Shown here piece after piece: positions 1 to 55,059 of a DNA stretch of 55,059 nt. The notes under the pieces are model-generated. The model searched no databases, was not told the DNA's origin, and saw nothing but the letters and a program-made list of their open reading frames with translations. The DNA is taken from sequence record DRR723986_1873; one strand, written 5' to 3'. A program made the position numbers and the translations under genes. Position 1 is the first letter of the stretch. Each line of letters opens with the position of its first letter.

Positions 1-218
1 AGGGCGGCCAACGCCGCGGCGGGATCCGCACCTTCGTCCACCGCATCGTCCGCCTCGCGACAGAAGGCATACAGGGCGCAGGCCGACTCCCTGATCTGCG
101 CCGGCAACAGGTGCGACGCCGCGTAGAACGAGCGGGAGCCGCCGCACAGCAGGGCGCGGCAGGCCGCGAGATCGGTCCGCGGAGTGGGCAGGCCGGGACT
201 AGCCGACGAGACTGGCAT
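1..218 (-). CDS. crtB: Phytoene synthase, N-terminal part (runs off window start; not in ORF track)
   Basis: Manual translation from ATG at 218: MPVSSASPGLPTPRTDLAACRALLCGGSRSFYAASHLLPAQIRESACALYAFCREADDAVDEG. GSRSF and LYAFCRxxDDxxD are phytoene synthase motifs. Overlaps the crtI stop by 20 nt. Confidence 0.93.
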   Translation of the reverse strand, partial: MPVSSASPGLPTPRTDLAACRALLCGGSRSFYAASHLLPAQIRESACALYAFCREADDAVDEGADPAAALAA

Positions 219-1728
219 GGGGCACGACCTCGTCCAATACCTTGGCAGATGAGAGAACGCCGGGAATTCCTGCTCCCGGGTGAGTGCCGGCGCCGACGAT
301 ATACAGCCCCTCCACATCCTCACTGCGGTTATGGGGCCGGAACCAGGCGCTTTGCTCAATGCGCGGTTCGAAGCTGAACCCGGCTCCGCGGAAGGAACAG
401 AGACGATCCTGGAAATCCTGCGGGGTCAGCAGGCGGGAAGTGGCGATCCGTTCACCCAGGCCGGGCAGCACGGTTTCTTCCAGGCGTTGCTGGATGCGCA
501 AGCGGAACTGCTCCGCATAGGCCGGCCAATCGATATCGGCTTCCAGGTGTGGCACCGGCACCAGGGCGTAGAAGGCATCGCAACCCTCCGGCGCCATGGC
601 CGGATCAGTGGCCGTGGGGCGGTGCAGGTAGAGACTGAAATCCTCGGCCAGTATCTTGTTGCTGAAGATGTCATCCAGCAGGCCGCGGTAGCGCGGCCCG
701 AGCAGCACCGAGTGATGGGGTACATCCTCGTAGCGGCAGCTGGTACCGAAATACCAGACGAACAGCCCGTTGGAATACTTGGCCCGCTCGATGCGCTTGT
801 CGGTCCAGCGCTTACGCGCGCTGGCCGGCACCAGGTAACGATAGGTCCAGGCTGCGTCGGCGTTGGACACCACGACATCCGCCGCCAGGGTATCACCGCT
901 GGCCAGCCGCACCCCCTTCGCCGCCCCGTTCTCTACCAGGATTTCGCGCACCTCGCTGTTAAGACGCAGCTGACTGCCCTGGGACTCAAGCAGACCGACC
1001 ATGCCATCGACAATAGAGCCCGTGCCGCCCATGGCGGAATACACGCCCCAGGCCTGCTCAAGATAGGAAATCAAGGAGTAAATCGAGGTAACCGAAAACG
1101 GGTTACCGCCGATGAGCAGGGGATGAAAACTCATCACCATGCGCAGGCGCGGGTCGGATATGTAACGCGCAACCATCTTGTAGACGCTGCGATCGCTGCG
1201 CAGCCGCGCCAGTTGCGGCACGAACTTCAGCAGGTCGAAAAAGGTATCGAAAGGCCGGTGTCCAAGCCGCTCAAAGCCAACCTGGTAGCGCTGCTCACTG
1301 GCCTTGAGGTAGCGCAGGTAACCATCAACATCGGCGGGACAGAAGCGCGCGATCTGAGCCAGAACCTGCTCGCGATCGCCGTTGTAATCAAAAATCTCGC
1401 CGTCGTCGAAGCGAATCCGGAAAAACGGATCCATGGGCCGCAGGTCCACATCGTCCGCCAGTTCACGACCACACATCTGCCACAGCTCCTCGAGCAGAAA
1501 GGGCGCGGTGATGATGGTTGGGCCCGCATCGAAGGTGAACCCATCCTGGCGGTAGACATAGGCGCGCCCACCCGGGGCGTCGAGTTTTTCCAGCACCGTG
1601 ACCCGGTAGCCGCGGGCGCCCAGGCGAATCGCCGCCGCCAGGCCGCCGAAGCCACTGCCGATAACAATGGCGTGCGGAGCCGCCGACTGGGTTCCGGACA
1701 AACCGGCAACGGGCAAGATACTGTTCAC
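199..1728 (-). CDS. crtI: Phytoene desaturase
   Basis: FAD motif VIGSGFGGLAAA, GFTFDAGPTII, C-terminal VGAGTHPGAGIPGVLSSAK; directly upstream of crtB. GTG start is uncertain. Confidence 0.95.
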   Translation of the reverse strand: MNSILPVAGLSGTQSAAPHAIVIGSGFGGLAAAIRLGARGYRVTVLEKLDAPGGRAYVYRQDGFTFDAGPTIITAPFLLEELWQMCGRELADDVDLRPMDPFFRIRFDDGEIFDYNGDREQVLAQIARFCPADVDGYLRYLKASEQRYQVGFERLGHRPFDTFFDLLKFVPQLARLRSDRSVYKMVARYISDPRLRMVMSFHPLLIGGNPFSVTSIYSLISYLEQAWGVYSAMGGTGSIVDGMVGLLESQGSQLRLNSEVREILVENGAAKGVRLASGDTLAADVVVSNADAAWTYRYLVPASARKRWTDKRIERAKYSNGLFVWYFGTSCRYEDVPHHSVLLGPRYRGLLDDIFSNKILAEDFSLYLHRPTATDPAMAPEGCDAFYALVPVPHLEADIDWPAYAEQFRLRIQQRLEETVLPGLGERIATSRLLTPQDFQDRLCSFRGAGFSFEPRIEQSAWFRPHNRSEDVEGLYIVGAGTHPGAGIPGVLSSAKVLDEVVPHASLVG

Positions 1729-1764
1729 ATTAATTGACGCTAACTATGTCAAGATTGATTGACA
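1722..1764. promoter_or_regulatory. Tandem PpsR/CrtJ-type operator at crtI
   Basis: Perfect TGT-N12-ACA at 1747-1764 (TGTCAAGATTGATTGACA) and one-mismatch TGT-N12-ACG at 1722-1739, 7 bp apart, in an AT-rich patch at the crtI start. Confidence 0.85.
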
Positions 1765-1849
1765 ATATAGCAGCACCGGGCCCGCTTGCCCAGCACCGAC
1801 ACGCATTGGTGAATCACCGTGCCGGACCGCCGCGAACCGGCGGCAGCAG

Positions 1850-2746
1850 TCAGGTAGAGCCGACGGGCAGAACGCCTTGCTTTGCGGCGATATCGCGTAT
1901 CAGCCCGGCGAACAGCGCCGGATTTTCCTCGTGGCCAAGATGGCCCAGGTCCGGCAGTTCCTGCAGTTGGGCACCGGGAACCCGCCGGGCCAGACGGCGC
2001 GCCTGATCCGGCGCCACCGCCTGGTCATTGGCACAGGCCACAAGGTAGAGGCTGGGCTCCAGACGCGGCAGGTTGCGCTCCAGCGCCTCCAGGTCCCAGT
2101 TGGCCATCATTCTGAGGGTGCCGGCAACATGGTGCGGCGCCCGCACCAGAGCGCGGTAGCGGTCGACCGCCTGCTCACTGAGCTGTGACCCGGTCTGGCG
2201 AATCAGGCGCTCCACGGAACTGCGTCGAAAGCCCTGCAGGGCAACCATATAGGGCACCACCGAGGAGGAAGCCAGCATTCTTGCAGCGCCGGAAAACAGC
2301 GGCGCTGCCACCCGCCCGAAGGGCAGGAACGCGCCGTTGAGACTGATAATCGCACGCGGTCGGATCGCGCCTTCCAGGCTCAGGTAGGCCAGGATCGCAG
2401 CCCCGGCTGAATGGCCAACCACGAGATCCGGCGCCACCTCGAGCGCCTCCAGCAGGGCGTCCAGCGCAGCCGCCATACCGGGTAGCGAGGCACCTTCCGC
2501 GGGCACCAGATCAGTGAAACCGTGTCCCGGGAGGTCCGGCGCGATGACCCGGAAATCCCGGGCCAGCAGGGGCGCGAGTTCCGCCCAGGAGTGGGTGGCC
2601 GCGCCGGTGCCGTGGAGTAACAGCAGGACCGGCCCGGAGCCCATGTCCTGCACATGCCACTCGATACCGCCGGCGCTGACAAAGCGACTGGCATCGCGGT
2701 TGGGCCAGTCCAGGCCCGCCCGTTGCCAGCGACTGGAGGCGGTCAT
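1850..2746 (-). CDS. bchO: Magnesium chelatase accessory alpha/beta hydrolase BchO
   Basis: LLHGTGAATHSW, PDLPGHG, GHSAG nucleophile, GHLGHEE; immediately follows bchD with 1-nt overlap. Confidence 0.9.
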   Translation of the reverse strand: MTASSRWQRAGLDWPNRDASRFVSAGGIEWHVQDMGSGPVLLLLHGTGAATHSWAELAPLLARDFRVIAPDLPGHGFTDLVPAEGASLPGMAAALDALLEALEVAPDLVVGHSAGAAILAYLSLEGAIRPRAIISLNGAFLPFGRVAAPLFSGAARMLASSSVVPYMVALQGFRRSSVERLIRQTGSQLSEQAVDRYRALVRAPHHVAGTLRMMANWDLEALERNLPRLEPSLYLVACANDQAVAPDQARRLARRVPGAQLQELPDLGHLGHEENPALFAGLIRDIAAKQGVLPVGST

Positions 2747-4506
2747 CAGGCGCCGGCCTGGATGATGTCCCGCAGCGCCGCGGCGTCGGCATGCGGCAGG
2801 GGCAGGTAGTTCGCGCCCAGGGCGCGGGCCAGTTCTTCAGCGCTGCGATGCGGCCGCGGCGACGTGTCGATAACCATCCCCCGCACTGCCCGCGCCTTCA
2901 GGGCCGCCGCGCTCGCCAGGGCGTCCTGACCCGCCTGCTCGCGACCCGGGGTGCCGTCCCGGCTGATGTTCGCCCGGCCATCGGTCAGCAACACGTAGCA
3001 GGGCGTGCCACCGCGCCGCTCGACCTGGTCCGCCAGCATGTCGGTAATATCGAGCGCCGAGGCCAACGGGGTGCCGCCCCCGCCCGGCAAAGAGGTCAGG
3101 CTGCGCTTGGCCCGCACCAGTGAGCGGGTGGGCGGCAGCAGCATTTCCGCCGCGTCGCCGCGAAACGCCACCAGAGCGACCTGATCGCGGCGCACATAAC
3201 AGTCCGCCAGCAATAATTCGATGGCACCCTTGGCTTCCGCCAGCCGGTGCAGGGCCGAGGACCCCGAAGCGTCCACCACAAAGATGGTGGTACTTTCGGC
3301 CCGCTGGCGATAGCGGACCAGGCGAAAGTCCTCGCGGCGCACCGAGACCCGGGCGCCGCCCGCCGCGGCCGACTCATCGGCACGCAGCTTCTGCCAGGGC
3401 GCCGCAGCGCGCAGGGTGGCAACCAGGTTAAGACGCGCCCCGGAGCGGGGATCTCCGGGAATTACTCCCATCGGTCGCCCGCGCAGCTTGTGTCGCTGCA
3501 ACTCACCCGATTTGCCCTGGGTCTTCCCGCGCCTGATCGCGCGACCGCCCGCCTGGAGTTGCGCCAGTAGCCCTGGCGGCATCACCGCCAGGGTCGCCTC
3601 CAGCAACTGGTCCGGCAGGGCCTGGACCTCCGCGTCGCCCGGCGGCGGATCCGGCTCCGTCTCGCCCGGTTCCTCGGGCTCCGGTGGTGGTTCGGGCTCC
3701 CTTTCCTGCTCTGCAGGTTCCTCGTCCTGGGCCGGCAGGCGGGTGGCGCGATGTGCCAGGGCCAGACCAGTGGCATCGCGCATGTCCTGTTCGCCCACGT
3801 CACTCGCGCCCCGCAAAGCTGCCAGCACGCGCGCCAGGCGAACCGCAAGAATCAGGGCACGGGGCGAGTCGACCCCGAGCAGCAGCGCTGTTGCGCACAA
3901 GCCCTCCACCAGCTCCGGCGCACAGCTAAGTGCCGGGAGCCGTTGGCGGGCCGCGGCAATCGCGGCCGCATCAAACCGGGGGTCGTCCACATCGTGAATA
4001 CTGACCGCATGCAAGTCTGCCTGCAGGGTGAGGCGATCGGCGAGTGCAGGCGCAATAGCTTCATCCTCCGCGCCCTCGTCGAGGGCCACCACCGCAATCC
4101 GCGCGCTGGCGGTTCCCCGCAGGCCCTCGCGCTCGAGGCTGAGTTCGCCACGGTCCAGCGCCGTGCACAGGTGCGCAATCGTGGTCCGCGGCGCCCTCTC
4201 TGCCATCGCCAATAATGCGATACCACCGTCGATCTCTGCCAGCAGGCCGCTCTCGGCAACCGGCTTGCCGTGACGCAGGGTGGCCGCCAGGTCGATCCCA
4301 CCCAGCAGGCGGGACTCACTGATATGCAACGGTATGCGTCGCCACGGGGTATCCGGGGGCAGCAACTCCCGCAGCAGTTGCAACCAGGCATCACGCACCG
4401 GACCCGGCGCCGCGCGAAGGCTTACTCCACCGAGCTCAACCGGCGCTACCGCGAGCGCCGCCGCGGCCAGTTCGGCGCGATGCCAGCTCGCAGTGCCGTC
4501 ACTCAT
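2746..4506 (-). CDS. bchD: Magnesium chelatase subunit D
   Basis: AAA-like N-domain (RLLGGIDL), Pro/Glu-rich linker, VWA domain with VVDASGS MIDAS motif and LTDGRAN; overlaps the bchI stop. Confidence 0.95.
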   Translation of the reverse strand: MSDGTASWHRAELAAAALAVAPVELGGVSLRAAPGPVRDAWLQLLRELLPPDTPWRRIPLHISESRLLGGIDLAATLRHGKPVAESGLLAEIDGGIALLAMAERAPRTTIAHLCTALDRGELSLEREGLRGTASARIAVVALDEGAEDEAIAPALADRLTLQADLHAVSIHDVDDPRFDAAAIAAARQRLPALSCAPELVEGLCATALLLGVDSPRALILAVRLARVLAALRGASDVGEQDMRDATGLALAHRATRLPAQDEEPAEQEREPEPPPEPEEPGETEPDPPPGDAEVQALPDQLLEATLAVMPPGLLAQLQAGGRAIRRGKTQGKSGELQRHKLRGRPMGVIPGDPRSGARLNLVATLRAAAPWQKLRADESAAAGGARVSVRREDFRLVRYRQRAESTTIFVVDASGSSALHRLAEAKGAIELLLADCYVRRDQVALVAFRGDAAEMLLPPTRSLVRAKRSLTSLPGGGGTPLASALDITDMLADQVERRGGTPCYVLLTDGRANISRDGTPGREQAGQDALASAAALKARAVRGMVIDTSPRPHRSAEELARALGANYLPLPHADAAALRDIIQAGA

Positions 4507-5522
4507 TCGGCAAACAATTCCTCGAGCGCTCGTTCGATACGAACGCCGGAGCCGGATTCGTCGAGCGGATCGCGACGCAGACGATGCCGCAGGACCAGCG
4601 GTGCCACGGTACGCAAGTGATCCAGGTCGGTTACCGACTTGCCCTCAAGGGCCGCGAGCGCGCGCGCCGCGCGAATCAAGGTGAGCTCACCGCGCAGGCC
4701 GTCCGTTCCCAGGGCCATACATAAGCGCGCCGCAGACTCCAGCACCTCCGCCGGGGTATCAACGTCGTCGAGCAGCGCCCGAGCCGCTTCTATCTGACGC
4801 CGTATCTTGCCTTCCTTGCGCCGCCACTTCTTGACGAAACCTTCCCGGTCCCGCTCAAAGGCATCCCGGAGCTGGATGATCTCCACCCGGGTTTTCACAT
4901 CCTGGGGGGTCTGCACATCCACCGAGAGACCGAACCGGTCCAGCAACTGGGGGCGCAGCTCACCCTCCTCCGGGTTGCCACTGCCCACCAGCACGAACCG
5001 TGCCGGGTGGCGAATACTGAGTCCCTCGCGCTCGACAACATTTTCGCCAGACGCTGCAACATCCAGCAGCGAATCCACGATATGGTCTTCCAGGAGGTTG
5101 ACCTCGTCGATATACAGAAAGCCCCGGTGCGCCCGGGCTAACAGGCCGGGCTCAAATGCTTTTTCCCCGTGGTGTAGCGCCCGCTCCAAATCAAGGGCAC
5201 CTATCACCCGGTCCTCGGTCGCGCCCAGGGGCAGGTCCACCACCGGCAGCGGAACGGATTTTTCCCGACTGGCGTCTGGCGACTCACACTGGGCGCACAG
5301 CATTGGCCGCGGTTTGCCGGGATCACAATTGAAGGCGCAGCCACTGACTACCCGCATTGCGGGCAGCAGCGCGGCGAGCGCGCGAATGGCCGTTGACTTG
5401 CCGGTACCCCTGTCGCCGAAAACCAGCACCCCGCCCACGTCCTGGTCTACGGCGGCGATCATCAGTGCGCGCTTCATCTCATCCTGCGCCACGATCGCTG
5501 TGAAGGGGTACGCTATTGCCAT
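4503..5522 (-). CDS. bchI: Magnesium chelatase ATPase subunit I
   Basis: YPFTAIVAQ, Walker A GDRGTGKST, LYIDEVNLL, GSGNPEEGELRPQLLDRFG. Confidence 0.97.
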   Translation of the reverse strand: MAIAYPFTAIVAQDEMKRALMIAAVDQDVGGVLVFGDRGTGKSTAIRALAALLPAMRVVSGCAFNCDPGKPRPMLCAQCESPDASREKSVPLPVVDLPLGATEDRVIGALDLERALHHGEKAFEPGLLARAHRGFLYIDEVNLLEDHIVDSLLDVAASGENVVEREGLSIRHPARFVLVGSGNPEEGELRPQLLDRFGLSVDVQTPQDVKTRVEIIQLRDAFERDREGFVKKWRRKEGKIRRQIEAARALLDDVDTPAEVLESAARLCMALGTDGLRGELTLIRAARALAALEGKSVTDLDHLRTVAPLVLRHRLRRDPLDESGSGVRIERALEELFAE

Positions 5523-5713
5523 GCTGGAAAGACTCCCTGATTCCTGTTCAGCTGTTTCCGGTAGGCGGCTGCCCGGCTGACTCGATGCCGTTACGGGCCG
5601 CCCCGAACGCTACACCTTGTACTCGGTCTGCAGGGCAAACTCAAGTAAACCCGGGCCGGTGCGCTGTCGGCCAGCTCTGCTAAGATGCCTCAAATTCCCC
5701 GGCGGCCAATCGC

Positions 5714-6613
5714 ATGACAAGCACTGATCTGACGACATCGCTGAGCCCAGCCATCGACGCGGACATCGGCAGCATGGACGCCGGCGAGGCTGGCACCCTG
5801 CGCTACTACAGTGACCAACATGCGGGCGGACGCCCCCTGCTGTTGCTGCACAGTATTAACGCCGCGCCCAGCGCGATGGAGATGAAACCGCTATTTGAGC
5901 ACTACCGGAAAACCCGCACGGTTTTCGCACCGGACCTTCCTGGCTTCGGCCTGTCGAGCGGCGAGCGCCTGCACCACACCCCCGAGCTGTACGCCGACGT
6001 GATTCGCCGGTTCATCGATGAGCGCGTGGGTCCGGATGCGGACATCATTGCGCTGTCGCTGACATCCGAGTTTGCTGCACGGGCCGTTGGCACCGGCGCT
6101 GGAAGCTGTCGCAGCCTGACCGCGATTTCGCCGACCGGCCTGGGTGAACGCGAGCCTCCGGCAGCTACCACCAGCGATCGCTTGCGCAAGCTGTTTTCCA
6201 CGCCCGTACTGCCAGCCGGACTGTATCGTCTGCTCACCTCGAGGCGCAGCATTCGCTATTTTCTCGACAAGGCCTTCAGCAGCGACGCTCCCCGCGAACT
6301 GATAGATTACGCCTATGCCACCTCGCACCAGCCGGGCGCGCAGCACGCGCCGTTCGCGTTTCTGTCGACAGGGCTGTTTTCTCACAACGTGCGTACAAGC
6401 CTGTATGAGCCGCTGCGGGTACCGGCCCTGGTGCTGTATGACCGCGACCCGAACGTGAGCTTTGACCGGTTGCCGGCACTGTTGGCAGCAAACCCCGGCT
6501 GGCGCGCCGTGCGGATCTCACCGAGCCTCGGTTTACCGCATTGGGAGCAGCCGGAAGCCACCTTCGCAGCGCTGGACAACTTCTGGCGCGAGCTGGAGGC
6601 CAACCCGTCCTGA
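5714..6613 (+). CDS. Alpha/beta-fold hydrolase
   Basis: LLLHSINAA, APDLPGFGLS, atypical elbow ALSLTS, C-terminal LPHWEQP. Confidence 0.8.
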   Translation: MTSTDLTTSLSPAIDADIGSMDAGEAGTLRYYSDQHAGGRPLLLLHSINAAPSAMEMKPLFEHYRKTRTVFAPDLPGFGLSSGERLHHTPELYADVIRRFIDERVGPDADIIALSLTSEFAARAVGTGAGSCRSLTAISPTGLGEREPPAATTSDRLRKLFSTPVLPAGLYRLLTSRRSIRYFLDKAFSSDAPRELIDYAYATSHQPGAQHAPFAFLSTGLFSHNVRTSLYEPLRVPALVLYDRDPNVSFDRLPALLAANPGWRAVRISPSLGLPHWEQPEATFAALDNFWRELEANPS

Positions 6614-6636
6614 CCCGCGGTTAGGAGGACCACGAT

Positions 6637-7980
6637 ATGGATGATGCCAAGATGCCAGCAACAACGGCTCTCTCGACAGCGCCGAATCCCAGGCAGGAGC
6701 GAATCAGCCTGTCCAACGAGTGGCACGCCAGGCCCAACATCAGTCTGTCGCCGCCGTTCCGCTGCACGCATATCCTCAGCCTGCGGGACCGGGAAACCGA
6801 ACACGATGCCTGGCAGGAGATAAACCGCTTCTGCACCCAGCAGGGCCAGAGCGGGCCCGCTGCCGGCAGCCGCTACCACCTCACCGAAATCGGCTCCTGT
6901 CTGCTCAAGTGGGAAAGCCATACCGAGGCAACCAGCCACACCCTGCTTATCCCCGGCAACAGCCAGCCGCCCTTCGGCGAAACCGCTCTTGACCTGCTCG
7001 ACAGCGACAAGCGGGATCGCTTGCTGAAGGACATGTTCGTTGGCGTCCAGGTCGAAGTATTGCCGGACCCCGGCGACAGCGACCCCGGCGGTTACGAGCT
7101 GGCGCGCTCCGTGCTCGGATCGCAGAATATTTACGGTGGAGCGATGTCTGACGGCCAGGCGCCGGTGTGGTCAGCATTTCGGCTCGACGCCCACGGCTTC
7201 GTCCGCATCGTCATCATTGATAGCGGCATCAACGAACGTCGTCTGGCGCGGCTGCTGCAGCGCCTGCTCGATATGGAGTCCTATCGCATGCTGGCGATGC
7301 GGACCCTGCCAACGGCGCGCGAGGTGATGGGCATCATGCAGGAACTCGAGCCTCGCCTGCACCAGGTGATGCGCGAACTGGCGGAGAACAGTGATGATGC
7401 GGCGCGGGAAACCGCCCTGCACCAGATCACCGAGATCGCCGCCCGGGTCGAGCAGATTGCCGCATCCCACTCGTCACGCTTCGCCGGCGCCAGGGCATAC
7501 GCGAGTATCGTGGAGCGGCGCTCGGAGGAAGTACGCGAGGCCATCCTTGGCGGCCACCAGCGCTACACCAACTTCCTGATGCGCGCGCTGGCGCCAGCCA
7601 TGCGAACCTGTGACGCGGCAGAGAAACGGGTCGGGGAACTGGCCCAGCGGGTCGCACGCTCCGCCAACCTGCTGAGCACCATGGTCAACATCGAGCAGTC
7701 CCACCAGAGCCATGGCATTCTCAGCTCGCTGGCCAAGAGCTCCAGGCTGCAGGTCAGGCTGCAGCAGGCGGTGGAGGGCTTCTCCATTTTCGCCATCAGT
7801 TACTACGCGGTAGGCCTGATCAAGTATGCCCTGACGTCGGCCGAGGTCGCCGGCCTGCCGGTGGACAGCGACCTGCTGGCCGGCTTGTCCGCTCCCCTGA
7901 TTTTCGCCCTGGTCTACCTGTCGATTCGCTTTGTGCGCCGGCGCCTGGTGGAGCGGGCCGCCCGGGAAGCCGAACACTGA
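6637..7980 (+). CDS. DUF3422-like membrane-anchored protein
   Basis: NEWHARP, LKWESHTE, RLLQRLLDMESYRMLA and QVRLQQAVEGFS motifs, two C-terminal TM helices; AGGAGG RBS upstream. Confidence 0.75.
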   Translation: MDDAKMPATTALSTAPNPRQERISLSNEWHARPNISLSPPFRCTHILSLRDRETEHDAWQEINRFCTQQGQSGPAAGSRYHLTEIGSCLLKWESHTEATSHTLLIPGNSQPPFGETALDLLDSDKRDRLLKDMFVGVQVEVLPDPGDSDPGGYELARSVLGSQNIYGGAMSDGQAPVWSAFRLDAHGFVRIVIIDSGINERRLARLLQRLLDMESYRMLAMRTLPTAREVMGIMQELEPRLHQVMRELAENSDDAARETALHQITEIAARVEQIAASHSSRFAGARAYASIVERRSEEVREAILGGHQRYTNFLMRALAPAMRTCDAAEKRVGELAQRVARSANLLSTMVNIEQSHQSHGILSSLAKSSRLQVRLQQAVEGFSIFAISYYAVGLIKYALTSAEVAGLPVDSDLLAGLSAPLIFALVYLSIRFVRRRLVERAAREAEH

Positions 7981-7993
7981 TCGGGTAGCGCGC

Positions 7994-9472
7994 TCAGCGA
8001 TCCTCAAGCAGCGCGGCTGCGGCCAAACGCCCGGACTGGGTTGCCATCGGCACACCGGGACCGGGATGGACCGAGCCGCCGGCGAGGTATAGCCCGGCAA
8101 TACCACTGCGTGCACCGGGCCGCGCAAAGCTGGACAGCATACCGTGGGATGCCCGGCCATAGAGCGAACCACCGCTGCCCGGGAACAAGCCGGCGAAATC
8201 CGTCGGCGTGGTCGCCACGCAGGCCTGCTCACTGAACTCAAGCTGGACACCACAGCGGTCGAGCAAATCCAGCGCCCGGTGACGGATCTCCAACACCTGC
8301 TCCGGGGACCAGTCTCGCCGGTCACCGTCCGCCGGCGCATTAACCAGCATCAGCAGGCGCTCAGGGCCCGATGGCTCGACGCCGCCGACCCGGTCCTGTC
8401 CGCAGAGGTACACCGTGGGTTGGCGAACAATGTCACGCTGGCGGAAGATCGTGTTGAATTCATCCGGGTAGTTACGATCAAAAAATACATTGTGATAGTG
8501 CAGGGGCAAACCCCGGGTTCGCGCCAGCAGACACCAGGTAAGTGCGGACAGCCCGCGTTGCGCCGGTCGAATAGCCGGCGCTACAGTTCGCACCCCGGCA
8601 CCAAGCAAGCCGGCGCCGAGGGCTGAAGTGTCGCCATTGAAGACCACGGCGTCGGCGGTAAGTGACTCGCCACCTGCCAGACGCACGCCGCTGACCGAGC
8701 CATCGCGAACCAGGATTTCCTCCACACCGGCGGCAAAACGGAAACAGGCGCCGTGGTGTTCCGCCAGGCGCTGCATCGCACCGGCCAGCGCACGCATGCC
8801 GCCCTCCACCAGCCACACGCCGTCCTGCTCAACGTGGGCAATGAGCATCAGGGTGGCAGGCGCGCGCAGCGGCGAGGAACCGACGTAGGTGGCATAGCGC
8901 GCGAACAACTGGCGCAGGCGCGGATCCTCGAAATGCTGGTCGAGCGCGCGCCACAGGCTCTGGAAAGGCGCGGTGCGCCACATCGCGTCGAGGCGGCGCC
9001 ACCCCACCCGTCCGACCAGCTCCACCGGACCCGGACGCTGGTCAGCAATAAAACTGTCTCGCAAGGTGTTGAAGATGTCCCTGCTGCGATCACAGAACGC
9101 GCGGTATCCCTCCGCATCCCTCGCCCCGGCAAAGTCGCTGATGGCCGCGCAGGACGCATCGATATCGCTGTGCAGGTCCAGCACCCCACCGCCGGTCCAG
9201 GCGTGGCGGGCAAGAATGTCCGCGGGCACCAGCCTCACGGCGTCACCCAGAACCGCTCCCGCATCGGCGAACAGTTGCTCGAATATCCAGCGCATGGTGA
9301 ATACGGTAGGGCCGGCATCCACCCCCTGGCCGGTGACGGGCACCTGGCGCATCTTGCCGCCGGGTTCCGCCGCTCGCTCGAGCACGGTCACCGCATGTCC
9401 CGCCCTGGCCAGGTCGATTGCCGCGGCAAGGCCGCCGGCACCGGCGCCCACGACAATGACCTTGTTACGCAT
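7994..9472 (-). CDS. crtD: 1-hydroxycarotenoid 3,4-desaturase
   Basis: Likely start MRNKVIVVGAGAGGLAAA at ATG 9472 (TGATG overlap with the upstream gene); DAGPTVFTM, RYATYVGSSP, GGSVHPGPGVPMA. The ORF-track extension to 9802 overlaps the upstream gene. Confidence 0.88.
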   Translation of the reverse strand: MRNKVIVVGAGAGGLAAAIDLARAGHAVTVLERAAEPGGKMRQVPVTGQGVDAGPTVFTMRWIFEQLFADAGAVLGDAVRLVPADILARHAWTGGGVLDLHSDIDASCAAISDFAGARDAEGYRAFCDRSRDIFNTLRDSFIADQRPGPVELVGRVGWRRLDAMWRTAPFQSLWRALDQHFEDPRLRQLFARYATYVGSSPLRAPATLMLIAHVEQDGVWLVEGGMRALAGAMQRLAEHHGACFRFAAGVEEILVRDGSVSGVRLAGGESLTADAVVFNGDTSALGAGLLGAGVRTVAPAIRPAQRGLSALTWCLLARTRGLPLHYHNVFFDRNYPDEFNTIFRQRDIVRQPTVYLCGQDRVGGVEPSGPERLLMLVNAPADGDRRDWSPEQVLEIRHRALDLLDRCGVQLEFSEQACVATTPTDFAGLFPGSGGSLYGRASHGMLSSFARPGARSGIAGLYLAGGSVHPGPGVPMATQSGRLAAAALLEDR

Positions 9473-10221
9473 CAGGCAGTAACCGGCGAACGCGGCTGCA
9501 GCTTGCGGGTGATCGCACGCTGGTGATAGATGATCAGGGTCAGGCCAATAATCAGTGGTACCGACCACAGGGCCGGGGTCAGGGCGAGCTCCGGGATCAG
9601 GCGCACTGCACCAAAGGCGAAGAACGCCGTATAGACAGAAATACCCGCTCCCACCAGGGACTTGATATGTTCCTTCAGCCGATCGACCGGACGCGGATTT
9701 GGCTTGTACAGGAACCACAGGTTGGTGCCCACGGTAGCAAAACCCACCATGGAGATACCGATCATCAGCGGCTGGCCGATCAGCCAGCCCTGCCAGGCGC
9801 AACTGACCGCCGCCACGGTCAGCAGCAACTGCAGCAGCAGGTTGTGCCAGGCCCGGTTGCGGGCATGATCACGCCGATTGTTGATACACAGCCAGCCATG
9901 CCAGGCCAGGTTCACGGTAAGCGTGGCCAGGTAGAGCATCATCCAGCCAAAGATCCCGCTGATCAGGCGCGGGTCGGAAAACTCAGGATGGCTTGCCAGG
10001 TGCGGATGGGTGGCAAGGGGATCGGACAGCGTGGTCAGTGCGATGCCTACCGCAATGCTGCCGGTCGCCAGCATCATGCAGGTGAACAACTTGCCGAAGC
10101 GGGCGTGGTTGCGTCCGCCCTTACGGCCCGCCACCGGGACCCAGAAACTGACCAGCCCGATACTGCCGCTGACAATGTGCAGGGCGACCAGGGTTTCAAA
10201 CAGGGCGTGACTCGACATCAT
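9472..10221 (-). CDS. DUF2306-like multi-pass membrane protein
   Basis: LHIVSGSIGL...RKGGRNHARFGK pattern and about 7 hydrophobic segments; ATG ATG at 10221/10218. Confidence 0.7.
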   Translation of the reverse strand: MMSSHALFETLVALHIVSGSIGLVSFWVPVAGRKGGRNHARFGKLFTCMMLATGSIAVGIALTTLSDPLATHPHLASHPEFSDPRLISGIFGWMMLYLATLTVNLAWHGWLCINNRRDHARNRAWHNLLLQLLLTVAAVSCAWQGWLIGQPLMIGISMVGFATVGTNLWFLYKPNPRPVDRLKEHIKSLVGAGISVYTAFFAFGAVRLIPELALTPALWSVPLIIGLTLIIYHQRAITRKLQPRSPVTA

Positions 10222-10268
10222 CTGGCGCGCATCCCATACTGCGGGCACCGTATCAAAACCGCGGCACT

Positions 10269-11645
10269 ATGACGTCCAGCGAACACTTCATCCCGCCCCG
10301 ACCCAACTCCCTGTGGTCGCTGGCAGCACTGATCCGCGTCCTCTGGCGAGGTGACGGCAACCTGCTGGAATTGCTGCCGGCGGCGGCCTACAAGTTCGAG
10401 GTGGGCAACCTGGGCTACTCGCGGCGCTCGACGGTGCTGTTCAACCAGCCGGACCTGGTGAAGCACATCATGCGCGATCCGGATGAGATCTTTCCCAAGA
10501 GCGATCTCATGGTCAACGCGCTGGAACCGTTGATCGGGCAATCCATTTTCGTCACCGACGGCGAGCGGTGGCGCCGGCAGCGCGCCATGATCGACCCCGC
10601 CTTCAGCCTGATGCGCATCAGCCACGCTTTCGGCGCCATGCGCGGCGCGGTGGACGACCACCTGCAGGAACTGAGCCAGCGGGCGCGCGACGGGGAAGCG
10701 TTTTCCCTCGACCTCGCGATGAGCCACCTCACCGCCGACATCATTTGCCGAACCGTCTTCTCGACCTCGCTCGACTCGCAGATTGCCTTCGAGGTGTTCG
10801 AGGATTTCACCGTGTTCGAACGCTCCGTGGCCCAGGTCGATATCATGCGCCTGATTTTCCAGCCGGCCTGGAGCGACGCCCCGCAGCCGCCGGAGGTCCT
10901 CACGGCCTGCGCCCGGATCAGGGAGCATCTGGGCAAGCTGGTGGACACCCACCTGGCAGCTGATGCGGCCTACAACGACATCGCCAGCGCAGTCATCGAA
11001 TCGCGGGACACGGACAGCGGCGAGGCCTTTAGCCGCGAAGAGCTGATCGACCAGCTCGGGGTATTCTTTCTCGCCGGCCACGAAACCACCGCCAGTGTGC
11101 TGACCTGGTGTTTTTACATTCTCTCCACCCAGCCGGCACTGGTGGCGCGCCTGCGAGAGGAAATCGACAGCGTGGTAGGCAGCGGCGCAGTGGAGTTTGA
11201 GCACACCCGGCAGCTGCCGCTGGTGCGCGCGGTATTCCGGGAAACCCTGCGCCTGTACCCGCCAATCACCTTTATCCCGCGGGTTGCCCTGCGCGCCTGC
11301 CAGGTCGGACCACGCAGGCTCAAGCGCGGGGCGCTGGTGATGATCGCTCCCTGGACCCTGCACCGCCACCGCCAATACTGGGACAAGCCCCACGCCTTCA
11401 TTCCCGAGCGTTTCCTGCCGGAAAACGAAGGCAGCCTGACTCCCGGCGCCTATATCCCCTTCGGGCAGGGGCCACACACCTGCGTGGGCGCCGGCTTCGC
11501 CCAGACTGAGAGCGTGCTGATCATCGCCAGCCTGCTGCAACATTTTGACTTCAGCACCGCGCCAGGCCAGCGAATCCGGCCGGCCGCCCGTCTCACCACA
11601 CGCCCGGCGCAACAGATCAACTGCCATGTCCGCCCTCGGGGGTGA
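10269..11645 (+). CDS. Cytochrome P450
   Basis: I-helix AGHETT, ETLR, PERF, heme motif FGQGPHTCVG. Confidence 0.95.
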   Translation: MTSSEHFIPPRPNSLWSLAALIRVLWRGDGNLLELLPAAAYKFEVGNLGYSRRSTVLFNQPDLVKHIMRDPDEIFPKSDLMVNALEPLIGQSIFVTDGERWRRQRAMIDPAFSLMRISHAFGAMRGAVDDHLQELSQRARDGEAFSLDLAMSHLTADIICRTVFSTSLDSQIAFEVFEDFTVFERSVAQVDIMRLIFQPAWSDAPQPPEVLTACARIREHLGKLVDTHLAADAAYNDIASAVIESRDTDSGEAFSREELIDQLGVFFLAGHETTASVLTWCFYILSTQPALVARLREEIDSVVGSGAVEFEHTRQLPLVRAVFRETLRLYPPITFIPRVALRACQVGPRRLKRGALVMIAPWTLHRHRQYWDKPHAFIPERFLPENEGSLTPGAYIPFGQGPHTCVGAGFAQTESVLIIASLLQHFDFSTAPGQRIRPAARLTTRPAQQINCHVRPRG

Positions 11646-12825
11646 CCCCCTGTATTCCGGCAGGCGCCGGCGTCGGCTCCACCGTCCTCGTACCTGCTGA
11701 CAGCCAGGCGATATCCCGCTGGCTGGCTTCTCCCATCGTGACCGCGGATGTCATCGCTGGCCACAGAATCTCCCAGGACATCGGGGTCATCAGCAGGAAG
11801 GGCATGGGGTCGGATGCCGACCACACCACATCGCGGGCGCCAAACAGCGCCCGCATGCGGCGCAGGAATTCCCCCGGCCGGAACAGGGCGCCATAGGCCT
11901 CGGTCAGGGTGCTGTAGGCCCACTGGTAACGCAGGTGCCGGGAATTGATCGGGATCGGAATCGTCGGCGCCGGGTCAAGCAGCGCCAGGCCCAGGGCTGG
12001 CGCGTTGAGGAAGTGGATGCCGCTGGTAACCCGGGGGTTGCACTCAATGGCCCAGGGTTCGCCCTGGTCATCGACGATAAAGTCAAAAGCGATAAAACCG
12101 TTGTAATCAAGGCCTGCGCAGAACCGGGCTATCCAGGCGTCGATTTCCGGAGGGTTGTCGATGCGCTGGAAGCAGACAGCCACCGTACCGGTATAGACGA
12201 TGCCCTCGTAACATACCGTAACCAGCTGCCGGCCCTCGCAGTAGTAAGAGAGGCTGCTGATATGGCGACCCTCGACCCGCCGCTGGACCAGCAGGCCCTG
12301 GCGCTGCTCGGGCAGCGGCGAGGCCTTGTCGCACAATTGCAGCCCAATACCGGAGCAACCGTCGATGGGCTTGATCACGTAGTTCTCACTCGCCGCCAGT
12401 GCCACAGCCTCCGCCGAGTCAGCGGGTTCGGTCGCCGGTACCGGAAGTCCAAGCTCGGCGGCACGGCGCGCAAAGCGCAGTTTATCGTGCAGGTCGAACA
12501 TCAGCGTCGGCCCGGGGCACAGCAAGCGCACCGTTGCCGGAAGCCGTCCCTGCAAGTGGGCCACGTGCAGGGCCTCCTCGGAGACCGGGATCACCAGCTC
12601 GACCCGCTCGCGTTCGATGATGGCGAGTAATTCCTCAAGGTAGGCCGAGCGATCCGTATTGGGCGCGGTCACCCGATAGCAGCGGGCTACGCTGCGGGAG
12701 GGCTTGCACACATGCCACCGGAAGGGCTCGGCAATGATCACCCGACAGCCCGCCCGGCGCAGGGCACGCGCCAGGGAAAGGGCCTTGGGAAGCCGGCCAA
12801 GGGTCAGCAAAACGGTCGGTGTCAT
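11617..12825 (-). CDS. ATP-grasp domain protein
   Basis: LVIPVSEE, LHDK, VIKP, LVQRRVEG, IAFDF, IECNPR are typical ATP-grasp motifs. Confidence 0.85.
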   Translation of the reverse strand: MTPTVLLTLGRLPKALSLARALRRAGCRVIIAEPFRWHVCKPSRSVARCYRVTAPNTDRSAYLEELLAIIERERVELVIPVSEEALHVAHLQGRLPATVRLLCPGPTLMFDLHDKLRFARRAAELGLPVPATEPADSAEAVALAASENYVIKPIDGCSGIGLQLCDKASPLPEQRQGLLVQRRVEGRHISSLSYYCEGRQLVTVCYEGIVYTGTVAVCFQRIDNPPEIDAWIARFCAGLDYNGFIAFDFIVDDQGEPWAIECNPRVTSGIHFLNAPALGLALLDPAPTIPIPINSRHLRYQWAYSTLTEAYGALFRPGEFLRRMRALFGARDVVWSASDPMPFLLMTPMSWEILWPAMTSAVTMGEASQRDIAWLSAGTRTVEPTPAPAGIQGVTPEGGHGS

Positions 12826-12848
12826 AGAGAAGCCTGCTCTGTCCCGGC

Positions 12849-12891
12849 TAACTCTTTACCTTTACACTCCAATTGTCAATTTTGTCTTACA
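12849..12891. promoter_or_regulatory. Tandem PpsR-type operator between the ATP-grasp gene and the divergent SDR
   Basis: Perfect TGT-N12-ACA at 12874-12891 (TGTCAATTTTGTCTTACA) and degenerate TAA-N12-ACA at 12849-12866; 7-bp spacing, the same as at crtI. Confidence 0.75.
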
Positions 12892-12966
12892 GTGGCGGAC
12901 ACGGGCAGCCGGGACCAGCGGTGCTAAACTGGGCCAATTACAGGGAACAGCACAGGAGCCAGCCCC

Positions 12967-13833
12967 ATGCCTTCAGTCGTCATTACCGGTGTCTCCACCG
13001 GCATCGGGCACGCCGCCACCCGGGTGCTCATCGACCACGGCTTTCACGTATTCGGCTCCGTGCGCAAACAGGAGGATGCCGATCGGCTGGCGGCAGAGTT
13101 TGGGGCCGGCTTCAGTCCCCTGGTTTTTGATGTCACCGACGAGAAGGCCATTGAAAGTGCAGCCGCATGCGTGCGCGAAGCCCTGGCCGGCGAAACCCTG
13201 GCGGGACTGGTGAACAATGCGGGTATTGCAGTACCGGGGCCGCTGACCGAACTGCCTACCGAGGAATTCCGCCAGCAGCTGGAGGTCAACCTGGTTGGCC
13301 CGTTCATGGTCACCAAGGCGTTCGCTCCCCTGTTGGGTACCGATCGGGCGCTGCGCGGCAAGCCCGGCAGGATCGTCAATATCAGCTCGGTCGCCGGGAT
13401 TCGCGCCATGCCCTTCCTCGGGCCCTACGCCGCCTCCAAGTTCGGCCTGGAGGGTTACTCGGAGGCGCTGCGCCGGGAACTGCTGCTCTACGGTATCGAC
13501 GTGATCGTGATCGGACCCGGGCCCGTGAAAACCGCCATCTGGGATAAGGCGGGGGCGGTGGAAGACAGCCGCTACGCCCAATCGCAGTACGCCGATATCA
13601 TTTCCCGCTTCAGCCGGGTGTTCATCGCCCAGGGCCGGGAAGGTTACCCGGCAGACAAACTGGGGGCCTTGATTCACACTGCACTCACCACCCCGAAACC
13701 CAGGGTGCGCTACGCGGCGGTCAAGGGCCGGGCGGTGGAGAAGCTGATGATGCGCATCGCCTCCAAGCGGGCACTGGATAAACTGATCGGCAAAATGCTG
13801 GGCCTGCTACCCGCCCTGAAACGGGACGGCTAA
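12967..13833 (+). CDS. SDR family oxidoreductase
   Basis: TGVSTGIG, VNNAG, YAASK. Confidence 0.92.
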   Translation: MPSVVITGVSTGIGHAATRVLIDHGFHVFGSVRKQEDADRLAAEFGAGFSPLVFDVTDEKAIESAAACVREALAGETLAGLVNNAGIAVPGPLTELPTEEFRQQLEVNLVGPFMVTKAFAPLLGTDRALRGKPGRIVNISSVAGIRAMPFLGPYAASKFGLEGYSEALRRELLLYGIDVIVIGPGPVKTAIWDKAGAVEDSRYAQSQYADIISRFSRVFIAQGREGYPADKLGALIHTALTTPKPRVRYAAVKGRAVEKLMMRIASKRALDKLIGKMLGLLPALKRDG

Positions 13834-13885
13834 CCAGGGGCCATAACACAGCCCTGCCCCTGCACGCGCCGGGAATCGTCATCCG

Positions 13886-14989
13886 TTAATCCACGGTGAT
13901 GATAATTTTCCCACGCGCCCGACCTGTCTCCGAGTAGGCAATAGCCTCAGCGACTTGCGCCAGGGGATACTGCCGATCAATCTCTGAGCGCAGCGAGCCG
14001 CTGGCCATCATTGCTGCGAGGGTTTCAAGATCGGCTTTATTCAGCCGGGCCAACAAGGTGCTGTATTGCTGGTCGCTGAATGGGGATAACAACGCGGCCA
14101 TGATGGGGTTCTCCATCGGGCCCAGCCAGTCTCCATGCCCGCCGGCCACCATGACCAGGCTGCCGCCCGGGACCAGCACCCGGCTATTAGCCAACACCGA
14201 GTGGTTGCCGACCATGTCGACGATCAGGTCGTAGCGCGCGTCCTGGGTCGTGTAGTCAGCCTTTTTGTAATCAACGACCTTATCGGCGCCGAGCGCCAAC
14301 ACCCGCTCTACGTTGCGGGTACTGCACACCCCGGTAACCTCGGCACCCATACTGCTGGCCATCTGCACGGCATAGCCGCCGACACCACCGGAGGCGCCAT
14401 TGATCAGCACGCGCTCGCCGGGCTTGAGCTGACCCTGGTCGCGCAGGGCCTGTAACGCTGTCAGGGCGGCAACCGGCAGCGCGGCCGCCTCGGCAAAGCT
14501 GGCACCCTCCGGCATCTTCGCGATGGAACGGTCAGCGGGCCGCACCAGGTATTCGGCGAAAGCACCCGCCGCGCCGCCGAACACGGCGTCTCCCGGCTGG
14601 AACTCAGTTACCTGGTCGCCGACAGCCTCGACAATGCCGGCAAAATCGGTACCCAGGCGCTGATCCTTCGGCCTGCCGATACCGGACATCAGGCGCATGA
14701 AATAGGGCGAGCCGCGCATGTAGTGCCAATCCATCGGATTGACCGAGGCCGCCTTGACTCGAACCAGCACCTCCCCGGGACCGGGTTCGGGCCGCGGGAC
14801 CCGGCCCAGCTTGAGCACCGCCGGCGGACCGTAGCAATCGTAGGAGACCGCCAGCATGGCGCCATCTCCGGCAGCCCCGCCGGATGGCGGCAGGCAGTCC
14901 GCGTTGTAAGGCAACACCACCGCAAGAGCAGCGATCAACGCCAATAATAACAGGAGCAGGCTGCCGATAATCCTGTAGAAAATCCTCAC
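13886..14989 (-). CDS. MDR-family NAD(P)-dependent oxidoreductase (quinone oxidoreductase-like) with N-terminal membrane anchor
   Basis: ASVNPMDW, GTDFAG, INGASGGVG, RARGKII; GTG at 14989 chosen from GGAG RBS spacing. Confidence 0.85.
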   Translation of the reverse strand: MRIFYRIIGSLLLLLLALIAALAVVLPYNADCLPPSGGAAGDGAMLAVSYDCYGPPAVLKLGRVPRPEPGPGEVLVRVKAASVNPMDWHYMRGSPYFMRLMSGIGRPKDQRLGTDFAGIVEAVGDQVTEFQPGDAVFGGAAGAFAEYLVRPADRSIAKMPEGASFAEAAALPVAALTALQALRDQGQLKPGERVLINGASGGVGGYAVQMASSMGAEVTGVCSTRNVERVLALGADKVVDYKKADYTTQDARYDLIVDMVGNHSVLANSRVLVPGGSLVMVAGGHGDWLGPMENPIMAALLSPFSDQQYSTLLARLNKADLETLAAMMASGSLRSEIDRQYPLAQVAEAIAYSETGRARGKIIITVD

Positions 14990-15096
14990 GCACACACTCC
15001 CGGGTAATCACTCAGCCGGCAACAGCTTAGCACCTGCGAGCAAGCCTGAACCATGGGGACAGCTGGCCCGTGTCATGCGGGGATTGGCATATATCT

Positions 15097-15129
15097 CCTA
15101 ATTCTGCCTTAAGGTTCGCTCTATAAACT
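15097..15129 (+). promoter_or_regulatory. PmrA/QseB-type direct-repeat box with putative -10
   Basis: CCTAAT-N5-CTTAAG at 15097-15113, followed by TAAACT at 15124-15129, upstream of an operon encoding a QseB/PmrA-like regulator. Confidence 0.6.
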
Positions 15130-15179
15130 CAGCGCCATGACCCCTAACCCACCCCGGTTTGGGAAGCATGGAGCGACAG

Positions 15180-15863
15180 ATGTACAGCAAAAAACTCGCC
15201 GTGGCGCTGGCCACTGCCCTCACGGCACTACTTGCCAGCCCCCTGACCTTCGCGGAAGCGGACAGCCTGCCCGCGGCAATCTCGGAGCTACGCGGGGCCT
15301 GGGATACGGCCAATTTCACGCTCACCGGAAAGGCGCGCAAGCAGGCCCTGCTCGAACTGGTGGACGCCTGCAGCACGCTGCTACCGCAACATCCGCAGTC
15401 GCAGGCGGCACTCACCTGGTGCGGGATCGTCAACTCCAGCTACGCCGGGGTGGCAGGACCCTTGTCAGCGATGAAATACGCGAAGACCGCAAGGACGGAA
15501 CTGGAGCAAGCCCTGGCTATCACGGGCGGTAACTGGACCGGCGCTGCCCATACCAGCCTTGGCACCCTCTACTACAAGGTACCCGGGTGGCCCATCGGCT
15601 TCGGCGACACCGCCCGGGCCAGACAGGAACTGGAAGCGGGAATCGCTGCCGACCCCAACGATATCGACGCCAATTTCTTCTTCGCTGATTTTCTGCGCGA
15701 CCAGGGCGAGCTGGCAGAGGCACAGGCTTATCTGGACAGGGCCGCGGCCGCACCTGCGCGACAGGGCCGGGAAATTGCTGACGCCGGTCGTCAGCAGGAC
15801 ATCGAAACGCTGCGGGCTGAGGTCAGCCGCCAGCTAGCCCGGCACCAGGAGCACCCGCAATGA
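15180..15863 (+). CDS. Exported TPR-repeat protein
   Basis: Signal peptide MYSKKLAVALATALTALLASPLTFA, motif LGTLYYKVPGWPIGFGD, helical repeats; GGAG RBS before ATG 15180. Confidence 0.8.
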   Translation: MYSKKLAVALATALTALLASPLTFAEADSLPAAISELRGAWDTANFTLTGKARKQALLELVDACSTLLPQHPQSQAALTWCGIVNSSYAGVAGPLSAMKYAKTARTELEQALAITGGNWTGAAHTSLGTLYYKVPGWPIGFGDTARARQELEAGIAADPNDIDANFFFADFLRDQGELAEAQAYLDRAAAAPARQGREIADAGRQQDIETLRAEVSRQLARHQEHPQ

Positions 15864-16591
15864 CAGCCACGAATAGCAGTACCCGAATCGACAGCAGGAC
15901 AAACACACAGCCGAACTGCGTCCCGCCGGCCACGGGCCCATTCGCCCTGCCAGCAGAATTCCAGGCGCAATGCTGTCCGCCAACCCACCCCGAGCGCCCC
16001 CGGGTGGAACGCTACATCGCGGGCATCTTCCAGGCCGCCTACGATGCCCGGGTGATGGAGTATATGCCGATGCTCTGCATCCTCGAGCGGCACGACAACC
16101 TGGTTGCCGCATTGGGCCTGCGCAGGGCGGGCGCGGCACCCCTGTTCTGTGAACAGTACCTCGATGAACCAGTCGAGCGGGTGGTGGCGGACACCTTTGG
16201 TACACGCACGCCTCGCCAGGCGATCTGGGAACTGGGCAATCTTGTGGCCTCCAGCCCCGGACAGGCTGTAAGACTCTACCTGCTGGTCGCGGCAGCTCTT
16301 GGGAAGATCGGCGTCGACTTCCTGGTGTTCGCAGCCATCCGACCTGTACGCAACTCGATACAACGATGCGGCTTCAGCACCCGCGTAATCTGTGACGCGC
16401 ATCCCGCACGCCTTGGCCCTCGCGCCCGTGAATGGGGTAGCTATTACGCCAATGACCCGAAGGTAGTACTGGCGGATATCAACCAGGCCGTGCGCCATGG
16501 GTACAGCGACCCGATGATCAGCCAGCTGTGGCATGACGAGCAGGACACCATCGCGCAACTGGCATCACAGCTATCAGGCGCCATGGCATGA
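15860..16591 (+). CDS. 'Thermostable hemolysin' (delta-VPH-like) family protein
   Basis: AALGLRRA, LFCEQYLDEPVE, WELGNL, WGSYY motifs; typical neighbour of the AMP-ligase/redox-enzyme/SDR gene set. Confidence 0.8.
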   Translation: MTATNSSTRIDSRTNTQPNCVPPATGPFALPAEFQAQCCPPTHPERPRVERYIAGIFQAAYDARVMEYMPMLCILERHDNLVAALGLRRAGAAPLFCEQYLDEPVERVVADTFGTRTPRQAIWELGNLVASSPGQAVRLYLLVAAALGKIGVDFLVFAAIRPVRNSIQRCGFSTRVICDAHPARLGPRAREWGSYYANDPKVVLADINQAVRHGYSDPMISQLWHDEQDTIAQLASQLSGAMA

Positions 16592-18093
16592 ACACATTGG
16601 TCAACGCCTTGTTGCGGACCGTCGCCGAGCGGCCCGACACTGTCGTGTTCCAAACCGAGAACACCACACTAAGCGCGGTGGACTTCCTCGATCGGGTTCG
16701 CCTGTGCTCGCTTTACCTTCGCTCACGCACAGCAGAGCGGGTGGCACTGATCGCTGACAATGCCATTGACTGGGCCACCGTCGATCTGGCCGCCCAGATC
16801 GAGGGAATCTGCCTGGTACCTGTCCCCACTTTCTTCAGTGAATCCCAGGTGCAGCACGTTCTGTCTTCTGCCTGCGTTACGCTGGTCCTGTGCCGAACCG
16901 AAGACCGGGTTCAGCTGCCTGAAGTCATCGAGCCGACTGAGCAGCCACATCACGTGCCGGGCCTGGATCGGCTGCAGGCCTATCATATCGCGACGACGGA
17001 GAAGGCCCTGCTCCCGGCCGGCACCAACAAAATTACCTTCACTTCCGGCTCGACCGGAACACCCAAGGGTGTGTGCCTGTCATTCGAACAATGCCTTACG
17101 GTAGCCCAGTCCCTCGCCGGGGCGATCGGGTTAAAAAACCCCCGACACCTTTGCATCCTGCCGCTGAGCACGCTGTTGGAAAATATTGGCGGCATTTATA
17201 TGCCGCTGCTAACCGGCGGCTGTTCGATCCTCCTCGAACCAAAAACCCTGGGCATGGCTGGCAGCAGTGGACTGGACAGCGCGGCCTTCCTGCAGGCCAT
17301 CACACACTACGCACCGCAGACCATGATCCTCGTACCCCAGCTACTTACCGCGCTGGATATCGCCCTGGCACAGGGTTGGCGGCCACCGCATTCACTGCGC
17401 TTCGTCGCCGTAGGCGGCGGCCGGGTCGCGCCTGCCGTAATCGCCAGGGTACGCGCCGCGGGCATACCGGTGTACGAAGGCTACGGGCTGTCGGAGACCG
17501 GCTCTGTGGTGAGTCTTAACACACCCGAGTATGACCGTGCCGGGACCAGCGGCAAGGTACTGCCGCATGTGACGGTGGACTGCGAGGACGGCGAACTGGT
17601 GGTCAGAGGCAACACTTTCCTGGGCTATATGAACGACCTTTGGAGCTTCGGTGCTAACGCAGTTCATACCGGCGATCTGGGCAGCGTGGACAGTGACTGT
17701 TACGTCACCGTCAGCGGCCGCAGCAAGAACGTACTGGTGAGCAGTTTCGGGCGCAATATCAGCCCGGAGTGGATCGAAAGCGAGTTAATGGGTACAGGCC
17801 TGTTGCAGCAGGTCGTGGTGGTTGGCGACGGCTTGCCCTGGTGCAGCGCGCTGCTATGGCCGGTATCGGCCGCAATATCACCTGCGGCGCTGCAGGAAGC
17901 TCTGACGACAGTAAACCAGACCCTGCCGGACTATGCGCGGATACTGAGTTGGACAATGCTGGAGGAACCACTCAGCAGCGGGAACGGCCTGCTGACAGCA
18001 AATGGCCGACCCCGGCGCGACCTCATTAATCAGCATTACAGCAAGAACATTGCCGAGTTTTACCAAACTACAGCGGAGAGCATGCCACGATGA
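16588..18093 (+). CDS. AMP-binding (adenylate-forming) enzyme, acyl-CoA synthetase-like
   Basis: TFTSGSTGTPKG, YEGYGLSE, TGDLG, GRSKN. Confidence 0.92.
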   Translation: MNTLVNALLRTVAERPDTVVFQTENTTLSAVDFLDRVRLCSLYLRSRTAERVALIADNAIDWATVDLAAQIEGICLVPVPTFFSESQVQHVLSSACVTLVLCRTEDRVQLPEVIEPTEQPHHVPGLDRLQAYHIATTEKALLPAGTNKITFTSGSTGTPKGVCLSFEQCLTVAQSLAGAIGLKNPRHLCILPLSTLLENIGGIYMPLLTGGCSILLEPKTLGMAGSSGLDSAAFLQAITHYAPQTMILVPQLLTALDIALAQGWRPPHSLRFVAVGGGRVAPAVIARVRAAGIPVYEGYGLSETGSVVSLNTPEYDRAGTSGKVLPHVTVDCEDGELVVRGNTFLGYMNDLWSFGANAVHTGDLGSVDSDCYVTVSGRSKNVLVSSFGRNISPEWIESELMGTGLLQQVVVVGDGLPWCSALLWPVSAAISPAALQEALTTVNQTLPDYARILSWTMLEEPLSSGNGLLTANGRPRRDLINQHYSKNIAEFYQTTAESMPR

Positions 18094-18761
18094 GCTTTTT
18101 TAAACATTTGCAGTCTGCGACGGAATTCGAACGCGCGCGCCTGCTGTCCAACCCCCTGGTAGGCGATGCCCTGGCCGGACAAATGACAAGAGAGCGCTAT
18201 GTCGCCTTTCTGTGCCAGGCCTACCACCACGTACGTCACACCGTACCCTTGTTGATGGCTGCGGGGTCACGCCTGCCAGCGGAACAGGAATGGCTGCGAT
18301 CAGCGCTGGCGGAGTACGTGGAGGAGGAACTGGGTCATCAGGAGTGGGTACTGAACGATATTGCTGCCTGTGGATACAACGCCGAAACAGCCCGGAACAG
18401 TAAGCCAAACCCGGCTACGGAACTGATGGTGGCCTACGCCTACCACGTTATCGACCGGGTAAATCCCGTGGGCTTCTTCGGCATGGTGCATGTACTTGAA
18501 GGTACCAGCATAACCGTGGCCGATGAAGCGGCACGTTGTATCGCGGAATCCACCGGTCTGCCCCGAAACGCCTTTAGCTACCTGACCTCGCATGGCGCCC
18601 TGGATATCGAACATGTGAAGTTTTTCGAGGACCTGATGAATCGCATTGATGAACCGCAAGACCAGGAACTCATCGTGCACTGCGCCAATATGTTCTATCG
18701 CCTGTACGCTGATGTGTACAGCTCTGTAAAAGAAGAGCAGGCCACCGCACTGGCTGCCTGA
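18090..18761 (+). CDS. Heme-oxygenase-like dimetal redox enzyme (TenA/CADD/HDO superfamily)
   Basis: Candidate metal ligands EEELGHQE, VLEGTS, SHGALDIEH in an all-helical ~220 aa protein. Confidence 0.85.
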   Translation: MSFFKHLQSATEFERARLLSNPLVGDALAGQMTRERYVAFLCQAYHHVRHTVPLLMAAGSRLPAEQEWLRSALAEYVEEELGHQEWVLNDIAACGYNAETARNSKPNPATELMVAYAYHVIDRVNPVGFFGMVHVLEGTSITVADEAARCIAESTGLPRNAFSYLTSHGALDIEHVKFFEDLMNRIDEPQDQELIVHCANMFYRLYADVYSSVKEEQATALAA

Positions 18762-18781
18762 CGAAAGAAGGAATCAGCAAG

Positions 18782-19579
18782 ATGGATTTACAGGATCAGC
18801 GCATTGTGCTGACCGGCGCTACCGGCGGCATCGGCTGCGCCATGGCAAGCGCACTGGACCGGGCCGGGGCTCAGCTATTACTGGTCTCGCGCAGCGAGGA
18901 TAAGCTGACATCCCTGTACAACAGCTTGTCCAGCCGCAGACACGGTTTGGTCGTCGCCGACATCACGACCGAGCGGGGCCGCGCGGCGGTGGTTGCGGCC
19001 TGCGATGACGGCTGCGACATGCTGGTCAACAATGCCGGCGTCAACCACTTTGGCCTGCTGGAGAACCAGCAAGCTGACACCCTTCGCCAGACCTTCGAGG
19101 TCAATGTGGTCGCACCAATCCTGTTGATCAAACTGCTGCTACCAAAACTGGTAAATGCCCGGGGGACGATCGTCAATGTCGGCTCGGGCTACGGCAGCAT
19201 CGGCTTCGCCGGCTATTCCAGCTATTGCGCATCCAAGTTTGCGCTGCGAGGCTTCTCCGAAGCGCTTGGCCGTGAACTCGCCGACTCGGGTGTGCGCATC
19301 CTGTACCTTGCCCCGCGCGCCGTGGACACGCCGATGAACCCACCAGAGGTGGTCGCAATGAACAGCGAGCTGGGCAATGCGGTCGACTCGCCGGACCAGG
19401 TCGCCTCGGAGCTCCTGAAGATGCTCAAAAAGAACCAGAAGCGGCGCTACATCGGCTGGCCGGAAAAGTTTTTCGTCCGCCTTAACGGCCTTTTCCCAGG
19501 CATCGTGGATGCGGCGCTGGCCAAACAGCTGCCGGTGATTCGCCGTCATGCTCTGGCGATAGCCGATGACGCGGGATAG
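18782..19579 (+). CDS. SDR family oxidoreductase
   Basis: TGATGGIG, VNNAG, YCASK. Confidence 0.92.
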   Translation: MDLQDQRIVLTGATGGIGCAMASALDRAGAQLLLVSRSEDKLTSLYNSLSSRRHGLVVADITTERGRAAVVAACDDGCDMLVNNAGVNHFGLLENQQADTLRQTFEVNVVAPILLIKLLLPKLVNARGTIVNVGSGYGSIGFAGYSSYCASKFALRGFSEALGRELADSGVRILYLAPRAVDTPMNPPEVVAMNSELGNAVDSPDQVASELLKMLKKNQKRRYIGWPEKFFVRLNGLFPGIVDAALAKQLPVIRRHALAIADDAG

Positions 19580-19590
19580 TATCCGTTTCC

Positions 19591-20250
19591 ATGCACATAC
19601 TGTTGGTGGAAGACGATGCCTCCCTGGCCGCCGGGCTGAAGCGCGCCCTGGATAAGGATGGCTTTGTCGTTAATCATGTAGCCAGCGGACAGCAGGCACT
19701 GGCTGCTGTGCGCGCCCAGGCTCCGGACATCGTGGTGCTCGATCTCGGCTTGCCCGATATGGACGGACTCGACGTGCTGTCTCACCTCCGTCAGGGTAAC
19801 GGCCACATCCCGGTGCTTGTCCTGACTGCGCGGGATACGCTGGAGGACAAAATCACCGGACTCGACGGCGGAGCAGACGATTACCTGCCGAAACCTTTTG
19901 AGGTCAAGGAACTGTCCGCGCGACTGCGCGTCTTTGAACGGCGGCTCACCAGCACCAGCACCTCCACGATTACCCTCGGTGAGGTCGAGCTGGACACCTC
20001 CGCGCACACCCTGCGGATTGCGAATGAGCCGATGGAATTACCGCGCCGGGAATACATGCTCCTGAAAATCCTGCTCGAGAATGCCGGCAAGGTACTGACC
20101 CGGGAGTCACTGGAGAACCGGCTATACAGCTGGGGCGAAGAAGTTGCCAGCAATGCCCTTGAGGTTCACATACACCACTTGCGCAAGAAAATGCCGGCGG
20201 GACTGATCAAGACCGTCAGGGGCATCGGGTATACCGTGGCGAAGTCGTGA
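19591..20250 (+). CDS. OmpR-family response regulator (QseB/PmrA-like)
   Basis: ILLVEDD, LDLGLP, GADDYLPKPF, SNALEVHIHHLRKK, TVRGIGY. Confidence 0.92.
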   Translation: MHILLVEDDASLAAGLKRALDKDGFVVNHVASGQQALAAVRAQAPDIVVLDLGLPDMDGLDVLSHLRQGNGHIPVLVLTARDTLEDKITGLDGGADDYLPKPFEVKELSARLRVFERRLTSTSTSTITLGEVELDTSAHTLRIANEPMELPRREYMLLKILLENAGKVLTRESLENRLYSWGEEVASNALEVHIHHLRKKMPAGLIKTVRGIGYTVAKS

Positions 20251-21557
20251 ACTCACTGCGCAGCTACCTGGCCATCATGCTGATCGCCGCCTTCGCGCTG
20301 GTCTCCTTTCTGGCGGCCCTGAACGGTTACCTCTCCAGCATGCGGGAAGCAGAAGAGATGCTCGACCAGCAGCTGACTTACGCCAGCGAGATACTCGCCG
20401 AGAGCTACCGGAACGGGAGCGACTCCGAAAGCCAGGAGCAGGGAGACAGCGGGATGGTGTTCCAGGTATGGCGCGCGGGCGAGCTGGTACAGGCCTCCGC
20501 CGGAGCGCCACACCAGCCGATCTCCGCGCAGGCGGAGGGCTACCACTTCACGAACTTCCTGGGTTACCGGTGGCGAACCCATACTCACGCCGACCGGAAC
20601 GGTATGGTCTACATGGTGGCTGAGCGTGCTGACCTGCGCCACCGTGTAGCGGAGAACGTCGTGCTCGGCTCGGTCACACCCTGGCTACTCTGGTTGCCCC
20701 TGTCGGCAATACTCGTATGGGTGGTGGTTGGCTGGGGGCTGCGCCCGTTGCAACAACTGAGCCGGGAGATCAACCAGAAACGCAGTGACAACCTGGCACC
20801 TATCACGCACGAAAACCCACCGCTGGAACTGGTGCAGCTGATCGAGTCGACCAACTCGCTGCTGGCACGCCTGTCAGCCTCCTTCGAACGGGAGAAGCAT
20901 TTCGCATCCCATGCCGCACACGAACTGCGGACGCCGCTGAGCGTTCTCAAGGTTCACCTGCACAACCTCGCCAGTGAGCTGCCGCGAGATCATGAAGGAC
21001 TGGGACACGCCAATGCCGGGGTCGAGCGCATGCATCATCTTGTTGAACAGATTCTCGACCTCAACCGCACCAATCCCGAGCTTATCCGCGGTAATTTCGA
21101 ACCGCTGGACCTGCACAAGCTGGCTCGCCACGTAACCGCTGAATACTGGCCCGCTTTTTCCGACAAGAACCAGACCATTTCAATGCAGGGAGACCGGGCG
21201 GTCATGCAAGGTGATTCCGTCATGCTGGAAACACTGCTGGGTAACCTGCTCGCCAACGCCAACAAGTACACACCCGAGGGCGGGGAAATCGAGGTCAATG
21301 TCAGCAGTGTCGATGACGGCGTAGCGCTGGTGGTGGCAGACTCCGGTCCAGGCGTGCCTGCGGCCGAGAGGGGGCACGTATTCGAGCGCTTCTACCGCGC
21401 CAGAGACTCAATTTTTCAGGAGGCCACCGGCTCGGGCCTCGGGCTTGCCATCGTCAAGCATATCTGCCAGCTGCACGACGCACGTATTTCCCTTAACGAC
21501 AGCAAGCTGGGCGGACTGCAAGTCACCGTGGTTTTCCCGAACAGGAGAATCGCATGA
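20247..21557 (+). CDS. Sensor histidine kinase (QseC/PmrB-like)
   Basis: Two TM helices, periplasmic EAEEMLDQQL, H-box AAHELRTPL, N-box NLLANANKY, DSGPG, GSGLGL. Confidence 0.92.
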   Translation: MNSLRSYLAIMLIAAFALVSFLAALNGYLSSMREAEEMLDQQLTYASEILAESYRNGSDSESQEQGDSGMVFQVWRAGELVQASAGAPHQPISAQAEGYHFTNFLGYRWRTHTHADRNGMVYMVAERADLRHRVAENVVLGSVTPWLLWLPLSAILVWVVVGWGLRPLQQLSREINQKRSDNLAPITHENPPLELVQLIESTNSLLARLSASFEREKHFASHAAHELRTPLSVLKVHLHNLASELPRDHEGLGHANAGVERMHHLVEQILDLNRTNPELIRGNFEPLDLHKLARHVTAEYWPAFSDKNQTISMQGDRAVMQGDSVMLETLLGNLLANANKYTPEGGEIEVNVSSVDDGVALVVADSGPGVPAAERGHVFERFYRARDSIFQEATGSGLGLAIVKHICQLHDARISLNDSKLGGLQVTVVFPNRRIA

Positions 21558-21877
21558 AACTTTTTTTTCTCCTGCTTGCACTGCTGCCCCTGGGACAGGC
21601 GGCGATAGCGAAAACACCTATCTACGAGCTGGAAATCCGTAACAACCTGTTCAACCCGTCCGAGCTGTCCATCCCCGCAAACACCAAAGTAAAACTTGTG
21701 GTCTTCAACCGGGATGAGACCCCGGAGGAATTTGAGAGCTACGAGCTGAACCGGGAGAAAGTCATCCTCGGCGGTCGCAAGGCCATCATTTTCATAGGAC
21801 CGCTATCGCCCGGCGTCTACCCATTCTTCGGTGAGTTCAACCCCCGGACCGCCCAGGGCCAGGTAATTGTGGAGTAA
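21554..21877 (+). CDS. Exported cupredoxin-domain protein
   Basis: Signal peptide; FNPSELSIPA, PEEFES..LNREKVI, PGVYPFFGEF. Confidence 0.85.
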   Translation: MKLFFLLLALLPLGQAAIAKTPIYELEIRNNLFNPSELSIPANTKVKLVVFNRDETPEEFESYELNREKVILGGRKAIIFIGPLSPGVYPFFGEFNPRTAQGQVIVE

Positions 21878-21886
21878 GCGAGACAG

Positions 21887-22672
21887 ATGCTCATAACGTC
21901 AGTCATCCTGGTTTTACGCGAAGTGCTCGAAGCCGCCGTTCTGATCAGCGTATTGATCGCCCTGGCCAGACTATTAAAACTGGGCCTCGTGTGGCTGGCC
22001 GTAGCGCTACCCATCGCCCTTGCCGGCATGGTCGTGTATGCGAGTAACCTTGCTGCCATTACCGATGCCCTTGACGGCACCGGTCAGGAAGTCAGCAATG
22101 CCACGATGCAACTGCTGGTCTATGTCCTGATTCTGGTCACGGCGACCCTTGCGGCCCCGGGCCGCAAACTTTCCAGCGACAGCCGTCGGGTCATACCGGG
22201 CACAATGGCTCTGGCGGTTGCGATCGCCCTGGTACGAGAGGGTGCGGAGATCTGGATTTATGTTTCCGGCTATAGCACCGCGGATAGCTATCCTGCTGCC
22301 GTATATGCCGGCAGTGCAATTGGCGGGGGCATTGGTATGAGCGTAGGTGTGCTGTTGTTTGCGCTGCTCAATGCCCAGCCGCCGCAACGCACTCACGTGA
22401 TCTGCCTGCTACTGCTCTGCCTTACCGGCGCCGGTATGGTCATGCAGGCCACCATGCCTTTGCAGCAGGTGGATCTCCTCCCCTCGGGCAGCCCTCTGTG
22501 GGATAGCACATGGCTGGTGAACGAACGCTCCGTGGCGGGCGAACTGCTTTACGCCGTATTTGGCTACGAGGCCACCCCCAGCCTGTTGCAGGTGGCCCTC
22601 TATGGCGGCAGCCTGCTGCTACTGGCACTCGCGATCGTGGGCGGCAGACCCCGGCGGGGTGGCTCGCTGTGA
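21887..22672 (+). CDS. FTR1/EfeU-family iron permease
   Basis: Two RExxE motifs (REVLE, REGAE) and about 7 TM helices. Confidence 0.88.
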   Translation: MLITSVILVLREVLEAAVLISVLIALARLLKLGLVWLAVALPIALAGMVVYASNLAAITDALDGTGQEVSNATMQLLVYVLILVTATLAAPGRKLSSDSRRVIPGTMALAVAIALVREGAEIWIYVSGYSTADSYPAAVYAGSAIGGGIGMSVGVLLFALLNAQPPQRTHVICLLLLCLTGAGMVMQATMPLQQVDLLPSGSPLWDSTWLVNERSVAGELLYAVFGYEATPSLLQVALYGGSLLLLALAIVGGRPRRGGSL

Positions 22673-23382
22673 TCCGGTCGCGCCAACTGCTTGGGGCAAC
22701 CCTGCTCGGGCTGGCCACCAGCGCACTGGCTGACGGCACAACAGTGGACAAGGTTTACCACCCCTATGTCGATCCGCTGGAATGGGAAGTCGAATGGCGA
22801 ATGATCCAGCAAAATGAAGACCCGGTTACCGGGTTGCAGCGGTCACAGCTACATCGACTGGGCCTGGGCCGCGCAATATCGGAGTACCTGTTTGCCGAAC
22901 TCTACCTGATCGGCGCGGCGTCAGCCGATGACAGCCTGGACCTGTACGCTTATGAGGCGGAGCTGTTGTGGCAGCTATCGGAGCAAGGCGAGTTCTTTGC
23001 TGACTTCGGCCTGCTGTTTGAACTGGAGAAGGAACACCAGGAAGAAGCCTGGGAGGCCGCTACAAGCTTGCTGCTGGAAAAGGAATTCGGCAGCTTCAGT
23101 GCCACCGCCAACCTCGGCCTGATCTACGAATGGGGCAACGATATCCAGGATGAGTGGGAAACCAGCCTGGCGCTCCAGGGGCGCTACCGCTATTCGCCAC
23201 GCCTGGAACCGGCACTGGAGCTTTATTCGGGGGAGAATACGCGCGCCCTGGGACCCGTTCTCACCGGCATGGAGAGATTGGCGCCCATGCAGTCAGTGCG
23301 CTGGGAGTTTGGGGTCGTTTTCGGGCTGGACAACGACAGCTCCGACTACACCTGGCGCGCCTTGCTTGAGTACGAATTCTGA
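22669..23382 (+). CDS. Putative outer-membrane beta-barrel protein
   Basis: GTGA overlap with the FTR1 stop; signal peptide (..ATSALA-DG), DKVYHPYV, amphipathic strands, C-terminal LEYEF. Confidence 0.7.
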   Translation: MIRSRQLLGATLLGLATSALADGTTVDKVYHPYVDPLEWEVEWRMIQQNEDPVTGLQRSQLHRLGLGRAISEYLFAELYLIGAASADDSLDLYAYEAELLWQLSEQGEFFADFGLLFELEKEHQEEAWEAATSLLLEKEFGSFSATANLGLIYEWGNDIQDEWETSLALQGRYRYSPRLEPALELYSGENTRALGPVLTGMERLAPMQSVRWEFGVVFGLDNDSSDYTWRALLEYEF

Positions 23383-23418
23383 CGCCCACCGGGCAGTGCT
23401 GCTACCGACGAGCCCGGG

Positions 23419-24996
23419 TCAGGCCCCGGCAGGCACCAGGGCTTGTGCTAAAAAGCTGGCGCAGACAGGAGGGCTCGATCCATCCCCCGTCAGCTCGGCG
23501 CAGGCGTCTGAGAGCCTGGATCTCAGGGCCGTGAGCACCAGCTCACGGTCGTCCCCATCGGCAGCCCAGGCGGACAAGGCCTCACTGAGCCGGTCAAGTC
23601 GGGCCGCATAGGCCTCCAGGCCATTCCGCTGGCTGACGATCTCGGCAAGCACCGCGCTAGCGGCGCGCTCGATTTCCGCCGCGTCAACCGGGCTGAGCTG
23701 GATCAGACGCAGGATATAGCCGCTGCCCCAGCGCGCCCGGTCGAGCGGGTTGCTGGTCGCTTCCCAGGCCTTGCGGTACCAGTCCAGTGCCGCTTGCGGC
23801 TCGCCGGCTTCGCGCTCCACCATGGCCATACCCGACATGAAGTAAAACGGCGCTCGCGACTCGGCGATGCCGCGAGCCAGGGCGGCCCGCGCCTGCTCCA
23901 CCAGGCCAATGTCGTAATACACGCCCCAGAGGTTATTGATACCTGCGTGCAGTTGGTAGGCGTCGAGTTCCGCCATGGCCGCATCAGCCTGCTCCCGGGC
24001 CCAGCGGACCTGCTCCGGGTCCAGCGCCTCTCCCTCGGCGAGCAGTGCGGTGGCTACCTCGCCCCAGCCCCGCAATACGGCGGCCAGATTAAGCACATTC
24101 AGGCTATCGTCGTCCGTCGCGCCCCGGTACAGGGCAAGCAGCCTTGCCTGCAGTGCCTGCTGTTCTTCGCCGGTCGCCAGCTTGTTGACAAGATCGCCTC
24201 CCAGATAGGCCAGGCTGACCAGGTTGGCGCGGCTGAGCCGGGGATCGGCGAGCAGCGCATCGAGCGCCTGCAGGTGAAGCGACCGGTCCAGCGGATCGGG
24301 TGATTCCGCGGCTGCCCAGGCCTCGATAGCCGCCAGATCCAGGCGACTGCAGGCCAGGGCCAGCTTGCGGGGACAAGCCGCAGCCAGCGCGCGCAGGACC
24401 GGCGCCGGATCCTGGTCACCCAGGGCCTGGCCCCGGTCCTGCCCCCAGGAATAGGCACCGAGCAACTCCCATTGCTCATTGGCCAGATCCTGTCCCGCCT
24501 GCACGGCGGCGGTGAGTTCACTCACCGGTTGCAGCGCATTCAGGGTCAATTCGAGTACTGCGGCGTACTGCTCCATGTCCAGGCCGCCGGGGATGCGCGT
24601 CAATTCCTGGCCTTCGGGGGAAAAAACAATCACCGTGGGCAGGCCGTAGATTTTGAACTGGTCGGCGTAGCGGATGGTTTCCGACGAGCCGTTGCTCATA
24701 TCCAGGTTGATGAACAGGCGGGACAGTTCGATGAACTCCTCGCGGATAAAGATAGTGGCCTGCAGCTCCTTGCAATAGGGGCACCACTCCGCGCCCCAGT
24801 AAAGGAACAATGGCTTGCCCTCCTCCCTCGCGCGTTCGAAGGCCTCCTCGACTGAACCGGGAAACCAGGCAACGGCCGCACTGTCGCCGGGCGACGTCGA
24901 AACCGCGGTATCCGCCGGCGACACTGTGTCTTCGGAACAGGCCCACAGCAGGGGGACACAAACTATCAACAGGGCGAGCGTGCGTTTGACTATCAC
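23419..24996 (-). CDS. Thioredoxin-family lipoprotein with helical/TPR C-terminus
   Basis: Lipobox LWAC, WGAEWCPYC, GLPT cis-Pro loop; AAGGAG RBS. Confidence 0.82.
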   Translation of the reverse strand: MIVKRTLALLIVCVPLLWACSEDTVSPADTAVSTSPGDSAAVAWFPGSVEEAFERAREEGKPLFLYWGAEWCPYCKELQATIFIREEFIELSRLFINLDMSNGSSETIRYADQFKIYGLPTVIVFSPEGQELTRIPGGLDMEQYAAVLELTLNALQPVSELTAAVQAGQDLANEQWELLGAYSWGQDRGQALGDQDPAPVLRALAAACPRKLALACSRLDLAAIEAWAAAESPDPLDRSLHLQALDALLADPRLSRANLVSLAYLGGDLVNKLATGEEQQALQARLLALYRGATDDDSLNVLNLAAVLRGWGEVATALLAEGEALDPEQVRWAREQADAAMAELDAYQLHAGINNLWGVYYDIGLVEQARAALARGIAESRAPFYFMSGMAMVEREAGEPQAALDWYRKAWEATSNPLDRARWGSGYILRLIQLSPVDAAEIERAASAVLAEIVSQRNGLEAYAARLDRLSEALSAWAADGDDRELVLTALRSRLSDACAELTGDGSSPPVCASFLAQALVPAGA

Positions 24997-25174
24997 CGGC
25001 TTCTCCTTGAGGCTTGGTCCAGCCTGACCCGGGCGGGACTGCTAAACCTTACGGCCAGCATACAGGAAAATCACCGCCGGACAGGCCTGGCAAGGGCCAG
25101 CGAGGGAGTGTTTACTTGTCTTTTGAGCCCCGGCTGCGGCACAATTCGCGCCTGATCCCAGTGGCAAACCTCTG

Positions 25175-27346
25175 ATGACAGCCGTTCCGCTGCCTGCAGC
25201 CTTATACTCGCTAGCCCTGCTCCTGCTTCTTGGCCTGGTCTCGGGCTGCACCGACGAACCCTGGAACAACCCGAATCCCCCCTCGCCCCGGGGCGAGCTG
25301 ACCTACCAGTCAGTGATGTCGCCGGCGCCGCCAAAGCACCTGGACCCGGCGATCTCCTATGCGTCGGACGAATCCGTGTTCATCATGCAGATCTATGAAC
25401 CGCCCATGGGCTACCACTTCCTGAAGCGGCCCTATGAGCTGGAACCCATGGGCGTGGCATCCTTCCCCGAGCTGGCATACCTCGATGCCGCGGGCGAGCC
25501 CGTCGCCGCGGAGTCTACCGAGATCGCCTTCACCCGCTACACCCTGACCGTCAGGGAAGACGCCCACTACCAGCCGCACCCGGCCTTTGCCAAAGACAGT
25601 AAAGGTGAGCCGCTGTACCGCTTCGAGACCACGGCCGAAGGCAGCAAGTTCAGCCAGATCCCCGACTTCCCGGAAACCGGCTCCCGACGGGTTCGCGCCG
25701 AGGACTACGTCTACGCGATCAAACGCCTGGCCGACCCCTACAATGCCTCACCCATGCTCGGCTTCATGGCCCAGTACATCGTCGACTTCCAGGGTTTTTC
25801 CGAACGTCTTGAGGGCGCCGCGCACGATGGCTGGCTGGACCTGCGGGAGCATGAGCTCGCGGGCCTGCAGGTCATCGACGAGCGCACCTACACAATCACC
25901 ATCAAGGGCCAGTACCCGCAGTTCGTGTTCTGGCTGGCGATGCACTTCTTCGCCCCGATTCCCTATGAGGCGGACCGCTTCTACCACAACCCGGGTTTCA
26001 AGGAGCGCAACCTCACCCTGGACTGGTGGCCGGTAGGCAGCGGGCCCTTCATGATGATCAAGAACGATCCGAACAGCGAGATCGTACTGCTGCGCAACCC
26101 GAATTTCCGCGCCGACTTCTACCCCACTGAAGGCTCGGCAGGCGACGCCGAGCAGGGCTGGCTGGATGACGCCGGCAAACGCCTGCCGCTGGTAGACCGC
26201 GCGGTATACCGGTTGGAGAAAACCGTACTGCCGCTGTGGACCAAGTTCCTGCAGGGGTATTACGACCGCTCAGGTGAGGTGCACGGCAACACCAACCGCG
26301 TATTCGACCAGGCCTTCGTTGTCGGACCCAACGGCGTCGAGCTGAGTGAGGAACTCAAAGGCCGCAATATCGGCGTCGCCCCCGACGTCAAGCCCGGCCT
26401 GTATTACTACGGCTTCAACATGCGCGATCCGGTGCTTGGCGGCTATACCGAGGAGCGCCGCAAGTTGCGCCGCGCCCTGCAGATCGCCTTCAACACCGAG
26501 GAGTTCATCAACATCTTCTACAAGGGGAACGGCATCCCGTCCCACAGCCCGATCCCGCCGGGCATTCCCGGGTTCGAGGACGGCGAGGCGGGCATCAACC
26601 CCTATGTCTATGACTGGGTGGACGGCGAGGCGCGGCGCAAGTCGCTGGAGGAGGCCCGCCAGCTCATGGTCGAGGCGGGCTATCCCAACGGTCGCGATGC
26701 GCGCACCGGCGAGCCGCTGAAGATTTTCATCGACGTCCAGAGCCAGGCCATGTCCAACACCCACATGAACTGGATGGACCGCGCCTTCTCCAGCATCGGC
26801 GTCCAGGTGGAATTCCGCCCCGCCGACTGGAACCGCACCCGCGAGAAACTGCTTACCGGCAATACGCAGATCTTCTCCCACGGCTGGCTGGCGGATTATC
26901 CGGATCCGGAGAACTTCCTGTTCCTGCTGTACAGCCCGGAGAGTCCGCTGATCTGTAACTGTGACGGGGCCAATAATTCCAGCTATGAGAACCCGGAGTA
27001 CGATCAGCTGTTCCGCGAGATACGGGTCCTGCCGCCGGGGCCGGAGCGCCTCGCCAAGATCCAGCGCATGGTGGACCTGTTCCAGGAAGACGCCGTCTGG
27101 CTGTACGCCTACAACCCCAAGGACATCTACCTGAACAACGCCTGGGTCTACAACACCAAGCGCCACGGGATATCCAAGGGCACCCTGAAGTACCTGCGGG
27201 TGGACCCGCAGATGCGGGAACAGAAGCAGCGCGACTGGAACCAGCCAGTGACCTGGCCGCTCTACGTGGCCGCCCTGCTGATCGTCGCCCTCCTGCTGCC
27301 CGGGATTATCGCCTACCGCCGTCGCCTCCAGGCCACCGCCCGCTAA
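25175..27346 (+). CDS. ABC transporter substrate-binding protein (family 5, peptide/nickel)
   Basis: Lipobox VSGC, HLDPA, PVGSGPF, GWLADYPDPENFL; extra C-terminal TM helix. Confidence 0.9.
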   Translation: MTAVPLPAALYSLALLLLLGLVSGCTDEPWNNPNPPSPRGELTYQSVMSPAPPKHLDPAISYASDESVFIMQIYEPPMGYHFLKRPYELEPMGVASFPELAYLDAAGEPVAAESTEIAFTRYTLTVREDAHYQPHPAFAKDSKGEPLYRFETTAEGSKFSQIPDFPETGSRRVRAEDYVYAIKRLADPYNASPMLGFMAQYIVDFQGFSERLEGAAHDGWLDLREHELAGLQVIDERTYTITIKGQYPQFVFWLAMHFFAPIPYEADRFYHNPGFKERNLTLDWWPVGSGPFMMIKNDPNSEIVLLRNPNFRADFYPTEGSAGDAEQGWLDDAGKRLPLVDRAVYRLEKTVLPLWTKFLQGYYDRSGEVHGNTNRVFDQAFVVGPNGVELSEELKGRNIGVAPDVKPGLYYYGFNMRDPVLGGYTEERRKLRRALQIAFNTEEFINIFYKGNGIPSHSPIPPGIPGFEDGEAGINPYVYDWVDGEARRKSLEEARQLMVEAGYPNGRDARTGEPLKIFIDVQSQAMSNTHMNWMDRAFSSIGVQVEFRPADWNRTREKLLTGNTQIFSHGWLADYPDPENFLFLLYSPESPLICNCDGANNSSYENPEYDQLFREIRVLPPGPERLAKIQRMVDLFQEDAVWLYAYNPKDIYLNNAWVYNTKRHGISKGTLKYLRVDPQMREQKQRDWNQPVTWPLYVAALLIVALLLPGIIAYRRRLQATAR

Positions 27347-27359
27347 CCGAGGAGCACGC

Positions 27360-28337
27360 ATGTTCGCCTACATCGTCCGACGCCTGCTGTATGCCATCCC
27401 CATCCTGATCGGCGTCAACCTGCTGACCTTCGCCCTGTTCTTCGTGGTGAACTCGCCGGACGATATGGCCCGCTCCCAGCTGGGCGACAAGTACGTCACC
27501 CCCGCAGCGATTGAAAACTGGAAGAAGAAAAACGGCTACGACAAGCCGCTGTTCGTCAACAACGACGCCGACGGGCTGGCGCAGTTCAGCGACACTATTT
27601 TCTTCAATAAGTCGATCCGGCTGTTCGCCTTTGACTTCGGCCGCTCGGAAAGCGGCCGCGACATCACCACCGATGTCTCGACCCGGATGTGGCCCAGCCT
27701 CGCTGTGGCCCTGCCCACCTTCCTGATAGGCATCGGAGTGAATATCACCATCGCCCTGATGGTGGTCATGTTCCGCGGCACCAGCCTGGATCGCAGCGCG
27801 GTGTTCCTGTTCGTGGCGCTGATGTCGATCAGTTACCTGTTCTATATCATCGGCGGCCAGTACCTGGTGGCGAAATCACTGAAGCTGGTGCCGATCTCGG
27901 GCTTTCACCCGGACGGACAGGTGTGGAAGTTCCTCATTCTCCCGGTCATGGTAGGTGTTGTGGCAGGGATTGGCTCCGGGGCCCGCTGGTATCGGACGCT
28001 GTTCCTGGAGGAAGCCAACCAGGATTATGTGCGGACCGCGCGGGCCAAGGGCTGCAGCGAGCTGTCGATCCTGTTCCGCCATATCCTGCCCAATGCGATG
28101 ATCCCCATCCTGACCGGCGTGGTGGTGGTGATCCCAACCCTGTTCATGGGCAGCCTGCTGATCGAATCCTTTTTCGGTATCCCCGGGCTGGGCAGCTACA
28201 TGCTCGACGCCATCAACTCCCAGGACTTTGCCATCGTGCGCAGCATGGTGTTCATCGGTTCGATCCTGTACATCATCGGCCTCATCCTGACCGACATTTC
28301 CTATACCTGGGCCGACCCCCGGGTACGCCTGTCCTGA
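27360..28337 (+). CDS. ABC transporter permease (OppB/DppB-like)
   Basis: YIVRRLL, DYVRTARAKG, FGIPGLG, DPRVRL. Confidence 0.93.
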   Translation: MFAYIVRRLLYAIPILIGVNLLTFALFFVVNSPDDMARSQLGDKYVTPAAIENWKKKNGYDKPLFVNNDADGLAQFSDTIFFNKSIRLFAFDFGRSESGRDITTDVSTRMWPSLAVALPTFLIGIGVNITIALMVVMFRGTSLDRSAVFLFVALMSISYLFYIIGGQYLVAKSLKLVPISGFHPDGQVWKFLILPVMVGVVAGIGSGARWYRTLFLEEANQDYVRTARAKGCSELSILFRHILPNAMIPILTGVVVVIPTLFMGSLLIESFFGIPGLGSYMLDAINSQDFAIVRSMVFIGSILYIIGLILTDISYTWADPRVRLS

Positions 28338-28347
28338 GGCCCGGCTG

Positions 28348-29718
28348 ATGAAGATCGTAATCCTCTGGTCCGATGCGCTTATCTTCATGCTGGTCACGGC
28401 GCTGACCCTGTTTTTCTATCAGCTGCGCAATGATCCGCAGACGCGGACGCGCTGGCGCCAGGTGTTCAGTTCACGCCTGGGCATGATGTCTTTCACCGTC
28501 ATCCTCGCCTATATCGGAGTGGCCCTGCTCGACTCCATGCACTACCGGGCCGCGCTTGAAAACCCGGAGGGTATCGATAGCGGCGAGGTTTTTTACGACA
28601 ACAAGGTCAAGAGCGTGCTGGACCTGCTGACCGGCGGCATGGACGAGCGCTTCGAGCGCACCTATTCCGCGCCCTTCGCGCTGAAGTCCTTCGAAAAACA
28701 GAATATGAAGAACGACCAGGGCGAGGATATCCGTGACTATCCGGCACTGGTGCACGCTGGAACCGAACTCGACAACCCCGATGACAAGTGGGCAGACGTC
28801 GCCCAACGCAGCCTGGTCGCCCTGTTCTGGGGAGCCTGCCTGTCACTGGCGGTGATCCTGCCCCAGTGGCTGTTACTGCGCGGCAGCCCCTTCCCCTGGT
28901 ATGCCACCTGGGGCGTGCAGGCAATCCTGCTCTGCGCCGCTGTGTGGATGGTCAGCATCAGCCGCCACTACCACGTACTCGGCACCGACCTCGGCGGCGC
29001 CGACGTCCTCTACCAGTCGATCAAGGGCATTCGCACCGGCGTGCTGCTGGGCACCCTGTCGACCCTGGTCATGCTGCCCATCGCGGTGACCCTCGGTGTG
29101 ATGGCGGGCTATTTCAAAGGCTGGGTGGACGATGTTGTGCAGTACCTGTACATCACCCTCAGCTCGATTCCCGGCATCCTGCTGATCGCGGCATCGGTAC
29201 TGCTGTTCCAGGTCTATATCGACCTCAACCCGGACTTCTTCTCGGTCGGCATGGAAAAGGCCGATGCCAAGTTCATCGCCCTGTGTTTCATTCTCGGGGT
29301 CACCAGCTGGAGCACCCTGTGCCGCCTGATCCGCGCCGAAACCCTGAAGATCAGCCAGCTCGGCTACGTGCAGGCCGCCCACGCCTTCGGGGTCAGTCAC
29401 GTGCGCATTCTTGGCCGCCACGTCCTGCCCAACGTCATTCACATTATCCTGATCACCTTCGTGCTGGACTTCAGTGCGCTGGTCCTGGCCGAGGCTGTGC
29501 TGTCCTACATCGGCGTCGGCATCGATCCCAGCATGGGTAGCTGGGGCAACATGATCAACGGCGCACGCTCCGAGCTGTCCCGCGAGCCGACCATCTGGTG
29601 GACGCTGACCGGGGCCTTTATTTTCATGTTCGTGCTGGTGCTGGCCGCCAACCTGTTTTCCGACCTGGTCCGCGATGCCTTTGACCCCCGCACCAGCCTG
29701 AAGAGGGTCGAAGCATGA
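28348..29718 (+). CDS. ABC transporter permease (OppC/DppC-like)
   Basis: LGTDLGG, YVQAAHAFG, HVLPN, LSYIGVG, SWGNMI, RDAFDPR. Confidence 0.92.
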   Translation: MKIVILWSDALIFMLVTALTLFFYQLRNDPQTRTRWRQVFSSRLGMMSFTVILAYIGVALLDSMHYRAALENPEGIDSGEVFYDNKVKSVLDLLTGGMDERFERTYSAPFALKSFEKQNMKNDQGEDIRDYPALVHAGTELDNPDDKWADVAQRSLVALFWGACLSLAVILPQWLLLRGSPFPWYATWGVQAILLCAAVWMVSISRHYHVLGTDLGGADVLYQSIKGIRTGVLLGTLSTLVMLPIAVTLGVMAGYFKGWVDDVVQYLYITLSSIPGILLIAASVLLFQVYIDLNPDFFSVGMEKADAKFIALCFILGVTSWSTLCRLIRAETLKISQLGYVQAAHAFGVSHVRILGRHVLPNVIHIILITFVLDFSALVLAEAVLSYIGVGIDPSMGSWGNMINGARSELSREPTIWWTLTGAFIFMFVLVLAANLFSDLVRDAFDPRTSLKRVEA

Positions 29719-31322
29719 ACTCCTCGACCGATATCAGGCTGCAGATCGAAAAGCTCTCGGTAGAACTGGCCGAGGGTGGCGACAAGATTCTCGATGACGT
29801 CAACCTGGAGTTGCGCGCCGGGGAGATCTTCGCCCTGGTCGGGGAGTCCGGTAGTGGCAAGTCCGTCACCTCCATGGCCGCCATGCGCCTGCTGCCGGAT
29901 GCACTGAAAATTACTGATGGCCACGTGCATGTAGGCGACCAGGACCTGTTCAGGCTGTCGGAAGCGCGCATGCAGGAAGTGCGCGGCCGCCGGGTGGCCA
30001 TGATTTTCCAGAACGCGATGACGGCGCTGAACCCGGTGCAGTCGGTGGGTGAGCAAGTTGCCGAAACCCTGCGCCTGCACAAGCGTCTCAGCGGCAAGGA
30101 CCTGCGCGAGCGGGTGGCCCAGCTGTTTGGCGAGGTCGGTATTCCGGACCCGGAGCAGCGCTTTGATTTCTATCCCCACCAGATGTCCGGTGGCCAGCAG
30201 CAGCGGGTGATGATCGCCATGGCCCTGGCCTGCGAGCCGGATATTCTGATCGCCGATGAACCGACCACCGCGCTGGATGTGACCATCCAGGAGCAGGTGC
30301 TCAAGCTGATCCGCGACCTCACCCGGTCACGGCAACTGGCTGTACTGCTGATTACCCACGACATGGGTGTGGTAAACAACGTGGCTGACCGGGTAGCGGT
30401 GATGTACCGCGGACGGATCATCGAAGAGGCTTCCGTTGACGCCTTTTTCCACAACCCCCAGCAGGACTACAGCAAACGCCTGATCGACGCCCTGCCCGAC
30501 CTGAATCACTTCCGCGCCGCGGCGCGCGAAGAGCCCCTGCTGCGCATTGAGGACGTCAAGGTCCACTTTCCGATCCGCAAGGGTGTACTGCAGCGGGTGG
30601 TGGACTATACCCGCGCGGTGGACGGCGTATCACTGGAGATCGGCCGTGGCGAAACCTACGCGCTGGTCGGTGAGTCCGGCAGCGGCAAGTCGACCCTCGG
30701 GCGCGCCATTCTCAACCTGGAGGAGGTAACCGCAGGTACGGTAAGTTTCGCCGGCCAGCCGATCCAGAATATCGGCCGCAACGCCATGCTGCCCTATCGC
30801 AAGCAGATGCAGGTGATATTCCAGAACCCCTACTCGTCAATGAACCCGCGGATGACCGTTGGCGACATCCTGGCCGAGGGAATGAACAGCCTCAAGCTGG
30901 GGTTCTCAGCCGCGGAGCGGGACGCGCGCATCGATGCCCTGTTGCAGCGGGTGCAGATGCCCATCAACAGTCGGCGGCGCTATCCCCACGAATTCTCCGG
31001 TGGCCAGTTACAGCGGATTGCCATCGCCCGCGCCCTGGCAGTGAATCCGGAACTGATCGTCTGCGACGAGCCGACCAGCGCGCTGGACGTGTCCATCCGC
31101 GCCGAGGTACTAACCCTGCTGGCGGAATTACAGCAGGAGTTCGGGGTGTCCTACCTGTTCATCACCCACGACCTGTCCATCGTACCCGGCCTCGCCCATC
31201 GGGTGGGCGTGATGCAGAACGGCAGGATTGTGGAACAGGGCACGGCGGAGCAGATCCTGACCGCGCCCCAACACCCCTACACCCAGGCCCTGCTGGCTTC
31301 CGTGCCCCGCATCGACGACTGA
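29715..31322 (+). CDS. Fused double ABC ATPase (OppD/F-like)
   Basis: Two GESGSGKS Walker A motifs, MSGGQ/FSGGQ signatures, two DEPT motifs. Confidence 0.95.
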
Positions 31323-31512
31323 CCGCGGGCCAGCCATACCCACCGGCCAATCCCAGCCGCGTTAAACAGGCCCGGGCTGCATGACCGGCATGTTCATCTA
31401 TACTTCTCCTGATACTCAGTAACGACAAGGGCCAGGCCTCCGTCGTTTACTGAGCCAACAACGGGAATCAGCAGGACAGCGGACGCCAGCCTCTGATGCA
31501 GCACAGCACACC

Positions 31513-32268
31513 ATGAAAACCGACAGCCTGCAGGGGCAGGTAGCGCGCTGCGAATCCTCCGCCGCCTGGCTGGACCTGATCCAGGGCATCAGCGGCCTGC
31601 TGCTGGCGCTGTTCATGTGGCTGCATATGGTGATGGTTTCCAGCATCCTCCTGGGCAAGGATGCGATGTACTTTGTCGCGCGCCTGTTCGAGGGCGAACC
31701 CTTGCTGGGCAAGCCCTACCCGGGGCTGGTCTCCGCCATCGTCGCCCTTGTGCTGCTGCTGTTCGTGGTTCACGCACTGGTCGCGATTCGCAAAATACCC
31801 CACAGCTATCGCGAGTATCGCCAGTTCCAGCTGCATGCCCGGGGCCTGCGCCACGCGGATACCGGACTGTGGATGCTGCAGGTGGTGACCGGCCTGCTGC
31901 TGATGTTCTTCGCCGGTGCGCACCTCTACCAGATGTTGTTGCACCCCGCCGACATCGGACCCTACGCCTCGGCGGACCGAGTATGGAGCGGCCGCTGGTG
32001 GCCGTTCTACCTGGTGATGCTGTTCGCGGTTGAACTGCACGGCGGCATCGGTATCTACCGCCTGGCCATCAAGTGGGGCTGGTTTGCCGACCGCCAGGGA
32101 CGCATGAACCGCCGGCGGCTGCAGCGGATCAAATGGGCACTGACCGGGTTCTTCATCGCGCTCGGGCTGCTGACCCTGGCAGCCTATATGAAGATCGGCT
32201 ATGAGCACCGGGACCAGGTCGGGGAGCGCTACCGGCCATCCACGGTGATCAGCGAGCAAGCGCAATAA
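31513..32268 (+). CDS. frdC: Diheme cytochrome b subunit of quinol:fumarate reductase (Wolinella type)
   Basis: 5 TM helices with four His (WLHM, VHAL, AHLY, ELHG); [22 protein letters not shown]; first gene of frdCAB. Confidence 0.88.
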
Positions 32269-32269
32269 G

Positions 32270-34246
32270 ATGCAGAAGATAATGACCGATGTCCTGGTGA
32301 TCGGCGGCGGACTAGCCGGGCTGCGGGCAGGGATCGCGGCCAAGCGCCGTGGCCACGAGGTGCTGATCCTGAGCCTGGTACCGCCCAAGCGCTCGCACTC
32401 GGCGGCGGCCCAGGGTGGTATGCAGGCGTCCCTGGCCAATGCGATCAAGGGTCAGGGCGATAACGAAGATGTCCATTTCGCCGACACGGTAAAAGGCAGC
32501 GACTGGGGCGCGGACCAGCAGGTAGTGCGCATGTTTGTCGATACCGCACCCAAGGCGGTGCGCGAACTCGCCGCCTGGGGCGTGCCCTGGAACCGGGTAG
32601 AACGCGGCCCGCGCGAGGTGATCATCAATGGCGAGAAAGTCACCCTGCAGGAGCGCGACGAAGCCCACGGGCTGATCGACGCGCGGGATTTCGGCGGCAC
32701 CAGGAAGTGGCGCACCAATTACGTGGCTGACGGTACCGGCCATTCCATGCTGTACACGGTCAGCGACCAGACCATCGCCGAGAGCATTCCGGTGCACGAG
32801 CGCTGCGAGGCGATCAGCCTTATCCACGCGGAGGGGCGCTGCCACGGCGCCGTGGTACGCGACCTGATTACCGGCGAGTTACGGGCGTATCTTGCCCGCG
32901 CGACCTGTATCGCCACTGGCGGCTTTGGCCGCATCTACCGGGTTTCAACCAACGCCGTTATCAACGAGGGGATCGGCGCTGCAATTGCCCTGGAAACCGG
33001 AGTCGCCCAGCTCGGCAATATGGAAGCCATCCAGTTCCATCCCACCGGCATCTTCCCCGCCGGCATCCTGGTCACCGAGGGTTGTCGCGGCGACGGCGGC
33101 CTGCTGCTGGATGGCGCCGGGCATCGCTTCATGCCGGATTACGAGCCGGAAAAGCGCGAGCTCGCATCACGTGACGTGGTATCCCGGCGCATGGAGGAGC
33201 ACATCGCGGCGGGGCATGGCGCCCGCAGCCGCTTCGGCGAGCACCTGTGGCTGGATATCCGCCTGCTCGGGCGGGAACATATCGAGAGCAAGCTGCGCGA
33301 GGTCAAGGAGATCTGCCGTTATTTCCTCGGCATCGATCCGGCCGAGCAACCGATTCCGGTGCGCCCGGCGCAGCACTACTCCATGGGCGGCATCCGCACC
33401 GACCATCGCGGCGAGAGCCCAAGCCTGCGCGGTCTGTTCAGCGCCGGCGAAGCGGCCTGCTGGGACTTGCACGGCTTCAACCGGCTTGGGGGTAACTCGG
33501 TCGCCGAAACCGTGGTTGCGGGTATGCTGGTCGGTGAGTACATCGCCGATTACTGCGAAGGCCCGGAGGCGAGAAGCGACCTGCCCAACACCCTGGCAAG
33601 CGAGCACCTGAAACAGACGGGAAACTCGCTGGCGCGTATCGCCAGCACGCGCGGCGGCGAGAATGCCTTCGAACTCATTACCGCAATGCAGAACACCATG
33701 ACCTCTGGCGTGGGGATTTTTCGCGACGGTGACACGCTGCACCAGGCGGTCGCCTCCTTGCGCGAGCTGTTACGGCGCAGCCGCAACATCGGCCTCAGGA
33801 ACCAGGCGCGGGGCGCCAACCCCGAACTGGTCGCCGCCTACCGGGCACAGAAGATGTTGAAGCTCGCGCTGTGCGTTGCCCAGGGTGCCCTGCAGCGCAC
33901 CGAGAGCCGCGGCGCCCACTACCGCCGCGACTATCCGCAGCGCAATGACCGGGACTGGCTCAAACGAACCCTGGCCCGCTGGCCGGACGCGGATGCTGAC
34001 CTGCCGGAGCTGGGTTGGGAGGCGCTGGATATTGCCGACATGGAGTTACCACCGGGCTGGCGCGGCTATGGCAGCCGGGACCATATCGACCATCCGCAGA
34101 CCGCCGCCAGGAGCGCCGAGGTCGAAGCGGCAGCAGGCATTGAGGATCGGTTCCAGCGCCAGCATGCGCTGATGCCCTACAAGCACCTGCTGCCACCCGC
34201 ATACCGGGGCCGCAATGCCAGGCTGGGAGAGAGCGACGATGGCTGA
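32270..34246 (+). CDS. frdA: Fumarate reductase flavoprotein subunit
   Basis: [10 protein letters not shown] (covalent FAD His), [45 protein letters not shown]. Confidence 0.92.
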
Positions 34247-34991
34247 ACTGATCGCGACCGAGCAACGGCGGCAACTGCGCCTTCGGATTCTGCGCTACAA
34301 CCCGCAGGATCCGGAGAGTGTGCCGCATATGCAAACCTTCGAGATCGAGGAGGCGGCGGGGATGACCCTGTACGTCGCCCTCAGCGAGATCCGTGAGACC
34401 CTGGACGCATCCCTGAATTTCGATTTCGTTTGCCGCGCCGGGATCTGCGGGAGCTGCGGCATGTTGATCAATGGTCGGCCAGGGCTTGCCTGCCGTACCC
34501 TGACCCAGGACCTGGAAGAAGACATCACCCTCGCACCGCTGCCAGTGTTCGAACTCATCTCCGACCTGTCGGTAAACACCGGCAAGTGGATGCGCGATAT
34601 GAGCGAGCGCCTGGAGACCTGGGTACATGAACAAGCCGAAGAGGTGGACCTCGGCGCGATTGAGGCGGCGATGGACCCGCAACTGGCCCGCGACATCTAC
34701 GAACTGGAACGCTGCATTGAGTGCGGCTGCTGCATTGCCGCCTGCGGCACCGCGCAGATGCGGCCGGAGTTTGTCGGTGCGATTGGTCTTAACAAGATCG
34801 CCCGCTTCCGACTCGACCCACGAGACAAGCGCAGCGATGCCGCCTACTACGAACTGGTCGGCGACGAGTCTGGCGTGTTCGGCTGCATGACCCTGCTGGG
34901 CTGCGAGGACATGTGCCCCAAGGACCTGCCATTGGCCGGGCAGATTGCCTTCCTGCGGCGCCGGATGGCGGCCCAGGGCGTGGCGGGCTAG
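34239..34991 (+). CDS. frdB: Fumarate reductase iron-sulfur subunit
   Basis: CRAGICGSC...[29 protein letters not shown] 34239 overlaps the frdA end. Confidence 0.92.
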
Positions 34992-34994
34992 GAA

Positions 34995-35087
34995 GGATGG
35001 CCGGACCCCCGGGTGGCCGGACCCCGGATGGCCGGACCCCCGGAAGGCCGGACCCCCGGATGGCCGGACCCCGGAAGGCCGGCCCCC
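34995..35087. repeat. Intergenic tandem repeat, 6 copies of 15-16 bp GGA(T/A)GGCCGGACCCC(C)
   Basis: Units start at 34995, 35011, 35026, 35042, 35058 and 35073, with small substitutions and C-run length variation. Confidence 0.95.
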
Positions 35088-35166
35088 GGGTAAGCGAGTT
35101 CATACCATAGCGCGCTTAATCCAGCGCTGAATTGAGTAGCCTGTGGACTGCCACTAAGCTGGGCCC

Positions 35167-36873
35167 ATGAACACGCAGATGGAAGTCGACTGGCTGGTAG
35201 CCGGAAGCGGGGCCGCCGGTATGACCGGCGCCGTCGTTGCGCATGAACTCGGCGGCTCGGTATTACTGGTTGAGAAAGAACCCATGTTCGGCGGCACCAC
35301 CTGCAAATCCGGTGGCGTGGCCTGGATACCCGGCAATCATCGCCAGCCCGAGCACGGCGTTTCCGACAGTGTCGACGAGGGCTATCGCTACCTGAAGGCC
35401 CTGATCGGTGATTCGGTCAGCGAGCCCCGGCTGCGAGCCTACGCCGAGCGCGCGCCAGAGATGCTGCGCTTCATGATGCAGCACAGCCATGTGGACTACA
35501 GCCCGCTGCCCAGCTACATGGACTACTACGAGCACGCCGATGGCTACAAGTCCGGCGGCCGCTCGATGGACCCCGGAGAGATTCACCTGAACCTGCTCGG
35601 TGAGGCGGGCCGCCACATCCGTGACGATCACACCGCCCTGCTGCCGTTCAATGTTACCGTGCCCGAGGGTCGCCGCCTGGGCAAGATGGATGCCGGCGCC
35701 TACCTGCTCGGCGTGCGCCTGTTGTTCCGCTACCTGCTGGACCTGCCCGCACGCTTCAAGGGCCGGGAGGACCTGCGCCTTACGCTCGGGCCGGCACTGG
35801 TCGCCAAGCTGCGCCTGAGCCTGCTGGACCGTGACATTCCCCTGTGGCTCAACAGCCCGATCACCGAACTGCTCACCGGGAACAACCGGGTCGTGGGTGC
35901 GCGGGTGCAGCGAGAGGGCCAGACAGTCGAGGTTCGCGCTCGCCGTGGCGTGCTGCTGGCCACCGGTGGATTTTCCCGCAACGCCGCCATGCGCCAGCAG
36001 TTCCAGCAGGCGCCCACCGGTTCCGACTGGACCGCTTCGGCACCCGGTTCCACCGGCGACGGCATCACACTGGGCCAGACCGTTGGCGCCGGACTGGGCT
36101 TCATGGGCAGCGCCTGGTGGTCACCCACGGTGATTGTGCCCGATGGTCAGCGCCTCGCGCTGATCGCCGGCAAGGCCTATCCCGGTTCCATCATGGTCAA
36201 CCGCGCGGGGCTGCGCTTCACCAATGAAGCTGCGCCCTATGAAGACGTGGTCAAGGACCAGTACGCCAGCGAAGCCCGGGGCGAAGGGGCGATCCCCGCC
36301 TACCTGGTGTTCGATGCCAACTACCGTCGCAAGTACCCGGCGGGCCATATCAAACCCGGCAAGATGGAGGCGGACGCCCTGTTGCCACAGGCCTATTTCG
36401 ACACCGGCATGCTGACCCGGGCTGACTCCCTGGAGGAACTGGCGCAAGTCACCGGCATCGATGGCGGCCAGCTGGCCGAAACTATCGAGCGCTTCAACGC
36501 CAATGCCCGCCAGGGTGTGGACCCTGATTTTCAGCGCGGCGCCACCGAACAGGATCGCTACTATGCCGACCACAAGCATCAGCCGAACCCCTGCCTGGGC
36601 CCGCTGGAGGAACCTCCGTTCTACGCCCTGCGCGTGGAAGCCGGCGACCTGGATACCAAGGGCGGCCTGCAGTGTGACGAACACGGCCGCGTGCTCACAG
36701 CAAGCGGCGAGGTTATTCCGGGGCTTTACGCAGCGGGCAATACCAGTGCTGCGGTGATGGGTGACACCTACCCCGGCGCCGGCGCCACCATCGGCTCGGC
36801 CATGACGTTTGCCTATATCGCAGCACAGCACGCCATGAGCGGCGAAGCGGACATCGACGCCAAAGACAACTAA
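35167..36873 (+). CDS. 3-ketosteroid delta-1-dehydrogenase-like FAD oxidoreductase
   Basis: GSGAAG, GGTTCKSGGVAWIP, MDYY, NEAAPYED, DTKGGL, YPGAGATIG; the KstD catalytic Tyr-equivalent positions appear retained. Confidence 0.8.
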   Translation: MNTQMEVDWLVAGSGAAGMTGAVVAHELGGSVLLVEKEPMFGGTTCKSGGVAWIPGNHRQPEHGVSDSVDEGYRYLKALIGDSVSEPRLRAYAERAPEMLRFMMQHSHVDYSPLPSYMDYYEHADGYKSGGRSMDPGEIHLNLLGEAGRHIRDDHTALLPFNVTVPEGRRLGKMDAGAYLLGVRLLFRYLLDLPARFKGREDLRLTLGPALVAKLRLSLLDRDIPLWLNSPITELLTGNNRVVGARVQREGQTVEVRARRGVLLATGGFSRNAAMRQQFQQAPTGSDWTASAPGSTGDGITLGQTVGAGLGFMGSAWWSPTVIVPDGQRLALIAGKAYPGSIMVNRAGLRFTNEAAPYEDVVKDQYASEARGEGAIPAYLVFDANYRRKYPAGHIKPGKMEADALLPQAYFDTGMLTRADSLEELAQVTGIDGGQLAETIERFNANARQGVDPDFQRGATEQDRYYADHKHQPNPCLGPLEEPPFYALRVEAGDLDTKGGLQCDEHGRVLTASGEVIPGLYAAGNTSAAVMGDTYPGAGATIGSAMTFAYIAAQHAMSGEADIDAKDN

Positions 36874-36887
36874 ACGGGAGACAGCGA

Positions 36888-37940
36888 ATGAGCGACTACC
36901 GGTATGCGTTCCTTAAACCAGGACACTTCGCGCGCGGTTGGCACATCGTGCTTTTCTCACAGGAACTGGCGGTTGGCGAAGCGAAGCCCCTGGACTACTT
37001 CAACCACGAATTCGTGATCTACCGCGGAGAGTCGGGACAGGTCGCTATCCTCGACGCCTACTGCCCCCACCTGGGCGCACACCTGGCCAGCGACGGTGGC
37101 CGCCTGATCGGTGACACCATTGCCTGCCCCTTCCACGGCTGGACGTTTGACGGCAGCGGTCGCTGCGTCGACATCCCCTATGCCAAGCAGATTCCTGAGA
37201 AGGCGGTAAACGCCCTGAAAGCCTGGCCCGTGCTGGAGAAGAACGGCTTTATCGCGATCTGGTACGACCCCCAGGGCAATCCGCCGGAAGACTACCTGCC
37301 GGATATCACCCAGTGGGGCAAGGGAGACGGTTCGGCGCCGGGCTGGGGTGACTGGGTATTCCACCGTTCACGGATTCGCGCCCAGCCCTGCGATGTGATC
37401 GAGAACATCGTCGACATTGCCCACTTCCCGCATGTTCACGGCGGCCAGGTGCAATCGTTCGAAAACCGCTTTGGGGAACGCAGCGTCACCCAGATTTCCC
37501 GGGTGCAGCGGTCAGCGGATGCGAAGATGGTGATCCCGCCGGGCCTGCCTTTCGATATGGAGGCACTGCGTGACCAGGCCACCCAGGAAGAGAGCGATGC
37601 CTGGGGCGACGCCACCTACCACGGTCCTTCCATCATGTATTACTACACCGAGGTAAAGAATGCCGGGTTTGCATTCCAGAGCTGGTGGGTGAACTACCAT
37701 ACCCCGGTGAATGACAGCGAGGTGGATTTGTGCAGCGCCGTCATCGTCAACAGCCTCACCGATGAACCACTGCCCCAGGAGTTTGTCGAGCTATACCCGC
37801 AAACCGCCCATGCCGCCTTTGGCCAGGACGTTGAGATCTGGAAAAGCAAGTTGTACCGGGAAGATCCAATCCTGTGTGACGGTGACGGCCCGATCAACAA
37901 ACTGCGCAAGTGGTACGAGCAGTTTTACCTGCCGCTCTGA
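36888..37940 (+). CDS. Rieske oxygenase, 3-ketosteroid 9-alpha-hydroxylase (KshA)-like
   Basis: CPHLGA...CPFHGW, ENIVDIAHFPHVH, QDVEIW, LCDGDGPINKLRKWYEQFY. Confidence 0.82.
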   Translation: MSDYRYAFLKPGHFARGWHIVLFSQELAVGEAKPLDYFNHEFVIYRGESGQVAILDAYCPHLGAHLASDGGRLIGDTIACPFHGWTFDGSGRCVDIPYAKQIPEKAVNALKAWPVLEKNGFIAIWYDPQGNPPEDYLPDITQWGKGDGSAPGWGDWVFHRSRIRAQPCDVIENIVDIAHFPHVHGGQVQSFENRFGERSVTQISRVQRSADAKMVIPPGLPFDMEALRDQATQEESDAWGDATYHGPSIMYYYTEVKNAGFAFQSWWVNYHTPVNDSEVDLCSAVIVNSLTDEPLPQEFVELYPQTAHAAFGQDVEIWKSKLYREDPILCDGDGPINKLRKWYEQFYLPL

Positions 37941-37975
37941 TGATCGCCATGGGCCAGTAACCGTAGCGGTCGCGC

Positions 37976-38974
37976 TCAGGACGACCCGGCACTGCCCAGC
38001 TGCTCGATCAGCGCATCCACCGCCAGCCCCAGGTCGAGTTCACCGGGGCTGGTGCCGCCAATCAGCTCCGCAACCGCCGGTGACGCCATCAGTTGATCGA
38101 GGCGATGTTCCAGCTGGCGCCGCAGGATGTTCTTCAGCATACGCTGGCGCCGCTGTTCCCGGCGCTGCTGCAGCTTGTCGTCGACCGCCAGCGCCGCCTG
38201 GTGCGCCTCGATGGCCCGCCACAGTTCAGCCACACCCTCGCCTTCGGTCGCCACGCAATCGACCACTTCACGCGCTGCCACGGTAGGCAACAGCGCCAGG
38301 GAATCGAGCAGGTCCCGACGGGTCTGGGCGGCACCGGGCTTGTCAGCCTTGTTGATCACGAACAGGTCCCCGGCCTCGGTGATCCCCGCCTTATTGGCCT
38401 GAATCGAATCTCCCCAGCCCGGGTTGAGTACCACCACAACGGCGTCGGCCAGATCCATAATGTCCAGCTCAACCTGGCCGATGCCCAGGGTCTCGATAAT
38501 CACCAGTGGCCAGCCACAGGCATCGAACAGGCGCACGCAGGTAGACGCGGCCTGGGCGAGACCGCCCATTTCGCCACGCGACGCCATCGACCGGATAAAC
38601 ACGTCACCGCCGAAGCTGCGCCCCTGCATACGAACCCGGTCACCCAGCAGGGCACCGTGGGAAAACGGTGAACTGGGGTCCACCGCGAGGACCGCCACCC
38701 GTCCGACCGCTTCCCGCGCTACCGGCAGCAGGGCGTTGATCAGGGTGGATTTGCCCGCGCCGGGCGGGCCGGTAATGCCGATCACAAGGGCCCGGCCCAG
38801 CTGACCGGCAATCCCCTGCTCTATTGCGAGGACCTGATCGGCACCCCGCTCCGCCAGGCTGAGCAAGCGCGCCAGGGACGCGCGATCTCCCGCCAGCGCA
38901 GCGGCCAGAACATTGTCGACCGGCTCCAAGCTGAGCTGCCCGTCAGGTCCTGCCGGTGAGCCGCTCAGCGGCAT
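37976..38974 (-). CDS. meaB: MeaB/ArgK GTPase, B12 mutase chaperone
   Basis: GITGPPGAGKST, AVDPSSP, LLGDRVRM, IQANKAG, VINKAD. Start uncertain (ATG 38974 or TTG 38929). Confidence 0.88.
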   Translation of the reverse strand: MPLSGSPAGPDGQLSLEPVDNVLAAALAGDRASLARLLSLAERGADQVLAIEQGIAGQLGRALVIGITGPPGAGKSTLINALLPVAREAVGRVAVLAVDPSSPFSHGALLGDRVRMQGRSFGGDVFIRSMASRGEMGGLAQAASTCVRLFDACGWPLVIIETLGIGQVELDIMDLADAVVVVLNPGWGDSIQANKAGITEAGDLFVINKADKPGAAQTRRDLLDSLALLPTVAAREVVDCVATEGEGVAELWRAIEAHQAALAVDDKLQQRREQRRQRMLKNILRRQLEHRLDQLMASPAVAELIGGTSPGELDLGLAVDALIEQLGSAGSS

Positions 38975-39329
38975 CGACGATATCCGCCAGCTGGGATCCC
39001 GGCGGATAGACTTCCACCCCCAATGCTTGCAGCTGCTTTGCCGCGCGGGGCGGAATGGTGCCACCGGCAAACACGGGCAGATCGGGCCGGGCCGCCTTCA
39101 CCGCGTTGACAGCCCGGATAGCCACATCGATGTGGCCACCCACGTTCAGGCCAACCAGGTCAACGTCCTCGTCCACGGCAGCGCTGACGATGTCGTCGGT
39201 GTCCGCCATCCCGATCATAATGACTTCGAAGCCGGCATCGCGCAGTGCCCGTGCCACTATGGTGGGGCCGCGCCAGTGGCCATCGAGGCCAGTCTTGGCC
39301 ATCAGGATGCGTTTCTGCGGTGCGCTCAT
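38943..39329 (-). CDS. Cobalamin-binding small subunit of acyl-CoA mutase
   Basis: AKTGLDGHWRG (DxHxxG), LRDAGFEVI, FAGGTIP. Confidence 0.9.
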   Translation of the reverse strand: MSAPQKRILMAKTGLDGHWRGPTIVARALRDAGFEVIMIGMADTDDIVSAAVDEDVDLVGLNVGGHIDVAIRAVNAVKAARPDLPVFAGGTIPPRAAKQLQALGVEVYPPGSQLADIVDAAERLTGRT

Positions 39330-39340
39330 CGGGCGACCTC

Positions 39341-40972
39341 CTAAATTTGAATCGGTGTATTCCAGTCGCCGAACACATCGCGGTACACGTCGCCGATCTC
39401 GCCCAGCGTCACCTCCGCTGCCAGTGCTTCCATCATCGCGGGCATGATGTTGGCGTCACCGCGACAGGCCTTGTCCAGGTCTTTGAGCGCCGCCGCGGCA
39501 CCGGCTTCATGCCGGGTGCGCAACACGTCCCTGAGCCGCTCGGTGGCGACGTCGAAGGCGTCATCGGTACCCATAAAACCATCGACCTCGAAGGGGGACT
39601 CGTCGTCACGGGCGGTGGTGACACCGACCACGTGCTGCTCCCCGGATTCCATCGCCATGAACTCCCGGTACTGGTTCTCCGCCGCCTGCGCGTGCAGCCA
39701 GCCGGAGTCGAGAGCGGCAAGGTAGCCACCCTGCTGCTGAATTTCCTCGAAAAACTCCCAGGCTTTCTCCACCAGCTGGGCAGTCAGGGTCTCAACGTAA
39801 AAGGAACCGCCCAGGGGATCGGTCACCCCGCAAATATTGGTTTCTTCCTGCAGAATCTGCTGGATCCGCACCGACATCTGGTGCGCATGCTCCGAGGGAA
39901 TGGACAGGGCTTCGTCATAGCCCGAGACACCCAGCGACTGCACCCCGCCCAGCACCGCACCCATCGCCATGATGGTCCCGCGCACGATGTTGTTGAGCGG
40001 TTGCTGATAGGTCATCTTGGAACCCGCGGTCACGCAGTGAATGCGCAGGTTCGCGGTTTTCGGGTCGGTGATGTCATAGCGCTGGCGCAACAGGTCGCTC
40101 CACATCAGCCGCGCCGCGCGCATCTTGCAGGCTTCCTCGAAGAAATGAATGGAGGCCCGGAAGCTGACCCCGCCGCAACCCTTGGCCGCCCGCTCCAGCG
40201 GCATGGTGCCTCGTCGCTTGATCTCATCAAGGTACTCGACGGCGTTGGCAAACAGGGTACCGAGTTCCTGGTCAGGGGTAAGGCCGGTGTCCGCCGCGTT
40301 GTAGCCGGCGATAGAGACCGGCACCCAGTAAGGGAGGTGCTGGTCGCAGAATTCGATGATGTCGGCATTGAAGCGCAAACCCGCAGCGGTCGGAATCTGC
40401 TGCTTGGTGACACAGCCCAGGTAGGTGAGGTTGAAATCGCTCTGCCCGGTGCCGGCGATCTTCGCCAGGTCGTAGCCGCGCTCTTTGGCCACGGTCCAGT
40501 AGGCTGCCAGGGCAAAGGGCGCATGCTGCACCACCGCCCCGCCCGCATGACCAAAACTGGTGTCCACCGGCAGGCCGTCCATGCAGATGGCGGTATCGCG
40601 CACACTCTGCATGACCGCGCCGGTCAGGCCCACGTCTTCCCTGCGGGACACCACGTCAGGGTGATCCACGTTATAGCAGTGATCAGCCGTGTTGCGGTCA
40701 TGCTCCATGATGAAGCCGGTCTCCCCGTTCTTCAGCAGGAACTTGATGCGTTCGTTCTCGTCTTCGGGCTTGCCGAAACCGCTCAGCTGGAAGATCCGCC
40801 AGGGTTTGCTGCGATAGCCGGTGGGGTGAAATCCGCGGTGATAGGGCGCTTCACCGGGCGCGATCGACGAGCGCTCCCGATGGGCCGGCGGGATGTCTTC
40901 CGCCGTGTAAAAAGACTTGAGTTCGATGCCCGAGGCAGCGTGAACCTGTTCCGGACTTTGCTTATGGCTCAT
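39341..40972 (-). CDS. Divergent B12-dependent acyl-CoA mutase, large (TIM-barrel) subunit
   Basis: PGEAPYHRG, QQPLNNIVR, LGGVQSL, YDEAL, DPLGGSFYVETLT, TLGEI. Substrate-specifying motifs differ from methylmalonyl-CoA mutase. Confidence 0.88.
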   Translation of the reverse strand: MSHKQSPEQVHAASGIELKSFYTAEDIPPAHRERSSIAPGEAPYHRGFHPTGYRSKPWRIFQLSGFGKPEDENERIKFLLKNGETGFIMEHDRNTADHCYNVDHPDVVSRREDVGLTGAVMQSVRDTAICMDGLPVDTSFGHAGGAVVQHAPFALAAYWTVAKERGYDLAKIAGTGQSDFNLTYLGCVTKQQIPTAAGLRFNADIIEFCDQHLPYWVPVSIAGYNAADTGLTPDQELGTLFANAVEYLDEIKRRGTMPLERAAKGCGGVSFRASIHFFEEACKMRAARLMWSDLLRQRYDITDPKTANLRIHCVTAGSKMTYQQPLNNIVRGTIMAMGAVLGGVQSLGVSGYDEALSIPSEHAHQMSVRIQQILQEETNICGVTDPLGGSFYVETLTAQLVEKAWEFFEEIQQQGGYLAALDSGWLHAQAAENQYREFMAMESGEQHVVGVTTARDDESPFEVDGFMGTDDAFDVATERLRDVLRTRHEAGAAAALKDLDKACRGDANIMPAMMEALAAEVTLGEIGDVYRDVFGDWNTPIQI

Positions 40973-41100
40973 GGCGGGACACCCTCGGAATATACTCAGG
41001 TTATATTTTATTTACTCATAGTAGTAACACTTTACTTCACGATATTCAATTGCTAGTCTCAGCGGACTAAACATAATAACTAGCCCGTGAGGAGGCATTC

Positions 41101-42279
41101 ATGTTCTCTTCCAACGCGTCTACGCTTGGACTGACCGCAACCGAACGCGTGCACATGGGTCGGCGTGCCGCCGATGCCCTGGCCGAAGAATGTGAACTGC
41201 TGGGCGCAAAGCGCGTGTTCCTGCTGGTAAGCACCACGCTGCGCACCACCACCGACGAAATCAGCCAGATAGAGCAGGCCCTGGGAGACCGCATTGCAGC
41301 GGTGTTCAATGGCATCGGGGCACACTCGCCACGTACCGATGTACTGAAGGCGATCGCCGCCGCCCGCGAGGTGGACACTGACCTGATCATCACCGTTGGC
41401 GGGGGTTCAGTGACCGATGCCGGCAAGGTCATCGCTCTGGGACTGAAGCACAACATCACCACCCATGAAGGCTTTGAGGGCTACTACGTCTTCGTCAATG
41501 AAGCCGGGGAAACCGTGGTGCCCGAGTTCGAAGGGCCCGACATCCGCGTCATCTGCTGCCCTACTACCTTGTCCGGCGGCGAATTCAACACCATGGGCGG
41601 GGTCACCGACGACCGGATTAACCACAAGCAGGGCTATACCCATCGCATGATGGCGCCGATCGCCATCGTTCTCGACCCGGCACTGACAGTACACACCCCG
41701 GAGTGGCTGTGGACTTCCACCGGTGTACGCTCGGTGGACCACGCGCTGGAAGCGCTGGGTTCGCTGCAATCCAATTACTTCTGCGACGGTATCGCTGACA
41801 GCGCACTGCGCTTCCTTGCCGAGGGCCTGCCTGCGGTCAAGGCCAATCCGGATGACCTGGAGGCCCGACTGCGCTGTCAGGTCGGGGCCTGGCAATCCAT
41901 GGTGCCGATCATCGGCGGAGTGCCCATGGGCGCCAGTCACGCCATCGGCCACGTACTGGGTGGCACGGCGGACGTGCCACACGGCTACTGTTCCTGTGTG
42001 ATGGCACCGGCGGTACTGGCATTCAACAAGCCCGTGAACGCTGACCGACAGCTGCGCATCAGCGCCTGTTTCGGCCAAGCCGATGAAGATGCGAGCACCC
42101 TGGTGGACGCCTTCATCAGTAGCCTGGACATGCCACGCTCCCTGGCTGCGGTGGGCGTGGGTGAAGACCAGCTTGAGCTGATCTCTGAATTCACCATGAA
42201 GGACTTCTGGGCCCGAACCAACCCCCGGACAATCGAGGGACCGGCGGACGTGCGACAGATTCTCGATATGGTGCGCTAG
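41101..42279 (+). CDS. Iron-containing alcohol dehydrogenase / maleylacetate-reductase-like
   Basis: VGGGSVTDAGK, PTTLSGGE, DHALE, SHAIGHVLG, PHG; GAGGAGG RBS. Confidence 0.88.
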   Translation: MFSSNASTLGLTATERVHMGRRAADALAEECELLGAKRVFLLVSTTLRTTTDEISQIEQALGDRIAAVFNGIGAHSPRTDVLKAIAAAREVDTDLIITVGGGSVTDAGKVIALGLKHNITTHEGFEGYYVFVNEAGETVVPEFEGPDIRVICCPTTLSGGEFNTMGGVTDDRINHKQGYTHRMMAPIAIVLDPALTVHTPEWLWTSTGVRSVDHALEALGSLQSNYFCDGIADSALRFLAEGLPAVKANPDDLEARLRCQVGAWQSMVPIIGGVPMGASHAIGHVLGGTADVPHGYCSCVMAPAVLAFNKPVNADRQLRISACFGQADEDASTLVDAFISSLDMPRSLAAVGVGEDQLELISEFTMKDFWARTNPRTIEGPADVRQILDMVR

Positions 42280-42283
42280 CCCA

Positions 42284-42928
42284 ATGGCAACTGCCAGCGC
42301 AACGCCCGAAGCGAGCGGATTGAAAGCGGAGATTTCCGACTTCAAGCGGCGCCGGATCCGCGAGGAAGCCAGCCACCTGTTTTTTGAACTGGGTTACGAA
42401 GGCACGACCATTGATGCAATCGCCCAGCGCCTGAACGTCACCAAGCCCTTCATCTACTCCTACTACAGCAACAAGAGCGAGTTGCTGTACGACATCTGCC
42501 AGACCGGTATCACCCTGTCGCTGGATGCCATGGAACGCGCCTGTGACGGCGACAAGCAACCAAAGGACCGGCTCAAGCAACTGGTCGAGCGCGTCCTGAG
42601 AATCATCTTTGATTACCAGGAATACATCGTGGTCTACGAGCGCGAGGAGAAGAATCTCGAGCCCGGGCAAGCCAGGGAAATCCGTGAGCTGCGCAACCTG
42701 TTCGACCACCGGCTGGCAAGCATTCTCGAGCAGGGCAACGAAGCCGGCGAATTCAGCATCGCCGATCCGGTTATGACCGCAACCACCATCGGCGGCATGA
42801 TCACCTGGGTGGCTTTCTGGTACTCGCCGAAGGGCCGGCGCTCGGAGTACGAAATCATTGCCCACGTGGAGGACATGGTGGACGCCGTGGTAAGGCGCAA
42901 AAGCGCGCGCAAGAGCAAGGTGGCCTGA
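42284..42928 (+). CDS. TetR-family regulator (KstR2-like C-terminus)
   Basis: HTH GYEGTTIDAIAQRLNVTKPFIYSYYSNKSELL; C-terminal GMITWVAFWYSPKG. Confidence 0.9.
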   Translation: MATASATPEASGLKAEISDFKRRRIREEASHLFFELGYEGTTIDAIAQRLNVTKPFIYSYYSNKSELLYDICQTGITLSLDAMERACDGDKQPKDRLKQLVERVLRIIFDYQEYIVVYEREEKNLEPGQAREIRELRNLFDHRLASILEQGNEAGEFSIADPVMTATTIGGMITWVAFWYSPKGRRSEYEIIAHVEDMVDAVVRRKSARKSKVA

Positions 42929-42964
42929 AGCGGGGCGCTCTGCGCAGTACGGGAGATTCGAGAA

Positions 42965-44587
42965 ATGACAACACAATCCTCAACGACAGACCCGAGAATC
43001 CCTGCCCGGGACGCCTGCGTCACCCGCTACCTGCTGGAACGCTGGGCCACGGAACTGCCCGACAAGGAGTTTGCCGTATTCCAGGACGGCGACAGCTGGC
43101 GCTATCCCGATTTGCTGGCAGCGGTGAAAGGCCTGGCCGGAGGCCTGGCCGAGCAGGGCGTGAAGCGCGGCGACCACGTTGCGGTGTGGATGTTCGACTG
43201 CAAGGAGGCCATCCTCACTTTCTTCGCCATCAATTACCTGGGTGCGGTATTCGTCCCGCTGAATACCGCCTTCAAGGGCAAGGTTCTGGAACACGTGCTG
43301 AACGTGTCGGACGCCCGCCTGATGGTCGCTCACGGGCAGCTGCTGGAGCGGCTTGAGGGCATCGACTGCGCGGCGGTGAACAGCCTGGTATCAGTTGGCG
43401 AGAGCACTGCACCGGCGGGTTTTGCCTGCAGCAGCTACAGCGACCTGGCGGCGAGCAATGCCACCCCGCCGGAACTGGACCGACCCATAGAGCCCTGGGA
43501 CACCCAGTCCATTATTTTTACTTCGGGAACGACCGGGCCCTCGAAAGGTGTACTGTCTTCCTACCTGCATATTTTCACTAACGCAGGACCGGAGACCTGG
43601 CACTTCGTGACCGGCGAGGATCGCTTCCTGATCAATATGCCGATCTTCCATATCGGAGGTATGGGTGTCATCTACGTAATGCTGGCGCGTGGCGGCTCGA
43701 TTGCGGTCATGGACGGCTTCGACACCGAGCGCTTCTGGCCTTTTGTACGCGACAGCCAGACCACGGCATTCTTCCTGCTGGGAGTCATGACCACCTTCCT
43801 GCTGAAACAGCCGCCGTCGCCGGACGACAAGGACCACCAGGTGCGGGTGGCCTTCATGGTGCCCTTAACTGAGACCTGCGTGGAGTTCCACGAACGCTTC
43901 GGCATCGATGTCTACACGATTTTCAATATGACCGAGATCTCCTCGCCCATTGTTTCCGAGCCCAACCCGACCAAGCGTGGCACCTGTGGCAAGAAGCGGG
44001 ACGGTGTTGATGTGCGCCTGGTGGATGAAAATGACTGCGAGGTGCCGCTCGGTGAGATCGGCGAGATGCTGGTGCGCACCGATCGCCCCTGGGGTATGAA
44101 CAGCGGCTACTACAAGAACCCGGAAGCAACCGCCGAAGCCTGGCGCAACGGCTGGTTCCATACGGGAGACTGCTTCCGCCAGGATGCCGATGGCTATTAC
44201 TACTTCGTCGACCGGATGAAAGATGCCATGCGCCGGCGCGGCGAGAATATCTCATCATTCGAGGTCGAGGCGGAAGTTGTGGCCTACCCCGCAGTACGGG
44301 AGGCTGCGGCATATGCCGTGCCCAGTGAGGTCGGGGAAGACGAGGTGATGATCGCCGTGGCCCCGGTGGCAGGACAGAACATCGATCAGCGGGCACTGAT
44401 CGAGTTCCTGGGAGAGCGGATGGCCTACTTCATGGTCCCGCGCTACGTCAGGCTGCTCGACGAACTGCCGAAAACTCCCTCCTCCAAGGTAATGAAACAT
44501 GTCTTGCGCAACGAGGGCGTCACCAGTGACACCTGGGACAGGGAACAACACAATATTCGATTCAAACGCGACAAGCTCGCCAACTAA
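42965..44587 (+). CDS. Acyl-CoA ligase (CaiC-like AMP-binding enzyme)
   Basis: IFTSGTTGPSKG, GWFHTGD, DRMKDAMRRRGENISS, LPKTPSSK. Confidence 0.92.
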   Translation: MTTQSSTTDPRIPARDACVTRYLLERWATELPDKEFAVFQDGDSWRYPDLLAAVKGLAGGLAEQGVKRGDHVAVWMFDCKEAILTFFAINYLGAVFVPLNTAFKGKVLEHVLNVSDARLMVAHGQLLERLEGIDCAAVNSLVSVGESTAPAGFACSSYSDLAASNATPPELDRPIEPWDTQSIIFTSGTTGPSKGVLSSYLHIFTNAGPETWHFVTGEDRFLINMPIFHIGGMGVIYVMLARGGSIAVMDGFDTERFWPFVRDSQTTAFFLLGVMTTFLLKQPPSPDDKDHQVRVAFMVPLTETCVEFHERFGIDVYTIFNMTEISSPIVSEPNPTKRGTCGKKRDGVDVRLVDENDCEVPLGEIGEMLVRTDRPWGMNSGYYKNPEATAEAWRNGWFHTGDCFRQDADGYYYFVDRMKDAMRRRGENISSFEVEAEVVAYPAVREAAAYAVPSEVGEDEVMIAVAPVAGQNIDQRALIEFLGERMAYFMVPRYVRLLDELPKTPSSKVMKHVLRNEGVTSDTWDREQHNIRFKRDKLAN

Positions 44588-44627
44588 TAACGATGATGTA
44601 ACAACATCCAAACCGCGAGGAACCACT

Positions 44628-46826
44628 ATGATAACTAGCAAGCGCACCGCCATTTATGCCGGCCTGTTCAGCACCCTGGCCTTAGCTCCCGTCAGCTTTG
44701 CCGCCGAGGGCGTGCTCGAGGAAATCGTCGTAACCGCGACCAAGCGGTCGGTGGCACTCGAAGACCTCGCCGGGGCGGCCAACGTGATCGGCGGGGATGC
44801 CATCCGCCCCGGCGGCATCCAGGATATCCGGGATATGCAGGTAGACATTCCCAACCTGTCCCTCGGCGACCAGTTTGGATTTGCACGGGTATTCATGCGC
44901 GGTATCGGCATGACCAGTATCGACATTGGTGGCGAGGGCGCAGTCGCGTTCCTGCAGGACGGCGCTATCGTGCCGCGTCCGGCGGCCCAGCTGATGGGTA
45001 TGTTCGACCTCGCCCAGGTGGAAGTGCTGCGCGGGCCGCAGGGCACCCTGTACGGCCGGGGCGCGACCGCCGGCGCGATCAACATGGTGACCACCAAGCC
45101 CGGCGACGAGTTCGGCGGTTATGCCAACCTGACCGCCGGCAATTATGGCCTGGTCAACTTCCAGGGCGCGGTGGACGTTCCGATGGGGGATGCCTTCGCC
45201 ATGCGTCTGGCCACCAGCATCGACCAGCGCGATGGCTACGGCGATAACAAGTTCAGCGGTGACGATGTCAACGACCGCGATGCCCAGGCCTATCGCGTGA
45301 CCCTGCAGTACGATAACGGCGGCGCCTTCGACGCCACCCTGTCGGCCCAGTACTACGAGGAAGACGACAACAACTACGCCTTCAACTACTTCGGCCAGTC
45401 AGCCGGCTCAGCCGCTCCAGTACCCTTGGCGGCGCTGATCCTCGGAGGCCAGACCGTCGACATGGTGGGCGGCGGCTTCCACGACATCAACTCCGACCAG
45501 GAGGCGATCAACGAGCGCGATGGCTACCTGGTCAACCTGACCCTCAACTACGATCTCAGCGACAGCATGAGCCTCAGGTCCCTGACCTCGGTACAGCAGA
45601 TGGATCGCTTTCTGCGGGATGACCTGGACTCCACCGACGCCAACCTGTTCGGCCAGAACAACTACACCGAAGAAAGCGACTCCTTCGGCCAGGAATTTAT
45701 CCTGAACTACTCGGCCAGCAACCTGGAAGTGATCGCCGGTTTGATGTACTTCGAGGAAGAGCTGTACGGTGAGGTACGAGTGCCGCTGACCAATATCTGC
45801 TTCCTGCTCGCGCCGGACCTTTGCGGTACCGATATCGGTGACGCCATTAACAGCGGTAACTACCTGCAGGACGGCGACGTGGACATCGAAGCCTGGGGTG
45901 CTTACGCGGAAGCGACCTATAGCTTCAACGACCAGTGGACCCTGATCGCCGGCTTGCGCTACAACTACGAAGAGCGTGACGGCACCGGCTCATTTATCTT
46001 CGATGCAATCCAGCTGAACGTGCCCACCGATGCCAAGGAAGACTGGAGTGATACCACCCCGAGGGTGACGGTCCAGTACCAGCCCAACGACGACATGATG
46101 CTGTACGCAACCTACACGGAGGCCTTCAAGTCAGGGGTAATCAACACCGGCAGCACCAGCCCGCCGCTGGATCCGGAAACGGTTGATGCCTACGAAGTGG
46201 GCATCAAGGGTGGCAACAGCGACGGGTCCTTCAGCTACTCGCTGGCCGCGTTTTACTACGACTACCGTGATCTGCAGATTTCCTTTGTTGATGAGACCAG
46301 CACGGTTTCCACGATCAACGCGGCTGAAGCAGAGAACTATGGCGCCGAACTGGAACTCGACGCCGAGTTGGGCGGCGGTTTCAGCGTCGACTTCTATGCG
46401 ACCTACCTGAGCGCGGAGTACCAGGAGTTCTTCAACGGCGATTATGCCAACGGCTTTGCGATAGCCGACCTGAGCGGCAACACCTTGCCGAATGCCCCGG
46501 AGTACACAGCCAAGCTCGGGGTTACCTGGCAGACCGACCTGGCCAACGGCGTACTCATGGTACGCGGCGAGGCCTACTACCAGGATGATGTCTACTTCAC
46601 CGAGTGGAACCGTTCAGACGCCTACCAGGAGTCCTACGAGCAGTTCAACGCCAGCATAGACTACGTGTTCAACGAGAGCTGGATGGTGAGTGTGTGGGGA
46701 CGCAACCTCAGTGACGAGGAAGTGATTTCCAACAACATCATCACGGCGCCGCTGTACGACTCACTGCGCGTCGGTTCGGTACTGCCACCGCGCACCTACG
46801 GCGCTACGGTCGGCTTCCAGTTCTAG
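44628..46826 (+). CDS. TonB-dependent receptor
   Basis: Signal peptide from ATG 44628, TonB box LEEIVVTATKR, VEVLRGPQGTLYG, C-terminal GFQF. Confidence 0.95.
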   Translation: MITSKRTAIYAGLFSTLALAPVSFAAEGVLEEIVVTATKRSVALEDLAGAANVIGGDAIRPGGIQDIRDMQVDIPNLSLGDQFGFARVFMRGIGMTSIDIGGEGAVAFLQDGAIVPRPAAQLMGMFDLAQVEVLRGPQGTLYGRGATAGAINMVTTKPGDEFGGYANLTAGNYGLVNFQGAVDVPMGDAFAMRLATSIDQRDGYGDNKFSGDDVNDRDAQAYRVTLQYDNGGAFDATLSAQYYEEDDNNYAFNYFGQSAGSAAPVPLAALILGGQTVDMVGGGFHDINSDQEAINERDGYLVNLTLNYDLSDSMSLRSLTSVQQMDRFLRDDLDSTDANLFGQNNYTEESDSFGQEFILNYSASNLEVIAGLMYFEEELYGEVRVPLTNICFLLAPDLCGTDIGDAINSGNYLQDGDVDIEAWGAYAEATYSFNDQWTLIAGLRYNYEERDGTGSFIFDAIQLNVPTDAKEDWSDTTPRVTVQYQPNDDMMLYATYTEAFKSGVINTGSTSPPLDPETVDAYEVGIKGGNSDGSFSYSLAAFYYDYRDLQISFVDETSTVSTINAAEAENYGAELELDAELGGGFSVDFYATYLSAEYQEFFNGDYANGFAIADLSGNTLPNAPEYTAKLGVTWQTDLANGVLMVRGEAYYQDDVYFTEWNRSDAYQESYEQFNASIDYVFNESWMVSVWGRNLSDEEVISNNIITAPLYDSLRVGSVLPPRTYGATVGFQF

Positions 46827-46833
46827 GGCATGC

Positions 46834-46857
46834 GCCCCGACCTTTCGGGGTCGGGGC
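46834..46857 (+). other. Intergenic stem-loop with UUCG tetraloop (no U-tract)
   Basis: GCCCCGACC-T-TTCG-G-GGTCGGGGC between the receptor stop and the P450 start. Confidence 0.7.
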
Positions 46858-46864
46858 AACACGC

Positions 46865-48094
46865 ATGACGCTCACCGACTACCACTTTGATCCAATGGAT
46901 CCCGGGCTACTCCGGGATCCCTACCCTATTTTTCACCACCTGCAACAGGAAGACCCGGTGCACTGGTCGCCCCTGGGCTTCTGGGTGGTCACCCGCTTCG
47001 ACGACGCCCGCCGGGTGCTGATCGACAAGCGCTTCGGCCAGGGCGATTTCGTCAAGAATATACAGCTGTTTTACGGCGACGATTTCGACGTGATGTCGCA
47101 CCCGGCCTATGCCTGGCTGTCACGGGTATTTGTGATGCAGGATCCGCCGGACCATACACGGCTGCGCGGACTTATCGCCAATGCCCTGTCACTGAAGCGC
47201 ATCCGGGCCATGGAGCCCCGCATCCGCGAACTGGCAAAATCGCAGCTGGCGCGCTTCCGCTCGGAAGGTCATAGCAACTTCATCACGGAATATGCCTACC
47301 TGTTCCCAACCCTGGTGATGTGCGACATGCTGGGCATGCGGGATGACGAGTACTCGCCAGAGCTGTTGCTGCAGCTGAACCAGGCGATCGCCGACACATT
47401 CCCGGTGTTTGAGACCCGCGCCCTGGGGCCCGAGGAACTGGCCCTCGCTGACCGGCAGATGACTTTCCTGACCGAGTTCTTCGACGAACTGTTTGACAGT
47501 CGACGGCAACAGCCGCGGGATGACCTCACCACGGCCCTGGTGCAGTCGCGCGACGGCGGCGACACACTGACCCCTGAAGAATTGAGTACCTCGGTAATCG
47601 GCCTGTTCGGGGCCGGCTTCGAGACCACCGCCCACATGATCGGCAACGGCATGTATTGCCTGGGCCAATACCCCGAACAACGCCAACGGCTGGTCGAGGA
47701 TATCGGGCTGGCCGAAAGTGCGGTTGAAGAATTCCTGCGCTTCGAATCGTCCCTGCAGGCCACCTATCGAACCGCCCTGCAGCAGGAGGAAATCGCCGGA
47801 CAGCTTATTGAGCCGGGGCAGCGGATACTGGCGATTGTGGCCGCCGCCAACCGGGATCCCGCCCAGTTTGCCAACCCTGATGACTTTGATATCTCACCCC
47901 GCGAGCAAAAACCGCTGACTTTCGGCGGCGGGATTCACTATTGCGTCGGGGCGGAACTCGCCCGGCTGGAAGGAAGAGTTTTTCTCGAGGAATTGGTCTC
48001 CAACTACCCGGGGTTTGAGGTAGATATCGACAGCGCAAAGCGCCGACCCGCGTTCCTGTTTCGCGGCTTCGAAGCCCTGAAGGTCAGCCTCTAG
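46865..48094 (+). CDS. Cytochrome P450
   Basis: DPPDHTRLR, AGFETT, EEFLR, AANRDP, FGGGIHYCVG. Confidence 0.95.
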   Translation: MTLTDYHFDPMDPGLLRDPYPIFHHLQQEDPVHWSPLGFWVVTRFDDARRVLIDKRFGQGDFVKNIQLFYGDDFDVMSHPAYAWLSRVFVMQDPPDHTRLRGLIANALSLKRIRAMEPRIRELAKSQLARFRSEGHSNFITEYAYLFPTLVMCDMLGMRDDEYSPELLLQLNQAIADTFPVFETRALGPEELALADRQMTFLTEFFDELFDSRRQQPRDDLTTALVQSRDGGDTLTPEELSTSVIGLFGAGFETTAHMIGNGMYCLGQYPEQRQRLVEDIGLAESAVEEFLRFESSLQATYRTALQQEEIAGQLIEPGQRILAIVAAANRDPAQFANPDDFDISPREQKPLTFGGGIHYCVGAELARLEGRVFLEELVSNYPGFEVDIDSAKRRPAFLFRGFEALKVSL

Positions 48095-48108
48095 CGCAAG
48101 CTGACTGA

Positions 48109-48549
48109 CTAGCCAGCCGCTGCCTGGGGCATCTGCAGGAACTCAATAATCAGCGGGTCGCCAGCTTTTTCAAGATAGGCAAAACGCGTACTGGCGTCCC
48201 ATTCCTTATACCAGATCGGCCGGTAGCCGAGCTCCCCCGCTCCGGCCAGGGACTTATCCATATCGTCGGTGCGATAGCGCACGTGGTGCATACCGAAACG
48301 CCCGGCCTGCGCCGCTTCGCCGTGCGGGCTATCGCCTTCCAGCCACTGGATCAATTCAATCTCGGTCGAACCATTCTGGGCAACGGCGATGTGCAAGCTA
48401 CAGTCAGCGGCGGCACCACGAAATTCCGCATCCTGGATAGTGGTCGGCTGCCACAGGGTAAATTCGCCGAACAGCGGCGCGTAGTCCGCCATGGCTCGCT
48501 GTACATCCTCAACGACAAATCCAACCTGGTCGATAAGCGGAAACTGCAT
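48109..48549 (-). CDS. VOC (glyoxalase / methylmalonyl-CoA epimerase-like) family protein
   Basis: IDQVGFVVED, EIELIQ, GMHHV, IIEF metal-site pattern. Confidence 0.8.
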   Translation of the reverse strand: MQFPLIDQVGFVVEDVQRAMADYAPLFGEFTLWQPTTIQDAEFRGAAADCSLHIAVAQNGSTEIELIQWLEGDSPHGEAAQAGRFGMHHVRYRTDDMDKSLAGAGELGYRPIWYKEWDASTRFAYLEKAGDPLIIEFLQMPQAAAG

Positions 48550-49427
48550 CAGTGGTTCTCCTGCATGGGACGAATAATGGTCTTGGCATACTGCGCCATG
48601 AAGCGCTTTTTCTGCTCGAGCGTACTGTTTTTACCCAGTGCAAATTCGAAGGGCAAATTAAGCGTGGCGGTCATGCCGGACTCTTCCAGGGGACGCAGAA
48701 GATCGACGCTCTGCTCGGCATAGAGTCCGACCAGGGTCTCAAAAGGCTGCTGCTCACGCCCGTACTCACGCCGCAGCTCATGCAGGCGTGCAAGAATACC
48801 CGGCACCTCCTCCGGCGTATTCCCGGCGCCGATCCAGCCGTCACCGTAGCGCGCCGCGCGCCGCAGCGCGAGCTTGTTGGCGCCCCCGACGAAGATCGGC
48901 ACCGCCTCAGGTGGTGCCGGCGCCAGACGGATGGGCGGGAAATGTATGTGCTCCCCCTGGTACTCGACCAGTTCATCCCGCCACAGTAAACCGAGGGATT
49001 CGATGCACTCATCGAGGCGCTTGCCGCGACTTGCGAAATCCACGCCATAGATGTCGAACTCCTCGCGCATCCAGCCCGCGCCCACACCGAGGATAAACCG
49101 CCCCTGACTCAGGATAGCGAGGGTGCCAGTGGCCTTGGCCACCTCAATCGGGTTGCGCAGGGGCAGCACATACACCCCGGTGGTGAACTTTAACTTGCTG
49201 GTCACCGCCGCCATCGCCGCGATGCTGACCCACTGGTCAGGGTATTCGCTGTCCTCGGTCTGCGGCGGGTAGCCGGTGTCGGAATAGGGGTAGTTCGGCG
49301 CCATGCTGGCCGGCCACAGGGCGTGGTCACCCCCCATCAGGCCCTCAAAGCCCAGTTCCTCCGCGCAACGGGCGATCTCCGGTAGCTGCTCTGTTTCGAC
49401 CCAGGTTATGGCCTGCCAGAATTTCAT
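48549..49427 (-). CDS. LLM-class (probably F420-type) oxidoreductase
   Basis: AEELGF, GDH, VYVLPLRNP, GRFILGVGAGW, RAARYGDGW. Confidence 0.85.
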   Translation of the reverse strand: MKFWQAITWVETEQLPEIARCAEELGFEGLMGGDHALWPASMAPNYPYSDTGYPPQTEDSEYPDQWVSIAAMAAVTSKLKFTTGVYVLPLRNPIEVAKATGTLAILSQGRFILGVGAGWMREEFDIYGVDFASRGKRLDECIESLGLLWRDELVEYQGEHIHFPPIRLAPAPPEAVPIFVGGANKLALRRAARYGDGWIGAGNTPEEVPGILARLHELRREYGREQQPFETLVGLYAEQSVDLLRPLEESGMTATLNLPFEFALGKNSTLEQKKRFMAQYAKTIIRPMQENH

Positions 49428-49440
49428 TACGGTTCTCCGC

Positions 49441-50205
49441 TCAGGGCGTCATGCCGCCATCGACCATATACACGCCCCCGTTGAGGAAGCGACTCTCGTC
49501 ACCAGCGAGGAACACCATCAGGTTGGCGACATCTGCCGGCTGACCGTAACGGCCCAGAGGAATACGGGCCATCATGGCCGCCCGGGTCTCTTCCGGATTG
49601 TCAGGGGTTATTCCCTGTTCAAGGCTGCCCATCATCCGGCCCTCGATCGGCGAGGGGTTGACGGTATTGACCCGGATGTTCAGCGGACCGCCCTCCTTCG
49701 CCGCCGAGCGCATCAGGCCGATAACGGCATGCTTGCTCGTGGTGTAGGCTGACAGGCCGGGTGACCCGCCCACTCCCGCCACCGAAGAGGTAATCACAAT
49801 GCTGCCGCCCCCGGCTGCAGCCATCACCGGAAACACGTGCTTCATGCCCAGAAAGACCCCGGTCACGTTGATTTCCATCAGCCGGCGGAACAGGTCGGTA
49901 TCGTACTCAGCCAGCGGGGCGATAACCCCTTCGACTCCCGCATTGGCGATCAATACATCCACACCACCGTAAAGATCGACTGCCCTGGCGATATAGTTGC
50001 GGGTGTCCTCCTCTGAACAGACATCGGCAACGCAATAGTTGACCTGCTCGCTGGCCAGGGCCTGCACTGCCTGCTGCAAGGCAGATTCATCGACATCGAC
50101 CAGCAGCACCTTCGCGCCCTGGGAGAGGAACTGGCGAGCGGCCTCCTGGCCGATTTCGCCGGCGCCGCCGGTCAGCACCACCGATTTCGAACTCACAGAA
50201 CTCAT
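49441..50205 (-). CDS. SDR family oxidoreductase
   Basis: TGGAGEIG, ANAG, YTTSK, DGG; ATG 50205 with GGGAG RBS. Confidence 0.9.
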   Translation of the reverse strand: MSSVSSKSVVLTGGAGEIGQEAARQFLSQGAKVLLVDVDESALQQAVQALASEQVNYCVADVCSEEDTRNYIARAVDLYGGVDVLIANAGVEGVIAPLAEYDTDLFRRLMEINVTGVFLGMKHVFPVMAAAGGGSIVITSSVAGVGGSPGLSAYTTSKHAVIGLMRSAAKEGGPLNIRVNTVNPSPIEGRMMGSLEQGITPDNPEETRAAMMARIPLGRYGQPADVANLMVFLAGDESRFLNGGVYMVDGGMTP

Positions 50206-50383
50206 CCCAGACTCCCTAGCAAGTGGACCCTCATCATAGAACACATTGAGGTGGTTTTTCAGTGCTTCATCGTTGCTGCGGCCAGCCAAAAGCCGCCAGC
50301 GAGACAATCGATTCCGCTCACTTTCCGAAAACCGAAGCCCGTCTATACTCAGGTATCAATGGACGAACAAAGTTGGAGTCGCT

Positions 50384-51301
50384 ATGGAACAGCCACAACG
50401 CAACCGGGTCTACCAGTGCCATCACTTTGACAGCACTCGCTGGGATTACTACACGCCGCGCGACGATGACATCATCATCGCCACCTCCTACAAAGCCGGC
50501 ACAACCTGGACCCAGGCCATCGTCGCCAACCTGCTGTTCCCGGACGGCAATTTCCCGGCCCCTCCGGCAGCCCTGTCACCCTGGCTGGATATGCGCTTCG
50601 TGCCGCTGGAAGTTGTGCTGAACGATATCAATGCACAGGAGCACCGGCGCTACCTCAAAACCCACCTGCCGCTGGACGGTATGCGCTACGAACCCCAGCT
50701 GAAGTACGTGTATGTTTCCCGCGATGGCCGGGATGTGTTCATGTCCATGTGGAACCATTACAGCAACATGACGCCCTCATCGATTGCCCACATGAACGGG
50801 ATTCCCGGGCGCGCCGGTATCGAGTTTCCTCTGCCGCCCGACGACATCCACGCATTCTGGAACACCTGGATCAGCGACAGCCTGTTCGACAACGAAGTGG
50901 GCGGCTGGCCGTACTGGTCACACCTGTCCAATGTGCAAAGCTGGTGGGATTACCGCGAGTTGCCGAACATCGAGTTCTTTCACTACAACGACCTGGTGAC
51001 CGATCCGGCGGGAGAGATGAAGCGGCTGGCGGATTACCTGGAGATCGATGTACCGCAGGCGTCATGGCCACGAATCCTGGAGGAAACGTCCTTCACCGGC
51101 ATGAAAGCCAAGGCTGATGAGTATGTGCCAGCGGCCGGCTACTTCTGGAAAGGCGGCTCCCAGACCTTCATCAACAAGGGCACCAACGGCCGTTGGCGCG
51201 ATGTGCTCACTGACACCGAGCTGGCGCAATACGATGCGGCCTGCGATAAGGCCCTGAGCCCCGATTGCCGCGCCTGGCTGGAAAACGGCAGGCTGGGTTG
51301 A
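50384..51301 (+). CDS. PAPS-dependent sulfotransferase (Sulfotransfer_1 type)
   Basis: 5'-PSB TSYKAGTTW, KTHLP, 3'-PB RDGRDVFMS, KGTNGRW; GGAG RBS before ATG 50384. Confidence 0.88.
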   Translation: MEQPQRNRVYQCHHFDSTRWDYYTPRDDDIIIATSYKAGTTWTQAIVANLLFPDGNFPAPPAALSPWLDMRFVPLEVVLNDINAQEHRRYLKTHLPLDGMRYEPQLKYVYVSRDGRDVFMSMWNHYSNMTPSSIAHMNGIPGRAGIEFPLPPDDIHAFWNTWISDSLFDNEVGGWPYWSHLSNVQSWWDYRELPNIEFFHYNDLVTDPAGEMKRLADYLEIDVPQASWPRILEETSFTGMKAKADEYVPAAGYFWKGGSQTFINKGTNGRWRDVLTDTELAQYDAACDKALSPDCRAWLENGRLG

Positions 51302-51343
51302 ATTTCGCTTACACTGCGTCACGCCAACTACAGGAAACGTCAC

Positions 51344-51820
51344 ATGACCAGGATCACCCCCCTTCAGGCAAGCGATCTCGATGCCGTCTCCGGTTCAAGT
51401 TACCCGGAACCCATGAAAACAAAGGTCGGGAACGGCTGCTGGCGGCCCCTTGGTGACCCGTTCGACCTGACCCAGTTTGGCGTCAACCTCGAGGAATTCA
51501 ATCCGGGTGACCAGTCTGCCCTCAGGCACTGGCATACGCTGACTGACGAGTTCGTGTATATCCTGTCGGGCGAGATGACCCTGGTTACCGATGATGGCGA
51601 GACCCTGATGAGTGCGGGTATGTGCATGGGCTTCAAGGCGGGAGAGCCCAATGGCCATCACCTGGTAAATCGCGGCACCGGGCCGGCAAGCGTCCTGGTG
51701 ATGGGCGCGCGAGTCCCCGGAGATACCTGCTTTTATCCGGATGATGACCTGCTCTGGGTCAGGACGGAGGAAGGCTCACACGCCGCCCACAAGGATGGCA
51801 GCGCCTATCCAAAAGATTGA
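51344..51820 (+). CDS. Cupin domain protein
   Basis: LTQFGVN, SALRHWH..DEFVYIL, NGHHLVN, YPDDDL. Confidence 0.88.
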   Translation: MTRITPLQASDLDAVSGSSYPEPMKTKVGNGCWRPLGDPFDLTQFGVNLEEFNPGDQSALRHWHTLTDEFVYILSGEMTLVTDDGETLMSAGMCMGFKAGEPNGHHLVNRGTGPASVLVMGARVPGDTCFYPDDDLLWVRTEEGSHAAHKDGSAYPKD

Positions 51821-51825
51821 GCAGC

Positions 51826-51853
51826 AAAAAAAAGGGCCGCACTTGGCGGCCCC
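51826..51853 (-). terminator. Rho-independent terminator of the minus-strand TonB receptor gene
   Basis: Stem GGGCCGC/GCGGCCC (51834-51852) with A8 at 51826-51833, which is U8 on the minus strand. Confidence 0.85.
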
Positions 51854-51889
51854 TGTTCTGACGGCGATCCTTAAACCGCCGCCCAGCTA

Positions 51890-54328
51890 TCAGTTGAACT
51901 CGTAGACCACGTCCAGACCATAGGTGCGAGGCCGACCAAAGGTATCACCGGCATAGCCCAGGGTACCGAAGTCGATACCCCACTCCCGGTATTCCTCATC
52001 GGTCAGGTTCTTGCCCCAGGCGGAGACCCGCAGACGCCCACTGTCACCCAGGCTGATGTCGTTGAGACTGACCCGGGCATTGACCAGGGTGCGATCGTCA
52101 GCGCTGTCATACTGGTTCTGGAATGGGTGGAAGGTCATGGAGTCCATGTAGCCGACATCCACGCGAGATGAGAGCGTGCCCAGACTCAGCGGCAAGTCCC
52201 ACTGCAGGCCGATGTTGTAGGTATTTTCCGGGGTACGGGGTACCGTTGTGCGGTCGGAAATATCCACCTGCTGATCGGTTGCCGGGTCACGCTGCAGGTA
52301 CTCGTCGTACTCCGCATCGAGGTAGCCATAGGTCACGTCCAGCATCAACTGGTCCGTCAGCAGGGCAACAAGATCCAGTTCGATACCCTGGTAGGTTGCG
52401 TTACCCGCATTCACCAGGCGGCTGGAAGCGCCACCGGTGCCGGCTTCAAACTGGGCAGTCTGGATGTCGTCGTACTCGTTGTAGAACACGGCGATGTTGG
52501 CCCGCAGGCGGTTATCCATCCACTCGGTCTTGGCGCCGACCTCGAATGAGACAATCTCCTCCTCGTTGACCTCTGCTTCCCAGGAACTGATCGTCGAGGC
52601 GCGGGAGTTGAAGCCGCCACCGTTATAGCCGGTCGAATGAGTCGCATACAGGCGCATATCGTCGCTAAGTGCCCAGTTAACCGTCAGCAGGTAGCTGATA
52701 TTGTCCCAGCTGTTCGAGTTGGTGAGCTTATCGTCGATAGAGCTGTGCCCAAGGCTTTCATTGAACAGGTAGGCCGAACGGTCATCCTCGGTGTAACGCA
52801 GGCCGGCGGTCAGGTCCAGGGAGTCCGTCAGGCTGTAGGTTGCCTGGCCATAGGCGGCCCAGGATTCCGTCTCCTGGCCATAGACAAAGTCGACCCGCCC
52901 ATTCAGGTTGGGATCGGCCCCGGGGAAGGGGAACGGCAGGGGCAGGCGCTGGCTGCCAATGCAGACGGGACCCGTACCGAAGTCATTACAGAACCCGGCA
53001 CCGGTAAACGCTGCCGCCAGGCCCGGGTCACCAACCAGGAACTGGATTGGCAGGGCAAAGGTCTGTGGATTGTCCTGTTTGACCTCTTCTTCATAGGAAT
53101 ACAGGCCCACGGTGTACTGCAGTTTCTCGTTGAATGCGTCCCCGATAAGCTGCAGTTCGTGGGTCTGCATCTCGATGAAGCCCTCGTCGATGGAGGCCAC
53201 GAAGCCCGGCGTCTTGATCACCTGGCCACCGCCATAAAACAGGTCCGCGGTGCTGAGATCACCGCCATCGAGATCGGTCAGGTCGTAGGTTGAGTTGGTT
53301 TCACGATAGGCGCCAATGTACTTCAGCAGGAAGGGGCCCGCGTCCCAGGCCAGGGTCAGGCTGTGACCCTCGACCTCAAGCTCTTCCTCGCTGACTGAGT
53401 CGAGACTGAATTTCTCGCGGCGCTTGTCAGGATCGCCGACGGTGGCCGCCATCTCCTGGTAAAGCTGGCCGCCAAGAACGGTATAGGGGAACGGCGTGGT
53501 GGTAAGGCCATTGTAGATACTGCTCTTGACCTCGGTAATCTGGAACGGCGTGGGCACACCGGTGTTATCCGTCTTGTCGTAGGTATAGTCAGCGGTGAAG
53601 TTATCGGAGGGCTCCAGGCGCAGGGCAATGCGGTAGGCCTTGTTGTCCTCACTGCCCAGGTTGCTCTCACTGCCGGGCACGTCATTGTCCGCCCAGCCGT
53701 CGTATTCCATCCATGCCGCTGAGACTTTGGCTGACAGCATGTCGGCAATCTTCGGCGTGTTGACCGAGCCGGACAGGCGCTGGTAGCCATCGTTACCCAC
53801 GGAGGCATCGAGTTTGACGCCGAATTCGCCGGTAGGCTTGGCGGTGGTAACGTTGACTGCCCCACCCGTGCTGTTACGACCGAACAGCGTGCCCTGAGGC
53901 CCGCGCAGTACTTCCACGCTTTGCAGGTCCACAATGTCGAACACCGCGCCCACGGTTTTGCTCATGTAGACGCCATCGATATAGAAGCTGGTCTTCGGGT
54001 CTACCATCAGCGAGGTTTCACCACTGCCCACCCCGCGAATAACGATCGACATATTGGAGTTTGACGATGGTTGCTTGCGAATATTGGTGTTGGGCACGAA
54101 GTCGCCGATGTCCGAGATATCATAGATACCCAGGTCAGCAATTTTCTCGCTATTGAATGCGGTGACCGCGATTGGCGTATCCTGCAGCGCGGTTTCCCGA
54201 CGCTGGGCGGTAACAATAACTTCCTCAAGAACGCCGGTGTCCTGCGCCACTGCATAAGTGGGTGGCAGGGCAGCTGCCATGACGGCGGCGGCGAGCGGGA
54301 CGAGCGTGGAGCGATGGTTCTTCGGCAT
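51890..54328 (-). CDS. TonB-dependent receptor
   Basis: Signal peptide from ATG 54328 (GAGGA RBS), LEEVIVTAQRR, VEVLRGPQGTLFGRN, C-terminal YEFN. Confidence 0.95.
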   Translation of the reverse strand: MPKNHRSTLVPLAAAVMAAALPPTYAVAQDTGVLEEVIVTAQRRETALQDTPIAVTAFNSEKIADLGIYDISDIGDFVPNTNIRKQPSSNSNMSIVIRGVGSGETSLMVDPKTSFYIDGVYMSKTVGAVFDIVDLQSVEVLRGPQGTLFGRNSTGGAVNVTTAKPTGEFGVKLDASVGNDGYQRLSGSVNTPKIADMLSAKVSAAWMEYDGWADNDVPGSESNLGSEDNKAYRIALRLEPSDNFTADYTYDKTDNTGVPTPFQITEVKSSIYNGLTTTPFPYTVLGGQLYQEMAATVGDPDKRREKFSLDSVSEEELEVEGHSLTLAWDAGPFLLKYIGAYRETNSTYDLTDLDGGDLSTADLFYGGGQVIKTPGFVASIDEGFIEMQTHELQLIGDAFNEKLQYTVGLYSYEEEVKQDNPQTFALPIQFLVGDPGLAAAFTGAGFCNDFGTGPVCIGSQRLPLPFPFPGADPNLNGRVDFVYGQETESWAAYGQATYSLTDSLDLTAGLRYTEDDRSAYLFNESLGHSSIDDKLTNSNSWDNISYLLTVNWALSDDMRLYATHSTGYNGGGFNSRASTISSWEAEVNEEEIVSFEVGAKTEWMDNRLRANIAVFYNEYDDIQTAQFEAGTGGASSRLVNAGNATYQGIELDLVALLTDQLMLDVTYGYLDAEYDEYLQRDPATDQQVDISDRTTVPRTPENTYNIGLQWDLPLSLGTLSSRVDVGYMDSMTFHPFQNQYDSADDRTLVNARVSLNDISLGDSGRLRVSAWGKNLTDEEYREWGIDFGTLGYAGDTFGRPRTYGLDVVYEFN

Positions 54329-54612
54329 CGTACGATCCTCTTGCGAGTTTTTATAAACGTTATTGGCTAAAAATAACACGACATCGCCAGGCAGCGAAAT
54401 ATGGCTTTTTATACCAAGGCGCCAGGAGATAAGCGCCGGAGCGGCAGCCGACAGCTCACATCGCGATGTGCCACGCTCAACAGCCGGTCGCAGTGCGCAT
54501 TAATCGCTTTTTTCGATGATCGATGTCAATTTATTGCATTTTACAGATCACCCTTGCGGGACTAAGGTTATTGGTGAGTGGTGCAAATGGCACCCTGACT
54601 TCACTTCTCTGA

Positions 54613-55059
<447 letters not shown>

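Follow-up and report, generated by a model that had tools for sequence, protein, structure and literature searches.

The region 37976-48094 of the window (the whole stretch of DNA that was analysed, 55,059 nucleotides in length) is, in our judgement probably, a conserved cluster of catabolic genes from a marine member of the Halieaceae, arranged around a split AdoCbl-dependent acyl-CoA mutase. This nine-gene cluster, which recurs in many related bacteria and whose B12 mutase has a rebuilt pocket, probably breaks down a branched acid. Its core comprises the genes of a MeaB-type chaperone and of the B12-binding small and the large subunit of the mutase, which are divergent from the genes of an iron-type alcohol or hydroxyacid dehydrogenase (Fe-ADH), a TetR-family regulator, an acyl-CoA ligase, a TonB-dependent receptor and a cytochrome P450. 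A preliminary description of this DNA had assigned the whole 19 kb span 35167-54328 to a single pathway. Every gene that it named was found in its place in the window; the part that is more than a chance neighbourhood is narrower, since only 37976-48094 recurs with the mutase elsewhere.

Genes of the core and their conservation

All three hallmarks of the AdoCbl-dependent acyl-CoA mutase superfamily were found, namely the TIM barrel, the B12-binding Rossmann domain and a MeaB/MMAA-type chaperone. The large, substrate-binding subunit (39341..40972, minus strand, 543 aa) matches PF01642 (1.1e-138) over profile positions 3-512 of 512, thus its catalytic domain is complete, and it scores 387 bits with TIGR00641 (cut-off 303.8). 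The small subunit (38943..39329, minus strand, 128 aa) reaches 95 bits with TIGR00640 (cut-off 57.45), and the DxHxxG (base-off/His-on) motif is present in its translation as D-G-H-W-R-G. The MeaB-type G-protein chaperone of the mutase (open frame 37976..39070, minus strand; PF03308, 7.9e-74) exceeds the cut-off of TIGR00750 as well (269 bits against 240.75); its true start is probably near 38929 (TTG 38929), alternatively at ATG 38974.

The two operons are separated by an AT-rich divergent intergenic region (40973..41100), which is presumed to carry both promoters and the TetR operator, the TetR protein being presumably the repressor of both divergent operons. The intergenic regions of 49 loci were listed for comparison; in 40973-41100 the search for inverted repeats found none, and promoter-like sites did not rise above chance. 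On the plus strand the Fe-ADH (41101..42279; PF00465, PF25137) is followed by the TetR-family regulator (42284..42928; TetR_N and TetR_C_24), the AMP-forming acyl-CoA ligase (42965..44587; PF00501, PF13193), the TonB-dependent outer-membrane receptor (44499..46826; plug and barrel domains) and the cytochrome P450 of the CYP107-like group (46865..48094; PF00067). The Fe-ADH comes nearest to models of 4-hydroxybutyrate dehydrogenase and of maleylacetate-reductase-like enzymes, without reaching the cut-off of any of them (NF058672: 145.8 bits, cut-off 500). The ligase likewise stays below the cut-off of NF004808 (491.9 against 722 bits), its best PDB match is FadD5 (6.7e-57), and it presumably makes the substrate of the mutase. 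For the receptor ATG 44628 is the probable start, behind which a signal peptide is encoded.

In order to follow the mutase through related organisms, 128 stretches of relatives were found and 80 loci were retained, in which the identity of the mutase was 65-90% by the best tblastn segment and 64-90% by our own alignment. The loci belong mostly to Halieaceae, with some Steroidobacteraceae and Woeseiaceae and a few alpha- and betaproteobacteria; most come from metagenome bins, and some of these taxon names may reflect mis-binned records. Orthologues were defined by at least 40% identity and at least 50% coverage, and 43 loci, in which 9 kb or more was available on each side of the mutase, were treated as a fully flanked subset. 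Near the mutase, orthologues of the small subunit were found in 79 of the 80 loci, of MeaB and of the Fe-ADH in 73 each, of TetR in 70, of the ligase in 68, of the receptor in 60 and of the P450 in 40. The corresponding numbers in the fully flanked loci were 43 for the small subunit, 41 for MeaB and for the ligase, 39 for the Fe-ADH and for TetR, 37 for the receptor and 26 for the P450, which was absent from the other 17. The neighbourhood comparison that the preliminary description had called for thus shows that the core neighbours are conserved with the mutase clade, the Fe-ADH, TetR, ligase and receptor being kept and the P450 less often. The P450 is accessory to the cluster: no more than 26 of the 43 fully flanked loci have it, and in the complete genome G002 its best match has 29% identity and does not qualify as an orthologue.

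The core set persists through rearrangement of the gene order: rearranged loci such as L075 carry the same genes in a different order, together with a hydratase, an SDR, an acyl-CoA dehydrogenase, FadB and FadA. De novo clustering brought out additional recurring neighbours, with a hydratase in 40 loci, an MBL-fold protein in 17, an SDR in 16, an LLM protein in 14, an acyl-CoA dehydrogenase (resembling short-chain types) in 13 and a thiolase in 7. In some relatives an LLM monooxygenase and an MBL-fold hydrolase are inserted between the receptor and the P450. Two loci have importers in place of the receptor, the Fe-ADH and the P450: in L010 a TRAP system (DctPQM) adjoins the mutase and the ligase, while L064 has a Liv-type ABC system with a TetR regulator and a family III CoA-transferase. 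Both mutases retain the pocket signature of the clade. The ligase and the mutase are the portable core, which other lineages join to TRAP or ABC acid importers.

These data also bear on the suggestion that the cargo of the receptor is cobalamin for the mutase instead of a substrate, and that the neighbourhood defines no pathway at all. TonB receptors are the usual route of B12, and 60 of the 80 loci encode this receptor next to a B12 enzyme. Nevertheless, BtuB was rejected as an identity of the receptor, the BtuB models giving 33-51 bits against cut-offs of 600-836 (TIGR01779: 50.6 bits, cut-off 599.7; NF007926: 33.7 bits, cut-off 836), and the Rfam scan of the window gave no match, the cobalamin riboswitch included. 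What takes the place of a missing receptor is a TRAP or Liv-type ABC importer of organic acids, not a B12 transporter, and the receptor shares its conservation with the ligase, Fe-ADH and TetR. We regard cobalamin import as the least probable of the explanations considered, and as hardly credible.

The flanking steroid-type genes

The single pathway of the preliminary description, directed to a methyl-branched steroid, lipid or terpenoid, would need the flanking genes to cooperate with the mutase. Upstream, a KstD-like gene (35167-36873, plus strand) and a KshA-like Rieske gene (36888-37940, plus strand) abut the mutase operon. Downstream of the P450 lie the genes of a VOC protein (48109-48549), an LLM protein (48549-49427) and an SDR (49441-50307), all on the minus strand, then those of a sulfotransferase (50246-51301) and a cupin (51344-51820) on the plus strand and of a second receptor (51890-54379) on the minus strand. 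Besides the position of the KstD- and KshA-like genes, the P450 could be quoted for this reading, its best PDB matches being 5cje, 8yhn and vitamin D3 25-hydroxylase, with a reconstructed CYP125 also among its solved relatives; moreover, at a distance of about 7-10 kb downstream of its mutase gene, the closest relative (L019) encodes a DUF35/ChsH2-like protein, an SCP-x-type thiolase and a MaoC-like dehydratase.

The conservation of the flanks speaks clearly against it. None of the 80 loci has a relative of KstD or KshA within 10 kb of the mutase, and VOC, sulfotransferase and cupin were likewise found in none of them. The LLM, SDR and second receptor of the window had weak matches near the mutase in 5, 21 and 39 of the 80 loci respectively; with 23-35% identity, none reaching 40%, these appear to be paralogues. 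KstD and KshA were not conserved together with the mutase genes: their orthologues (70-78% identity) form an adjacent pair of their own elsewhere in the genomes G003 and G005, and a search of G002 and G004, both of which keep the mutase cluster, gave no match to either gene at E <= 1e-20. On this ground the link to steroids is unsupported. In addition, the KstD-like protein stays below the equivalog cut-off (569 against 789 bits), no other gene of steroid ring cleavage, such as HsaA-D, FadD3 or IpdAB, was seen among the Pfam matches of the window, and the TRAP- and ABC-linked versions of the cluster favour a transportable acid. The participation of the flanks in the mutase pathway is thus largely refuted, the identification of the substrate as a steroid, lipid or terpenoid is not supported, and the one-pathway explanation as a whole is highly improbable.

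The rebuilt pocket of the mutase and the proposed pathway

By sequence comparison the mutase belongs to an isolated, previously uncharacterised clade: the nearest full-length 50%-cluster representatives show 54, 47, 41 and 39% identity to it. Its best match among solved structures is HcmA (4r3u; 2.4e-92, 313 bits), against 248 bits for human MCM, and IcmF is a distant relative (111 bits); of the models applied for MCM and for ICM/PCM, NF006944 (352 bits, cut-off 876) and NF045497 (124 bits, cut-off 1500) respectively remain below their thresholds. Pocket positions were mapped by sequence alignment alone. L63, E90, H91, C187, K190, N225, V314, G348, V349 and S350 are invariant in the clade. Relative to canonical MCM, Tyr is changed to L63, Ala to E90, Phe to H91, the Arg region to C187/V188, His to N225, Gln to V314 and His-Thr-Asn to G348-V349-S350, each being invariant in 75-77 of 77 members. 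Since the pocket gains charged residues (E90, H91, R93, K190), a plain reading as a bigger hydrophobic pocket is not justified.

The residues at the positions that distinguish the known mutases were compared. Tyr89 and Arg207 (P. shermanii MCM numbering), which we take to be the binders of the substrate carboxylate, are not retained: the aligned residues are Leu63 and Cys187/Val188. All 77 members have Leu63 and Cys187, while at position 188 there are 72 with Val, 4 with Ile and 1 with Pro. At the same positions ICM presumably has Phe and Gln, and PCM presumably its own replacements, where the clade carries Leu and Cys/Val. Ile90 and Asp117 of HcmA, which we assume to set the specificity of HCM, are 27 residues apart as counted in the 4r3u alignment, and the clade has Leu63 and Glu90, which are chemically similar but not identical to them. 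As aligned, the pocket signature appears to match no characterised mutase.

The likeness to HcmA raises the possibility that the mutase is a divergent isozyme of known specificity, most likely a 2-hydroxyisobutyryl-CoA mutase or else an isobutyryl- or pivalyl-CoA mutase, and that the cluster degrades a small tertiary compound (2-hydroxyisobutyrate, tert-butanol derivatives or pivalate). HcmA is indeed the best solved relative, ahead of human MCM, and Leu63 and Glu90 are conservative versions of its Ile and Asp, given the roles assumed for these residues. The known HCM operon likewise unites a ligase, a mutase and a MeaB-like chaperone, as described in PMC7176365. The TRAP and ABC versions of the cluster, as well as the short-chain character of the neighbouring acyl-CoA dehydrogenase, would suit a small acid. 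However, other strongly conserved pocket positions of HcmA differ (GYH to GYN, HCQT to HCVT, LHTN to LGVS), and these differences are unchanged across the gamma-, alpha- and betaproteobacterial members of the clade. No 2-hydroxyisobutyrate-CoA ligase was found by name among the best 60 solved relatives of the ligase, and one would not expect C4-C5 compounds to call for a TonB receptor or a CYP107-like P450. An isozyme of known specificity is unlikely, though it deserves more weight than the other alternatives.

We return to the conserved branched-acid cluster as the preferred reading, in which the mutase probably acts on a carboxylic acid in free, transportable form rather than on a steroid, because two loci exchange the receptor, the Fe-ADH and the P450 for TRAP or ABC importers. 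Since Leu and Glu stand where HcmA has Ile90 and Asp117, a 2-methyl-branched acid with a polar 2-substituent, for example a 2-hydroxy-2-methyl acid larger than 2-hydroxyisobutyrate, is the substrate class that we favour, though weakly. The steps of the pathway are inferred from gene content and conservation. The TonB receptor would import through the outer membrane a compound that is scarce or of low solubility, although it fits oddly with a small acid; the P450, where present, and the Fe-ADH might oxidise the compound to a carboxylic acid or modify a hydroxy-acid. The ligase would form the CoA thioester, and the mutase, loaded with B12 by MeaB, would move the thioester group to the neighbouring carbon, and this could eliminate the obstacle to beta-oxidation that a tertiary or quaternary alpha-centre presents. 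Enoyl-CoA hydratase, SDR, acyl-CoA dehydrogenase and thiolase could finish the product; the genes that support these downstream steps, the hydratase included, are in the cluster of many relatives and not in this window. TetR would keep both operons repressed as long as neither the substrate nor its CoA ester is present. The core has no aldehyde dehydrogenase, thus the route from alcohol to acid is incomplete as encoded, and the place of the Fe-ADH in the pathway is tentative, the hydroxyacid- and maleylacetate-type models nearest to it being all below cut-off. The logic of uptake, oxidation, CoA activation, B12-dependent rearrangement and beta-oxidation, put forward in the preliminary description, holds for the conserved core genes, but not for the flanks or for a steroid, lipid or terpenoid as substrate.

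Comparison with known systems

The camphor (CAM) pathway employs P450cam, a dehydrogenase, an LLM-type monooxygenase, a CoA ligase and the TetR-family regulator CamR, and to our knowledge it includes no B12 mutase. The present cluster similarly unites a P450, a dehydrogenase, a CoA ligase and a TetR regulator, to which some relatives add the LLM monooxygenase and the MBL-fold hydrolase. The likeness to the cam genes is one of logic and does not imply orthology; the LLM protein is nearest to SfnG/RutA types, below cut-off.

A split B12 mutase in a catabolic cluster is also found in the iaa indoleacetate cluster of Aromatoleum aromaticum, where, according to PMC8360864, IaaGH (phenylsuccinyl-CoA/benzylmalonyl-CoA mutase) is accompanied by a CoA ligase, a family III CoA-transferase, an acyl-CoA dehydrogenase, a binding-protein transporter and regulators. 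The set of genes at L064 is comparable in content to the iaa cluster as described there. The substrate of IaaGH is a dicarboxylate CoA ester in an anaerobic pathway. The present clade has no counterpart of the Arg that presumably binds the carboxylate.

With MCM (a fused alpha chain; human 2xij, P. shermanii 1req) the mutase shares the PF01642 TIM barrel, the DxHxxG B12 domain and the MeaB chaperone. In contrast to MCM it has Leu63 and Cys187/Val188 instead of the Tyr and Arg that presumably hold the carboxylate, and the relatives retain a separate canonical MCM with 33% identity to it: three of their genomes each additionally carry a canonical fused MCM of 720-735 aa.

The HcmAB/MeaH/HCL system of Aquincola tertiaricarbonis (4r3u) resembles the cluster in its split large and small subunits, in the adjacent G-protein chaperone and CoA ligase, and in a hydrophobic and an acidic residue at the two positions assumed to set specificity. 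It differs in having GYH, HCQT and LHTN where the clade has the invariant GYN, HCVT and LGVS, and its HCL contrasts with the ligase of the cluster, which looks like a generic FadD type. Unlike the HCM system, the cluster described here adds a TonB receptor, an Fe-ADH, a TetR regulator and often a P450.

Gene content of the cluster and its host

Open reading frames of the window were listed and scanned with the Pfam and NCBIfam models, and every gene named in the preliminary description was found to be present. The minus strand carries the full B12 apparatus: the acyl-CoA mutase large subunit (39341-40972, 543 aa; PF01642, 1.1e-138), whose fold is not in doubt, the B12-binding small subunit (38943-39329, 128 aa; TIGR00640 above cut-off), in the translation of which the DxHxxG motif reads D-G-H-W-R-G, and the MeaB chaperone (NCBIfam; open frame 37976-39070, with the true start probably near 38929). 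This mutase operon is separated by a 128-bp AT-rich spacer from the plus-strand genes, which are, in order, an iron-type dehydrogenase (Fe-ADH), a TetR regulator, an AMP-forming acyl-CoA ligase, a TonB-dependent receptor (probable start at 44628) and a P450 that is CYP107-like according to its best solved relatives. The nearest models of the Fe-ADH are hydroxyacid or maleylacetate-type enzymes, each below cut-off, and no aldehyde dehydrogenase was found among the core genes. The core is flanked on one side by KstD-like and KshA-like genes, and on the other by VOC, LLM, SDR, sulfotransferase and cupin genes and a second receptor.

The TetR regulator would control both divergent operons from the shared spacer. 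No inverted repeat which could serve as its operator was detected in 40960-41110, the promoter- and terminator-like sites of the spacer were at chance level, and AGTAA/TTACT-like half-sites, seen by eye only, are repeated in several of the 49 intergenic regions. Neither a cobalamin riboswitch nor any other RNA family was found in the window.

Part of a photosynthesis gene cluster occupies 199-9802, with a crtI-family desaturase (199-1728; NCBIfam, at subfamily level only) and with bchO (1850-2746), bchD (2746-4506), bchI (4503-5522) and crtD (7994-9802), all four above the NCBIfam cut-off. Since these crt and bch genes are present and the relatives closest to the mutase locus are Halieaceae, the host probably belongs to the aerobic anoxygenic phototrophs of the OM60/NOR5 group. 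The segment 38900-48094 is contained in ten runs, none of them of RNA and all of them marine DNA metagenomes. Just past crtD there is a second P450 (10269-11645; PF00067, 7.6e-78), possibly a carotenoid- or terpenoid-modifying enzyme, the nearest models of which are terpenoid-oxidising P450s, below cut-off. A co-directional set at 15860-19579 encodes a thermostable-hemolysin-family protein (PF12261), an AMP-binding enzyme, a heme-oxygenase-like iron enzyme (PF14518) and an SDR, and is followed by a two-component system.

Neighbours that travel with the mutase

With one genome taken per species, 128 stretches were found to encode relatives of the mutase; the best 80 of these 128, many of them metagenome bins, were used as loci with flanks of up to 10 kb, and 43 loci having at least 9 kb on both sides made up the fully flanked subset. 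The window proteins were compared with the 80 loci by tblastn, where at least 40% identity and at least 50% coverage defined an orthologue. The small subunit has an orthologue in 79/80 loci (43/43 of the fully flanked ones), MeaB in 73/80 (41/43), Fe-ADH in 73/80 (39/43), TetR in 70/80 (39/43), the ligase in 68/80 (41/43), the receptor in 60/80 (37/43) and the P450 in 40/80 (26/43). By the same search KstD, KshA, VOC, sulfotransferase, cupin and the upstream fumarate-reductase genes were found in 0/80 loci, and there were weak matches only (23-35% identity) for the LLM (5/80), the SDR (21/80) and the second receptor (39/80), the last falling mostly on the orthologue of the first receptor. The preliminary description treated the whole stretch 35167-54328 as one pathway; the neighbourhood proved to be conserved for the 10-kb core (37976-48094), and not for the full 19-kb span. 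The strongest argument for a joint function of the core genes is that the set is retained despite rearrangement. In loci L068-L080, the mutases of which are 64-70% identical and several of which are labelled Steroidobacteraceae, the gene set is kept and the order is changed. L075, for instance, has the receptor, an MBL-fold protein and the P450 on one strand and a hydratase and an SDR on the other, then the mutase with the small subunit, MeaB and Fe-ADH reversed, and finally the ligase, TetR, an acyl-CoA dehydrogenase, FadB and FadA.

The P450 is an accessory member of the cluster. It is missing from 17 of the 43 fully flanked loci, no orthologue was found anywhere in the complete genome G002 of one relative (best match 29%), and in another genome (G004) the orthologue is located on a different contig. 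Among the cultured carriers, Congregibacter variabilis has the cluster with no P450, and Haliea alexandrii has it with the P450, an LLM and an MBL-fold gene. The VOC-fold gene beside the P450 (48109-48549) matches methylmalonyl-CoA epimerase weakly, with 33 bits vs a cut-off of 115; an epimerase would be a logical partner of the mutase, but this gene is missing from 80/80 loci.

When the ORFs of all loci were clustered de novo, several recurrent neighbours missing from the window were recognized: a crotonase-type enoyl-CoA hydratase directly after MeaB (40 loci), an MBL-fold protein (17), an SDR (16), an SfnG/RutA-like LLM monooxygenase (14), a short-chain-type acyl-CoA dehydrogenase (13) and a thiolase (7). 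These neighbours indicate that the rearranged product of the mutase goes into beta-oxidation. In the Haliea-type loci (L041:1948-4253 and at least 13 others) the SfnG/RutA-like LLM and the MBL-fold protein stand between the receptor and the P450, a hint that some lineages use an additional oxygenation or hydrolysis step.

Exchange of the uptake genes was also observed. The receptor, Fe-ADH and TetR orthologues are all missing in four fully flanked loci (L010, L018, L056 and L064). In L010 the mutase, small subunit and ligase directly follow a TRAP system (DctPQM), and FadB and thiolase genes are close by; in L064 the mutase is preceded by a TetR and an ABC importer of the Liv type and followed by the ligase, MeaB and a family III CoA-transferase. 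The binding proteins of these importers have only weak solved relatives, which are uninformative on the ligand. Both mutases retained the pocket signature of the clade, thus the ligase-mutase pair is the portable core, and, given the substitution of TRAP or ABC importers for the receptor, the pair probably acts on a free carboxylic acid of the kind carried by these importers. For a small acid, a TonB receptor would not be expected. That the importers are exchanged also argues that the receptor serves the substrate and not B12; its scores with the BtuB models are far below cut-off, and the window has no cobalamin riboswitch.

The steroid link considered in the preliminary description was not supported. 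Besides their absence from the relatives' loci, the KstD and KshA orthologues (70-78% identical) are adjacent to each other in genomes G003 (L095/L089) and G005 (L094/L088) on contigs other than that of the mutase cluster, neither was found at E <= 1e-20 in G002 or G004, and G001 has only paralogues of 43-46% identity, while the mutase cluster is present in all five genomes. In the window the pair occupies 35167-37940, KstD scores below its equivalog cut-off, and no other steroid ring-degradation gene was found among the Pfam matches; the position of the pair beside the mutase cluster is a coincidence of this genome. In the closest relative a stretch about 7-10 kb downstream of the mutase (L019:17454-21626) encodes a Rieske oxygenase alpha subunit, a DUF35/ChsH2-like protein, an SCP-x-type thiolase, a MaoC-like dehydratase and an AMP-ligase fragment; this set is side-chain-cleavage-like and not conserved with the mutase.

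Active site pocket of the mutase clade

The best solved relative of the mutase is the 2-hydroxyisobutyryl-CoA mutase HcmA (4r3u, 2.4e-92), followed by human methylmalonyl-CoA mutase (MCM), with IcmF far behind. When the full library was searched, the closest of the full-length representatives of 50% clusters were 54, 47, 41 and 39% identical, the remainder being at or below 39%.

The pocket was compared in 77 clade members, which share 64-90% identity with the protein of the window, and two canonical MCMs from the relatives, the positions being placed by sequence alignment only. The following changes are invariant or nearly so across the clade and different in MCM: RQY of MCM became FQL (Y to L63), VAFD became MEHD (A to E90, F to H91), MVRNTY became GCVTKQQ (the Arg region to C187/V188, plus K190), SGYH became AGYN (H to N225), HSQTSG became HCVTAG (Q to V314) and SLHTN became SLGVS (H-T-N to G348-V349-S350). 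In MCM the substrate carboxylate is held by Tyr and Arg, and the His of GYH establishes a hydrogen bond to the thioester carbonyl. By these changes it was ruled out that the mutase is an MCM; a canonical MCM of 720-735 aa is additionally present in each of three relatives' genomes. The specificity of HcmA is set by Ile90 and Asp117; in the 4r3u alignment these residues, 27 apart as expected, were aligned with Leu63 and Glu90. The mutase is thus an uncharacterised variant within an enzyme kind that is known.

The same pocket positions vary in many other uncharacterised clades, thus this clade is one of several unexplored mutase types. In 44 metagenome loci of its sister clades, where the mutase shares 44-62% identity with that of the window, the mutase and small subunit are again accompanied by a ligase, though not the same one. 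The surrounding genes differ, among them AstE/AspA-like, LLM, amidase, beta-oxidation and cobalamin synthesis genes, and orthologues of the Fe-ADH, the receptor or the P450 were found in none of the 44 loci, which therefore give no clue to the substrate. Haliea alexandrii carries a third mutase-family gene (L084, G003:C1:712137-713678; open frame of 588 aa, 512 bits) with SAQ at the GYH motif and TTP at the HTN motif of the alignment, and thus another uncharacterised mutase type.

Proposed pathway and known mutases

The pathway logic of the preliminary description is plausible and backed by the conserved core neighbourhood, its steroid reading and its flanks excepted. The receptor, Fe-ADH and, where present, the P450 and other oxygenases would supply or form a carboxylic acid, which the ligase would convert to the thioester; the mutase would then shift the thioester carbon to the adjacent carbon, turning an alpha-tertiary or alpha-quaternary acyl-CoA into a form that hydratase, SDR, acyl-CoA dehydrogenase and thiolase could shorten. 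On the basis of the Leu/Glu pair (L63/E90) we weakly favour, as a guess, a 2-methyl acid with a polar 2-substituent, e.g. a 2-hydroxy-2-methyl acid larger than 2-hydroxyisobutyrate; the gained H91, R93 and K190 would be equally consistent with a charged substrate. We tentatively propose, as a possibility short of a probable one, that the clade is an acyl-CoA mutase of undescribed specificity, with Asn in place of the catalytic His of GYH and with its pocket lined by a new Glu-His pair. The mutase and its cognate ligase might make up a portable 'de-branching' module, combined with TonB uptake, with an iron dehydrogenase and in many cases with a P450 in abundant coastal Halieaceae and in sediment and soil Gammaproteobacteria, by which tertiary-alcohol or quaternary-carbon compounds, e.g. 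terpenoid- or carotenoid-derived 2-hydroxy-2-methyl or 2,2-dialkyl acids, would be mineralised.

To our knowledge, the known acyl-CoA mutase specificities are only about six (methylmalonyl, isobutyryl, ethylmalonyl, 2-hydroxyisobutyryl in S and R forms, and pivalyl); phenylsuccinyl and alkylsuccinyl types have been inferred in addition. Each known type led to a new pathway or biotechnological route. If the proposal is true, the clade would be a new entry on the short list of B12 carbon-skeleton mutases and a new marine degradation route for recalcitrant branched organic matter. It is a good target: its own invariant pocket, its strict linkage to a ligase, its spread in Halieaceae (OM60/NOR5 group) and other lineages, its setting in recognisable uptake, oxidation and regulation genes and its occurrence in cultured strains (Haliea alexandrii, Pseudohaliea rubra, Kineobactrum sediminis and Congregibacter variabilis) make the substrate search directly testable. 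The identity of the substrate would reveal which compound with branched or tertiary carbon is harvested by these marine bacteria, and in what way its turnover is limited by the supply of B12.

A full-text search of articles found no published account of the clade or of a cluster of mutase, P450 and receptor. Among the described systems, two papers present the 2-hydroxyisobutyrate operon as ligase, mutase and chaperone (PMC7176365) and place the IaaGH mutase within an indoleacetate cluster (PMC8360864). Two hallmark positions of the clade are similar to those of the 2-hydroxyisobutyryl-CoA mutase, but three further conserved motifs are different.
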